A DNA stretch of 64,000 bases from Malacoraja senta (lineage: Eukaryota): the NCBI GenBank assembly GCA_038087875.1, contig CM075981.1, forward strand, positions 1,116,001 through 1,180,000, written 5' to 3'. This document shows, piece by piece, positions 1-64,000 of this stretch; position 1 is the first letter of the stretch, and the number at the start of each line of letters is the position of its first letter. The notes beneath the pieces are model-generated. The model saw only the letters and a program-made list of their open reading frames with translations. It ran no database searches and had not been told where the DNA came from. A program made the position numbers and the translations under genes.

Positions 1-86
1 TACTTAACTATCTATGCTGTGGAAAGGGTGCACGGGACCCCAACCAACATTGATCATTGGAATATCAACATCTGGCTTTCACTCAC

Positions 87-135
87 CGGGGAGCGACGTG
101 ATGAGAAGAGCGGGAATCCACATTATTTTATCCAT
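87..135 (-). CDS. Leader (signal peptide) exon of the next CD300/pIgR-like receptor paralogue, which runs off the left edge of the window
   Basis: Minus strand reads (MDKI)MWIPALLITSLP+G|GTGAGT, a phase-1 donor. ATGs at 135 and 123 are in frame. Paralogous to the leader at 62036-62084. Confidence 0.8.
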
Positions 136-855
136 AGTGACAAGGCTAGCACTTGTCTGCCTGTCGCTCAGCTCTGAGCTCCCAGATACAACCGCATCTC
201 TCAATGAGGAAGAAGGGAACAGGGGGTCAGATCCTGAAGCACAGCGAGCCAACAGCTGCTCGACACGTTGTAGTGTGAAAGGCTTATGGTTATATTTAAC
301 AAATGGTTGGGTCAGATGATAACAGAGTCATAAAGCAGGAACCAGGCCTTTCTCCACAACTCGATAGACCAATATGCTCATCTAAGTTAGTCAAATTTTC
401 TCACGTTCAACCCATATCTCCCCAAACCTTCCCTATCAATGGACCTGTCCAAGTGCCCGTTACATATTGTTATTGCAGCTGCTTCAACCACTTCGCCAAG
501 TGTGATGTATCCGTAAGGATGGAGCTGTGATTATCTCTGTACTCAGAGTCTGTTAACACTGAACAGTGGTGGAAATAATGACAGACAAAAAAATGCAGGA
601 GAAACTCTGCGGGCCAGGCAGCACCTCTGGAGAAAATGGTTAGGTGACGTTTCCGGTCGGGACCCCTCTTGTAAACAATGATACGTTGGATAAAATATGA
701 CATTTAGAAGAGTGGAAACGTCTAAGATGTGTACACTTCCGGATCATTCCCTCTTGATGATTTTGTAAGTGGACCGTCAGATCAAAAATATAATAATTGG
801 AAATTTTGTTTTGGCATATTACTGTTGACAAGGGGCAAAACAGGAAGCTGACGTT

Positions 856-873
856 AGGAAGTAGGGGATTTTC
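856..873. promoter_or_regulatory. Candidate adjacent ETS/PU.1 (AGGAAGT) and NF-kB-like (GGGGATTTTC) sites about 730 bp upstream of the leader ATG
   Basis: Motif match only. The same pair is retained in the paralogue at 62793-62810 (AGGAAGT a GGGGCTTTTC). Confidence 0.3.
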
Positions 874-1321
874 ACCTGAAACCAGCTGAGGTTAATTGGA
901 GTTTGACCCTCTCCTCTATGCTTCAACTCTTAAATTCAAACTTTGAAACACTATTGTCATGATATTCATGTTTTGAAAATGACAATTAATGGTGTTGTGG
1001 ACTGTGAAGAAGTTTGTCTAGAATTACCACAGGATGGAGATCAGGTGGGAAAGCGGGATGTGGAATGTAACTGACATGTGTAATGTAACTCAAACAAGGG
1101 CGAAGTGATACACTTAGTGAAGTTAAAGCAAGGTAGAATATGCACGGTGAATTGAATTGTCAATTGTTAACTTGTCTTCTTTGCAATTCAAAGCTAATAA
1201 ATTATCAGGGTCGTGTTCATGTACATGTCATTTGCTGACTTTGTAAATCTGCTTGAAACAATTTCATTCTGTTATCCATCTACTTCTGGAGTGTGCAATT
1301 AGCAAGACAACTTTAAATAAA

Positions 1322-1566
1322 TACAGCGTGGAAACAGGCACTTCGGCCCACCGAGTCCGCGCCTACCAGTGTTCACCCCGTATACAATTCACTGTGCAAA
1401 TTAACCTACAAACCTGTATGTCTTTGGAGTGTGCGAGGAAACCAGGGCACCCAGAGAAAACCCATGCGGACACAAGGAGAACGTACAAACTCCATATAGA
1501 CACCCGAGGTCAGCATCGAACCTTTATCTCAGGCGCTGTACTGCAGCAACTCTACCGCTGTGCCAC
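1322..1566 (-). mobile_element. V-SINE/HE1-type tRNA-derived SINE
   Basis: Reverse complement has the head gtggcacagcggtagagttgctgc and the core gagtttgtacgttctcc...gggttttctc. Related copies at ~4534-4712(+), 8925-9228(-), 11108-11425(+), 19955-20195(+), 55025-55220(-), 55372-55530(+). Confidence 0.75.
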
Positions 1567-4122
1567 TGTGTTCTACCTGAAACCCACTGACCTGCCAGTG
1601 CAAGGTGCTCTCCCTGAGCGAACATTCTTATACTCTGCATGTTCTTGCTGAATACTTGAGAACCATAGGACATAGTTGGAGAAGCAGAGGATCTACCTTT
1701 AAGGTGAGGGGGGAAAGATTTGATAGGAACTTGAAGGAAGCTGAACAGGGTAGGTTTAGAGCGATATGGGCCAAAGTTCTTTAGTCAGAGGGTGGTGAAT
1801 TTGTGGAATTTATTTCAACAGACGGCTGTGGAATGCAATTCGATGGATATTTTTTTAGGCAGAGATTGACATATTCCTGATTAGTGTGGGAGTCAGGGGT
1901 TATGGGGTGAAGGCATGTGAATGGAGTTGAGAGGGGTAGATAGATCATCCATGATTGAATGGCGGAGTAGACTTGATGAGCCGAAAGGCCTAATTCTGCA
2001 CATAGAACTTATGAACATTGTATGTTTGTGGGTTTCTGCTGCAGTCATATTCTGAGAAAAGTAACTCCAGTCTGAAGTAGGGTCGTGACCTGAAATGTCA
2101 TCTGTCCATTACCTTTCACAGATGCTGTTTGACCCACTGAAGTGTTTTTTGTTGTGTTTTGCTCAACTGCTCATATTAACAGGAAGCACGTTAACCACAG
2201 CAAGATGCAGCTCACACTCAATGTTTCATTCCATAGCACGTTGGGCTTTGATGTGTTTGTACATTGACTGGAAATGCGTTCAAAACAAATAAATGTGTAT
2301 TGTAGGGTGAACAAATTAATGAACAAATATGTCAGGCCCCATTCGGTCCTTCATAACGACACCATGCATTAAAATCATAGCTTATCCTTCATCATGTCAA
2401 TATCCAGTACTAGTTCTATTTCCATAGATCCTTTAATATCTAAGAAACAATTGTTCCCAGGCTAGATTGCATTGGAGTCATAGAGTCATACAACGCAGAA
2501 ACAGGCCCTTCGGCCCAACTTACCCCTTCTCACTGCGTCTGGACAATTGAGCCAAGGAAAACCTCATTCCTTCACCCTCCTGCTCTGTAAGAACTTTGCA
2601 AATTTCGAACAGAGTACGTCTAGAGTTGAGAAGAGGTCCTGTAGCAATGCTGCTAAGACCAGAATTTCCAATCGAACTTTCTTCTGCTACAAACATTTTC
2701 TTTTTTAGGGATGGTTTCAGTGGTCATGACAGTTGAATCTTCTTGGTTTTGGATCTCACCCAGACATTTGCAGTTCAGGCATAGATGTACTCAACCATGT
2801 GGCACTGAGGTGCTCATAGGTCGTGTGCTCATGTACTGGGGAGGGACGTTGTAGACGGGAAAATTTCACATCGACTCTGGGCTTGTTTCCAGAAAAAAAT
2901 ATTTTTATTACAAATTGGGCAACTTTGGTTACACATGTCCTGGGGCAGATGCCCTCAGATACAAAGCATCCATTGCCTTTTACGCATCCCCATCTACATT
3001 ACCTTCCTCCCCTACCTCCAACTTGCATTCCAAGTGAGTACAAAAAATAAAGGAATTCAGGTATATTGCTCTGTTGTGCTGCTGCAAGTACATACTGTAT
3101 TACAATAAAACACACTTGACTCACTTCTTGCACTGTAATAGGCTATAAAAGCTACGAATAGTTCTGCAGTTCCACGCTAAATTACTCCCCTCCCTCTCCC
3201 CATTACCCCATGGCTGCGCAGTATCTAGGGATGGGCTCATGTAAGATCATTTTATTTGCAACTGGTCACTGAGGCAGGTAAAATCCAGTCTTGACCAAGT
3301 TACAGTGAGGTCCTTTACCCAGGCTTGAGGATCATTCTACATCTTGGGCATATCTACCTTAGCCCACTAACCACTTGAACTCTTTTTCTTGCTTGATCCA
3401 TTGCCCCTTTACAGACTTGAACCCACAATATTTTGGCCTAGAGACAATGGGTTGTGGTGTGCTTAGGCTGACCCTTGCAAAGAATGATGATGGGAGGGTT
3501 GGGGAACTGGTGGGTGGAGGGAATGAGGGTGGGTATGACAAAAATGGGAAGCAGTGCCATTTTATCATTTGTGTGCATGATCTAGTCTCATTCATTATAC
3601 TGGTTGATGAAAGAGATTGGCGATGGGAGTGGAATTCATAAGGTCATTAGTGATAGGAGCAGGCAATTTGGCCCATCAAGGCTACTCCGCCATTCAATCA
3701 GCGCTGATTTACCTCTCCCTCCCAACACCACTCTCCTGCCTTCTCCCCATCACCCCTGACTCCTGATGAATTGAACAAACCCACTCAGAAAGAGCTTCAC
3801 AATGTATAACTATAAAAAGATGCCGGTTTATATCAAAGACAAACCCAAAATGCTGGAGTAACTCAGCTGGTCAAGAAACATCTCTGGCGAAAATGGATTG
3901 GTACCATTTTGGGTCAGGACCTTTCTACAGACCATCTGAAGAAGGGTCCCAACCTCAAAGGCCACCTGTCCATTTTCTCCAGAGATGCTGCCTGACCTGC
4001 TGAGTTACTCCAGCATTTTGTGTCCTTCTTTGACAAAGTATAGAGCAGATTAACGCACTGTAATGTGAATACAGTGGTAAAGCAAATATAGCCAAAAACT
4101 CACACCAAATTAAAAATCTCTC

Positions 4123-4398
4123 CTAAGAAATAACAGAGGCATAAATTGTTTCAGAGTTCTCTGGAGTCCCAGTAGAGTGGGGTTTCTGATTGTCCTTTGG
4201 GCAGTTGCGATGAAAATTGACATCTGCGTAGACGACAGCGTTGTCAGCCACATGGTGCCTTGATCTCGACTTCTTTTGACATTTCACCACTGCATACATG
4301 ATTCCACCTTCATTGTTACCCAAATGGTCATCTTCCCTGTTGTTTCCAAGTTGCTGCAGATTTGCATAAATGTGGTTCCCTTCCAACAGTGCCATTTC
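4123..4398 (-). CDS. Terminal cytoplasmic exon of an inhibitory receptor, with ITIM/ITSM motifs
   Basis: Acceptor tatattttag|GAA, phase 0. Encodes EMALLEGNHIYANL...GIMYAVV...AVVYADV...ETIYASVIS*. IMYAVV and VVYADV fit the ITIM consensus; TIYASV fits ITSM. Confidence 0.9.
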   Translation of the reverse strand, partial: EMALLEGNHIYANLQQLGNNREDDHLGNNEGGIMYAVVKCQKKSRSRHHVADNAVVYADVNFHRNCPKDNQKPHSTGTPENSETIYASVIS

Positions 4399-4816
4399 CT
4401 AAAATATAACAAAATTCAATTTTACAACCTAATATATCTGATAGGTCCTCAACAGATGTCTATTGCAAAATAGGTCCCAAACTGTTCAGTGTACAGAACT
4501 AGCCATGGCTGCTGTTTACAACACAAAGATTGCGCAGCACGGTGGAGCAGCGGTAGAGTTGCTGCCTGAAATCACCTACAACAGGTTTGTAGGTTAAATG
4601 GTTTGGCATAATTGCAAATTGCACTTAGTGTGTGTAGGATAGTGTTAGTGTGCGGGGGTCACCGGTCGGCTTGGACTCTGTTGGCCGAAGGGCCTGTTTC
4701 TGCGATGGATCTCTTAACTGGAGTGGACTGGTATTGCTAAATGGCCTGTGTAAACACAGATAATTCAATATTATATATTCTTCATCACTCAGAGAATTTA
4801 TATTTCACATTCCTAC

Positions 4817-4863
4817 CTGGATTTCATTGTTGTCTTCACCGTGTGATGTATTGGAATTGGATT
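4817..4863 (-). CDS. Short cytoplasmic exon (47 nt, phase 1 to 0)
   Basis: atattttccag|AATCC...ATCCAG|GTAGGA encodes (E)SNSNTSHGEDNNEIQ. Its phases link the TM exon exactly to the ITIM exon. Confidence 0.8.
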
Positions 4864-4916
4864 CTGGAAAATATGTTGTCGATAGGGCCATATCAGGAAC
4901 AGGTTTAAACATCATT

Positions 4917-6680
4917 CATATAACCATATAACCATATAACCATATAACAATTACAACACAGAAACAGGCCATCTCGGGCCTTCTAGTCCATGCCGAATAT
5001 TTACTCTCACCTAGTCCCATCTACCTGCACTCAGACCATAACCCTTCATTCCTTTCCCGTCCATATACCTATCCAATTTATTTTTAAATGATAAAATCGA
5101 ACCTGCCTCCACCACTTCCACTGGAAGCTCATTCTACACAGCTACCACTCTCTGAGTAAAGAAGTTCTTCCTCATGTTACCCCTAAACTTTTGTCCCTTA
5201 ATTCTCAAATCATGTCCTCTTGTTTGAATCTTCCCTACTCTCAATGGAAAAAACGTATCCACGTCAACTCTGTCTATCCCTCTCATAATTTTAAAGACCT
5301 CTATCAAGTCCCCCCTTAACCTTCTGCGCTCCAAAGAATAAAGACCTATCTTGTTCAACCTTTCTCTGTAACTTAGTTGCTGAAACCCAGGCAACATTCT
5401 AGTAAATCTCCTCTGTACTCTCTCTATTTTGTTGACATCTTTCCTATAATTTGGCGACCAAAATTGTACAACATACTCCTGGATTGGCCTCACCAATGCC
5501 TTGTACAATTTTTAACATTACATCACAACTTCTATACTCAATGCTTGGATTTAAAAAGGCCAGCATACCAAAAGCTTTTTTACCACCCTATCTACATGAG
5601 ATTCCACCTTCAGGGAACTATGCACAGTTATTCCTAGATCCCTCTGTTCAACTGCATTTCTCAATTCGCTACCATTTACCATGTACGTCTTATTTTGATT
5701 TGTCCTGCCAAGATGTAGCACCTCACACTTATCAGCATTAAACTCCATCTGCCATCTTTCAGCCCACTCTTCCAAATGGCCCAAATCTCTCTGTAGATTT
5801 TGACAATCTAATTCATTATCCACAAAACCACCTCAACATCATCAGCATACTTACTAATCCAATTTACCACACCATCATCCAGATCATTGATGTATAGGAC
5901 AAACAACAGTGGACCCAACACAGATCCCTGAGGCACCCCACTAGTCACCGGCCTCCAACCTGACAAACAGACATCCACCATTACTCTCTGGCATATCCCA
6001 TTCAGCCACTGTTCAATCCATCTTGCTACTCCATCATTAATACCCAACAATTGAACCTTCTTAACCAACCTTGCATGTGGAACCTTGTCAAAGGCCTTAC
6101 TGAAGTCCATATAGAAACATAGAAACATAGAAAATAGGTGCAGGAGTAGTCCATTCGGCCCTTCGAGCCTGCACCGCCATTCAATATGATCATGGCTGAT
6201 CATCCAACTCAGTATCCTGTACCTGCCTTCTCTCCATACCCCCTGATACCTTTAGCCACAAGGGCCACATCTAACTCCCTCTTAAATATAGCCAATGAAC
6301 TGGCCTCAACTACCTTCTGTGGCAGAGAATTCCAGAGATTCACCACTCTCTGTGTGAAAAATGTTTTTCTCATCTCGGTCCTAAAATATTTCCCCCTTAT
6401 CCTTAAACTGTGACCCCTTGTTCTGGACTTCCCCAACATCTGGAACAATCCACCGCTTTACCCTCATCAATTTCCCTAGTAACCTCTTCAAAAAATTCAA
6501 GAAGATTAGTCAAACATGACCTGCCAGGCACAAATCCATGTTGACTGTTCCTAATTAGACTCTGTTTATCCAGATGATTATATATATTATCTCTAAGTAT
6601 CCTTTCCATTAATTTGCCCACCACTGACGTCAAACTAACAGGTCTATAATTGCCAGGTTTATTCTTAGATCCCTTTTAAA
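4917..6680 (-). mobile_element. CR1 LINE 3' half (RT) with (ATGGTTAT)n tail, interrupted by a second CR1-type 3' end at ~6114-6449 with (TTCTATGT)n tail
   Basis: ORF fragments contain [17 protein letters not shown] and RTRGH motifs. The host sequence resumes on both sides of the nested insert. Confidence 0.9.
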
Positions 6681-7039
6681 CAATTAATTCATACATTTCA
6701 TTCATTTGTTCTATGTACCTTCTATATCTCTCGTTTCCCTTTCCCCTGACTCTCAGTCTGAATTCGATTCGAAACGTCACCCGTTCCTTTTCTGCAGAGA
6801 CGGACCCTGACCCGCTGAATTGCTAGAGCATTTTGTGTTTATCTTCAGTATAAACCAGCATCTGCAGTTCCTTCCAACACACTGAAACATCTACGTGTTG
6901 TGTGCAAGACCTTATATTTAGGAGAACCCCAAAGGTACTGCAGTATATTTGCACGAGCGGAGCAAGAATCTGCCCTGTTGTTCTGGTTACTTGTACATAT
7001 TGTTCAGAATGGATCATATTCCCTGTGCTCTACCCATCC

Positions 7040-7460
7040 CTCCCGAAAGCTGCCTAAACCTACCTGATCTCCCAGTTGTTCAACACTTTAACTACCACTC
7101 TCATTCCCACATTAACATTTCTGTCCTGGGCCTCCTCCGTTGTCACAGTGAGGCCCAGCGCAATTTGGAGGAACAGCACCTCATATTTCGTTTGGGCAAT
7201 TACACCCCAGTGGTATGAACATTGACTTCTCTAACTTCAAGTAGCCATTGCTTTCCCTCTCTCTCCATCCCTCCCCATTCCCAGTTCTTTGACCAGTCTT
7301 ACTGTCTCCAACTACCTTTTAGCTGTGTACCACCCACTCCCCTGACATCAGTCTGAAAAAAGGGTCTTGATCCGAAGCGTCACACATTCCTTCTCTCCAG
7401 AGATACTGCTTGTTCCGCTGAGTTACTCCAGCATTTTGTGTCTATCGTCCTTACCTTCTC
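7040..7460 (+). mobile_element. Penelope-like element 3' fragment (end of GIY-YIG endonuclease plus 3' repeat)
   Basis: PDLPVVQHFN...LEEQHLIFRLG matches the Penelope-type ORF at 54246-54818. Confidence 0.75.
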
Positions 7461-7469
7461 TGCTCCAGC

Positions 7470-7850
7470 AGGTTTTCATAAGTTCAGTAAGTGATAGGAG
7501 CAGAATTATGCTATTCGGCCCATCCATCTACTCCTCCATTTAATCATGGCTGATCTGTCTCTCCTTCCTAACCTCTTTCTCCTGCCTTCTCTCCACAATC
7601 CAGGACACCTGTACTAATCAAGAATCTATCTGTCCATCTATGCCTTAAAATATCTATTGACGGCCTCCATGGCATCCTGTGGCAAAGAATTCCACAGATT
7701 CACCACCCTGTGACTAAAGAAATTCTTCCCCATCTCCATCCTAAAGGAATGTCCTTTACTTCTGAGGTTATGACCTCTGGTCCTAGACTGTCCCACTAGT
7801 GGAAACATCCATTCTATATCCACTCTACCCAGGCCTTTCACTATAGGATC
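7470..7850 (-). mobile_element. CR1 LINE 3' end
   Basis: Encodes MFPLVGQSRTRGHNLRSKG...FFSHRVVNLWNSLP. Confidence 0.8.
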
Positions 7851-8541
7851 TTTAAATGAGGTTCGCCCCTCTTTTCCATCTTTCCCTGTTTTATTCAGAC
7901 TGTTTTACTTTCCACTAATGCTCTCTGACTGAGAGACAGCTCTGTGAACTTTCAAGTTTTCATCGGCGGTGGAGATAGTTGGCAGCTTGGGGGTTCATGG
8001 GCGTTCACATCTTGGATTACCTGTCCAAGCTAGGCCTGCCCTGCCTCCTCTGGAAGCTCCTGCCATTTACCCACTGCCCTCTGTGTGATGCAGGTATGTT
8101 ATACGTTGTCTATGTCCTTGTGAGGCTGCAGGCGGGATCTTCATTGTAACAGTACTTCGCCATGCTTGTGCATTTGACAATAAACACGACTTAACCTGAT
8201 TCAAAATACAACAGCTAATCACACAAACCATATTCTAACAGCTGAGAGGATGAGAGTATAAATGTAATTCTTACTTCTACCTAGCCTCTTAGTTCTCACG
8301 CATCTCTGCCATTTCAAACTCAGACAGTTTCTGTACAATGATGTTCAAAGAACAGTTTTTGTCACCGCGTCACCACGATAGCATCAAACATGATAACATT
8401 ATTGATCATTCATGCTTCCTCCTACATTTTATTACTTTAATGCATGGCATTTGTTGATTAGAACAGAATTAAATCTCTTGACATTCTGCAAGGAACTGAG
8501 ACATGTATTGTGAAATTATTTAAGGGAAATCAGAAACTCAC

Positions 8542-8630
8542 CCTTGGTTTTACGCTTTCGGTAGCAAAAGAAGGCAATGATGAGAATCAGGAGAAGCGCA
8601 GTGACACCAGACACAAATATGTAAATGATC
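8542..8630 (-). CDS. Transmembrane exon with no charged residue (inhibitory type), 89 nt, phase 2 to 1; absent from the ORF track
   Basis: ccctattctctgtccgacag|G ATC...AAG G|GTGAGT encodes (R)IIYIFVSGVTALLLILIIAFFCYRKRKTK: a hydrophobic span followed by a basic stop-transfer motif. Confidence 0.88.
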
Positions 8631-10868
8631 CTGTCGGACAGAGAATAGGGAAGGGTGAGACATGGCTCATCATTGATTCTTGGCCTTCAGTAAAGAACAA
8701 AAGTCAAGCATTTATATGGCACCTTTCATCATTTTTATGAAGTGTGCAGCAAAGGAAATGAGGTGTAGGGTCTGTTTCGGTGGGTAATGCTCCAAGTAAG
8801 GTGACATTGACCAACAATCGTGAAACCTGTTGAAGAGCAATTGGGTCCAACCATTAAGGAAAGATGCATGGGAACTGTTACACTTTTATAGCAATGATTA
8901 ATTTAGTTTAGTTCAGCTGAGTTTGGTTTAGTTTACTTTAGAGGTACAGCATGGAAACAGGCTTTTCAGCACACCAAGTCTTCATCGGCCAGCAATCCCT
9001 ATACACTAGATCTACACTAAACATTAGAGACAATTTATAGAAGCCAAGTAACCTACAAACCTGCACGGTTTTGGAATGTGGGAGAAAACTGGAACATCTG
9101 AAGAAAATTGGAGAAAACCCACGTGGTCACTTGGAGAATGAACAAACTCCATACAGACAGCAATCGTAGTCAGGATCGATCACGTCTCTGGGGCAGTACG
9201 GCAGCAATTCTACCGCTGTGCCACCATGCCACTGTTATTGGAGTTTTCATATCTGACAGCTAGCACACTGCCCTCCCTCAGTACTGCAATGGTTTGCTAT
9301 CCGAGGGATTTACCCAAATATTTGCAGCTATCCTTGAAACCACCACTGTGAAGGGGGGGGGGGGGGGTGGGGGTGGAGGGGAGGTGTTGGAGATGGTCCG
9401 TGCATTTGAGTGCCAGATGGCGTGTAGGAGACCGTTCCGTCCACAACCCTGTTCCAACCTCGGTGGAGAGAACATCATGCCAAAGAGAAATAAATGGACT
9501 TGGTTCACAACAAATCTCACCCCATTGCCATTTTCAACTCCATGTCCACCTCCACCAACATTGGTTTGGACAGTGACCGTTCGCTTCGAGCTGTCTGGAA
9601 TATGGAACATCTTCAACATATCCAGATGGCGGCTCACCACGACCATCTCAAGGTCAGCATTGTGACCTAACGTGTCTACCACCCAGGGTCACGTTCTAGG
9701 TGGAGACACTTCCTGCTGTTGGAGTGACTGACATTGAGACTTTGACCAACGCTGCAAGGTGTTGCCATAAGTGATGTGTGGCGTTTTAGCCCACAATTCA
9801 CTAAGCATTTTCCTATCAGTACCACACCAGAGCAGGTCACAGCAAGGCAAAGCAGCAATACTTAGGTTTGGCAACAATACTCATCTCACGCTATGGGATG
9901 AGGTTGGTGATGGAGAAATCATGGTGAATTCCGCAGGGAATGCCCTCTGAAGGGCAACAAATGGAGGAACTTGTTCTATTCCTTGGCTTTTGACCCTGCA
10001 TGAGACTTTGTTCCTGTTTTAGTGTTTCTATTGTTTTTTTTAAATTGGTTTTACTGTTTAAAAAAAAGTTTTTATTGTTTTGTTTTATGTTAATGATTAA
10101 GTCATGTACAGCACTTTGTTGCAACAGTGGTTGTTTTTAAAGTGCTCTATAAATAAAGTTCAGTTCAGTTCAGTTCTTATCACCCAAGCATATACACAAC
10201 ACAATGAGATGTAAACCAGTGCAATTTCCTTTCTGATGAGTTAAATATTATCTGGTTTGCAAGTTATATACATATTATTATAGAATAAGGTGATAAGAAA
10301 TAGGAGTCGAATTAAGCCATTTGGCCCATCAAGTGTACTATACCATTCAAACATGACTGATCTATCTCTCCCCCCTAACCCCATTCTCCTGTCTTCTCCC
10401 CATAACCTCTAACACATTGATCATCGTTACTTTTTTACACATCTTTCATTCATTCTTTTATATGTTTCTGTATCACCATTGATATCACTCTCGTTTCTCT
10501 ATCCCCTAACTCTCACTCTGAAGAAGGGTCTCAACCCAAAACGTTACCTTTCCATTTTCTCCAGAGATGCTGTCTGACCCGCCGAGTTACTCCAGTTTTT
10601 TTGTGCCTATATTCAGTTTAAACCTGCATCTGCAGTTCCTTCCTACACATTGAAAGCCACATATACAGCCCACACATAGACGGCACCTAAGTTCAGGCTT
10701 GTGAAGCTGTGGTTCTACTGGCTGTGTCACTGTGTATTCAGATCATTACTCCAACTCGCCTTTAATGCCAGTGAACGGAAGATACAACTTTCTCCCATTT
10801 GAAGCAATCCCAATCAAAACACCAGCAATTAGTACATGGCACCTTTCATTGGAAACAGAGTAATTTAC

Positions 10869-10917
10869 CTTGAAGAATCATTGGATCCTTTCGAAGTTTC
10901 ACAAGAATATTCATGTC
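10869..10917 (-). CDS. Stalk exon (49 nt, phase 1 to 2)
   Basis: tttttatttccttgttccaacag|GACAT...TCAAG|GTAAAT encodes (G)HEYSCETSKGSNDSS(R). It bridges C2b' to the TM exon and has a paralogue at 19732-19780. Confidence 0.85.
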
Positions 10918-12259
10918 CTGTTGGAACAAGGAAATAAAAATCAGTTTCACTGCTTTTCATTGCAGTTGAACAAGAGAGCATGCTTGTCCAATGAAAGGAG
11001 TTTATAGGCTTAATAGACAGGGCAATGTTTCTTCATTGTAATTTGCAGCAGATGGGAGATGTTGTCATGATAAGCTGGAGCACGGATTACAACTCAGGTC
11101 GCCAACAATACGGCAGCACAGTGGTCGAGTTGCTGCCAACGAATACAGCCCGAGTTTCGATCCCGACTACGGGTGCTGTCTATACGGAGTTTGTACGTTC
11201 TCCCCGTGACCTGTGTAGGTTTCCTCCGATATCTTCAGTTTCCTCCCACACTCAAAGACGTGCAGGTTTGTAGGTTACATTTGGTCAGTAAATGTAAAAA
11301 CTATCCCTAGTGGGTGTAGGATGGTGTTAATGTGCGTGGATGGATCTCAGGTCGGCGGGTCCTCGTTGGGCGGCGCGGACCCATTGGGCCGAAGGGCTTG
11401 TTTCCACGCTGTATCTCTAAACTAAAGACGTGCAGGTATGTAGGTTAATTGGCTTCTGTAAATTGTCCCTTAATTTAGAATTGTCCCTACTTGTAGAATT
11501 AGTGTACCGGTGAAAGGCAGCTGCTTCCACGCTGGATCTCAAACTAAACTGGATAGATGGGGTTTTATTCCACACAGGAGAGGAACGAGGAAGCTATTAC
11601 AGGTGTGCAAAGCTATCAGGGACATAGATAGGGTACTTCGTGGGAAATTAGCACAGCAGATGTGCGTAGAAGTGGAGAACATTGGGTTGGGTTAAGGAGT
11701 AGAATATTTGGAGGGTATCTGAACAATAAATATTTTTAAACCTAGATGGTGGAGGCACTTGAATTGTCAAGTCTGAGAAGACTATTGATGAGGGGCTGGT
11801 AAAAATGGGATAAGTATCGATGGCACTTAATGATAACACAGTGAACCAAAGCTGATAGAGTCTAGGAGTTAACTGTGGCCACATTTACAGATAATTTCTG
11901 TTCCCTTCCCATATTTGAGTGTCGGTCATGTGGAGATGATGGAAAGTGAAAGTGCTTGGACTGATGTCACTGCAAACCTAGTTTAAAGCTGTGTCAACAT
12001 AAGAGGAAGTTCTAGCCGGGAAGCTGGCCTACATCAGCACTGGGAAATCTATTTCTGGAGCCCAGCAACCAAGTATTGACAAATAGGCCATAATTCCATC
12101 ATTTTAATCTTGATAAGTGCATGGATTTCAGGGTGTCTGGGGTTAGGGTGAAGATAGATCAGCCATGATTGAATGGTCTATTTCTGCTTCTATCACATGA
12201 TCTTATGAACCACCCCACCCCCACTCTCCCTTATTCTCCTCATTCCCTCCACTACTTAC

Positions 12260-12580
12260 CAGTGCCGTTGATTTTCACTAGGAAACTGCAGCGCACGTCA
12301 CTGCTGGAGATGGACACGTTGACCATTTCACTGGATTTTGTTCCATTATTATTTGCGGCTGTGCAGTAATATTGATGGTGCTGGTGTTTGAAGAATTGAC
12401 AATGTAGATCCAGGGAATTGTTGTCCGTGATATTTGAATCCACAGATAGGGTCTTTTCATACCAGGTGTAGCTAATGGGAAGTGATCCCCGGACCGACTC
12501 ACAGGACACTGTCACTGAGCCCCCGAGACAGGAGACACTGACTGGTGACAGAAATCCAAGCACAGGAACAGACACGGTGT
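12260..12580 (-). CDS. FCRL-like Ig C2 domain exon (C2b'), intact, 321 nt, phase 1-1
   Basis: ctttccacag|ACACC...ACTG|GTAAGT encodes DTVSVPVL...VTVSCESVRGSLPISYTWY...YYCTAANNNG. The C.S..GS.PI.Y.W and Y.C.A.N patterns are typical of FCRL/CD31-type C2 domains. Confidence 0.92.
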
Positions 12581-13375
12581 CTGTGGAAAGCAGCAAACAA
12601 TCAGATACTGAGTGAACATCTGAAAATCAAACACTCGCCAAAAACCACCAGCTCTGTATCTTAGCCAGAGCCGCCAGGTTGGTATCTGACCCATCAATCT
12701 ACAGAGAGTCATAGACTCGTCCCGTGTAGAAACAGGCCCTTCGGTCTAACTTGCCCACGCTGACCAACACGCCCAATCTGCACTAGTTCCACTGGTCCTT
12801 GCTTGACCCCTCTAAACTTACCCTATTCATGTACCTGCCCAAATGTTTCTTAAATGTTCCGATAGTACCTGCCATAACTACTTCCGTCGACAGTTCATTT
12901 CATATACCGACCAACCTTGTGTAAAAACGTTATTCCCAGTAACTCCCGAGTCCCCTTAAATCATTCCCCCCTCATCTTAAAACTATGTCCTCTGGTTCTC
13001 GATTCCCCCACTCTGGACAAAAGACTCGATCTACTCGATCTATTCGTCGCATGATTTGTTTTACCTGCCAGAAGATCATCCCTCATCCTCCTGCGCTCCA
13101 AGAAATATAGTAATCGACCCCTCCCTCAACCCGTCCCTGTAGGTCGGGCCCTAAAGTCATCGCTATATCCTTGTAAGTCTTCTCTGCGCCCTATCCAACT
13201 TGTCAGCATCTTTCCTATAACATGGTGATTAAAACTGACCACTAATCAGACAAATCATCAGACAATCTTGGATGTACACAAAAATGCTGGAGAAACTCAG
13301 CGGGTGCAGCAGCATCTATGGAGCGAAGGAAATAGGTAACGTTTCGGGCCGAAACCCTGCTCTTTTACTTTTCAG

Positions 13376-13747
13376 GAATTACCAGCAGGAAAGGGGAGCA
13401 TCGTTTATGCAACAGTGTTGGATATTCAAAGCAACAAGGAAGATGCCCATTTGTCTAATGGGAATCAAACTGTGTATGGAGTGCAATTTCGAAGGAAATC
13501 GACAGGGACACACTCCAGTACAGATGAGGACAATGTCAGCTACACAGATATTACATTTCAAAGCGACAGCCAAATTGCCCGTCAGAAAGGTCCTTCTCCT
13601 CACAATCCATTCACCAGATTTATACATCTCTGTGTCTCTCCATCCTCCCAGCTGCCAGAACAACCATGTCTGCCACTGTACCAGTACACAGCAGCACCAT
13701 CTCCCTTTGTTTTACAATTCCAGCATCTGCAGTTAATCTTCTTTTAA
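13376..13747 (+). pseudogene. Antisense-oriented paralogue of the ITIM terminal exon (copy 1), open for 123 codons
   Basis: cttttacttttcag|GAA, phase 0. Encodes ELPAGKGSIVYATV...EDAHLSN...VSYTDITF and aligns with the 4398 exon. No plus-strand Ig or TM exons were found upstream. Confidence 0.75.
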
Positions 13748-13760
13748 TCTGAAACTCGGC

Positions 13761-13905
13761 CACAATCCTACAAAACCAACATTCAATCAGCTCATTAGTG
13801 CAACAGTATCACTATCAACAACTTTTTAATTTCCTTGTATAAAACTGTTGAGAATGATACTGTTGCATGAATGAGGCGTGTGAATGGCGGTATTGTAGAA
13901 TTGTG
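13761..13905. repeat. Long inverted repeat (hairpin), copy 1 of 3
   Basis: Arms ctcattagtgcaacagtatcactatcaaca and tgttgagaatgatactgttgcatgaatgag. Other copies at 23286-23424 and ~38153-38290. Confidence 0.85.
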
Positions 13906-13974
13906 TGTGGGGAGCGAATGGGAAAGAGGAATAACATAAAACTAGTGTGACCGGTGATCGCTAGTCAATAGGCA

Positions 13975-14861
13975 ATAGACAATCAACAACAGGTGCAGGA
14001 GTAGGCCATTCGGTCCTTCAAGCCAGCATCGCTATTCAATGTGATCATGGCTAATCATCCCCAATCAGTACCCATTCCTGCTTTCTCCCCATATCCCCGG
14101 ACTCCGCTATCTTTAAGAGCTGTACCTAGCTCTCTTGAAAGTATCCAGAGAACCAGCCTCCACCACCCTCTAAGGCAGAGAATTCCACAGACTCACAACT
14201 CTCCGTCAGAAAAAATGTTTCCTCGTCTCAGTAATAAATGGCTTACCACTTATTCTTAAACTGTGGCCCCTGGTTCTGGACTCACCCAACATCGGGAACA
14301 TGTTTCCTGCCTCTAGCGTGTCCAAACCCTTAACAATTTTATATGTTTCAATAAGATACCCTCTCATCCTTCTAAGCTCCAGAGTGTACAAGCCCAGCCG
14401 CTGCATTTTCTCAGCATATGACTGTCCCGCCATCCCGGTAATTAAACTTGTAAACCTACGCTGCACTCCCTCAATAGCAAGAATGTCCTTCATCAAATTA
14501 GGGGACGAAAACTGCTCAAAATACTCCAGGTATGGTCTCACTAGGGCCCTGTACAACTACAGAAGGACCTCTTTGCTCCTATGCTCGACTCCTCTTGTTA
14601 TAAAGGTCAACATGCCATTTGTTTTCTTCGCTGCCTGCTGTACCTGCATGCGTATTTTCATAGACTGATGAACAAGGAACCCCAGATCCCGTTGTACTTC
14701 CCCTTTTCCCAACTTGACACCATTTAGATAGTCATCTGATTTCCTGTTTTTGATACCAAAGTGGATAACCTCACATTTATCCACATTAAACTTCATCTGC
14801 CATGCATCTGCTAACTCCCCCAACCTGTCCATGTCAGCCTGCATTCTCATAGCATCCTCCT
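13975..14861 (-). mobile_element. CR1 LINE 3' part, truncated by the assembly gap; same insertion site as the CR1 at 38355-42810
   Basis: CR1 RT C-terminal ORFs. Both copies follow ggtgatcgctagtc. Confidence 0.85.
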
Positions 14862-15061
14862 NNNNNNNNNNNNNNNNNNNNNNNNNNNNNNNNNNNNNNN
14901 NNNNNNNNNNNNNNNNNNNNNNNNNNNNNNNNNNNNNNNNNNNNNNNNNNNNNNNNNNNNNNNNNNNNNNNNNNNNNNNNNNNNNNNNNNNNNNNNNNNN
15001 NNNNNNNNNNNNNNNNNNNNNNNNNNNNNNNNNNNNNNNNNNNNNNNNNNNNNNNNNNNNN
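14862..15061. other. Assembly gap (200 N)
   Basis: Run of N. Confidence 1.
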
Positions 15062-18000
15062 ACCTAAGGCACTAACATCAGTCTGTAATATAACTGAAGG
15101 TGATTCAATCAAATTTTGCTGGAACAACTCGAAATGTTTCTAATCCACCACTGAATTTCAACAATGGCTTCAGTTGGCAATTGCATGGGTCTATTGAAAT
15201 GACCTGCATGATTCCTGGGTGCCTGTACCTTTGCCCTCTGTAACTGTTGGTAATGCAAAGGTCCATAATGTGCAGCTGGAAAGGCTGCTACCAATTTGCC
15301 AATCAAGCTGGCCACATGCCTAATTGAAGGTGATTGCTCTTCCATGAGCTTGATACAGCCTTCAATTAAATCTAATCTCTTGCCCTTGGGTAGAGTTACA
15401 GACATGCGAGTTGAATTAACTGTGAATCCCAGAAAATCAATAACTTTAACCAATACAATACAATACAATACGGTTTTATTCGTCACATTGCACATAAAGT
15501 GCAAGTGAAATGAACATAACCGGTATCAATTTTGATTTAGTTGGATGAATTAGAAACCCCAGTGTCTCAAACACGAGTTAAACAGCTGAAACAGATAACT
15601 CAGCTGCTTCCCAAGTTTTCCCAATTATTAAGATATCATCTAAATAAGCCATTACAATGTGACCCTGAACCAGGAGTAGTCCGAATGCTGGTTAGCAGCT
15701 TTGTAAATAATCTAGGGGCTGAGGTTAACCCATTAGGCAGCGCTTTAAATTGCCACAACTGCCTCATCCAACTAAATTTCAAATATCTCCGATGGTCTTC
15801 ATGAACAGGCACTGAGTAATATGCATCCTTTAAATCTATACATGCCATATAACACCCTCTGAAAACCAATTGCTTGGCAGTGGCAAAGTTTCCATCTTGA
15901 AATGCTTATACTGCACAAACGGATTAAGGTCCGTCAGGTCCAAAATAATCCGACTATCACCATCTTTCTTTGGTCTAGGAAAAATGTTAGATACGAATTG
16001 GTGAGGTTGACAAACTGTTTTCTCAATTACACCTTTTATATATAATTTTTTTTAATTTCAGCCTGAACCTCCAAATTTTCTTTTTGTGAGAACACAAGTG
16101 CCCGCCTTGGTTTATGTTGTGTAGGCGGACACAAATTAGAAATGAATTCAATTCGAAACCCTTGTATAGCTTGCAGTTATAAACAATTCTGATGTTATCC
16201 CATACCATTCTTTCAGAAACCAGTGTAACCTTCCCCCAACTGGTAGGTAATTCTCACTGGATATGTTTCGACAAGCACCAGACCCACCTACCTCCATGGT
16301 TACAGGTGGAGTTCTTTGTCCCCTGGCTCTGGTGGGAAACGGCATGGTTGCTCGTGCTGCTGCTGGAGTGTGCCAGCTGCGCACATTGAATGGCCCGGAC
16401 CCGGTTTCGGCAAACCGCTTGTAGGGGTGCTGCCTCCGAAGGGTTCTGCTGGTCATTGGCACCTTAATGAGCCCGACGGTCTTTGCCTCGTCATCCAACT
16501 CCTTCACCCGCTTACCGAGGTCTTCCCCAAACAAAAGATTTGGTGGCTGGACGTTGCTTGGCTTACTCAGGGCAGCGAATTTCGGGTTTAATTGTAGGGC
16601 GGATGGCGCTCTTTCTAAAGCAGTTTTAATCTCAAAGTGCACATCGCACATGAGAGCCAGGGCATCCTGCTGAACCTCAGTCAGGTGCCCCCCATCCACC
16701 AACATCCCGAATGCCGTAATGCCAGAAGCAAGTAGCTTCAGTATCCTAGAAACATAGAAACATAGAAAATAGGTGCAGGAGTAGGCCATTCCGCCCTTCT
16801 AGCCTGCACCGCCATTCAATATGATCATGGCTGATCATCCAACTCAGTATCCTGTACCTCCATACCCCCTGATCCCTTTAGCCACAAGGGCCACATCTAA
16901 CTCCCTCTTAAATATAGCCAATGAACTGGCCTCAACTACCTTCTGTGGCAGAGAATTCCAGAGATTCATCACTCCCTGTGTGAAAAAATGTTTTTCTCAT
17001 CTCGGTCCTAAAAGATTTCCTTAAATGGTAACCCCTTGTTCTGGACTTCTCCAACATCGGGAACAATTTTCCCTGCATCTAGCCTGCCTTAAGAATTTTG
17101 TAAGTTTCTATAAGATCCCCCCTCAATCTTCTAAATTCTAGTGAGTACAAGCCGAGTGTATCCAGTCTTTCTTCAAATGAAAGTCCTGACATCCCAGGAA
17201 TCAGTCTGGTGAACCTTCTATGTACTCCCTCTATGGCAAGAATGTCTTTGCTCAGATTTGGAGACCAAAAACTGTACGCAATACTCCAGGTGTGGTCCCA
17301 TCAAGACCCTGTACAACTGCAGTAGAACCTTCCTGCTCCTATGCTCAAATCCTTTTGCTATGAATGCTAACATACCATTCGCTTTCTTCACTGCCTGCTG
17401 CACCTGCATGCCTACTTTCAATGACTGGTGTACCATAACACTCAGGTCTCGTTGCATCTCCCCTTTTTCTAATCGGCCACCATTCAGATAACAGTCTACT
17501 TTCCTGTTTTGCCACCAAAGTGGATAACCTCACATTTATTCACATTATACTGCATCTGCCATGCATTTGCCCACTCACCCAGCCCTATCCAAGTCACCTT
17601 GCAGCCTCCTAGCATCCTCCTCACAGCTAACACTGCCCCCAGCTTCGTGTCATCCACATACTTGGAGATGTTGCATTCAATTCCCTCGTCCAAATCATTA
17701 ATATATATTGTAAATAGCTGGGGTCCCAGCACTGAGCCTTGCGGTACCCCACTAGTCACTGGCTGCTATTCTGAAAAGGACCGTTTACTCTGCAGTTTCA
17801 TCTCCTGCGCCCTGATGCCTACTCCCATATGGCCCCAAATGGCATGGTTTACTGCTGGCACTTTAAGCTGGATGCAATTAGCAGGGGTATCATATCTACG
17901 AGCTGTTGCATCCACGGTCAGCTCTTGAAGCTGGTGCGAGGCCAAGTAGTTTATTGTGGCAGCCAATTCCTCACCCAGCGGCTCCACCGAATCTGTCTGG

Positions 18001-18689
18001 ACGGCAAATCTTGGTCCTCCGGCTCGTGCCCTTCGTCCCTTGCGGCAGCCTCCAATGCTAAGCCCACAGACTCGGCGTCACTCATACTGACCCGGTATGC
18101 TCTCCTCCTCCTCGAGGGGAGACATTAGGCAACACTGTAATTGGCGCTGCTGGCTCGGGCTCTTGAAGAGACCGGCGCTCTGGATGGACCATCCCCTCCA
18201 TAAGGAGATCCATTCTGTATAACCGTCCAAAGACAGTATCCATTCTTGGAGGGGAACCCTCCCGACTGGACTCGTCGGAGTCTATCGGCCGTACAGACTT
18301 TCTGGTAGCTTTACGCCCCACCGGCGTAGCCACGGTGCTCTCAGACACCAAGTCTGCAGTCGCTGGTTTGACTATTAGCGACTCCGTAGATGAGCTAGGC
18401 GGCCGCCCGCTACCCGCACTCCCGCGGTCGTTAGTTACTTTCGCAACGACTCGCCTTGCTCTCAACGATTTCTCCATGCTTGGACTTGCCCTCCTGAAAC
18501 AAGATTTAACAAGCGCAGAAAACGACCTCCGACTAAGTTTGACACTTACCTGGGGCTTTTTTTTTTAAACTTACCGCTGGAGGAGCGCTGCTCCTCCGAA
18601 CTGGTCGCTGCGCCATGCGTCAGACGTAATGACGCGCATGCCGAAGGGCGGGGTTCTTCAAGGAATCACTCACGTGACTCCGAAGTAAA
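15062..18689 (-). mobile_element. Degenerate DIRS-type (tyrosine recombinase) retrotransposon: gag-like and RT/RNase H regions, interrupted by a CR1 (16748-17787) and a small Rex-type tail (~15451-15515)
   Basis: Encodes KKDGDSRIILDLTDLN, CIDLKDAYYSVPV...LPNGLTSAPRLFTK, FLGF, SLIGKL and gag-like LLFGEDL. The frame EMKLQ|RILKLLASG rejoins across the CR1 insert. Confidence 0.8.
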
Positions 18690-18834
18690 ATCCATATGGA
18701 TAGACAGGAATAATAAAAACGGATCAATTCTAATGGTGGGAGATGGGGCAATAAATATGGAAACAGATGAGGCCAATTAATAAAATTAATAAAACATGAT
18801 AATGCTTAATCTCACACCCTCGATATTACTTGGA

Positions 18835-19018
18835 TTACCGCGGTAAGTGTGTGGATGGGGAACTCGTGCTCGAAAAATCGGTTAAAGGTTCGGTAATATC
18901 AGCGTGCATTTTATTAACGTTCTTATTTCCTAACGCAAATATCACACAGAGTGTGATAGAAAGCCAGATCCATTTCAATTGTAATAAGATAAATAACAAA
19001 GTGTTCCCACTTTCATGA
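18835..19018 (-). CDS. Transmembrane plus short tail exon with an intramembrane Lys (activating, adaptor-coupled type)
   Basis: tattccctcacaatatag|T CAT is a phase-2 acceptor, matching the AG| end of the stalk exon. Encodes (S)HESGNTLLFILLQLKWIWLSITLCVIFALGNKNVNK...THLPR*; the tail has no Tyr. Confidence 0.72.
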
Positions 19019-19731
19019 CTATATTGTGAGGGAATATTCAGGGATATTATTTTTTTAATGGTTTCAAGGTTCAATGTGTAAGAGAGGGTCAGTTCGCTGT
19101 TTTCGGTCTGATTCAAGACTGTTTTCTCACATTATTTAACTAATAACTGGTTTGCAAGTTATATATATATTATTAATTAATATTTAAGAGATAAATTTAT
19201 ATTTGGTGTCGGGCTTGAAACATGTACAAACATTGATTATGTTTCCTGATATTTGGGTTCATTGGATCAAAGACCCAAAGAGAAACACTGTATCATTTGG
19301 CCGTTCAGTCAACTGCTTTCACACGATTCCTGTGTCAATCCTATTTTTAATTTCCCCCACTTTCTCAACAACTAACACTACCGTCCAATAACCCCCCCCC
19401 CTCCCCCGCCCCACCCACTCTTCACAGATTCAACTGCTCTCCTGTACACACGGGGCAATTTACAACTGGCTCATCTTTGGGGGCTGGGAGAAAACTGGAA
19501 CACAATTAAAGGCAAAACATACAGACCACACATAGCAGCACCTAATGAATCTATGTCCTGGCGTTGTGAGGCTTTGGCTCTACAAGCTGTGGCATAGTGC
19601 ATTCAGATCAATACTCTCACGTATTTAATGCCAGTGAAAGGAAGGCACAACTTTCTCCCAAATAAAGCATTCCCAATTAGTACACCAGCAATTAGTACAT
19701 TGTAACTTTCATTGGAAAAAGGGCATTTTAC

Positions 19732-19780
19732 CTTGCAGAGTAATTGGATGTTATCGAATTTTCACAAGAATATTCATGAC
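19732..19780 (-). CDS. Stalk exon (49 nt, phase 1 to 2)
   Basis: ttttatttccttgttccaacag|GTCAT...GCAAG|GTAAAA encodes (G)HEYSCENSITSNYSA(S). Confidence 0.82.
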
Positions 19781-21012
19781 CTGTTGGAACAAGGAAATAA
19801 AAGTCAGTTTCACTGCTTTTCACTTGCAGTTGAACAAGTGGGTATGATTTTCCGATTTATGGAGTTGATAGGCTTCTTCTGTGTGATTTGCAGTAAATGG
19901 GAGATGTTATCATACCAAGCAGGAGTGATGGGAACAACTCTGGCGCCAGGTTTAGATGGCACGGTGGCGCAGCGGTAGAGTTGCTGCCTTACAGCGTCTG
20001 TACGGAATTTGTACCTCCTCCGTGTGACCGCGTGGGTTTTCTCCAAGCACTCCAGTTTCCCCGCATTCTGAAGTCGTGCAAGTTTGTTGGTTAATTGGCT
20101 TCTGTAAATTGTCCTCATGGAACTAGTGTACTGGTGATTACTGGACTTTGTGTACTCAGTGGGCCGAAGAGCCTGCTTCCACGATGTATCCATAAACTAA
20201 TCAAAAGGGTGCAATTTCACTTGAAAGGAGTATTGCTTGGGATGAAACATTACCGTTATGGGGAGGGGCTGGATAGGGGTTTTATAAAATTCCATGCAGA
20301 ACAGGTGAGGAAGGGGGAACCCGTTACAGGTGTGCAAAACTGTGAGCAGCATAGACAGGGTATTTTGGAACATATTGCATGACAGATATGTGTAAAGTGG
20401 AGAACATATGGTTAAGTTAAGGAGCAGGATGTTTCAAGGGTATCAAGACATATTTTTAAACCGAGAAGATAGAGGTACCTGAATTGCCACAATGGACGAG
20501 GTGGTGGTAAATGGGATTAGTATTGATAGTACTGAATGGTCAAGATTAACACAGTGGACAAAATCAGATACCGTCGTCAAGGAGATAACTGTGGCCACAT
20601 TTACTGATAATTTCTGATCCCTTCCCATATTTGAGTGTTGGTCTTATGGAGATGATGGAAAGTGAAAATGCTTGGACTGATGTCACTGCAAACCTAGTTT
20701 AAAGCTGTGTAAACATAAGAGGTAGTTCTAGCCCGGAAGATGGCCTACACCAGCACTGGAAAAACTATTTCTGTAGCCCAGCAATAAAATATTGACAATA
20801 ATTCCATCAATTTTAGCTGGATAAGTTAATTAAATAACGTGCATGGATTTCAGGGTGTCGGGGTTATGGGGAGAAGGCAGTAGAATGGGGTGAAGAGGGG
20901 AAGATAGATCGGCCATGATTGAATGGGTCTATTTCTGCTTCTTACACGTGTGATCTTATGAACCACCCCACGCCAACTTCCCCTTCTTCTCCTCATTCCC
21001 TCCACCACTTAC

Positions 21013-21335
21013 CAGCGCCATAGATTTTCACGAGGAAACTGCAGGGCATGTCACTGCTGGAGATGGACACGTTGACCATTTCACTGGATTTTGATCCACG
21101 TTGATTTGAGGCTGTGCAATAATATTGATGGTGCTGGTGTTTGAATGATTGACAATGTAGATCCAGGGTTTTGTCGTCTCTGAGATCTTGGAATCCTTAG
21201 ATGGGGTCTTTTCATACCAGCTGTAGCTAATGGGAAGGGATCCACTGACCGACTCACAGGACACTGTCACTGAGCCCCCGAGACAGGAGACATTGGCTGG
21301 TGACAGAAATTCAAGCTCAGGAACAGACACTGGTT
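21013..21335 (-). pseudogene. FCRL-like C2 exon (C2b) with a 2-bp frameshift (323 nt versus 321 nt in its paralogue)
   Basis: Splice sites are intact. TCA GA GAC GAC contains a dinucleotide duplication at ~21177-21182, giving a premature TGA at 21030-21028. Confidence 0.8.
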
Positions 21336-21519
21336 CTGTGGGAAAGGAGGAAACACTGGGAACATCTGAAAAATCAAACACTCGCCAATATCCAGCATTT
21401 CTGTATCTTAGCCAGAGCCGCCAGGTTGGAATCTGACCCATCCATCTCCATAGAGTCATAGAGTCATACAGAGTAGAAACAGGCCCTTCAGTCGAACTTG
21501 CCTGTGCTGACCAACACGA

Positions 21520-22345
21520 CATAGAAACATAGAAACATAGAAAACATATAAAATAGGTACAGGTGGAGGCCATTCGGCACTTCGAGCCAGCACCGCCATT
21601 CATTGTGATCATGGCTGATCGTTCCCTATCAATAACCCGTGCCTACCTTCTCCCCATATCCCTTGACTCCACTAGCCCCTAGAGCTCTATCTACTGTACT
21701 CTCTCTTAAATCCATCCAGTGGCCTCCACTGCCCTCTGTGGCAGGGAATTCCATAAATTCACAACTCTCTGGGTGAAAAAGTTTTTTCTCACCTCAGTCT
21801 TAAATGACCTCCTATAACACGGTGGCCCCTGGTTCTTGACTCGCCCAACATTGGGAACATTTTTCCTGCATCTAGCTTGTCCAGTCCTTATATAATTTTA
21901 TATGTCTCTATAAGACCCCCCCCCCTCATCCTTCTAAACTGCAGTGAATACAAGCCTAGTCTTTTCGATCTTTCCTCATATGACAGTCCCGCCCTCACAG
22001 GGATCAATCTCGTGAACCTACGCTGCAATGCCTCAATCACAAGGATGTTCTTCCTCAAATTAGGAGACCAAAACTGTACACAATACTCCAGATGTGGTCT
22101 CACCAGAGCCCTATACAACTGCAGAAGAACCTCTTTACTCCTATACTGAAATCCTCTTGTTATGAAGGCCAACATTCCATTAGCTTTCTTCACTGCCTGC
22201 TGTACCTGCACGCCAACTTTCAGTGACCGGTGTACAAGGACATCCAGTTCTCGCTGTACCCCCCCCTTACCTAACCTAACCCCATTGAGATAATAATCTG
22301 CCCCCCTTCGTTTTGCAGCCAAAGTGGATAACCTCACATTAACCT
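21520..22345 (-). mobile_element. CR1 LINE 3' part with (TTCTATGT)n tail, nested in an older CR1 end
   Basis: ORF 21888-22337 is CR1 RT C-terminus; the insert is absent from the 12.7-kb paralogue. Confidence 0.85.
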
Positions 22346-22896
22346 CACGACCAATCTACACTAGTTCCACCTGCCCTTTCTTGGCCCTTAACCCCCTAAA
22401 CTTATCTTATTCATATACCTGTCCAAATGTTTCTTAAATGTTGCGATAGTACCTGCCATAACTACACCTGTCGGCAGTTCGTTTCATATACCTACCAACA
22501 TTTGAGTAAAAACGTTACTCCCCATGTCCTTGTTAAATCATTCCCCCCTCATCTTAAACCTATGTCCTCTGGTTCTCGATTCCCCTACTCTGGGCAAACG
22601 ACTTTGTGCATTTACTCGATCTATTCATCGCATGATTTTGCACCTGCCATAAGATCATCCCTCATCCTCATGCGTTCCAAGAAATAATGTCCTAGTCTGC
22701 TCAATTTTCTATTGTCTATTGTCTATTGTCTATAACCCCTCCCTGTAAGGCAGGCCCTCAAGTCATCGCATCATCCTTGTAAGTCTTCTCTGCGCCCTAT
22801 CCAACGTAACAGCATCTTTCCATAATCATGGTGATTAAAACGGACCATAAATCAGACAAATCATCAGACAATCTTGCAATCTCTTTTACATTTCAG

Positions 22897-23269
22897 GAAT
22901 TGCCAACAGGAAAAGGGAGCATCGTTTATGCAACACTGTCGGACATTCAAAGCAACAACGAAGCTGCCCATTGGTCTAATCAAAATCAAAATGTGTATGC
23001 AACAGTGCAATTATGAAGGAAATCGACAGGGACACTCCTGTGCAGATGAGGACAATGTCTGCGACACAGATGTTACATTTCAAAGCGACAGCCAAATTGC
23101 CCGTCAGAAAGCTCCTGCTCCTCACAATCCATTTAGCAGATTTATACTTCTCTGTGTCTCTCCATCCTCCCAGCTGCCAGAACTACCATGTCTGCCACTG
23201 TACCAGTACACAGCAGCACCATCTATCTTTGTTTTTCAATTCCAGCATCTGCAGTTAATCTTCTTTTAA
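22897..23269 (+). pseudogene. Antisense ITIM-exon paralogue (copy 2), truncated after 39 codons
   Basis: cttttacatttcag|GAA encodes ELPTGKGSIVYATLSDIQSNNEAAHWSNQNQNVYATVQL*. A 2-bp deletion follows downstream. Confidence 0.72.
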
Positions 23270-23579
23270 TCTGAAACTCTGCCACAATTCTACAATACCA
23301 ACATTCAATCACCTCATTAGTGCAACAGTATCACTATCAACAACTTTTAAATTTCCTTGTATAAAATTGTTGATAGTGATACCGTTGCACTAATGAGGTG
23401 TGTGAATGGCGGTATTGTAGAATTATGTTTAGGGAGCGAATGGGAAAATATAATAATATAGAACTGGTGTGACCGGTGATCGCTAGTCGGTGTGGACTCC
23501 ATGGGCCGAAGGATCCGTTTTCAAGTTGCATTTGTAAACTACTACTAAATATCCGGGTGAACCTTTTCTGCAACCTCCG

Positions 23580-24975
23580 TTTTCACCACCCCGCTCGCAC
23601 AGCTCGCAATTGGCCCTGACCTTACTCTTTTATCCCTTCTCGAACTTTCCTTCCCAATAATTCGAGAATAGTTGTAATTTTTCCTGTACTCACTTCCCCT
23701 TCAACTCCATCTTTATACTTCCAATTTGTCAATCCCTCCCCCCCACACTCTTTAGTTTTAACCCACACGTGTAATACCTAGCAAACCTGCCTGCAAGATC
23801 GTCCAGTTAAGGTGTAATCCGCCCCTTTTGTGCAGGTCACCCCTACCCAAGAAGAGATCCCAGTAGTTTATTAATCTAAATCCTTGCTCCCTGCACCAGG
23901 CCCTCAGCCACACATTCAGATCCACGATCTCCCTGTTCCTGTCCTCACTAGCACGAGGTAGTGGAAGCAATCCAGAGATAACCACCCTAGAAGTCCTGCT
24001 TTTCAGTCTTCTTCCTAACTCTCTGAACTCACTTTGGAGAACCTCCTTCCTCTCTTCCCGATGTCGGTTTGCCTACATGCACAATTACTGCCGGCTGTTC
24101 ACCTTCTCTCTCGAGGATGTTCTGAATTCGGCTCGTGATATCTTGAACCCTGGCACCAGGGAGGCAACAGACCATCTGCACGTCTCATCGGCCGCCACAG
24201 AATCTCCTGTCTGCTCCTCGGACAATGGAGTCACCCACCACTATGGCTCTGCCCGACGCCGGTCATGTCCCATCTCTAGAAGTGGAGCCACCGATGTGTC
24301 CGTTGCTTGGACTGGAAGCATCGTCTCTCCCGATAGTTCCCAAGGGAGCGTACCTGTTTTCATTAGGCACAGCCACCTGGGTCTCGGGCACTCCACGGTT
24401 ACCACCCTTTCTCTCAGTCACACACCTCCGTTCTTCCCATATCCTCGGCGTGACAACGTCACTGTAGGTCCTGTCCAGGAAAATCTCGTTTTCCCGGATG
24501 GCCCTGAGGTCATCCAACTGAGGTTCTCCAGTGCCCCAACACGGTCCTTCAGGAGCTGAACCTGAACACACTTGCCACAGTAGTAGCAGCCAGAGGCTCC
24601 ATCCGTGTCCCAGGGCTCCCATTTCCTGCAAACATCACTCTGCCTCATCTTACGCATCATGTGTTCACCGCGTCCCATCCTCTCCAGCTTCTTGCACAGC
24701 CTCCTCTCCTCAGCCTCCTCGAAGACTCTCGAGCCAAAGACTCACACTTTACTCACAACGCACTTCCCTCACAAGGCCGCTCCCTCACTGTGGCTCCCCT
24801 AGAGCAGCCTGAAAAATTGACTGATAATTTGCCTAATTTGCCAATTTACAAACGAAATTCTTCAGATTTAAACTGTTTTTTCCCTGTGACTGACACCTTT
24901 CCCACGGGTTTCAGCCTATAAGCTCTTCTCCCTGCTTCTCTTGATTGCTGCTTCTCCAAGATCCACATAAGTACT
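23580..24975 (-). mobile_element. CR1 5' portion (ORF1 zinc finger plus SGNH-esterase remnant), paralogous to ~41370-42790
   Basis: Encodes CRKWE...CGKC and VVISGLLP...LNW motifs. Confidence 0.8.
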
Positions 24976-25186
24976 GAGGGCTCTGTGGGCCGAAGGATCC
25001 GTTTCCATGTTGCATTTGTAAACTACAACTAAATATCCCGGTGAACTTTTTCTGTAACCTCTCCAAACCTTTCACATCTTTTGTTTTATAAAGCGGCGAC
25101 CAGAACTGTGCACCAGACTCCCACCTAACAAATGTTTTGTGCCGATGTCAAAGTGGAGACATAAAGTCACTCAGTGAGAAACCTAC

Positions 25187-25504
25187 CTTCAGATACTTGG
25201 AGATGTACTTTAAATGTTGGTTCGCCAGGTGTACTAATTCCACAGCTGTACCATCCTGTATCTCCAGAGTGAAGATCCTCCACAGTCACAGTAAATATTC
25301 CTCGTGCCAGGTTATCTGTGATTGACACTCTTCCGCTCTGTCCATGTTTCCCATTTGTTTCCACTACATGTGTACACTGGCGACTTGTCCCAGGGCACCA
25401 GTATTTTGTGTGTGAGCGGTACACTGCTGCATAGTGACAATCGATTGTGATCGCTCTTCCCACAACTCCTCTTACTTCGCTTTCTGCCCACAGTGCGCCT
25501 GAAA
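25187..25504 (-). CDS. CD300/pIgR-like Ig V-domain exon (V2'), intact, phase 1-1
   Basis: ccttcag|TTTCAG...GAAG|GTAGGT encodes (V)SGALWAESEVRGVVGRAITIDCHY...KYWCPGTSRQC...GRVSITD...DTGWYSCG. The second Cys pair in C-C' is characteristic of CD300/pIgR/TREM. An alternative acceptor at 25498 is also in frame. Confidence 0.93.
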
Positions 25505-25929
25505 CTGAAGGAAAAATATTTAATAAATAGAAGAGCAAAATAGCCTTTCACAAACATATACATTATAGTATTCATGAATGTGTACAAGGGAGTCTGCCCA
25601 ATCATTTCTTAACTCTGTTGAATTCCACCTAGATTGCGATGAGAGACAGATACTGTACACCGTCCCTCACCATCTGCACAGGTCGTTCCAAAGCGCTTCC
25701 CAGCCAATGTGGGTGTGAATCGTGAAGAATGATGCATTGAACACGGAGCCTGTTGCAATTGGAAGGCGCTGCCTAGGGCGTCTTGGTGAGTTGCTGCAGT
25801 GCATCGTGCAGATGGTGCAAACTGCTGCTGTTCTGAATCAGCGGGGGAGATTGAGGATGGGGTGTCTATCAAGCGCGATTCTCGGTCATGAAACCAAGCA
25901 AAAGTGTTTAGCGAAACTATGGCCTAGGC

Positions 25930-26165
25930 CAGTGCTTCTTAAACTGGTGAATGGTTCACTCAAGGGTGAATGAAATTATTTTGGGGTGAATGAGTTAATT
26001 TTTTTTTGCTCATGTGACAAAATAAATGATCTATAAAATTATACACAAGGGAGAATAAGACGAAAATTACCCCAAAAAATCATTAAAAAATTTAGTCGAA
26101 GGTGAATGAAATGTTGTGATAAAGACTCAATGGTGAATGACACTGAAATAGTTTAAGAAGCACTG
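25930..26165. mobile_element. hAT-type MITE; paralogous copy at 43774-44014
   Basis: 16-bp TIRs CAGTGCTTCTTAAACT / AGTTTAAGAAGCACTG with an 8-bp TSD gcctaggc/gccttggc. Confidence 0.88.
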
Positions 26166-26785
26166 GCCTTGGCTGCGCTACTTCTCGCTGTTGTAAACCA
26201 TGCACGCTCTCTTCTGGTCTTCCAATCTGAGCATCTCCTCGCCTATTGGGGGTTTCATTTTAAAATTCTCTTTGACAAAATAAGGGTTATACTCGATGGA
26301 GTGACGACCACGGAGATTCCACTTTCATGTTGTGAGATTACTGGAGTTACAGTGATTCACACAAATTAACAGAGTTAAAATCATGAACAAGATCATGAAA
26401 TTGTACATCCTTTGTTATAAATGATGATGGATCAAAAAAAATGCATTTGGTTGCTTTCTCAGTCTCAAAGTGACTGTGAGATCTTAAATGGCAGCCAGAA
26501 AATCATTTTTAAGGCAGAAGGCAGAAATTTGATGGAATGCACTCAACCCGTTGTGATAAGTGCAGATCTTTCTCTCCTTTCGAAGTTCAACACCTCCCAG
26601 GTGAAAGCAACAGGCAATTATTTGCCAGTCCCCCAAACAAACTCTCGCATTTTACGCCAGGAGCTAAATGATGCCGCCTGCAAATACCAAGAAACCCACG
26701 AACATCACCACAAGGTGAAAAGCAGCAGCTCCAAGAACACGAGATGAATTGTGAAGCAGTATTCCCACGGGAAATTAACACTCAC

Positions 26786-27106
26786 CTGTATTGTTGATTT
26801 CTGTCACATAACTGCACGTTCCTGCTTCTTTGAATACTTTCACGTTGAGTATTTCACTGGAGTTTGTCCCACGATTATTTGAGGCTTTGCAGTAATATCG
26901 AAGGTGTTCGCCTCTGAGGATTTCACAACTCAGGTCCAGTTGATTCCTCGACACATTCGTTGACCACCCATACTCGTTCTTCTCAAACCATGTGTAATTG
27001 ATGGGAAGTGATCCACGGACAGACTCACACGACACTGACACTGAGCCTCCGAGTCGTGAAGCATTTGCTGGTGACAGATATCTGAACACAGGAGCAGACA
27101 CAGGTT
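26786..27106 (-). CDS. FCRL-like Ig C2 exon (C2a'), intact, 321 nt, phase 1-1
   Basis: cattcccacag|AACCT...ACAG|GTGAGT encodes EPVSAPVF...SCESVRGSLPINYTW...YYCKASNNRG. Confidence 0.92.
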
Positions 27107-27496
27107 CTGTGGGAATGGAGCAAACATTCAGTCACCTGTATGAACAGATAAAATCCAAACACTTGCTAAATCTCAGCAGCCTTTTATCTCAGCCCGAACC
27201 ATCCGTTTGATTTCTCACCGGCTCATCTACATCTCTGTGAGTGTGTGAAGCCCAGAAACCGAAGAAGGTTAGAGTTATGGAGAACCGAAAGAGACCCATC
27301 ACAACAGCTCATTCATGCCAAACAACATGTCTTTCTAGGCAATTTCCATGTCCCTTATCACTCGCATTGATCCCAATCACTTCCGGTGGGGCGACATGTT
27401 GGAGTAGTCGCACTTTTCCACGCTCCCGACCTTTTCACCTTTTCACCTCCAACTAACCAGGCCGACTCGGGCAGGGAGGACTAACCAGTGACAGCC

Positions 27497-28211
27497 ATGC
27501 CTCCGAAGAAGGCAATAACAGCGGAGGAAGGCGAAGAAATAAAAAGAGCGCTGGATTTTATGACGGAGGAGATTTCTGCTGTCAAACAACAGCAGAAAGC
27601 CATCCTCGACCTGGTGGCGGAGCTAAAGGCTCTCCGGATCTAGAGCGCCGAAAAGGACCAGCGACTGGTGTTCCTGGAGAGCAGAGTTGCGGACCTGGAG
27701 CAGTACACCAGAGCGAATAACGTTATCATTACCGGGCTCAGTATAAAGCCCTGGTCATACGCACGGGCGGTGACTGACGACAGCGGGGGGGAGCCCGGGG
27801 CAATGGATACAAGCTCCACGGAGCAACAGGTGGCGGCCTTCCTGCAGTCAAAAGGAATACACTTGGACTGCGATAACATCGAGGCTTGTCACCCCCTGCC
27901 CAGGAGAAAATCCAAAGAGGATAAAAATAGCGATGACAAACCAGCCATCATAATAAGGTTTGTCAACAGGAAATATAAAGTTAGTCTCCTAAAACAAGGA
28001 AGACAGTTGAAGGGAACAAAAGTATTTATGAATGAACACCTAACAAAACGAAATGCCGACATAGCCCGACAAGCACGATACCTTAAGAAACAGAAAAATA
28101 TACTAAATACCTGGACTGCAAACTAAAATCTTTATTAAATTAAATGGAACACCAGAGGAAGCCAAAGTGCTGGTCATTAGAGATATTGCAGACCTGGACA
28201 AATACCAATGA
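27497..28211 (+). pseudogene. LINE ORF1 (coiled coil plus RRM-like region) with one nonsense codon and one 2-bp deletion
   Basis: MPPKKAITAEE...LRI*SAEKDQRLVFLESRVADLEQY...IIIRFVNRK...FMNEHLTKRNA. TAG at 27641; frameshift at ~28124, after which KIFIKLNG...DKYQ* continues in another frame. Confidence 0.8.
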
Positions 28212-28256
28212 TCATAAAACGGGATTGTGAGGTGAAATTTATTTACACACGCAACT

Positions 28257-31200
28257 ATGGCATACACTGAAGGAATTCAGTCATTTACATCTGGAAATGG
28301 CAGTCAAGTAATTAAAATAATAAGCGAAAAGAAACAACTGAAGTTACAACCATTTGAATATACCGATCACAATTTACAGGATTTGGAATACGATATAGAC
28401 CCGGACAATAATTTTTACTTTAATTCTAACGACAAAAATATCTGCTGCTACTACACAGAGGAACAGTATAATCAGAATATTAATGCAAAAGGCAAATTAT
28501 CTATTATCCACTTTAATAGCAGGAGCCTCTATGCGAATTTCAATAGTATTAAAGAGTATTTACAAAAATGTTTACAGCCATTCAATGTCATCGCAATATC
28601 TGAAACATGGATTAATCAGGAAAAGGGAATTGATTTTGAGATGGACGGATATGATTTCAATTACATCAATAGAAAAAATAAGGGGGGAGGAGGGGTAGCA
28701 CTATATGTGGATACAACTCTGAATTATAAGGTAGTAGATAATATGACAACTGTGGTTGACAATCTGCATGAATGTATAACTATAGAAATAATTAATGGTG
28801 GAAATAAAAATGTAATCATTAGTTGTATATATAGGGCAAGTATTAAAATCTTCAGGGGCTGGATGGAGAGTATGTTTTCAACAACAAGTAGTAAATCAGT
28901 GTTTTTATGTGGAGATTTCAATATTGACCTACTAAATCCTAATCAACACAACCTTACAGAAGATTTTATTAATACTATGTACAGCATGAGTCTATTTCCT
29001 AAAATCACTAGACCGAGTAGAATTACTTCCCATTGCGCTACACTCATTGACAATATATTTAATAATGATGTGGAAAATAAAATAGTAAGTGGATTATTAA
29101 TTAATGATATAAGTGACCATCTGTCAGTTTTTATAGTTTATGATAATATCCACAGGAACAACAAACCAAACAAATTAATAGAATATAGACGAGTGAGATC
29201 GGAGGAAGCTATCAATGCACTAAAAAAGGATCTATTGGCACAAAACTGGGATATAATATACCAAAAAAGAGACATTGATAGTGCTTATGAAACATTTATT
29301 GCTATGTTTAAGTCATTATATGATAACAATTGTCCAATTAAAGAATATAATAGAAAATCAAAATATACTAAATGTCCATGGATTTCAAAGGGATTACAAA
29401 ATGCTTGTAAAAAAAAAAATGCCCTATACAGAGATTTTATAAGAGAGAGAACTAAAGATACAGAAAATAAATATAAAAAGTATAAAAATAAATTAACTTA
29501 CATCATAAGAGAAAGCAAGAAAGATTATTATAAGAAGAAATTAGATGACAATAAAGACAATATAAAAATAATATGGAGCATACTTAATAGCATTATCAGA
29601 AATGGTCCGGGGAGAACAAATTACCCGAAGTATTTTATTGATAAGGATAAGGAAAATTACAATATGGAAGATATAGCTAATAGCTTTAATAATTTTTTTG
29701 TAAATATTGGACCAGACCTGGCTAAACAAATCCCTGATTCAGGGACATCTGGAGAAACTCCTGAGAATTTAGTGGAGAGAAATCCCTGCTCTATGTTTCT
29801 TACGGCAGTAGAAGAAAAAGAACTGTTGGATATTGTCAAAACATGTAAAAATAAAAAGTCTACCGATTTCAATGACATTGACATGTCGCTAGTTAAGATG
29901 GTCATTGAGGGGATCTCCAAACCTTTAACATTCATCTGTAATTTATCCTTCCAAACCGGTACTTTTCCAATTCAAATGAAAATAGCAAAAATAATACCAA
30001 TATACAAAACTGGGAACAAGCATCATTTTACAAACTATAGACCTGTTTCCTTACTCCCACAATTTTCCAAAATATTAGAAAAAATGTTTAATAATAGATT
30101 AGACAAATTTGTAGAAAAGAATAAATTAATCACAGAAAGTCAATATGGATTCAGAACAAATAGATCAACATCACTTGCAATACTAGAATTAATTGAAGAC
30201 ATCACAAACGCCATTGATAAAAAATTATATGCAGCTGGGATATTCATTGACATAAAAAAAGCATTTGATACAATTAATCATGATATTTTATTAAAAAAAT
30301 TGGAGAGGTATGGAATTAGAGGAATAGTACTGGACTGGATTAAAAGCTACTTAAGTAACAGGCAACAGTTTGTAAATCTGGGTAGTCACATTTCTACATG
30401 CTTGGACATTGTGTGTGGTGTACCACAGGGGTCAGTGCTGGGCCCAAAATTATTTATCATGTACATAAATGATATTTGTAATGTGTCCAATGTCTTGAGG
30501 CTGGTTTTGTTTGCAGATGATACAAATATTTTTTGTTCTGGGGAAAATTTAAAACAGCTATTGGATAAAATAATAAAAGAAATGGGTAAATTGAAAATAT
30601 GGTTTGATAGGAATAAAATTTCATTAAATCTGAGTAAAACTAAAATAATGTTATATGGTAATTGTAGAATAAATACACTAGTAAGTATAAAGATAAATGG
30701 GGTGGAAGTTGAAAGAGTGCATGAAAATAAATTTCTTGGGGTTATAATTGACGATAAAATAAGCTGGAAATCACATATTAAACATGTAAAATTAAAATTG
30801 TCAAAAAGTATCTCTGTATTATACAAAGCCAAGCAAGCTCTGGATTACAAATCACTCCGTATTCTTTATTGTTCATTAATTTTACCCTACTTAAATTATT
30901 GTGCAGAAGTCTGGGGTAATAATTATAAAAATTCGATACACTCATTAACCATGATGCAAAAAAGAGCAATTCGTATTATCCATAATGCTAAGTATCTGGG
31001 TCATACGAATCCATTATTTTTAGAGTCAAAATTATTAAAATTAGAAGATTTGGTTACATTCAAAACAGCTCAGATAATGTTTAGGGCCAAAAATAAAAAA
31101 TTACCTGGAAACATTCAAAAATTATTTAACGAGCGTGTGGGGGGTTACAATTTAAGAGGAATATTTAACTTTAAGAAACAAAAAGTCCGTACGACTAGAA

Positions 31201-31343
31201 AAACCTTTTGTATTTCGGTTTGTGGAGTAGGAGTGTGGAATAAATTGAACTGGGAATTGAAGCAATGCACAAACATGAATCATTTTAAAATGATATATAA
31301 AAAAATAATTCTCAAGGGGTACAGGGATGGAGGGGATGGTTGA
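28257..31343 (+). CDS. LINE ORF2 (APE endonuclease plus reverse transcriptase), uninterrupted, 1028 aa
   Basis: Contains [45 protein letters not shown] and FADDT. Confidence 0.95.
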   Translation: MAYTEGIQSFTSGNGSQVIKIISEKKQLKLQPFEYTDHNLQDLEYDIDPDNNFYFNSNDKNICCYYTEEQYNQNINAKGKLSIIHFNSRSLYANFNSIKEYLQKCLQPFNVIAISETWINQEKGIDFEMDGYDFNYINRKNKGGGGVALYVDTTLNYKVVDNMTTVVDNLHECITIEIINGGNKNVIISCIYRASIKIFRGWMESMFSTTSSKSVFLCGDFNIDLLNPNQHNLTEDFINTMYSMSLFPKITRPSRITSHCATLIDNIFNNDVENKIVSGLLINDISDHLSVFIVYDNIHRNNKPNKLIEYRRVRSEEAINALKKDLLAQNWDIIYQKRDIDSAYETFIAMFKSLYDNNCPIKEYNRKSKYTKCPWISKGLQNACKKKNALYRDFIRERTKDTENKYKKYKNKLTYIIRESKKDYYKKKLDDNKDNIKIIWSILNSIIRNGPGRTNYPKYFIDKDKENYNMEDIANSFNNFFVNIGPDLAKQIPDSGTSGETPENLVERNPCSMFLTAVEEKELLDIVKTCKNKKSTDFNDIDMSLVKMVIEGISKPLTFICNLSFQTGTFPIQMKIAKIIPIYKTGNKHHFTNYRPVSLLPQFSKILEKMFNNRLDKFVEKNKLITESQYGFRTNRSTSLAILELIEDITNAIDKKLYAAGIFIDIKKAFDTINHDILLKKLERYGIRGIVLDWIKSYLSNRQQFVNLGSHISTCLDIVCGVPQGSVLGPKLFIMYINDICNVSNVLRLVLFADDTNIFCSGENLKQLLDKIIKEMGKLKIWFDRNKISLNLSKTKIMLYGNCRINTLVSIKINGVEVERVHENKFLGVIIDDKISWKSHIKHVKLKLSKSISVLYKAKQALDYKSLRILYCSLILPYLNYCAEVWGNNYKNSIHSLTMMQKRAIRIIHNAKYLGHTNPLFLESKLLKLEDLVTFKTAQIMFRAKNKKLPGNIQKLFNERVGGYNLRGIFNFKKQKVRTTRKTFCISVCGVGVWNKLNWELKQCTNMNHFKMIYKKIILKGYRDGGDG

Positions 31344-32429
31344 CAAGTGGGGGTTGATGTTTATCTTGCTTTACTATTGTTTACTTATGTTTGGGTACTT
31401 CAGATATGAAGTTTGTATGTACATAATAGTTGTATGTATATATATGTCTGTAGGTATTATGGGAAATTGCCTAGGGTAGTATTATTATTAGTAATGAATT
31501 GATTTTTAAATATGGTAGAAGTGTTGGGGAAAAGGGGTGAGATTTAATAAGTTATTCTTCTTCTCACTCCTTTTCGAGCTTGTACAGATACAGAGTTGGA
31601 CATTGGAACTTTGATTTTGTTATTCTCATTGCTTTGTAAATATTGATTGTAATGTCCAATTGTTTGATAATTTCGATTTTGTTAATATTAATGTCTTTAA
31701 TGTCTTTACTTGTTCGGAATAAATAAATAAATAAATAAATAAATAAAATCTACGCAACTGTCCAAAATGTATTTTAAATGCTGTTATTCTAACTGCCTCA
31801 ACAACTTCCTCTGGCAGCAGGTTCCATACACATATCACCCAATGTGTGGAAAATGTTGTCCCTCAGAACAGAAGTTGGGATGTTATGTTTAAGTTGTACA
31901 TATGTTGTTGAGGTCGAACTTGGGCAAATTGTGTTCAGCTTCGGCTGTACAAAACATGCCATTACAGTAAATTACATCTTAATAGTCCCCCCTCTTGAAA
32001 TAGTTCCCATTATGTCTGTCCTCCACTTCCTCATCCCACACACCGTGGGTAAATGAACATGCTTCTCGTGATTGATACATTTCTATAAGTTCCTCGCTCA
32101 ATCATTTCCACACCAATGAATGAAGTCTGAGTTTAACCAATCGCTCCCTGCGTCAATCCCATCCTGTCCAGACAGCGTCATCCTAAAACCTTTCTGCACG
32201 CTGTCCGCCTCAAAGGCAGCATCTCTCGAGGGAAGGAATGGGTGACGTTTCGGATCGTGACCCTTCTTCAGCCTGAGAGTCATGAGAAAGCGAGACAGAA
32301 GAGAAATGGAAGGGTAAGGTGTGAAAACAAGTGATCAAAGGTGAATGTAGACTGGATCATTGTCAGCTGAAAGGAAGGTGACAACGAGGCTTACAATCAA
32401 TAAAATATAATCAGGAGGACAGTGAAATT

Positions 32430-35400
32430 AAATGGCAAACTGGGACAGGGCGGGATGGAGACAGGAGTAAAGCAAGGGTTACTTGAAGTTAGAGAAGTCA
32501 ATATTCAAGTCGCTGGGTTGTAGGCTGACCAATCGAATTATGAGCTGCTGTTCCTCCTATTTGGATTTGGCGTCACTCTGACAGTGGAGGAGGTCCAGGA
32601 CAGAATGGTGAGTTTGGAAATGGGAGCGGGAATTAAAGTGTTTCACAATCGGGAAGTAGCGTAGGCCGAGGCAGACTAAGAGGAGTTGTTCAGCGCCAGG
32701 TGCATTGAGATGGGGCTCCTAAGGGACCGTATTACGAACCTGGAGCAGCAGCTCGATGACCTCCATCTGGTCAGGGAGAGCGAGGAAGTCATAGAGAGGA
32801 GTTAGAGAGAGGTGGTCACTCCAAGACCACAAGAGGCAGGCAAGTTGGTCACGGTTAGGAGGGGCAAGGGGCAGAGGCAGGGACTAGAGAGTACCCCGGT
32901 GGCTGTACACCTTGACAATAAGTATTCCTGTTTGAGTACTGTTGGAGGGGACAACCAACCTGGGGGTAGCGACAGTGGCCGGGCCTCTGGTACAGAGACC
33001 GGCCCTGTTGCACAGAAGGGTAAGTAAAATAAGAGGAGGGCAGTAGTAATAGGGGACACTATAGTTAGGGGGTCAGATAGGCGATTCTGTCGACGCAGTC
33101 AGGAGACACGGATTGCCTCCCTGGTGCCAGAGTCTGGGATGTATCTGAACGTGTCCAAGATATCCTGAAATGGGAGGGAGAGGAGCCCGAGGTCGTGGTA
33201 CATATAGGTACCAATGACATAGGTAGAAAAAGAGAAGAGGTCCTGAAAGGAGAATTTAGGGAGTTAGGAGGAGAGTTAAGGAGAAGGACCGCAAAGGTAA
33301 CAATCTTGGGATTACGGCCTGTGCCACGCGACAGTGAGAGTAGGAATGGAGCGAGGTGCAGGATAAGTGCGTGGCTGAAGGACTGGTGCAGAGGGCAGGG
33401 ATTCAAGTTTCTGGATCATTGGGACCTCTTTTGGGGAAGGTGTGACCTGTACAAAAAGGACGGGTTGCACTTGAACCCGAGGGGGACCAATATCCTGGCG
33501 GGGAGATTTGCAAAGGCTACTGCGGTGACTTTAAACTAGAATGGTTGGGGGGAGGGACTCAAATAGAGAAAGCTAGTAGGCAGTGTGTGAGGCAGGAGGC
33601 AGAGAAGGGAAGCACTCAGACCCAATATGTAGGGGGGAAAGAAGAAAAAAATTAATAAACAGAGAATAGGATGTGGTGGGTTTCTTAACTGTGTGAGCAG
33701 CGAGACAGAGGGGTGTAAAATGAGGGTAGAAGCAATAGGTAGCAAGGTGAAAAAGTAAACGTTGCAGGCAGACAAATCCAGGGCAAAAATCAAAAAGGGT
33801 CACTTTTCATGATAATTGTTTAAGGGGTAAGAGTGTTGTAAAATCAATCCTGAAGGCTTTGTGTCTCAAAGCAAGGAGCATTCGTAATAAGGTGGATGAG
33901 TTGAATGTGCAGATAGCTATTAATGATTATGATATAGTTGGGATCACGGAGACATGGCTCCAGGGCGGCCAAGGCTGGGAGCTGAACATCCAGGGATATT
34001 CAATATTCAAGAGGAATAGAAAGAAAGGAAAATGTGGTTAGAGAGGAGATTAACGCAATAGAAAGGAAGGACATTAGCTTGGAGGATGTGGAATCGATAT
34101 GGGTAGAGCAGCGAAACACTAAGGGGCAGAAAACGTTAGTGGGTGTTGTGTACAGGCCACCTAACAGTAGTAGTGGAGTTGGGGATAGAATCAAACAGGA
34201 AATTAGAAATGCGTGTAACAAAGGTAAAACAGTTATAATGGGAGACTTCAATCTACATATATATTGGGTGAATCAAATTGGCAGGGGTGCTGAGGAAGAG
34301 GATTTCTTGGACGGTATTGGTTTTCTAAACCAACATGTAGAGGAACCAATGGGAGAGCAGGCTTTTCTAGACTGGGTATTGAGTAATGAGGAAGGGTTAG
34401 TTAGCAGTCTTGTTGTGCATGGCCCCTTGGGCAAGAGTGACCATAATAAGGTTGAGTTCTTCATTAGGATGGAGAGTGACATTGTCAATTCAGAAACAAG
34501 GGTTCTGAAGTTAAAGAACGGTGACTTTGAGGGTATGAGACATGAATTGGCCAAGATGGACTGGCAATTGATTCTTAAAGGGTTGACGGTGGATATGCAA
34601 TGGAATGCATTTAAAGACTGCATGGATGAACTACAACAATTGTTCATCCTAGTTTGGCAACAGAATAAATCAGGGAAGGTAGTGCATCCGTGGATAACAA
34701 GGAAATCAGGGATAGTATCAAAACAAAAGATGAAGCGTACAAATTAGCCAGAAAAAGCAGCCTACCAGAGGACTCGGAGAAATTCAGAGTCCAGCAGAGG
34801 AGGACAAAGGGCTTAATTATGAAAGAAAACTGGCAGGGAACATAAAAACTGACTGCAAAAGTTTTTATAGATATGTGAAGAGAAAAAGATTAGTTAAAAC
34901 AAATGTAGGTCCCTTGCAGTCAGAAACAAGTGAATTGATCATGGGGAACAAGGACATGGCAGACCAATTGAATAACTACTTTGGTTCTGTCTTCACTGAG
35001 GAAGACATAAATAATCTGCCGGAAATAGCAGGGGACCGCGGGTCAAATGAGATGGAGGAACTGAGGAACTGGTTAGCCGGGAAGTGGTGTTAGGTAAATT
35101 GAATGGATTAAAGGCCGATAAATCACCAGGGCCAGATAGGCTGCATCCCAGAGTACTTAAGGAAGTAGCCCCAGAAATAGTGGATGCATTAGTGATAATT
35201 TTTCAAAACTCCTTAAATTCTGGAGTAGTTCTTGAGGATTGGAGGGTAGCTAATGTTACCCCACTTTTTAAAAAGGGAGGGAGAGAGAAAACGGGGTATT
35301 ACAGACCAGTTAGTCTAACATCGGTAGTGGGGAAACTGCTAGTGTCAGTTATTAAAGATGGGATAGCAGCACATTTGGAAATTGGTGAAATCATTGGACA

Positions 35401-37200
35401 AAGTCAGCATGGATTTACGAAAGGTAAATCATGTCTGACGAATCTTATAGAATTTTTCGAAGATGTAACTAGTAGAGTGGATAAGGGAGAACCAATGGAT
35501 GTGTTATACCTGGACTTTCAGAAGGCTTTCGACAAGGTCCCACATAAGAGAATAGTATACAAACTTAAAGCACACGGTATTGGTGGTTCAGTATTGATGT
35601 GGATAGAGAACTGGTTGGCAAACAGGAAGCAAAGAGTAGGAGTAAACGGGTCCTTTTCAGAATGGTAGGCAGTGACTAGTGGAGTACCACAAGGCTCAGT
35701 GCTGGGACCCCAGCTATTTACAATATATATTAATGATTTTGACGAGGGAGTTGAATGCAACATCTCCAAGTATGCGGATGACACGAAGCTGGGGGGCAGT
35801 GTTAGCTGTGAGGAGGATGCTAGGAGGCTGCGAGGTGACTTGGATAGGCTGGGTGAGTGGGCAAATGCATGGCAGATGTAGTATAATGTGGATAAATGTG
35901 CGGTTATCCTCCTTGGTGGCAAAAACAGGAAAGTAGACTATTATCTGAATGGTGGCCGATTAGGGAAAGGGGAGATGCAGCGAGACCTGGGTGTCATGGT
36001 ACACCAGTCATTAAAAGTAGGCATGCAGGTGCAGCAGGCAGTGAAGAAAGCGAATGGTATGTTAGCATTCATAGCAAAAGGAGTATAGGAGCAGGGAGGT
36101 TCTACTGTAGTTGTACAGGGTCTTGGTGAGACAACACCTGGAGTATTGTGTACAGTTTTGGTCTCCAAATCTGAGGAAAGACATTGTTGTCATAGAGGGA
36201 GTACAGAGAAGGTTCACCAGACTGATTCCTGGGATGTCAGAACTTTCATATGAAGAAAGACTGGATAGACTCGGCTTGTACTCGCTAGAATTTAGGAGAT
36301 TGAGGGGGAATCTTATAGAAACTTACAACATTCTTAAGGGGTTGGACAGGCTAGATGCAGGAAGATTGTTGGGGAAGTCCAGGACAAGGGGTCACAGTTT
36401 AAGGATCAAGGGGAAATCTTTTAGGACCGAGATGAGAAATACATTTTTCACAAAGAGTGGTGAATCTCTGGAATTCTCTGCCACAGAAGGTAGTTGAGGC
36501 CAGTTCATTGGCTATATTTAAGAGGGAGTTAGATGTGGCCCTTGTGGCTAAAGGGATCATGGGGTATGGAGAGAAGGCAGGTACAGGATACTGAGTTGGA
36601 TAATCAGCCATGATCATATTGAATGGCAGTGCAGGCTCGAAGGGCCGAATGGCCTACTCCTGCTCCTATTTTTTATGTTCTATGTTCAATGAAATGATCG
36701 TCGAGCCTGCGCTTGATCTCCCATTTACGATATCTGCTTTTTCACAACTGGAACAGCGGATATAGTAGATCAGGTTAGAGGAGATGCAAGTGAACCTCTG
36801 CCTCACCCGAAAAGACTGTTGGAGTCCTTGGATGGAGTGGACGGAGGAGGTATAGGGACAGGTGTTGCATCTGCTGCAGTTGTTGGGGAAGGTACCTGGG
36901 GAAGGGGCGGTGACCAAGGAGTTGCGGAGGAAACGGTCTCTTCGGTAAACAGAAGGTAGTGGAGATGGAAAGATGTGGCCTCACCCGAAAAGACTGTTGG
37001 AGTCCTTCGGCGGAGTTGACGGAGGAGGTATATAGACAGGTGATGCATCTCCTGCAGTTCTTATGGAATGTATCTGGGGAGGGGCTGGTTTGGGTGGGAA
37101 AGGACGAGTTGACCAGGCAGTTACGGAGGGAACTGTCTCTTCGGAGAGCACAATGTGCTGGAGATGGAAAGATGATGTCAGTTGTGGGATCCCATTAGAG
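32430..37200 (-). mobile_element. Penelope-like fragment (32430-32700 and 36690-37200) split by a CR1 insertion; orthologous to the Penelope at ~52550-52710 and 59635-60235
   Basis: Encodes GTFPNNCSRCNTC...FTCISSNLIY. The sequence rejoins across the CR1 insert (ttcagcg|aaatgatcgtcgagcctgcgc). Confidence 0.75.
32700..36685 (+). mobile_element. Near full-length degenerate CR1 (esterase ORF1, broken APE-RT ORF2)
   Basis: Encodes VHIGTNDIG, GDFN, GPLGKSDH, YRPVSLTS and [10 protein letters not shown]; the 3' tail is ttttatgttctatgtt. Confidence 0.9.
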
Positions 37201-37769
37201 GCGAGTCGTACAGCGTAGAAACAGGCCCTTCGGTCTAACTTGCCCACGCTGACCAACACGCCCAATCTGCACTAGTTCCACCGGCCCTTGCTTGGCCCCT
37301 CTAAACTTACCCTATTCATGTACCTGCCCAAATTTTTCTTAAATGTTGCGATAGTACCTGCCATAACTACTTCCGTCGGCAGTACGTTTCATATACCTGC
37401 CACCCTTGTGTAAAAACGTTGCTCCCCAGATTCTTGTTAAATCATTCCCCCCTTATCTTTAAACTATGTCCTCTGGTTCTCGATTCCCCCGCTCTGGACA
37501 ACAGACTCTGTGCATTTACTCGATCTATTCGTCGCATGATTTTTTTTAATATCCCTCATCCTCCTGCGCTCCAAGAAATAAAGTCATCGACCCCTCCCTG
37601 AACATGTCCCTGTAGGTCGGGCCCTCAAGTCATCACAATATCCTTGTAAGTATTGTAAGTCTTCTCTGCGCCCTATCCAATTTGTCAGCATCTATCCTAT
37701 AACATGATTAAAACTGACAACAAATCAGACAAATCATCAGACAATCTTTGATTATCTTTTTCATTTCAG

Positions 37770-38136
37770 GAATTACCAGCAGGAAAGAAGAGCATCGTTT
37801 ATGCAACAGTGTTGGATATTCATAGCAACAAGGAAGCTGCTTTGTCTAATGAGAATCAAACTGTGTGTGGAGTGCAATTTCGAAGGAAATCGACAGGGAC
37901 ACTCCAGTACAGATGAGGACAATGTCAGCTACTCAGATGTTACATTTCAAAGCGACAGCCAAATTGCCCGTCAGAAAGCTCCTTCTCCTCACAATCCATT
38001 TACCAGATTTGTACATCTCTGTGTCTCTCCATCCTCCCAGCTGCCAGAACAACCATGATTGCCACTGTACCAGTACATAGCAGCACCATCTCTCTTTGTT
38101 TTATATTTCCAGCATCTGCAGTTAATCTTCTTTTAA
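37770..38136 (+). pseudogene. Antisense ITIM-exon paralogue (copy 3), frameshifted
   Basis: tttttcatttcag|GAA encodes ELPAGKKSIVYATV...STGTLQYR* (TGA ends at 37916). The VSYSDV ITIM survives in another frame. Confidence 0.72.
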
Positions 38137-38354
38137 TCTGAAACTCTGCCACATTTCGACAACACCAACATTCAATCACCTCATTAGTGCAACAGTATCA
38201 CTATCAACAGCTTTTTAAATTCCTTGTAAAAAATTGTTGATAGTGATACTGTTGCACGAATGAGGTGTGTGAATGGCGATATTGTAGAATAGTGTGTAGG
38301 GAGCGAATGGGAAAGAGGAATAACATAGAACTAATGTAACCGGTGATCGCTAGT

Positions 38355-41300
38355 CCATAGACAATAGACAATATACAGTAAATAATAGGTGCAGGAGTAG
38401 CCATTCGGCCCTTCAAGCCAGCACCGCCATTCAATGTGATCATGGCTGATCATCCCCAATCTGTACACCGTTCCTGCCTTCTCCCCATATCCCCTGACTC
38501 CGCTATCTTTAAGAGCCCTATCTAGCTCTCTCTTTAAAGTATCCACAGAACCGGCCTGCACCTAAGGTAGAGAATTCCACAGACTCACAACTCTCTGTGA
38601 GAAAAAATGTTTCCTCGTCTCCGTTCTAAATGGCTTACCCCTTATTCTTAAACTGTGGCCCCTGGTTCTGGACTCCCCCAACATCGGGAACATGTTTCCT
38701 GCCTCTAGCGTGTCCAAACCCTTAACAATCTTACATGTTTCAATAAGATCCCCTATCATCCTTCTAAACTCGAGTGTACAAGCCCAGCCGCTCCATTCTT
38801 TCAGCATATGACTGTCCCGCCATCCCGCGAATTAACCTTGTAAACCTATGCTGCACTCCCTCAATAGCAAGAATGTCATTCCTCAAATTCGGGGACCAAA
38901 ACTGCACACAATATTCCAGGTGTGGTCTCACTGGGGCCCTGTACAACTGCACAAGAACCTCTTTGCTCCTATACTCGACTCCTCTTGTTATAAAGGCCAC
39001 CATGCCATTTGCTTTCTTCACTGCCTGCTGTACCTGCATGCTTACTTTCATAGACTGGTGAACAAGGACCCCCCAGATCCCATTGTACTTCCCCTTTTCC
39101 AAACTTGACACCATTTAGATAGTAATCTGCCTTCCTGTTTTTGATACCAAAGTGGATAACCTCACATTTATCCACATTAAGCTTCATCTGCCAAGCATCT
39201 GCCCACTCCCCCAACCTGTCCAAGTCACCCTGCGTTCTCATTGCATCCTCCTCACAGTTCACACTGCCACCCAGCTTTGTGTCATCTGCAAATTTGTTAA
39301 TGTTACTTTGAATCCCTTCATCCAAATCATTGATGTATATTGTAAATAGCTGCGGTCCCAGGACCGAACCTTGCAGTACCCCACTCGTCACTGCCTGCCA
39401 TTCTGAAAGGGACCGTTAATCCCTACTCATTGTTTCCTGTCTGCCAACCAATTTTCTATCCATGTCAGCACTTTACCCCCAATACCACGTGCCCTAATGT
39501 TGCCCACTGTTCTCCTTTGTGAGACCTAAACAAATGCTTTTTGAAAGTCCAGGTATATTACATCCATTGGCTCTCCCTTGTCCATTTTCCTAGTTACATC
39601 CTCAAAAAATTCCGGAAGATTAGTCAAGTATGATTTCCCCTTCGTAAATCCATACTGACTCGGACCGAAGGTACACAAAAATGCTGGAGAAACTCAGCGG
39701 GTGCAGCAGCATCTATGGAGCGAAGGAAATAGGTAACGTTTCGGGCCGAAACCCTTCTTCAGACTCGGACCGATCCTGACTCGGACCGATCCTGTTACTG
39801 CTATCCAAATGTGCCACTATTTCATCTTTTATAATTGACTCCAGCATCTTCCCCACCACCGATATCAGGCTAACTGGTCTATAATTACCTGTTTTCTCTC
39901 TCGCGCCTTCCTTAAAAAGTGGGATAACATTAGCTACCCACCAATCCACAGGAACTAAATCTAAAGAACATTGGAAAATTATCACCAATGCATCCACGAT
40001 TTCTAGAGCCACTTCCTTAAGAACAATGTGATGCAGACCTGGGTCCTGGGGATTTATCAGCCTTCAGTCCCATCAGTCTACCCAACACCATTTCCTGCCT
40101 AATGTGGATTTCCTTTAGTTCCTCTGTCACCCCAGGTCCTCTGGCCACTACTATATCAGGAAGATTGTTTGTGTCCTCCTTAGTGAAGACGGATCCAAAT
40201 TACCTGTTCAACTCATCTGCCACTTCCTTGTTCTCCATTATAAATTTACATTTTTCAGTCTTCAAGGGTTCAACTTTGGTCTTAACTAATTTTTTCCTCT
40301 TCACATACCTTAAGAAGCTTTTACTATCCTTCTTTATATTCTTGGCTAGCTTAACTTCGTACCTCATCTTTTCTCCCTGTATTGTCTTTTTAGTTATCTT
40401 CTGTTGTTCTTTAAACATTACCCAATCCTCTTGCTTCCCTCTCATCTTTGCTACGTTGTACTTCTTCTCTTTTATTTTTATACTGTCCCTGACGTCCTTT
40501 GTCAGCCACGGTCGCCCTTTACTCCCCTTGGAATTTTTCTTCCTCTTTGGAATGAACTGATCCTGCACTTTCTATGTTATTCCTAGAAATACCTGCTATT
40601 GTTGTTCCACTGTCATCCCTGCTAGGGTATCTTTCCAGTCAACTTAGGCCAGCTCCTCCCTAATGGCTCCATAGTCCCCTCTATTCTAATGTAACACTGA
40701 CACCTCCGATCTACCTTTCTCCCTCTCCAATTGTGGATTAAATCTGACCATATTATGGTCACTACCTCCTAATGGCTCCTTAACCTCACGTTCCTTTATC
40801 AAATCCAGTTCATTACATAACACTAAATCCAGAATTGCCTTCTACCTTGTAGGCTCCAATACAAGCTACTCTAAGGATCCATCATGAACGCACTGCACAA
40901 ACTCCCTTTCTTGGGGTCCAGTACCAATCTGATTTTCCCAGTCTACCTGCATGTTGAAATCTCCCATAACAACTGTATCATTACCTTTACTACATTCCAA
41001 TTTTAACTCCTGATTCAACCTGCACCCAATATCCAGGCTACTGTTTGGGGGCATGTAGATAAGTCCAATTAGGGTCTTTTTACCCTTACAATTCCTTAGT
41101 TCTATCCATACTGACTCCACATCTCCTGTTTCAATGTCACCCCTGGCAAGGGACTGAATTTCATTCCTCACCAACAGAGCTACCCCACTCCCTCTGCCCA
41201 CCTGTCTGTCTTTTTGATAGGAGGTATACCCTTGGATATTCAGTTCCCAGCCCTGGCAGCCATGTCTCTGTAATTCGCACAACATCATACTTGCCAATTT

Positions 41301-42810
41301 CTAACTGAGCCTCAAGCTCGTCCACTTTATTTCTTATACTTCGCGCATTCATATACAACACTTTGACCTCCGTTTCCACCAACCCCCTCGCACCGCTCGT
41401 AATTGGCCCTGACCTTTCTCTTTTATCCCTTCTCGAAATTTCCTTCCCAATAATTTGAGAATCTTTTGTAATTTTTCCTGTACTCACTTCCCCTTCAACT
41501 CCAACTTTATACTCCCAATTTGTCAATCCTTCCCCCCCACTATTTAGTTTAATCCCACACGCGTAGCCCTAGCAAACCTGCCTGCCCGAACGTGGTCCCC
41601 CTCCAGTTAAGGTGTAACCCGTCCATTTTGTGCAGGTCACCGCTACCGAAGAAGAGATCCCAGAGGTTTATGAATCTAAATCCTTGCTCCCTGCACCAGG
41701 CCCTCAGCCACACATTCAGATCCACGATCTCCCTGTTCCTGTCCTCACTAGCACGAGGTAGTGGAAGCAATCCAGAGATAACCACACTAGAAGTCCTGCT
41801 TTTCAGTCTTCTTCCTAACTCTCTGAACTCACTTTGGAGAACCTCCTTCCTCTTCTTCCCGATGTCGTTTGTGCCTACGTGCACAACTTCTGCCGGCTGT
41901 TCTCCTTCTCTCTCGAGGATGTTCTGAATTTGGCTCATGACATCTTGAACCCTGGCACCAGGGAGGCAACAGACCATCCGCACATCTCGTCGGCTGCCAC
42001 AGAATCTCCTGTCTGCTCCTCGGACAATGGAGTCACCCGCCACTATGGCTCTGCCCGACACCACACGAGTCCCATCTCTAGGATTGGAGCCACCGACGTG
42101 TCCGCCGCTTACATTGGAAGCATCGTCTCCCCTGACAGTTCCTGTTTTCATTAGGCACAGCCACCTGGGTCTCCTGCATTCCACGGTTACCACCCTTTCT
42201 CTCAGTCACACACCTTCGTTCTTCGCGTATCCTCGGCGTGACAACCTCACTATAGGTCCTGTCCAGGAATCTCTTGTTTTCCCGGATGGTCCTGAGGTCA
42301 TCCAACTGCTCTTCAGTGCCCCAACACGGTCCTTCAGGAGCTGAACCTGAACACACTTGCCACAGTTGTAGCAGCCAGAGGCTCCATCCATGTCCCTGGA
42401 ATCCCACATCCTGCAAACATCACTCTGCCTCATCTTACCCGTCATGTGTTCACCGCGTCCCGTCCTCTCCAGCTACTTGCGTAGCCTCCTCGAAGACTCT
42501 CGAGCCAAAGACTCACACTTCCCTCACAAGGCAGCTCCCTCACTGCCGCTCCCCTGGAGCAGCCTTGCTTATATTGACTGATAAATTGCCTAATTTGCCA
42601 ATTTACAAACTAAATTCCTCAGATTTAAACTGTTTTTTTCCCTGTGACTGACTCACCTTCTCCACGGGTTTCAGCCAATAAGCTCTGGGCTAACACTGGC
42701 TTTTTGGTGCTCTTTTTAAACTTTTTCCCCCCTGACACCTTTCCCACAGTATTCAGCCAATAAGCTCTTCTCCCTGCTTCTCTTGATTGCTGCTTCTCCA
42801 AGCACTGGGC
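38355..42810 (-). mobile_element. Near full-length degenerate CR1 in the V2-C2b intron
   Basis: ORF1 esterase (GDSIVRG, GTNDIG) at 41549-42193 and ORF2 fragments between 38562 and 41297. Confidence 0.9.
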
Positions 42811-43026
42811 TCGTTGTGGACTCGGTGGGCCGAAGGATCCGTTTCCATGTTGCAATTTGTAAACTACAACTAAATATCCGGGTGAACCTTTTCTGTAACC
42901 TCTCCAAACCTTTGACATCTTTAGTTTTATAAAGCGGCGACCAGAACTGTGCACCGGACTCCCACCTAACACATGTTTTGTCCGTTGCCAAAGTGGAGAC
43001 ATAAAGTCACTCATTGAGAAACCTAC

Positions 43027-43344
43027 CTTCAGATACCTGGAGATGTACTTTAAATGTTGGTTCGCCAGATGTAGTAATTCCACAGCTGTACCATCCTGTG
43101 TCTCCAGAGTGAAGATCCTCCACAGTCACAGTAAATACTCTTCCTGCCGGGTTATCTGTGATTGACACTCTTCCGCTCTGTCCATATTTCCCATTTGTTT
43201 CCACTACATGTGTACACTGGCGACTTGTCCCAGGGCACCAGTATTTTATGTGTGAGCGGTACACTGCTGCATAATGACAATCGATTGTGATCGCTCTTCC
43301 TACAACTCCTCTTACTTCGCTCTCTGCCCACAGTGCACCTGAAA
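43027..43344 (-). CDS. CD300/pIgR-like Ig V exon (V2), intact, phase 1-1
   Basis: ccttcag|TTTCAG...GAAG|GTAGGT. I counted 14 nucleotide differences from V2' over 318 nt, with no stops. Confidence 0.93.
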
Positions 43345-44451
43345 CTGAAGGAAAAATCTATCATAAATTGAAGAGCAAAATTAGCCTTTCACAAACATAT
43401 ACACTATAGTATACATCAATGTGTACAGGGGAGTCCGCCTAATCATTTTCTTAACTCTGTTGAATTCCACCTAGATTGCGATGAGAGACAGATACTGTAC
43501 ACCGTCCCTCACCATCTGCACAGGTCGTTCCAAAGCGCTTTCTAGCCAATGTGGGTGTGAATGGTGAAGAATAATGCAATGGACACGGAGTCTGTTGCAA
43601 TTGGAAGGCGCTGTCTTGGGAGTATTGGTGAGTTGCTGCAGTGCATCGTGCAGATGGTGCAAACTGCTGCTGCTCTGCATCAGCGAGGGAGGTTGAGGAT
43701 GGGGTGTCTATCAAGCGCGATTCTGGGTAATGACAGACCAAGCACAAGTCTTCAGTGAAACTGTGGCCGAGGCCAGTGCTTCTTAAACTGATGAATGGTT
43801 CACCCAAGGGTGAATGAAATTATTTTGGGGTGAATGAGTTAATTTATGTTTTTTGCTCATGTGACAAATAAAAAAATATACATTTAAAAATATACACAAG
43901 GGAGAATAAGACGAAAATTACCAAAAAAACATAAGAACATTTAGTCGAGGGTGAATAAAATGTTGTGAGGAAGACTCAAGGGTGAATGACACTGAAATAG
44001 TTTAAGAAGCACTGGCCTTGGCTACGCTTGGTCGCACTGATGTAAACCATTCACACTCTCTTCTGGACTTTCAATCTGAGCGTCTCCATACCTAATGGGA
44101 GTTTCATTCCAAAATTATCTTTGACAAAAGTAAGGGTTATACTTGAAGGAGTGACTGCGAATTAGATTCCACTTTAATTTTGTGAGATTACTGGGATTCC
44201 AGTGATTCACACAAATTAACATTTAAATTCATGAACATGATCATGAAATTGTACATCCTTGGATATAAATGATGATGGATCCAAATAGAATGCATTTGGT
44301 TGCTTTTTCTGTCTCAACATGACGGTGAGATCTAAAAAGGCAGCCAGAAAATAATTTCTACGGCAGAAGGCAGAAATGTGATGGAATGCTCTCAACCCGT
44401 TGTGATAAGTGCGGGTCTTTCTCTCCTTTCGAAGCTCAACACCTCACAGGT

Positions 44452-44774
44452 ACCGTTACAGAAGGAGGAGCAGCGTCCGGGTAGTGAGTAGATAAACGGT
44501 GCGGGGCTTTGCTTTCCAGACGCCATGGGACCGTTGCAGAAGGAGGAGCAGCGTCCGGGTAGTGAGTAGATAAATGGCGCGGGGCTTTGCTTTCCAGACG
44601 CCCAGGGACCGTTGCAGAAGGAGGAGCAGCGTCCGGGTGGTGAGTAGATAAACGGCGCGGGGCTTTGCTTTCCAGACGCCCAGGACCGTTGCAGAAGGAG
44701 GAGCAGCGTCCGGGTAGTGAGTAGATAAACGGCGCGGGGCTTTGCTTTCCAGACGCCATGGGACCGTTGCAGGA
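44452..44774 (+). repeat. Tandem array of four 77-78-bp CpG-rich monomers plus a partial fifth
   Basis: Units start at 44452, 44530, 44608, 44685 and 44763: accgttgcagaaggaggagcagcgtccgggtagtgagtagataaacggcgcggggctttgctttccagacgccatggg. Confidence 0.95.
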
Positions 44775-47700
44775 GTACCAAAACTGCAACGTTCCATTCA
44801 AGTTTCCTATAAGTGAGGAAGCCGCTGATTGGTGGAAGAGGACCAAGAGAAAGCAGCTGATTGGGAGTCAGATCCCTGCTGATTTCCTCCACCAGTTTTG
44901 TATTGTATCCAGGGTAAGGGGGGAGAATGAGGGCCAGGGCAGTTTACTGTTCTGGATGTCAGATGTGGGAGGTCATGGAGTCTGATACCCCTCCAGACGT
45001 TCACATCTGTGTCAGGTGCGTAGAGATGGGGTTCCTAAGGGACCGTGTTAGGAACCTGGAGCAGCAGCTCGATGACCTCTGTCTGATCAGGGAGAGTGAG
45101 GAGGTCATAGAAAAGAGTTATAGGGAGGTGGCCACTCCAACACCACGGGAGGCAGACAAGTGGGTCACGGTTAGGAAGGGCAAGGGGCAGAGGCAGGGAC
45201 TAGTGAGTACCCCGGTGGCTGTACACCTTGAAAATAAGTACTCCTGTTTGAGTACTGTTGAGGGGGACAGCCTTCCTGCGGGTAGCAACAGCGGCCGGGC
45301 CTCCGGCACAGAGACCAGCCCTATTGCTCAGAAGGGTAGGGAAAAGAAGAGGAGGGCAATAGTAATAGGGGACTCTATGGTTAGGGGGTCGGATAGGCGA
45401 TTCTGTGGACGCAGTCAGGAGACCCGGATGGTAGTTTGCCTCCCTGGTGCCAGGGTCAGGGATGTGTCTGAACGCGTCCAAGATATCCTGAAATCGGAGG
45501 GAGAGGAGCCTGAGGTTGTGGTACATATAGGTACCAATGACATAGGTAGAAAAAGAGAAGAGGTCTTGAAAGGAGAATTTAGGGAGTTGGGAGGAGAGTT
45601 AAGGAGAAGGACTACAAAGGTAACAATCTCAGGATTACTACCTGTGCCACGCGACGGTGAGAGTAGGAATGGAGTGAGGTGGAGGATAAATGCGTGGCTG
45701 AGGAACTGGTGCAGTGGGCACGGATTCAAATTTCCGGATCATTGGGACCTCTTTTGGGAAGGTGTGACCTGTACAGAAAAGACCGGTTGCACTTGAACCC
45801 GAGGGGGACCAATATCCTGGCGGGGAGATTTGCAAAGGCTACTGGGGAGACTTTAAACTAGAACGGTTGGGGGGAGGGACTCAAATAGAGAAAGCTAGTG
45901 GAAAATGTGGGAGGCAGGAGGCAGAGAAGGGAAGCACTCGGACCCAAAATGTAGGGGAGAAAGAAGAAAAAGATAATCAACAGAGAATAAGTGGTGGTGG
46001 GTTTCTTAAATGTGTATATTTTAATGCTAGGAGCATTGTAAGAGAGGTGGATGAGCTTAGAGCCTGGATTGACACCTGGAAGTATGATGTTGTGGCGATC
46101 AGTGAAACATGGTTGCAGGAGGGCTGTGATTGGCAAATAAATATTCCAGGATTTCGTTGCTTCAGGGGTGATAGAATTGGAGGGGCAAGAGGTGGGGGTG
46201 TTGCATTGCTTGTCAAGGAAGATATTACAGCAGTGCTTTGGCAGGATAGATTAGAGGGCTCGTCTCGGGAGGCTATTTGGGTGGAACTGAGAAATGGGAA
46301 AGGTGTAGCAACACTTATAGGGGTGTATTATAGACCGCCAAATGGGGAGCGAGAATTGGAAGAGCAAATATGTAAGGAGATAGCAGATATTAGTAGTAAG
46401 CACAAGGTAGTGATTGTGGGAGATTTCAATTTTCCACACATAGACTGGGAAACACATTCTGTAAAAGGGCTGGATGGTTTGGAGTTTGTAAAATGTGTGC
46501 AAGATAGTTTTTTGCAGCAATACATAGAGGTACCTACTAGAGAAGGGGCAGTGCTGGACCTCCTGTTAGGAAATGAGACAGGGCAGGTGGCGGAGGTATG
46601 CGTCGGGGAGCACTTCGGGTCCAGTGATCACAATACCATTAGTTTCAATATAATTATGGAGAGGGTCAGAACTGGACCTAGGGTTGAGATTTTTGTTTGG
46701 AGAAAGGCTAACTTTGAGGAGATGCGAAAGGATTTAAAAGGAGTGAATTGGGACATGTTGTTTTATGGGAAGGATGTAGAAGAAAAATGGAGGACATTTA
46801 AGGGTGAAATTTTAAGAGTACAGAATCTTTATGTCCCTGTTCGGTTGAAAGGAAATAGTAAAAAATGGAAAGAGCCATGGTTTTCAAGGGAAATTGGACT
46901 TGGTTTGGAAAAAGAGAGAGATCTACAATAATTATAGGCAGCATGGAGTAAATGAGGTGCTTGAGGAGTATAAAGAATGTAAAAATAATATTAAGAAAGA
47001 AATTAGAAAAGCTAAAAGAAGATATGAGGTTGCTTTGGCAAGTAAGGTGAAAGTAAATCCAAAGGGTTTCTACAGTTATATTAATAGCAAAAGGATAACA
47101 AGGAATAAAATTGGTCCATTAGAGAGTCAGAGTGGACAGCTATCTGCAGAGCCAAAAGAGATCGGGGAGATATTGAACAATTTATTTTCTTCGGTATTCA
47201 CCAAGGAGAAGGATATGGAATTATGTGAGGTACGGGAAACAAGCAGAGTAGCAATGGAAACTGTGAGATTCAAAGAAGAGGAGGTGCGGACACTTTTGAA
47301 AAATATGAAAACGGTTAAGTCTCCAGGTCCTGACAGGATATTCCCTAGGACATTGAGGGAAGTTAGTGTAGAAATAGCAGGGGCTATGACAGAAATATTT
47401 CAAATGTCATTAGAAACGAGAATAGTGCCAGAGGATTGGCGTACTGCGCATGTTGTTCCGTTGTTTAAAAAGGGTTCAAAGAGTAAACCTAGCAATTATA
47501 GACCTGTTAGTTTGACGTCAGTTGTGGGCATATTAATGGAAAGGATACAAAGATAATATATATAAGCATCTGGATAAGCAGGGTCTGATTAGGAACAGTC
47601 AACATGGATTTGTGCCTGGAAGGTCATGCTTGACTAATCTTCTTGAATTTTTTGAAGAGGTTACTAGGGAAATTGATGAGGGTAAAGCAGTGGATGTTGT

Positions 47701-48904
47701 CTTTATGGACTTCAGTAAGGGCTTTGACAAGGTTCCTCATGGAAGGTTGGTTAAGAAGATTCAATTGTTGGGTATTAATGGTGGAATAGCAAGATGGATT
47801 CAACAGTGGCTGAATGGGAGATGCCAGAGAGTAATGGTGGATGGCTGTTTGTCAGGTTGGAGGCCGGTGACTAGTGGGGTGCCTCAGGGGTCTGTGTTGA
47901 GTCCACTGTTGTTTGTCATGTACATCAATGATCTGGATGATGGTGTGGAAAATTGGATTAGTAAGTATGCAGATGATACTAAGATAGGTGGTGTTGCGGA
48001 TAATGAAGTAGATTTTCAAAGTCTACAGAGAGATTTAGGCCATTTGGAAGAGTGGGCTGAAAGATGGCAGATGGAGTTTAATGCTGACAAATGTGAGGTG
48101 CTACATCTCGGCAGGACAAATCAAAATAGGACGTACACGGTAAATGGTAGCGAACAGAGGGATCTAGGAATAACTGTGCATAGTTCCCTGAAGGTGGAAT
48201 CTCATGTAGATTGGGTGGTAAAAAAGCTTTTGGTGTGCTGGCCTTTATAAATCAGAGCATTGAATATAGAAGTTGGGATGTAATGTTAAAATTGTACAAG
48301 GCATTGGTGAGGCCAATTCTGGAGTATGGAGTACAATTTTGGTCGCCTAATTATAGGAAGGATGTCAACAAAATAGAGAGAGTACAGAGGAGATTTACTA
48401 GAATGTTGCCTGGGTTTCAGCAACTAAGTTACAGAGAAAGGTTGAACAAGTTAGGTCTTTATTCTTTGGAGCGCAGAAGGTTAAGAGGGGACTTGATAGA
48501 GGTCTTTAAAATTATGAGCGGGTTAGACAGAGTGGACGTGGATAAGCTTTTCCCATTGAGAGTAGGGAAGATTCAAACAAGGGGACATGACTTGAGAATT
48601 AAGGGACAGAAGTTTAGGGGGAACATTAGGGGGAACTTCTTTACTCAGAGAGTGGTAGCTGTGTGGAATGAGCTTCCAGTGGAAGTGGTGGAGGCAGGTT
48701 CGATGTTATCCTTTAAAAATAGATTGGATGGGTATATGGACGGGAAAGGAATGGAGGGTTATGGTCTGAGTGCAGGTAGATGGGACTAGGGGGAAGTATT
48801 TATTTTTAATTTTTAAAAAAATTAAAAAAATGTTCGGCACGGACTTGAAGGGCCGAGATGGCCTGTTTCCGTGCTGTTATGGTTATATGGTTATATGGTT
48901 ATAT
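44452..48904 (+). mobile_element. Full-length CR1 with a tandem-repeat 5' UTR, flanked by an AGGT TSD
   Basis: The empty site is preserved in the paralogue (cccaggtgaaagc at ~26597). ORF1 at 44927-45796, ORF2 in frameshifted pieces at 45867-48789, (GTTATATG)n tail. Confidence 0.92.
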
Positions 48905-49099
48905 AGGTGAAAGCAACAGGCAATTATTTGCCAGTCCCCCAAACAAACTCTCGCATTTTACGCCACGTGCTCACGGTGGCTCCATTGATGCCGCCTGCAA
49001 ATACCTAGAAACTCACGAATATCACAAGGTGAAAAGCAGCAGCTACAAGGACTCGAGAGGAACTGTGAAACAGTATTCCCAAGGGAAAATAATACTCAC

Positions 49100-49420
49100 C
49101 TGTGTTGTTGATTTCTGTCACATAACTGCACGTTCCTGCTCCTTTGAAGACTTTCACGTCGAGTATTTCACTGGATTTTGGCTCACGGTTATTTGAGGCT
49201 GTGCAGTAATATCGAAGGTGTTCGCCTCTGAGGATTTCACAACTCAGATCCAGTTGATTGCTTTTCAAGATCGTTGAAACCGAAGACTCATTCTTCACAG
49301 ACCATGTGTAATGGATGGGAAGAGATCCACGGACAGACTCACAGGACACTGACACTGAGCCTCCGAGACGTGAGGCATTTGCTGGTGACAGATATCTGAG
49401 CACAGGAACAGACACAGGTT
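49100..49420 (-). CDS. FCRL-like Ig C2 exon (C2a), intact, 321 nt, phase 1-1
   Basis: cattcccacag|AACCT...ACAG|GTGAGT encodes EPVSVPVL...SCESVRGSLPIHYTW...YYCTASNNRE. Confidence 0.92.
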
Positions 49421-50417
49421 CTGTGGGAATGGAGCAAACATTCAGTCACCTGTATGATCAGTTAAAACCAAACACTTGCTAAATCTCAGCAACCCTTTAT
49501 CTCAGCCCGAACCGTCCGATTGATATCTCACCGGCTCATCTACATCTCTGTGAGTGTGCGAAGGCCAGAAACCGAAGAAGGTTAGAGTTATAGAGAACCG
49601 AAAAAGGCCCATCACAACAGCTCATTCATGCTGACCAACATGTTTTTCTAGGCCATTTCCATATGTCCACGTTTCTCCTTTATCACTCGCAATGATCCAA
49701 AAAGGATTTTAAATGCTTTTATTCTAACTACTTCAACAACTTCCTCTGGCAGCAGGTTCCAGACACATATCACCCTATGTGTGGAAAATGTTGTCCCTCA
49801 GAACAGAAGTTGGGATGTTATGTTTCAGTTGTACATATGTTGTTGAGGTCGAACTTGGGCGAATTGTGTTCAGCTTCAGCCACTCATCTGTACAAATCAT
49901 GCCATTACGGTAAATGGCATCTTATTATTGCCCCTCTTTAAATAGTTCCCATTACCTCTGTCCTCCACTTTCTCATCCCACACATCGTGGGAAAATGAAC
50001 ATGCTTCTCGTGATTGATACATTTCTATAAGTTCCTCCCTCAATCATTTCCACAGCAAGGAATGTAGTCTGCGTTTGTCCAATCGCTCCCTGCCTCAATC
50101 CCATCCTGTCCAGGCAGCGTCGCCCTAAAACCTTTCTGCATGCTGTCCACCTCAACGGCACTTTTCTTGGAGCTGAGGGACTAAAGCTGAACACAATTCC
50201 CAAAGTGTGGACTCAACATCTGCATGTCTGAAGCATATTATCTCAAATGATGGTCTGAATCTTCTCACCGATGAAGACCAGCGGACCAAAAACCCTATTA
50301 AATGCCTTGGATTTCAAAGGCGAAAACTAATTACGATCCCTTTAAGATAAACACAAAATGCTGGAGTATCTCAGTGGAGCAGGCAGCATCTCTCGAGAGA
50401 AGGAATGGGTGAAGTAT

Positions 50418-51551
50418 GGGGTTCCACAGGGCTCAATTTTAGGGCCCCTGCTTTTCTCCCTATACTTACTTCCTCTGGGTTCCATTCTTAGAAAGCATGG
50501 CATCTCTTTTCATTGCTATGCTGATGATAGCCAACTATATATGCCGCTGAGGAAGGAAGACGCCTTTTCTGTCAAATCACTTCTGTCATGTCTTGAGGAC
50601 ATTAAGTCCTGGATGGCCCTAAACTTTCTAGGATTTAATGAAAAGACAGAGGTGATATTGTTTGGCCCCAATGGCTGCCATGAACCTCCCCTTGTTGACC
50701 TGGGTCCACTGGCACGGTACGTGAAGCCAACAGTTTTGAACCTAGGTTTTAGGATGGACAGTGATTTTAAATTAGATCATCAAATAGGCACAGTGGTTAC
50801 GTCCAGCTTCTTTCACCTAAGGAAGCTGGCAAAGGTGAAGCCCATTCTCGAGCGGCAGCATTTTAAAACAGTAATCCATGCCTTTATTACATCTAGGCTG
50901 GATTACTGTAACGCACTCTATTTTGGAGTTGCACGATCTTCACTGGATCGTCTCCAGTTGGTTCAAAATGCTGCTGCTCGCCTTTTAACTGGAACTCGAA
51001 AGAGGGAGCACATAACGCCAATTCTGGCCTCCCTCCACTGGCTCCCGGTGCACTTTCGAGTTCATTTTAAAATTCTTTTATTTGTTTTTAAATCTCTAAA
51101 TGGGCTCGCCCTGCCTTATCTCTCTGAACCGCTCCACCCATACGCTCCTGCCCGGTGCCTCAGGTCAGCTGATCAGCTGCTCCTGGAGGTACCGAGGTCA
51201 AAGCGGAAGCTCAGAGGGGATAGAGCCTTCTCTGTTGCTGCTCCGGCACTCTGGAACACCCTGCCGTTGCACATCAGACAGGCCCCCTCACTGTCCATCT
51301 TCAAAACCAGTATTAAAACACATTTATATTCCTTGGCTTTTGACACTGCTTGAGACTTTGCTCCTGTTTTCAGTGCTTTTAATGTTTTTAATATTTTTTT
51401 GTTTTTACTCTTTCGTTTAATGTTTATATTGTTATTTAATAATTTCTTGCCATGATTAGTCATGTACAGCACTTTGTTGCAACTGTGGTTGTTTTTTAAA
51501 GTGCTCTATAAATAAAGTTATTATTATTATTATTATATTATTATAGTTATT
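50418..51551 (+). mobile_element. 5'-truncated L2 LINE with an open RT C-terminal frame, (TTA)n tail and AAGTAT TSD
   Basis: Encodes [14 protein letters not shown]...[10 protein letters not shown]...SRLDYCN...QLVQNAAAR to the stop at 51353. AAGTAT occurs at 50412-50417 and 51552-51557. A matching 3'-end fragment is at ~10010-10175. Confidence 0.9.
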
Positions 51552-51590
51552 AAGTATCGGGTCGAGACCCTTCTTCAGCCTGAGAGTCAC

Positions 51591-52546
51591 GGGCCTGTCC
51601 CAAACGTGGTGGCTTGAGCCGTACGGCCTCGCGGGGCCGTCTGGAGTTGTGCAGAGCTGGTGCCGACATCAAACTCACCAATCAGCTGGACAGGTGGCGG
51701 GCCGACTGAATTTGGACGTCGCACGGCGTCGGGCGATTACGTCATCACGCAACGGCACGCCGGGCGGTGACGTCATCGCGCAATGCCACACGCTAGGCAT
51801 ACGCCGTCAAGACGCTACGTACGGCGTCAAGACGCTGCGTTCGGCGTCAATACGCTGTGTACGGCGTCGAAGCGGTGCGTGCGGCGTCGAGGCGGTGCGT
51901 GCGGCGTCGAGGCGGTGCGTGCGGCCGCCATGCGGTTGCGGGCCGGCAGGCCTTTGCCGCGCGGAATTTTTGAACACTGTCAGTTTCTTGTAGCCCCGCG
52001 CGATGTCGGGACCAGCTCCGCACAACTCCATGCGGCTCCGGCGATCGAAGTGGGACCGGCCCGCGAGGCTCACGTTAGGTCGCGCTAGCCGCATGCAGTC
52101 GCATGCTCGTGGGACAGGCCCTTCATGTTCAGGATGACAGAAGAGAAATGGAAGAGTAAAGGACCTGTCCCACGAGCATGCGACTGCATGCGGCAAGCGC
52201 GACCAAACCGGAAGCGGGGGCCGCGCGGAGGTCGAGTGAGTGACTTGAAGTTCGAGCGAAGTCCGTGGGAAGTTCGCGCGTGACGTACGGCGTCAAGATG
52301 CTGCGCACTCCCGTCGAGGAGGTGCATACGGCATCGAGGCGGTTGCGGGCCGGCAGGCCGTTGCCGCGCGGAATTTTTGAACAGTGTCAGTTTTTCGGAG
52401 CCCAGCGCGATGTCGGGACCAGCTCCGCAGAACTCCATACGGCTCCGGCGATCGAAGTGGGGCCGGCCCCGCGAGGCCGTACCGCTCACGCGACCACGTT
52501 AGGTCGCGCTTGCCGCATGCAGTCGGATGCGCGTGGGACAGGCCTT
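51591..52546. mobile_element. Two adjacent GC-rich non-autonomous DNA transposons (MITEs; PIF/Harbinger-like is tentative) at ~51591-52121 and ~52160-52546
   Basis: TIR ggcctgtcccac / gtgggacaggcc. The second copy has a ~44-bp near-perfect TIR, and the two share internal sequence. Confidence 0.75.
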
Positions 52547-53839
52547 TAAGGAGTGAAAACAGGTGATCAAAGTTGACAATGTTAAAGGAATATGTAGAAT
52601 GGATCATTGTCAGATGAAGTGAAGGTGACAACGAGGCATACATACACTCAGTAAATTATAATCAGGAGGACAGTGAAACTAATTGGAGAACTAGGGCCGG
52701 ATGGAGACAAGGTACAAGACACATTTATTTGTCACATATGCCAGTTGGCAACAGTGAAATGTGATCACCATACAGCCATACAACAAAATAATGAAAATAA
52801 CACACGATATAGTTCAACATAAAACATCCCCACAGAGCAGAATCAAAAGTTTCCCACTGTGAGTGAATGCACCAAAGTCAGTCATCTTCCTCTGATATTC
52901 ACCCGTGGTCGGGGCCTCCGGAGCACTCCGCGTACCACAGCCCCGCGATGTTGGACGCGGAGCTCAGGGGATTCAAACGGCGATCCAGGCAGGCATCGCC
53001 CCCTCCGCAGTGAATCCAGCGCCGTGCCGCCGCTGCCGAAGCTCTGGTCCGGTCCCCGGTCTTCGGTAGGAAAGGCCGCTCCAATCCAGTGGTAGGCCGC
53101 GATGGGGGGGGGGGGGGGGCGAGGACGTGACACAGCCAGGGGCGGATTTAGATGAAGAGAGGGGCTAAGCTATTCCACTTGTGAGGCCCCTCTCAATCCA
53201 CCACCCCCACCACTGGAGGAAGATGGTCAACCTGATTGACACCAATTTGCAGCCCAGCATGGCCAATGAGATAAGGGGCTGGAAAGCCGCGCTTTTATTT
53301 TTATTTTCTATGTATTTATTTATTTATTTATTTATTGCCAGTGCTAGTTTCGAGTTATAGGCTTAAAACACTATTATTCTGAAATGGAGGGCAAGGAAAA
53401 TTACTGAAGAGTTGTTTAGAGACTACAGTGCATTGTGGCAACATATGGAAGAAAGGCCTATGACAGTGTCAAAAATTTTATACACCTTGCAGGGTTCTCA
53501 ATTTTTTTCTATGTTGTCAGCCGGGCAACCCTGGCAGCTTTTTAAGTTGCCAAATGGCAGTTTAAGTGGTCATTTAAGACGGCTTGCATGACGCGCGCGA
53601 TAATGTGCTCGGACGAAGTGCGTAGTTACCAGTCGGAATTATGTTCAATGAAGCATTCACATATTATTTCTGCTTCAATAAAAGTCACAAACTAAACATA
53701 TTCACCAATTAAGACATGATATATACCACAATGACATGCAGCAAAATTATAATACAGTATCTCAACTCTTTTTACACATTGCAATGAATGCAATTTCTAT
53801 TATTTCTTTCCACTTCCAAACAAAAATGTGGTTGGATTA

Positions 53840-55005
53840 TTCAGCGTATGATCAACTTCGGTGAGACCAAGCGCAGACTTGGCGATCGCTTCGCACAACA
53901 CCTCCACTCAGTTCACAATAACCAACTTGATCTCCCGGTGGCTCAACACTTCAACTTCCCTTCCCATTCCGAATCCAACCGTTCTGTCCTGGGCCTCCTC
54001 CATGCACAGAGTTGGAGGAGCAGCACCACATATTTGCTTGGGTAGTTTACACCCCAGCGGTATGAACATTGGCTTCTCTAATTTCAGGTAGTCCTTGCTT
54101 TCTCCTTCCTTCCCCTCCCATTCCCAGCACTCCCATAGCCTACTGTCTCCTCCTCTTCCTTTCTTTTTCGTGACCCCCCCCCCCCCCGACATCAATCTGA
54201 AGAATGGTCTCGACCAGAAACGTCGTCTATTCCTTCGCTCGATAGATGCAGCCTTACCCGCTGATTTTCTCCAGCTTTTTGGTCCACCAATGGGATCCCA
54301 GCACTGGCCACATCTTCTCATCTCGTCGCCTGTTGGCTTTCTGTAGAGACCACTCCCTCCATAACTCCCTGGTCAATTTGTCCCTTCCCACCCAAACAAC
54401 CCCCTCTCCTGGCACTTTCCCTTGCAACCGCAGGAAATGCTACACATGTCTCTTTACCTCCCCCCTTGACTCCATTCAAGGACCCAAGCAGTCTTTCCAG
54501 GTGCGGCAGAGATTCAACTGCACCTCCTCCAACCTCATCTATTCCACCCACTGCTCTAGGTGTCAGCTGCTGTACATCAAGCGTAGGCTAGGCGATCGCT
54601 TCGCCGAACACCTCCGCTCGGTCCACAATAACCAACCTGATCTCCCGGTGGCTCAGCACTTCAACTCCCCCTCCCATTCCGAATCCGACCTTTCTGTCCT
54701 TAGCCTCTTCCAGGGCCAGAGTGAGGCTCACCGTAAATTGGAGGAGCAGCACCTCATATTTCGCTTAGGCAGTTTACACCCCTGCGGTATGAATATTGAC
54801 TTCTTCAATTTCAGGTAATCCCTGCTTTCTCCTCCCCTTCCCAGTCCACCTCAGTCCACTGTCTCCGCCTCTTCCTTTCTTCTTCCCGTCCTCCCCACCC
54901 TCACATCAGTCTGAAGAAGGGTCTCGACCTGAAACGTCACCTATTTCCATCGCTCCATAGATACTGTCTCACCCGCTGAGTTTCTCCAGCATTTTTTTCT
55001 ACTCA
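53840..55005 (+). mobile_element. Two tandem Penelope-like 3' fragments (GIY-YIG endonuclease)
   Basis: Encodes CNRRKCYTC...CTSSNLIY...RRLGDRFAEHL...LEEQHLIFRLG. Confidence 0.85.
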
Positions 55006-55688
55006 TTCACACAAGTTATCCCACCTTCCACCCCCACTCATTACACATTAGGGGGCATTTTACACAGACAAGTTAACCTACAAAGCCAATGCGTCTTTGG
55101 GATGTAGGAGGAAACCCACACGCTTGCAGGGAGAATATGCACATTCAACACAGACAGTGCCCGAGGACAGGATCGAACACAGATCTCTGGCGTGTGAGGC
55201 AGCAAGTCTACCAGCTGTGTCACTTTATTTTGTTTTCCAACACACAAATAATTATACGTTGATAACTTTGGTTACTAAAAAATGAAAATATCCATTTTCA
55301 GTTTAATATCTCCAAGTGATGCTATGTCCCCCTTTAAAGCTACTGTATGTTACAATTAAGTTCAAGACTATGGGGCAGTACATTGGCCATAAAGTTGCTG
55401 CCTAAAAATGCCAGAGACCCAGGATTGATCCTGAATATGTGTGCTGTCTGTATAGAGTTTGCTCCTTTTCCCTTTGATAGCATGGGTTTTCTCCGGGTGC
55501 TCTTGTTTCCTTCCACATTCCAAAGGTGTGCAGGAACCTATTTCAGACCCAAACCAAAACGTAATATTTTCCTTTTGTCCAGAGATTCTGTCTGACCTGT
55601 TGAGTTACTCCTGCTTTTGTGTCTATCTTCAGTTTAAACCAGCATCTGCAGTTCCTTCCTACACACACAATACTATATGATAGAATTT

Positions 55689-55923
55689 NNNNNNNNNNNN
55701 NNNNNNNNNNNNNNNNNNNNNNNNNNNNNNNNNNNNNNNNNNNNNNNNNNNNNNNNNNNNNNNNNNNNNNNNNNNNNNNNNNNNNNNNNNNNNNNNNNNN
55801 NNNNNNNNNNNNNNNNNNNNNNNNNNNNNNNNNNNNNNNNNNNNNNNNNNNNNNNNNNNNNNNNNNNNNNNNNNNNNNNNNNNNNNNNNNNNNNNNNNNN
55901 NNNNNNNNNNNNNNNNNNNNNNN
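55689..55923. other. Assembly gap (235 N)
   Basis: Run of N. Confidence 1.
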
Positions 55924-56399
55924 ATATAAATATACACTGTTTTGTTTTCTCACTTATAACATTGTTTACAGAGTACTATGTTTACATATTCTGTTGTGCT
56001 GCTGCAAGTAAGGATTTCATTGTTCTAACTGGGATGTGAGAGAATAAAACACTCTTGACTTACTCCGCTAATGTGTGGGATAGAACTAGTGTACGGATGA
56101 TCGGTGGTTGGCGTGGACTCGGTGGGCGAAGGGCCTGTTTTTTACGCTGTATCTTTAAATTAAACTAAAAAGACTAAAACCAGAGGTAATCGAAAGAAAG
56201 GTCTCTACCCGAAACATCACCCAATTTCTTCTATCCAGAGTTGATGGCTGCTCCATGGAGTTCCCCCGCACAATTAAAGCATGGAATAGTCTTCACCCTA
56301 CCATAGTTAACCAACCAGACGCAACAAAATTTAAGGTACCTCTTTTTCCACAAGAACCCTTTTATGCTTATGCTTATGATAAAAGAACTCGAGGTAAAG

Positions 56400-58628
56400 G
56401 AACCCGAGGTAAAGGAGGTAGTGATCACAATATGATTAGTTTTAACCTGCAATTTGAGAAGGAGAACGTTAAATCGGAAGTGGCAGTGATACAGTTGAAC
56501 AAAGGGGACTATGAAGGCATGAGAGGGGAGCTGGCCAAAATAGACTGGAAAGGGATCCTAGCAGAAATGACGGTGAAACACCAATGGCAGAATTTTCTGG
56601 GCATAATCCGGAAGATGCAGGGTAATTTCATTCCAAAAAGGAAGAAAGATTCTAAGGGGAGTAAGATGCAACCGTGGCTGACATGGGAAGTTAGGGATAG
56701 AATAAAATTAAAAGGAAAGATGTATAACACAGCAAAGAGTAGTCGGAAGCCAGAGGATTGGGAAACTTTCATAGGACAACAGTAGGAAACAAAACGGGCA
56801 ATACGGACTGAAAAGATAAAGTACGAGGGGAAGCTGGCCAGGAATATAAAGAAGGACAGTAAAAGCTTCTTTAGATATGTTAAGAGAAAAAGAGTAGCAA
56901 AGTCAAATGTGGGTCCCTTGAAGGCAGACACGGGTGACATTATTATGGGCAACAAGGAAATGGCAGAAGAGTTGAATAGGTACTTCGGATCTGTCCTCAC
57001 TAAGGAAGACACAAACAATCTCCCAGATGTACTGGAGGACAGAGGATCTAAGGGGGTAGAGGAACTGAAAGAAATTTTCATTAGGCGTGAAATAGTGTTG
57101 GGTATGCTAATGGGACTGAAGGATGATAAATCCCCTGGGCCTGATGGTCTGCATCCCAGGGTCCTCAGGGAGGTGGCTCTAGAAATAGTGGATGCATTGG
57201 TGATCATTTTCCAATGTTCAATAGATTCAGGATCAGTTCCTGTGGATTGGAGGAAAACTAATGTTATCCCACATTTCAAGAAAGGAGCGAGAGAAAAAAC
57301 GTGGAATTACAGACCAGTTAGCCTGACTTCGGTGGTGGGAAAGATGCTGGAGTCAATTATTAAAGAGTTAATAATGGGGCATTTGGATAGCGGTAAAAGG
57401 ATTAGTCCAAGTCAACATGGATTTATGAAAGGGAAATCGTGCTTGACTAATCTTCTGGAGTCTTCCGCATGGGAGACTGGTGACTAAAATTAGAGCACAT
57501 GGTATTCGGGGTAGTGTGTTGACATGGATAGAAAATTGGTTGGCAGACCGGAAGCAAAGAGTGGGAGATAATGGGTCCTTTTCAGAATGGCAGGCAGTGG
57601 TGAGTGGAGTGCCGCAAGGCTCGGTGTTGGGGCCGCAACTGTTTACCATATATATTAATAATTTGGAAGAGGGAATTAGGAGCAACACTAGCAGGTTTGC
57701 GGATGACACAAAGCTGGGTGGCAGTGTGAACTGTGAAGAGGATGTTAGGAGGTTGCAGGGTGACCTGGACAGGTTGAGTGAGTGGGCAGATGCGTGGCAG
57801 ATGCAGTATAATATAGATACATGTGAGGTTATCCACTTTGGCGGGAAAAACAAGGGGGCAGATTATTATCTCAATGGGGTTAGGTTAGGTAAGGGGGAGG
57901 TAGAGCGAGACTTGGGTGTCCTTGTACACAGGTCAATGAAAGTTGGCGTGCAGGTACAGCAGGCAGTGAAGAAAGTTAATGGAATGTTGGCCTTCATAAC
58001 AAGAGGATTTCAGTATAGGTGTAAAGAGGTTCTTTTGCAGTTGTATAGGGCTCTGGTGAGACCACATCTGGAGTATTGTGTACAGTTTTGGTCTGCTAAT
58101 TTGAGAAGAGCATCCTTGTGATTGAGGCAGTGCAGCGTAGGTTCACGAGATTGATCCCTGGGATGGCGGGACTGTAATATGAGGAAAGATTGAAAATACT
58201 AGGCTTGTATTCACTGGAGTTTAGAAGGATGAGGGGGGATTTTATAGAAACATATAAAATTATAAAAGGATTGGACAAGCTAGATGCAGGAGAAATGTTC
58301 CCAATTTTGGGCGAGTCCAGAACCAGGAGCCACAGTCTTAGAATAAAGGGGAGGTAATTTAAGACTGAGGTGAGAACAAACTTTTTCACCCAGAGAGTTG
58401 TGAATTAATGGAATTACCTGCTACAGAGGGCAGTGGAGGCCAAATCACTGGATGGATTTAAGAGAGAGTTAGATAGAGCTCTATGGGCTTGTGGAGTCAA
58501 GGGATATGGGGAGAAGGCAGGCACGGGTTATTGATAGGGAACGATCAACCATGATCACAATGAATGGCGGTGCTGGCTCGAAGGGCCGAATGGCCTCCTC
58601 CTGCACCTATTTTCAATGTTTCTATGTT
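56400..58628 (+). mobile_element. CR1 ORF2 fragment with an internal deletion and (TTCTATGT) tail
   Basis: Encodes [27 protein letters not shown] and FADDTK. Confidence 0.9.
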
Positions 58629-60696
58629 TCCAAGTCCAAGTCAAGAGTCAAGAGATTTTATTGTCACGTGTCCCAGATAGGACAGTGAAATTCTTGCTTG
58701 CTGCAGCACAACAGAATATGTAAACATAATACAAACAGGAGATAAAAGTTCAGTGTGTTTATATACCATAGACCATATATATACACAAAAAATAAACTGA
58801 TAAAATGCAATAGGCTGTTATTGTTCAGCCCTCCACCACCTCCAGTTTAAATTCCATTTAGAATATTTATGGAGAACCAGGAAACCAGAAGCAAGAGTTA
58901 CTCCAGGGAGTTACTCCAGATCCAAGGTCAGGGAGTGATTCCGCGTTGGTTTTCAGCTGTCGCGGCGAAGCGGCGACCGGACAGCAATGGCGGCCAGATC
59001 TCCCAGAATTCAAAGCATGGGAGAAAGTGCCCAGCGACGACCAGTTGCCGTGACGGTGCGCATGCGCAGGGCGGCCGATGATGTGCTGGCCGTGGTTGTG
59101 CGCATGTGCAGGGGGAGGATGTGCTGGCCGCAGCAGTGGGCATGTGCAAGGCGGCCTGCCGTGCCAGCAGATGAGGAGCGAGCGGAGATCGGAGCCCGGC
59201 GGCCCGGACACGGATACGCTTTGGCGGGCGGAGACGGAGAGTGACAGGCAGAGAGAGAGAGAGAGAGAGGGGGGCCCGCCCAGAGTTGAACGGCAGGTGT
59301 CCTGCCTTGGCCGGAGGCCCCCTAGATTTCGAGGCCCTAGGCTTCAGTCTATGAAGCCTAGTGGTAAATCCGGCTCTGCGAGCCCCCTAGATCTCGAGGC
59401 CCTACCTAACCTTAAGCTTGTCAAGCTTATATGTAAATCCGGCCCCGGACACAGAGAAATAGTCGCATCCTCGCCAGGAAGTGACTCGGAAACGGTTTGC
59501 CCCTTACCCTACCCCCCTCCCCCAAATAGAAAAACTAAAGAACCCCCAAAACAAAACTTAGACAAACTAAAATAAAAAAGATGGGAAAAGACGGTCAGAC
59601 TGTAGGCAGAGGCGCCTTCAATGCGGCGCCCCTGGACAGAAGTAAAGCAAGGGTTACTTGAAGTTTGAGAAGTCAATATTCAAACCGCTGGGTTGTAAGC
59701 TGCCCAAGCGAAATATGAGGTGATGTTCCTCCAATTTGTGTTTGGCCTCACTCTGACAGTGGAGGAGGTCCAGGACAGAAAGATTAGCTTGGGAATGGGA
59801 GGGGGAGTTAGTGTTTAGCAATCGGGAAGATGCGCAGGCCGAAGCAGAGTGAGCGGAGTTGATCAGCGAAACGATCGCCGAGTCTGCACTTGTTCACACC
59901 TGGAAGAGCGGATGCAGTAGATTAGGTTAGATGAGGTGCAAGTGAACCTCTGCCTCACCCGAAAAGATTGTTGGAGTCCTTGTTCGGAGTGGACGGATGA
60001 GGTATAGGGACAGGTGTTGCATCTGCTGCGGTTGTAGGATACCTGGGGACGGGGTGGTTTTGGTGGGAAAGGACGATTTGATCAGGGAGTTGCGGAGGGG
60101 GCGGTCTCTAGGGAAAGCAGAAAGAGGTGGAGATGGAAAGATGTGGCTAGTGGTGGGATCCCGATGGAAGTGGCGAAAATGTCGGAGGATTATATGCTAT
60201 GTGCGACGGCTGATGGGGCGAAAGAGGAGTTTATTCTCCTTATCACCAAGGAAATGTCCGGGTGGCGGGGCTGGCTGGCTGGTGGGCGGTGGGTGGACAG
60301 TGGCTGCTAGGGGTAGGGGCGAATTGACGGGGCTGAGGGAGAGAGAGAGAGAGTGCGCAGGGTGGGGAGGGAGTGATTGATCCCTGAGGTGGGGGCGGGG
60401 AGCCGGCGGGCCTGCCCCGGGAGGACTGAACGCAGTCTGTTGAGTTTTGGGGACTGATTCCCTGTTTAATATTCTCCGGGTATTCAGACCGCGAGCAACA
60501 CTTGTTTCTCACTGATCGGTACCTGTCGGATCATTAATTTGAGTGGGAATGCAAACCACTGGCAGGGTGCCAATTTTTTTTTACAGTTCAGAGGCAGGGA
60601 AATGTGCTGAGCATCCCACTTGAAGTGGCACTTCCCGGAGAAAACATGGATCAGGCATTTCAGTTGAGACGTCAAGTCAATCGCTGCTAAACGTAC

Positions 60697-61017
60697 CGTC
60701 AGATACCTGCAGATGAACGCCAAACTTTGGATCCCAGCCAGAATCATAAATTCCACAGCTGTACCATCCTGTATCTCCAGAGTGAAGATCCTCCACAGTC
60801 ACAGTAAATATTCCTCGTGCCGGGTTATCTGCGATTGACACTCTTCCACTCCGTCCGTGTTGCACATTTGTTTCCACCAAAACTGTACACCGGTAACTCC
60901 ACCCAAGGCACCAGTATTTTGTGTATGAGCGGTACTTTGCTGCATAGTGGCAATCGACTGTGATCGCTCTTCCCACAACTCCTCTTACATACTCCTCTCC
61001 CCTCACTGCACCTGAAA
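60697..61017 (-). CDS. CD300/pIgR-like N-terminal Ig V exon (V1), intact, phase 1-1
   Basis: atcccctcag|TTTCAG...GACG|GTACGT encodes (V)SGAVRGEEYVRGVVGRAITVDCHY...KYWCLGWSYRC...DTGWYSCGIYDSGWDP. Confidence 0.93.

Positions 61018-64000: not shown

Follow-up and report, generated by a model that had tools for sequence, protein, structure and literature searches.

The three plus-strand blocks embedded in the introns of a minus-strand immune-receptor cluster, within a stretch of 64,000 nt of Malacoraja senta contig CM075981.1 (hereafter the window), resemble the terminal cytoplasmic exon of an inhibitory receptor, and raise the question of what such an exon does when it is read backwards. They may belong to an antisense gene, they may serve the host genes in a noncoding role, or they may be remains of an exon that is no longer used. 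The last reading is very probably the correct one: the blocks are inert pseudo-exon relics, that is, reverse-oriented copies of a terminal (ITIM/ITSM) exon of a paralogous tail type, which stem from one event followed by duplication.

The Host Cluster and Its Duplicated Units

Judging from their sequence, the exons surrounding the blocks form a receptor cluster of the CD300/pIgR-like (MDIR-type) kind, with V and C2 exons on the minus strand. They are 50-87% identical to exons of annotated pIgR-like proteins and combine V-set with C2-type Ig domains, the V-set being recognized by Pfam (table 1) and the C2 exon showing Ig_3 and Ig_2 matches below the curated cut-off. The cluster also contains the terminal and the TM exons of an inhibitory gene, a TM-like stretch with a Lys at 18835-19131 and, at 85-135, the minus-strand leader of the gene that follows on the left.

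Table 1. Features of the window that are discussed in the text.
Feature	Position	Strand	Remarks
Sense ITIM/ITSM terminal exon of the inhibitory gene (comparison exon)	4126-4398	-	91 codons; ends TIYASVIS, then stop
Uncharged TM exon of the inhibitory gene	8540-8629	-	ends ...CYRKRKTKG; read along the minus strand, it lies downstream of copy 1
C2b' exon, unit A	12258-12596	-	intact frame; 780 nt from copy 1, opposite strand
Young SINE fragment	13274-13360		98.9% identical to 39671-39758; absent from copies 2 and 3
Acceptor tract of copy 1	13360-13375	+	
Copy 1, 80 codons homologous to the terminal ITIM exon	13376-13615	+	IVYATV, degraded VYGV, VSYTDI
(AC)3 run in copy 1	13508-13513	+	(AC)2 in copies 2 and 3
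Copy 1 read-through, codons 81-123 and stop	13616-13747	+	match covers query residues 1-80 only
Near-palindrome (hairpin), 145 nt	13761-13905		directly after the block in 3/3 units; dG -35.6 kcal/mol, z -7.3
Assembly gap (N)	14862-15061		touches no copy; flanks are different retroelement fragments
C2b exon, unit B	21011-21336	-	2-nt insertion (frameshift) relative to unit A
Copy 2	22897-23131	+	TGA at codon 40 (23014-23016); 2-bp AC deletion; motif 3 Tyr to Asp
V2 exon, unit B	25191-25529	-	CD300/pIgR-like V-set
Copy 3	37770-37998	+	2-bp AC deletion; stop at codon 49 (37914-37916); motif 2 Tyr to Cys; 3-bp deletion
V2 exon, unit C	43031-43348	-	V-set, Pfam PF07686, E 1.5e-11

In the self-comparison of the window, positions 10645-13966 are similar to 19500-23488, and positions 22346-27376 to 37257-44451 plus 48905-49701. 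The block occupies the same place in each of these segmentally duplicated units (A, B, and C, with copies 1, 2, and 3, respectively), and this is an indication of one event and not of three. Copies 1 and 3 also have a common downstream LINE insertion (13361-14861 similar to 37755-39252, 91%).

All three copies were initially placed in V2-C2b introns, a description which strictly applies to copy 2 only, located between the V2 and C2b exons of unit B. Copy 3 follows a V2 exon, its unit having lost C2b (the homology breaks at 37203), and copy 1 precedes C2b' with only retroelement fragments and the gap, and without a V exon, upstream of it.

The gap lies 1.1 kb past the stop of copy 1, flanked on one side by the LINE fragment that also occurs in unit C and on the other by an unrelated RT fragment. 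Since each copy and its adjoining minus-strand exons are found on one gap-free stretch, the antisense relation is independent of the gap, which was therefore rejected as the cause of the arrangement.

Acceptors and Reading Frames of the Copies

The plus-strand blocks reported in the initial annotation at 13376, 22897, and 37770 were all found again, each with a pyrimidine tract and an AG directly before it and with GAA as its first codon. Copy 1 is open for 123 codons (13376-13744) and carries IVYATV and VSYTDI, as had been noted; its codons 81-123, however, do not form part of an exon but a read-through, without similarity to any sense tail. The VYATV motif quoted alongside belongs to copy 2, whereas copy 1 has VYGV. 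Within the read-through region, but in another frame, copy 1 holds QIYTSL, the putative counterpart of the family's last motif as inferred from where it lies and from a brief similarity in the DNA.

Copies 2 and 3 are truncated by their stop codons, and both retain IVYAT(L/V), in agreement with the first reading. Their (AC)2 form puts the two halves of the exon in different frames, and DNA contigs from independent low-coverage runs match both (AC)3 and (AC)2.

Homology to Sense ITIM Tails

The similarity of the copies to the sense exon of the inhibitory gene is significant at every level of comparison. In detail, copy 1 matches this exon by tblastn within the window at 30% over 80 aa (E 2.6e-5), the match beginning at the first codon of both exons, and the corresponding BLASTP gives an E of 5e-8. 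At the DNA level, 13365-13609 is 62% identical to 4409-4162 over 253 nt (E 2.5e-16), and this match opens 11 nt ahead of both acceptors. The homology proposed for the exon at 4398, against which a nonsignificant profile alignment would have spoken, was upheld by hhalign with four sense tails as the profile (probability 99.8%, E 3e-30).

Copy 1 also matches a tail from another skate, namely residues 779-859 of the 870 of the pIgR-like isoform X2 of Rhinoraja longicauda (XP_078277136.1; 72%, E 1.6e-24), and its peptide also matches a stingray protein (E 6.8e-5). Its identity to the tail of Hemitrygon akajei (XP_072886821.1) is 41%. The 30% identity to the local sense exon, as opposed to the 72% to the Rhinoraja sense tail, supports the assignment of the copies to a probable divergent paralogue of the local tail.

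The exon start is the same in the copies and in the tails of R. longicauda, H. akajei, and Pristis pectinata (FCRL5-like, P0007), and these batoid pIgR-like/Fc-receptor-like tails share with the copies the motif order IVYAxL, VYAxV, V(S/T)YxDI. On the contrary, the tails of the three batoids are in sense orientation after TM and cytoplasmic exons, whereas the copies are antisense to every adjoining exon. The skate and sawfish tails end with xIYAxVxS and a stop; in the copies this last motif is out of frame, and the copies have no partner exons. Regarding membership in the terminal ITIM exon family, the sequence homology (Rhinoraja tail, four-tail profile, and local DNA) and the conserved exon start with its acceptor are present in all three copies; the ITIM consensus (S/I/V/L-x-Y-x-x-I/V/L) in one open frame to the usual stop is present in none.

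Decay and Selection

In every copy, 92 nt (2 mod 3) separate DEDNV from the last motif, whereas the sense tails of skate and sawfish have 102 nt here. This motif is in frame in the local sense tail, and the stingray tail is entirely without it. Its apparent out-of-frame position in every copy points to decay. Further damage includes the CGA to TGA change that creates the stop of copy 2, the 2-bp deletion common to copies 2 and 3, and the loss of motif tyrosines (Y to C in copy 3 and Y to D in copy 2).

The dN/dS comparison suggested in the initial annotation gave values at or above 1 among the copies (1.0-2.5, with 2.5 for copy 1 vs copy 3; small counts). An omega of 0.3 or less was rejected for each pair (P = 0.002-0.016, 80 homologous codons), and purifying selection on the coding part of the copies was not detected with these small counts. 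The copies evolve neutrally and are broken by disabling changes, both common and private. Additionally, the young SINE fragment was inserted 16 nt before the acceptor of copy 1.

Partner Exons, Transcription, and Flanking Elements

The search of the window by tblastn with two full-length family proteins (P0001 and P0002) found no leader, V, C2, TM, or cytoplasmic exon on the plus strand; Ig and TM exons were located on the minus strand only, confirming the earlier statement that plus-strand leader, Ig, and TM exons are absent. A low-stringency tblastn with the stalk, TM, and cytoplasmic part of the Rhinoraja protein produced only noise on the plus strand, its one credible TM match being the minus-strand exon of the inhibitory gene at 8540-8629. 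No shorter, single-V proteins with the tail type of the copies were found, and no predicted protein of two large collections contained the ORF of copy 1 past residue 80.

In the single true RNA run among those matched, from a related species (approximately 3-5% diverged) and read to about 6%, positions 13450-13649 had zero reads and positions 13650-13849 about one, with the host C2b' and TM exons almost uncovered as well. At the SINE fragment, reads from an RNA run pile up with loose ends at both edges. The other sequencing runs that were matched were mostly small and shared only SINE words.

An island (13514-13813) shows 92-95% identity between units (copy 1 vs copy 2), its flanks reaching 82-89%. 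Among the copies this island is star-like, and its similarity could mean constraint, gene conversion, or chance. The hairpin directly after the block showed, in an Rfam scan of 12600-14100, only generic hairpin matches far below the gathering scores and no family at threshold.

Alternative Explanations

The initial annotation considered that the blocks could be the 3' exon of an overlapping antisense gene. In its strongest form, copy 1 would be the live terminal exon of a plus-strand gene with its 5' exons to the left of the window, and copies 2 and 3 would be dead duplicates. The good acceptor, the 123-codon ORF, and the two ITIMs of copy 1 agree with this, but the 13.4 kb to its left contain no plus-strand Ig, TM, or cytoplasmic exon, and the next gene in that direction opens with a leader on the minus strand. 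The dN/dS of 2.5 against copy 3, the out-of-frame C-terminal motif, the ORF that past residue 80 has no equivalent among predicted proteins, and the SINE fragment so near the acceptor of the only open copy, together with a shared frameshift, also weigh against a live exon, which is very unlikely. The retention of the blocks as noncoding elements of the host genes, such as an intronic enhancer, a splicing element, or a template of antisense RNA, is improbable, even with the conserved island and the stable hairpin found next to the block in all three units. A star-like island is compatible with gene conversion, the hairpin has no match among RNA families, the single RNA run left the block practically without reads (and the host exons too), and the comparison is among paralogous copies and not orthologues. 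Taken more broadly, the idea that the inverted tail exon is not inert, being either spliced into a plus-strand transcript or, through the 300-bp island and the hairpin, regulating the V-C2 module as an antisense or intronic element, has little to recommend it. If it were true, the block would be a retained part of that module and not a passenger.

It was also suggested that the blocks are a dormant signalling module, open to recruitment by a receptor through re-inversion, and copy 1 has indeed kept its acceptor and ITIMs. This is extremely unlikely: no copy still has an undamaged frame, and selection is unable to preserve an unused module, the dN/dS being at or above 1. The blocks are also upstream of the C2b and TM exons, and consequently a re-inverted exon would end the protein before the membrane anchor, leaving cytoplasmic motifs on a secreted chain. 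Hardly any credence can be given to an assembly artefact as the source of the inverted orientation, although the gap separates unrelated retroelement fragments and its join may be false. Each copy shares an ungapped stretch with its minus-strand neighbors, the arrangement recurs three times with 82-96% identity and private substitutions, and both forms of the AC run have matches in the independent DNA contigs.

Origin and Relation to Known Receptors

Of the proposal that the 3' end of a divergent paralogue was inverted long ago and left the blocks as a relic, the paralogous tail, the neutral evolution, and the broken state are retained. Simple inversion was rejected because the C2b exon beside the block is not inverted; a better fit is obtained if only the tail exon was inserted or duplicated in reverse. 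According to the relic reading, a single insertion or duplication would have placed a tail exon, along with its acceptor and a certain amount of 3' sequence, in reverse in the intron that precedes the membrane-proximal C2 exon of a V-C2 unit, and this unit would then have been multiplied by segmental duplication. The earliest split seems to have been that between unit B and the ancestor of the two others, A and C, which form the closest pair and would have acquired their common LINE insertion later. Today the copies most likely do nothing beyond riding along in the introns of their hosts.

The preservation of the acceptor, the open frame, and two consensus ITIMs in copy 1 counts against the relic reading, as does the higher similarity of the island, to the extent that it means constraint.

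The MDIR of the clearnose skate are a multigene system of activating and inhibitory receptors with CD300/pIgR/TREM-like V domains (PMC3031540). The host cluster resembles their description in its CD300/pIgR-like V-set and C2 exons, its inhibitory end (uncharged TM and ITIM tail), and its Lys-bearing TM-like stretch. The MDIR (PMC3031540), however, are receptor genes, whereas the blocks are orphan tail exons lying backwards in introns.

Pseudo-exons within duplicated immune-receptor genes are also represented by pseudoexon 3 of many human KIR genes, which is in sense orientation and skipped at splicing. Both cases concern an unused exon-derived block passively spread through a multigene family by duplication, with the difference that the skate block is inverted and derived from another part of a paralogue, its 3' end.

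The copies can be regarded as a trace left by the shuffling of exons and by segmental duplication in a skate immune-receptor cluster that evolves fast, and as they are read here they are of little significance. Plus-strand splicing into copy 1, if true, would make a more interesting case, that is, an antisense gene nested in receptor introns. For annotation, a good acceptor followed by an open ORF with ITIMs does not, at this locus, mark the end of a gene. The copies further show that a second tail type, found in sense orientation in Rhinoraja, once adjoined this cluster, and, being common to the V-C2 units, they can serve to mark the order in which these were duplicated.

Homology of the Antisense Blocks

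The three antisense blocks on the plus strand (copies 1, 2, and 3, starting at 13376, 22897, and 37770) all begin immediately after a pyrimidine tract and an AG, that is, the acceptor assigned to each of them in the initial annotation is present. Copy 1 has the described ORF of 123 codons with the motifs IVYATV and VSYTDI, and the other two are truncated by stops at codon 40 (copy 2) and codon 49 (copy 3). The block matched the local sense tail, that is, the terminal ITIM exon of the inhibitory gene, by tblastn restricted to the window (E 2.6e-5, with colinearity from codon 1 of both exons), by BLASTP (E 5e-8), and by DNA comparison (62% over 253 nt, E 2.5e-16), with the DNA similarity beginning 11 nt before both acceptors. 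The claimed homology had a profile alignment set beforehand as its refuting test; the hhalign comparison of the block with a profile of four sense tails was significant (probability 99.8%, E 3e-30). The homology of the blocks to the sense ITIM exon is solid and the observation is real.

The Host Receptor Cluster

The DNA of the window is vertebrate and rich in TEs, with top protein matches from skate, stingray, and sawfish. All recognisable receptor exons in the window are located on the minus strand. Pfam confirmed the V-set domain in the V exon and gave only sub-threshold Ig matches for the C2 exon. This architecture agrees with the skate modular domain immune-type receptors, as described in PMC3031540.

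Coordinates of receptor exons and near-palindromes in the window
Feature	Position	Strand
Leader exon	62034-62084	-
Leader exon of next gene	85-135	-
CD300/pIgR-like V-set exons	60695-61030, 43031-43348, 25191-25529	-
C2-type exons	49101-49430, 26787-27116	-
C2-type exon, C2b of unit B	21011-21336	-
C2-type exon, C2b of unit A	12258-12596	-
TM-like stretch with Lys	18835-19131	-
TM exon, uncharged	8540-8629	-
Terminal ITIM exon (local sense tail)	4126-4398	-
Near-palindrome directly after the tail block, units A, B, and C	13761-13905, 23283-23427, 38150-38294	

Both leader exons lie within a direct repeat (2-1269 and 61951-63199, 89% identical). Since a single leader is seen per ~62 kb, the ends of activating type (Lys-bearing TM-like stretch) and of inhibitory type (uncharged TM exon and ITIM tail) may use one common set of 5′ exons. 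In unit B, the duplicated V-C2 unit holding copy 2, the C2b exon has a 2-nt insertion compared with the intact exon of unit A (the unit of copy 1), and thus the domain is divided between two frames; this copy of the receptor could be a pseudogene, or could skip its C2b exon.

Sense-Oriented Counterpart in Other Batoids

The search of copy 1 against 1.8 billion representative proteins returned five with E <= 0.001. The best match is XP_078277136.1, a pIgR-like isoform of Rhinoraja longicauda (72% identity, E 1.6e-24), whose residues 779-859 (of 870) align with codons 1-80, followed by a pIgR-like protein of Hemitrygon akajei (E 6.8e-5). The remaining three are weak, multi-stretch matches to far longer or repetitive proteins. 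As copy 1 shows 30% identity to the local sense tail versus 72% to the sense tail of Rhinoraja, the family has a second type of tail, to which the blocks belong. In the Rhinoraja model, the tail comes after V, stalk, TM, and cytoplasmic segment. No match to any of the four lies on the plus strand of the window, in line with the reported absence of plus-strand Ig and TM partner exons. The order of the model (a TM ending in WYRKRKTKG, a further V, stalk, second TM, and tail) suggests that two neighbouring genes were fused by read-through, and for this reason the tail is probably part of a single-V receptor.

Duplication History and Origin

Self-comparison matched 10645-13966 with 19500-23488, and 22346-27376 with 37257-44451 plus 48905-49701. 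In every unit, the block has the identical relative position, in the intron preceding the C2b exon. This constant position within a segmental duplication indicates that the copies are not three independent events, but one event then copied. Copies 1 and 3 are grouped together both by the upstream intron (identity ~92%, versus ~82% for copy 2 with either) and by a LINE just downstream (13361-14861 and 37755-39252, 91%), which copy 2 lacks. In unit C, the unit of copy 3, similarity to units A and B ends at 37203, ~90 nt before the expected C2b acceptor, and is followed by retroelement fragments; thus, the C2b exon has been lost there. One uninterrupted frame of ~1030 codons (28236-31343, plus strand), in a markedly AT-rich stretch between units B and C (GC 0.31 vs. 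~0.45 around), resembles the ORF of a young and possibly intact LINE.

The blocks are probably an inverted pseudo-exon, duplicated passively. From the earlier reading of an inverted relic, the inverted and decayed pseudo-exon is retained, but simple inversion is ruled out by the adjoining C2b exon, which is not inverted. The tail exon alone would have been inserted or duplicated in inverted orientation, which fits better. The suggestion of a latent module recruitable by re-inversion is opposed by position: each block is upstream of the C2b and TM exons in the host sense, so a re-inverted block would end the chain before the membrane anchor. The blocks are a further instance of an already known phenomenon, and plus-strand splicing, if demonstrated, would raise their significance.

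Evidence for Decay of the Blocks

In the skate and sawfish models and in the local gene, the sense tail closes with xIYAxVxS and a stop, and this last motif lies 34 codons past the D of DEDNV (32 in the local exon); the stingray tail lacks it. The distance from this D to the corresponding ATTTAT is 92 nt (2 mod 3) in each of the three antisense copies, 10 nt below the 102 nt expected from the proteins of skate and sawfish. Judging from this shared out-of-frame motif, the C-terminal frame appears to have been lost already in their ancestor. The part of the copy 1 ORF past codon 80 (codons 81-123) is read-through, which agrees with residue 80 being the last one in the database match.

Copies 2 and 3 have in common the loss of 2 bp from an (AC)3 run, which is at 13508-13513 in copy 1; since copies 1 and 3 are closest by their flanks, this needs homoplasy, gene conversion, or reversion in copy 1. 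Copy 2 also shows CGA to TGA and the motif 3 tyrosine changed to Asp, and copy 3 the motif 2 tyrosine changed to Cys. The proposed dN/dS check (Nei-Gojobori, 80 homologous codons, small counts) gave 1.01 (copies 1/2), 2.48 (1/3), and 1.34 (2/3), and omega <= 0.3 was rejected, again on small counts (P 0.008, 0.016, and 0.002, respectively), which favors an inert relic over a constrained coding exon. Copy 1, the sole open copy, is also the only one with an 87-nt SINE fragment (98.9% identical to 39671-39758), 16 nt before its acceptor. The branch point normally falls in the region before the acceptor, where the SINE now sits.

Sequencing Runs and Assembly Gap

Run searches yielded mainly small runs with similarity confined to SINE words. 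Region 8450-14449 was compared with one true RNA run (~6% read; organism ~3-5% diverged from the window, as estimated on DNA contigs of the same study) and three DNA-like runs. RNA depth was zero on 13450-13649 in both strands; the reads piled up at 13250-13449 correspond to the SINE and show loose ends at 13274 and 13358. Coverage of the host exons was almost nil too (~1 read on the unit A C2b exon, 0 on the TM exon). Both the (AC)3 and (AC)2 forms are present in the DNA-like runs.

An N run (14862-15061) lies 1.1 kb past the copy 1 stop. It is bordered on the left by the LINE common with unit C and on the right by a unique fragment with a reverse-transcriptase match, with no colinearity between the two sides. 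The gap touches none of the three blocks, each of which shares one ungapped stretch with neighbouring minus-strand exons.

Conserved Island and Other Elements

Within 13514-13813 (300 bp), copies 1 and 2 are 92-95% identical versus 82-89% in the flanks, with a star-like pattern among the three copies; this island could be a gene-conversion tract or reflect constraint. The near-palindrome of unit A (145 nt, arms ~60 nt, dG -35.6 kcal/mol, z -7.3) matched no Rfam family; it may be a MITE-like element or a fold-back junction that the inverted duplication left behind. The DNA word depth of its bin is ~17x that of the exon bin. A tandem repeat (44449-44775, period ~78 nt, neighbours 94% identical) lies within a TE-rich stretch.

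Follow-up and report, generated by a model that had tools for sequence, protein, structure and literature searches.

A predicted six-domain receptor gene

The DNA analysed here (the window) is a 64,000-nt stretch of Malacoraja senta assembly GCA_038087875.1 (CM075981.1, positions 1,116,001-1,180,000, forward strand), and all coordinates are positions within it. Its contents are best explained as one large minus-strand gene of the skate MDIR (modular domain immune-type receptor; "polymeric immunoglobulin receptor-like") family, and we put the probability of the whole account at about 0.55. In the predicted eleven-exon model the splice sites are canonical and the frame is uninterrupted; it spans 58 kb and encodes an 809-aa six-Ig ITIM receptor with the domain order V-C2-V-C2-V-C2. 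Each of the six Ig exons is intact and bounded by phase-1 splice sites.

62036-62084, minus: leader exon (MDKTMWIPILLISTLP; donor gtgagt, phase 1), matching the leaders of P0153 (Leucoraja erinacea) and P0166 (clearnose skate MDIR3)
60697-61017, minus: V1 exon, pIgR/CD300-type V-set domain
49100-49420, minus: C2a exon, module 1
43027-43344, minus: V2 exon, module 1, acceptor and donor both phase-1
26786-27106, minus: C2a' exon, module 2, 90% identical to C2a
25187-25504, minus: V2' exon, module 2, 95.6% identical to V2, with a diagnostic G/A difference between the two 11 nt before the donor
12260-12580, minus: C2b' exon
4123-10917, minus: inhibitory 3' exons, whole span
10869-10917, minus: inhibitory stalk exon
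8542-8630, minus: inhibitory TM exon, charged residue absent
4817-4863, minus: inhibitory cyt exon
4123-4398, minus: ITIM tail exon, motifs IMYAVV, VVYADV and TIYASV

The leader of gene B, at 87-135, is homologous to that of the window gene. The three V exons match Pfam V-set (E 1e-11 to 1e-13), their best solved relatives being pIgR (3.7e-49) and CD300/CLM-1, and the C2a, C2a' and C2b' exons match Ig_3, Ig_2 and Ig_C17orf99, with only C2a' passing the Pfam score cut-off (Ig_C17orf99, 29.8 versus 26 bits) and C2a and C2b' falling below it. The product would be a type I membrane protein, with ITIM motifs in its tail and an alternative TM exon carrying a Lys. At least 150 V-exon matches, mostly at C5:0.9-1.77 Mb, mark a clustered multigene family, and relatives carry 2-6 or more C2/I-type domains. 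MDIR3 is 79% identical over 579 aa and MDIR5 74% over 488 aa; by sequence the gene is a member of the MDIR family, which is cited in PMC3031540. Clearnose skate MDIR3 (701 aa) has the same leader, pIgR/CD300-type V domains that alternate with C2 domains, the same stalk-TM and, in its ITIM tail, three Y motifs, and both proteins are part of a large multigene family that includes activating receptors (charged TM) as well as inhibitory ones. MDIR3, however, is V-V-C2-V-C2 (5 Ig), its extra domain being a second V1, whereas the extra of the window gene is a C2a-V2 pair. Domain number has been known to vary among MDIR receptors since 2006. We also considered, and rejected, the polymeric immunoglobulin receptor proper, whose ectodomain consists of tandem V-type domains only and whose long transcytosis tail has no ITIMs; here each V domain is followed by a C2 domain, and ITIM-like motifs are present in the tail. 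The automatic name "pIgR-like" reflects V-domain similarity only.

The sole RNA run, from a differently labelled organism, covers V2' at a depth of ~1.5 and C2a' at 0.3-0.6, with no exon joints listed. Reads of four runs mapped on 21171-27170 at 90% likeness are dominated by transposon reads; those on unique parts differ at 3-10% of letters, so the runs derive from relatives or paralogues, and the best sequencing run matches at most 26% of the word content of 25150-27150.

The joint in the fused intron and the LINE marker

Between V2 and C2a' runs a fused intron whose donor (43027) and acceptor (27106) are both phase-1, as had been predicted, and canonical. Within it two introns of different type abut at a joint, J1, which we resolved to the base by alignment against unrearranged L. 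erinacea introns.

37191-37194, unstranded: J1, V2-C2b-type intron abutting V1-C2a-type intron, with 2-3 bp of microhomology
59635-60196, minus: Penelope-like (GIY-YIG) fossil of copy 1, in the V1-C2a intron, with its J1-equivalent point at 60162
36690-37193, minus: copy 2 counterpart of the Penelope-like fossil, cut off at J1
37194-37752, unstranded: TE-R, a high-copy element ending at J1; element end ~110-134 bp 5' of paralogue C2b exons
37755-38355, unstranded: F block, an inverted fossil of an ITIM-tail exon, kept in the V2-C2b intron of all paralogues
38356-42686, minus: CR1-like LINE of ~4.3 kb in the copy 1 V2-C2b intron (esterase ORF1, EN, RT, TTGTCTA-type 3' tail), the marker insertion
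23578-24974, minus: first ~1.35 kb of the LINE in copy 2, with the 5' host junction of copy 1
12703-14861, minus: rest of the copy 2 V2-C2b intron (LINE 3' part 13975-14861; F'' 13360-13966; T'' down to 12703)

The original prediction had placed a breakpoint at ~37,197-37,205, flanked by blocks colinear with the two introns. Self-BLAST reproduced all of these blocks, and the joint itself stands, with its position moved to 37191-37194 by base-level alignment. On the V1-C2a side, 26599-27376 matches 48905-49701 (88%), 31753-32218 matches 49688-50160 (90%), 32315-32463 matches 52547-52709, 32460-32695 matches 59635-59868 (86%), and 36737-37193 matches 59889-60162 (80%). On the V2-C2b side, 37203-37752 matches 12714-13273 (86%), 37755-39252 matches 13361-14861 (91%), and 37257-38355 matches 22346-23488 (84%). 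The blocks taken as direct duplicates are 86-91% identical, except the Penelope-like fossil beside J1 (76-86%). On its V2-C2b side, J1 lies ~12 bp past the TE-R core and 134 bp before the C2b' acceptor (12580), where "~130 bp" had been estimated, and on the other side its base-level placement agrees with the earlier "~500 bp short of V1". Because the copy 1 fossil extends past 60162, the break falls inside the Penelope-like fossil. In copy 2 this fossil contains a local tandem duplication of ~215 bp (36800-36975 / 36978-37174), and its other half lies at 32438-32695, with a TE nest (32696-36689) in between.

The similarity of the flanks is positional and goes beyond the family level. More than 30 paralogues have TE-R directly 5' of their C2b exon, and in paralogues the Penelope fossil is situated 370-520 bp to the 3' side of the V exon preceding C2a; L. 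erinacea and R. longicauda have both elements at the same intron places. Together with the continuation of the block chain on both sides, this rules out a pure TE coincidence at J1. No relic exon was found within the fused intron, 27107 to 43026. J1 is a real illegitimate-recombination joint that placed a second C2a-V2 exon pair in the gene, in frame because both ends fall in phase-1 introns.

The LINE is whole in copy 1, and copy 2 has its 5' junction in common; its 3' part before C2b'-TM-ITIM, in the 12.7-14.9 kb unit, has a 3' host junction identical to that of copy 1. The insertion is absent from the 11 sampled paralogues covering the site, from three L. erinacea genes and from R. longicauda. 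Since both LINE junctions match those of copy 1, copy 2 originally ran into C2b'-TM-ITIM, and the apparent "orphan" inhibitory 3' unit (12.7-14.9 kb) is the original 3' end of the window gene.

The activating-type cassette

The copy 2 LINE is interrupted by a second joint, J2, beyond which lie activating-type 3' exons.

23577-23578, unstranded: J2, truncated LINE joined to a LINE-free V2-C2b-type intron, with ~5 bp of microhomology
18835-23577, minus: activating-type cassette, F'-T' onward, with a LINE insert (21528-22340) within F'-T'
21013-21335, minus: cassette C2b pseudo-exon, with a 2-bp insertion and an in-exon stop
19732-19780, minus: cassette stalk exon
18835-19018, minus: cassette Lys-TM terminal exon
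14862-15061, unstranded: assembly gap (N), hiding a third joint and/or sequence of unknown amount

An 86-bp host segment at J2 is present twice (25060-24975 and 23577-23490). Within the cassette, the F'-T' block reaches 84% identity overall and only 77-78% in its TE-R part. The upstream activating pseudogene was rejected as the cassette donor, being only 83-86% identical and not sharing the downstream sequence. A DIRS-like retroelement (15062-18600) adjoins the N gap, which could conceal a whole second 5' half.

The original prediction had assigned module 2 to a Lys-TM gene, which is contradicted by the copy 2 LINE, as this breaks at J2 and resumes at 13975-14861. The predicted chimera of five to six Ig domains with a Lys-TM survives in its shorter form: when the cassette C2b exon is skipped, the route from V2' to the stalk (19780-19732) and TM (19018-18835) leaves open a frame of 626 aa with five Ig domains. 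The six-Ig Lys-TM product is not encoded, because the cassette C2b exon carries the 2-bp insertion and the in-exon stop. The inhibitory route, from V2' to C2b' (12580 onward), is likewise open, at 809 aa. It is conceivable, if rather doubtful, that the locus works as a "paired receptor in one gene", in which a five/six-domain ectodomain would receive either 3' end by cassette choice. Polyadenylation signals checked after the stop codons of both 3' ends were uninformative.

Other skates and the origin of the extra module

A RefSeq model of Rhinoraja longicauda (XP_078277138.1, "polymeric immunoglobulin receptor-like", P0002, locus L001) has the same domain order and the same length, 809 aa, at 77% identity end to end, and its locus stays colinear with the window gene from the leader past the ITIM tail. 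Its joint differs: one side falls within the F block and the other 460 bp before C2a', with 18 bp of filler between them, and the distances from J1 in the two introns are 720 bp and 1300 bp. The two Rhinoraja modules, 91-96% alike, are each other's sister. Neither the LINE nor the Lys-TM cassette is present, and the gene measures 23.6 kb compared with 58 kb here. Because Rhinoraja has the same architecture with a joint of its own, module gain by intron-to-intron joining recurs in the family. In L. erinacea, isoform X1 of a "polymeric immunoglobulin receptor-like" protein (isoforms X1/X2 = P0153, P0169; locus L015; X1 803 aa) also has the six-domain ITIM architecture, at 81% identity end to end, but the DNA at L015 consists of two complete tandem 4-Ig inhibitory genes and lacks the genomic joint; X1 is a read-through model in which the 3' exons of the first gene and the leader and V1 of the second are left out. 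Colinearity with L. erinacea extends to the neighbours on both sides of the window gene: upstream lies a Lys-TM gene, downstream the intergenic region and the next leader. Module trees do not recover copies 1 and 2 as sisters, although their clade is not rejected (p-AU 0.45), and their mutual distance is as large as that to other paralogues. Since the modules of one species group together, the history is blurred by gene conversion, and the trees can neither date nor polarise the event.

Our preferred reading, which we hold at the same rough probability of 0.55, is that J1 arose by intragenic tandem duplication after the LINE insertion and that the cassette came later. The ancestor would have been a 4-Ig inhibitory receptor (leader, V1, C2a, V2, C2b, stalk, TM, ITIM tail) with a LINE inserted in its V2-C2b intron. 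A segment from ~520 bp 3' of V1 to ~120 bp 5' of C2b would then have been duplicated in tandem, its ends joined by microhomology to form J1, giving the in-frame extra C2a-V2 pair and the 809-aa receptor. Later, the 3' cassette of an activating paralogue (C2b, stalk and Lys-TM exons), its C2b exon now frameshifted, would have been joined into the copy 2 LINE at J2; its entry would split the copy 2 intron and make the inhibitory 3' exons look like an orphan gene. The joints, the shared LINE junctions, the intact exons and open frames, and the single-module and differently joined genes of other skates are shown directly; we infer the order of these events, the single step rather than two for J1, and the 3' end used. 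The Penelope fossil beside J1, with only 80% identity between copies, counts against duplication, as do the module trees and the N gap, which could conceal a second 5' half.

The original prediction explained J1 by a Lepore-type fusion, in which a deletion between two complete tandem genes, from the end of the V2-C2b intron of gene 1 to 520 bp into the V1-C2a intron of gene 2, would remove C2b-stalk-TM-tail, the intergenic DNA, the leader and V1. J1 is equally compatible with this course, as an identical joint would be left by whole-gene duplication plus deletion, and a precursor of two genes is quite conceivable, because L. erinacea has just such a tandem pair, with a RefSeq isoform that splices the V2 of the first gene to the C2a of the second; the distance between modules 1 and 2, equal to that from other paralogues, also fits. 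The proposed loss of C2b-stalk-TM and leader-V1 is nevertheless unsupported, since intragenic tandem duplication yields the joint in one step where the fusion takes two. Moreover, the same LINE would be needed at the same site in both genes; the gene duplication would therefore have had to follow the LINE insertion and be specific to this lineage, and thus would not be that of the L. erinacea pair, which is without the LINE common to both copies here. Nor, because of J2, would gene 2 be the assumed Lys-TM gene. We regard the fusion as unlikely, though it deserves to be kept in view. More improbable is a single complex replication-based event (serial template switching, MMBIR/FoSTeS type), which would have copied a part of the upstream region of the gene itself, switched to part of an activating paralogue and then returned, making J1, J2 and a hidden third joint together. 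Both J1 and J2 are microhomology joints, the 215-bp tandem duplication lies beside J1, and the three joints fall within 25 kb; against this, the nearest activating gene upstream matches the cassette at only 83-86% identity, the duplicated blocks are ~10% diverged, so that simultaneity cannot be demonstrated, and the third joint is hidden in the N gap. A misjoin of two cluster places at ~37.2 kb in the assembly is very hard to credit. Both J1 flanks are repeats, in a highly repetitive cluster and a window with two gaps, but a misjoin would be expected inside a shared repeat and not where two unrelated elements meet and overlap by 2-3 bp, the copies are ~10% diverged and distinguished by several private TE insertions, and the same architecture occurs in a real gene of Rhinoraja.

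Both mechanisms have familiar counterparts. In the haptoglobin Hp2 allele, two exons were duplicated in frame within one gene by non-homologous intron-to-intron crossover, and the haemoglobin Lepore/anti-Lepore pair includes, as Lepore, a deletion fusion of tandem paralogues. Intragenic duplication, which we favour, corresponds to the former and the original prediction to the latter; as the protein families differ, the analogy is one of mechanism only. Intragenic duplication of exon pairs is an ordinary growth route for such families, and nothing here is unexpected for a cluster of immunoglobulin-superfamily receptors. What the locus adds is a base-pair-resolved example of domain gain in MDIR, in which a two-exon module was copied between phase-1 introns by microhomology joining, with the same architecture reached separately in Rhinoraja and mimicked by read-through splicing in L. 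erinacea.

An MDIR3-like receptor gene with an additional module

The minus strand of the window (64 kb, G000:C5:1116001-1180000, where G000:C5 is the contig that holds it) carries seven open Ig-type exons, and two N gaps interrupt the sequence, at 14862-15061 and 55689-55923.

Ig-type exons of the window
60697-61017, minus strand, V1 exon, open
49100-49420, minus strand, C2a exon, open
43027-43344, minus strand, V2 exon, open
26786-27106, minus strand, C2a' exon, open
25187-25504, minus strand, V2' exon, open
21013-21335, minus strand, C2b exon of a Lys-TM cassette, counted among the seven
12260-12580, minus strand, C2b' exon, open

The V exons match Pfam V-set, and among solved structures they come closest to pIgR (E 3.7e-49) and then to CD300/CLM-1; the C2 exons match Ig_3, Ig_2 and Ig_C17orf99, most with scores under Pfam's own cut-offs. 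At least 150 V exons of the same type are found in the genome, the majority at 0.9-1.77 Mb of this contig. Skates, rays and sharks have related RefSeq models named "polymeric immunoglobulin receptor-like", and MDIR3 and MDIR5 of the clearnose skate are named relatives too; a published account (PMC3031540) describes skate MDIRs as multigenic activating/inhibitory receptors and likens them to CD300, TREM and pIgR. Elsewhere on the contig, at 1.43-1.77 Mb, lies a plus-strand array of activating-type genes with a period of ~23 kb; every gene in it combines several V exons with C2a, V2, C2b and a Lys-TM exon. Four small contigs (C1219, C1977, C4994 and C1824) are near-exact repeats of parts of this array and may be haplotigs or unplaced copies. 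The adjoining activating-type gene upstream of the window (G000:C5:1188158-1212919) seems decayed: its C2a, C2b and Lys-TM exons contain stops, and its V2 is split.

Modeled with a Rhinoraja protein as guide, eleven exons (leader, V1, C2a, V2, C2a', V2', C2b', stalk, TM, short cytoplasmic exon and tail) form an uninterrupted 809-aa frame with AG/GT sites and compatible phases throughout. Its TM is without a charged residue and its tail contains the motifs IMYAVV, VVYADV and TIYASV. The model is 81% identical to Leucoraja erinacea isoform X1, 77% to Rhinoraja XP_078277138.1, and 79% to MDIR3 over 579 aa. As judged from sequence, the gene is an MDIR3-like receptor with an additional in-frame two-domain module.

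The duplicated module and the joint near 37,200

The C2a-V2 pair and its flanks occur twice in the window with 88-90% DNA identity (90% for the C2a exon, 95.6% for V2). The original prediction explained this as a deletion fusion of two tandem receptor genes with a breakpoint at ~37,200, and self-BLAST of the window recovered all the colinear blocks that it described. Upstream of C2a', copy 2 tracks the V1-C2a intron of copy 1 over four blocks, until the match stops at 37193 within a Penelope-like (GIY-YIG) fossil; in copy 1 the fossil extends past the equivalent point, 60162. From 37194 rightwards the sequence is of the V2-C2b intron type, with 86-91% identity to a unit at 12.7-14.9 kb and 84% to one at 22.3-23.5 kb. 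When placed by reference to a single-module L. erinacea gene whose introns are unrearranged, the joint (J1) runs in gene direction from the end of TE-R, a high-copy element, plus ~12 bp into the Penelope-like fossil, with GG common to both parent sequences and a local 215-bp duplication adjoining it. In more than 30 paralogues TE-R has the same start base and the C2b exon directly follows it on the 3' side; in paralogues the V exon preceding C2a has the fossil 370-520 bp to its 3' side, and both elements hold corresponding places in L. erinacea and R. longicauda; the colinearity of the flanks is thus positional and not family-level. Donor 43027 and acceptor 27106 are both canonical, and both are phase 1, as had been proposed; a search of the fused intron (V2 to C2a') for relic exons found none. 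At the level of sequence, the joint at ~37,200 is confirmed.

A shared LINE and a Lys-TM cassette

A CR1-like LINE of ~4.3 kb (42686 to 38356, minus strand) sits in the copy 1 V2-C2b intron, between the V2-proximal part and a segment that we call the F block. In copy 2 the LINE starts at an identical 5' host junction and is limited to its first 1.35 kb (24974-23578); it breaks off at a second joint, J2 (23577|23578), where ~5 bp of microhomology lead into an intron of the same type that has no LINE and starts 86 bp before the LINE insertion site. The final 0.9 kb of the LINE lies at 13975-14861, with a 3' host junction identical to that of copy 1, ahead of F''-T''-C2b'. The LINE is absent at this site from all 11 sampled paralogues covering it, three L. 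erinacea genes and the Rhinoraja gene. The shared junctions indicate that the left part of copy 2 and the "orphan" 12.7-14.9 kb unit are halves of one intron, and the sequence between them would be a secondary arrival.

Components of the putative secondary arrival, and F block fossils
F'-T' blocks, intron segments of the arrival
21013-21335, C2b exon of the arrival, with a 2-bp insertion and an in-exon stop
19780-19732, stalk exon of the arrival
19018-18835, Lys-TM exon of the arrival
DIRS-like element of the arrival
N gap within the arrival
13340-13744, plus strand, F block fossil
22835-23266, plus strand, F block fossil
37755-38355, plus strand, F block fossil

The fossil in the F block of every V2-C2b intron is an inverted ITIM-tail exon from another family subtype, and its open frame is similar to the C-terminal end of Rhinoraja XP_078277136.1 (ELPAGKGSIVYAT...QIARQKAPSPHNP). 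The DIRS-like retroelement (15062-18600) carries minus-strand frames that are gag-like and RT-like; a LINE fragment (16747-17790) interrupts it, and the N gap cuts it off.

Blocks modeled as direct duplicates are all 86-91% identical, except the Penelope-like fossil beside J1 (76-86%), whereas the TE-R part of F'-T' is only 77-78% identical to the other two copies, which is consistent with the cassette as a secondary arrival. Its Lys-TM exon is of the type usual in activating members of the family; a search for its donor in the activating-type gene upstream of the window did not find one. The C2b exon is 323 nt long vs 321, with the insertion near 21190 and a TGA 24 nt before the donor site; this would reflect a pseudo-exon or else an error of the assembly. 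The proposed Lys-TM product does yield an open predicted frame of 626 aa, but only with this exon skipped. The N gap at 14862-15061 conceals a third joint and could conceal much more. An "inhibitory gene" without leader or V exon, at 12260-19018 plus 4123-10917, most plausibly formed the 3' end of the upstream gene originally. The 3' half of the LINE lies in its intron and the matching 5' half follows V2', and the V2'-to-C2b' splice gives the open 809 aa.

Duplication, deletion and the six-domain form in skates

In R. longicauda a gene of the same six-domain ITIM form spans 23.6 kb and is colinear with the window from leader to past the tail. Its joint is at another place and connects a point within the F block to one 460 bp ahead of C2a', across 18 bp of filler; its two modules are mutual closest relatives (tree support 100/99 and 100/98). 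One L. erinacea locus (L002) holds a single-module gene with both introns intact, and the adjoining locus (L015, CM054030.1:29531524-29576872) holds two 4-Ig inhibitory genes in tandem, both complete. RefSeq isoform X2 corresponds to the first of these alone, while isoform X1 splices its V2 to C2a of the second, omitting the C2b-TM-tail of the first and the leader and V1 of the second; X1 would be a read-through transcript or else an artefact of gene modeling.

A tandem duplication with ends in the V1-C2a and V2-C2b introns would produce J1 in one step, and we favour this over gene duplication plus deletion, since a single event suffices and since Rhinoraja shows intron-to-intron module gain inside a compact single gene. 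The original interpretation is partly supported, in that its joint stands but a deletion step is not specifically indicated. Whole-gene duplication followed by a deletion joining the two genes would leave exactly the same single joint, and sequence cannot separate the two. The LINE that both copies share is missing from the tandem genes of L. erinacea, so a precursor with two genes would have to be a recent duplicate specific to this lineage; this is a third reason for preferring the one-step duplication, and we consider the two-step route rather unlikely. A single complex template-switching event is possible, given two microhomology joints and the local 215-bp duplication that adjoins J1. An assembly chimera is unlikely, as the joint falls at the boundary of two unrelated elements and the copies differ by ~10% and carry private TE insertions.

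In trees, the C2a and V2 modules group by species, though gene order is conserved; the three L. erinacea genes form a group (support 100/99), as do two Rhinoraja modules (100/100), and a grouping of the two modules of the window receives no support but is not rejected either (p-AU 0.45). This clustering suggests concerted evolution in the cluster and points to gene conversion or lineage-specific duplication, and so the trees are unable to polarise the event. Across these skates the six-domain form is reached by three routes: the genomic joint described here, a different genomic joint in Rhinoraja, and, in the gene model at least, read-through splicing in L. erinacea.
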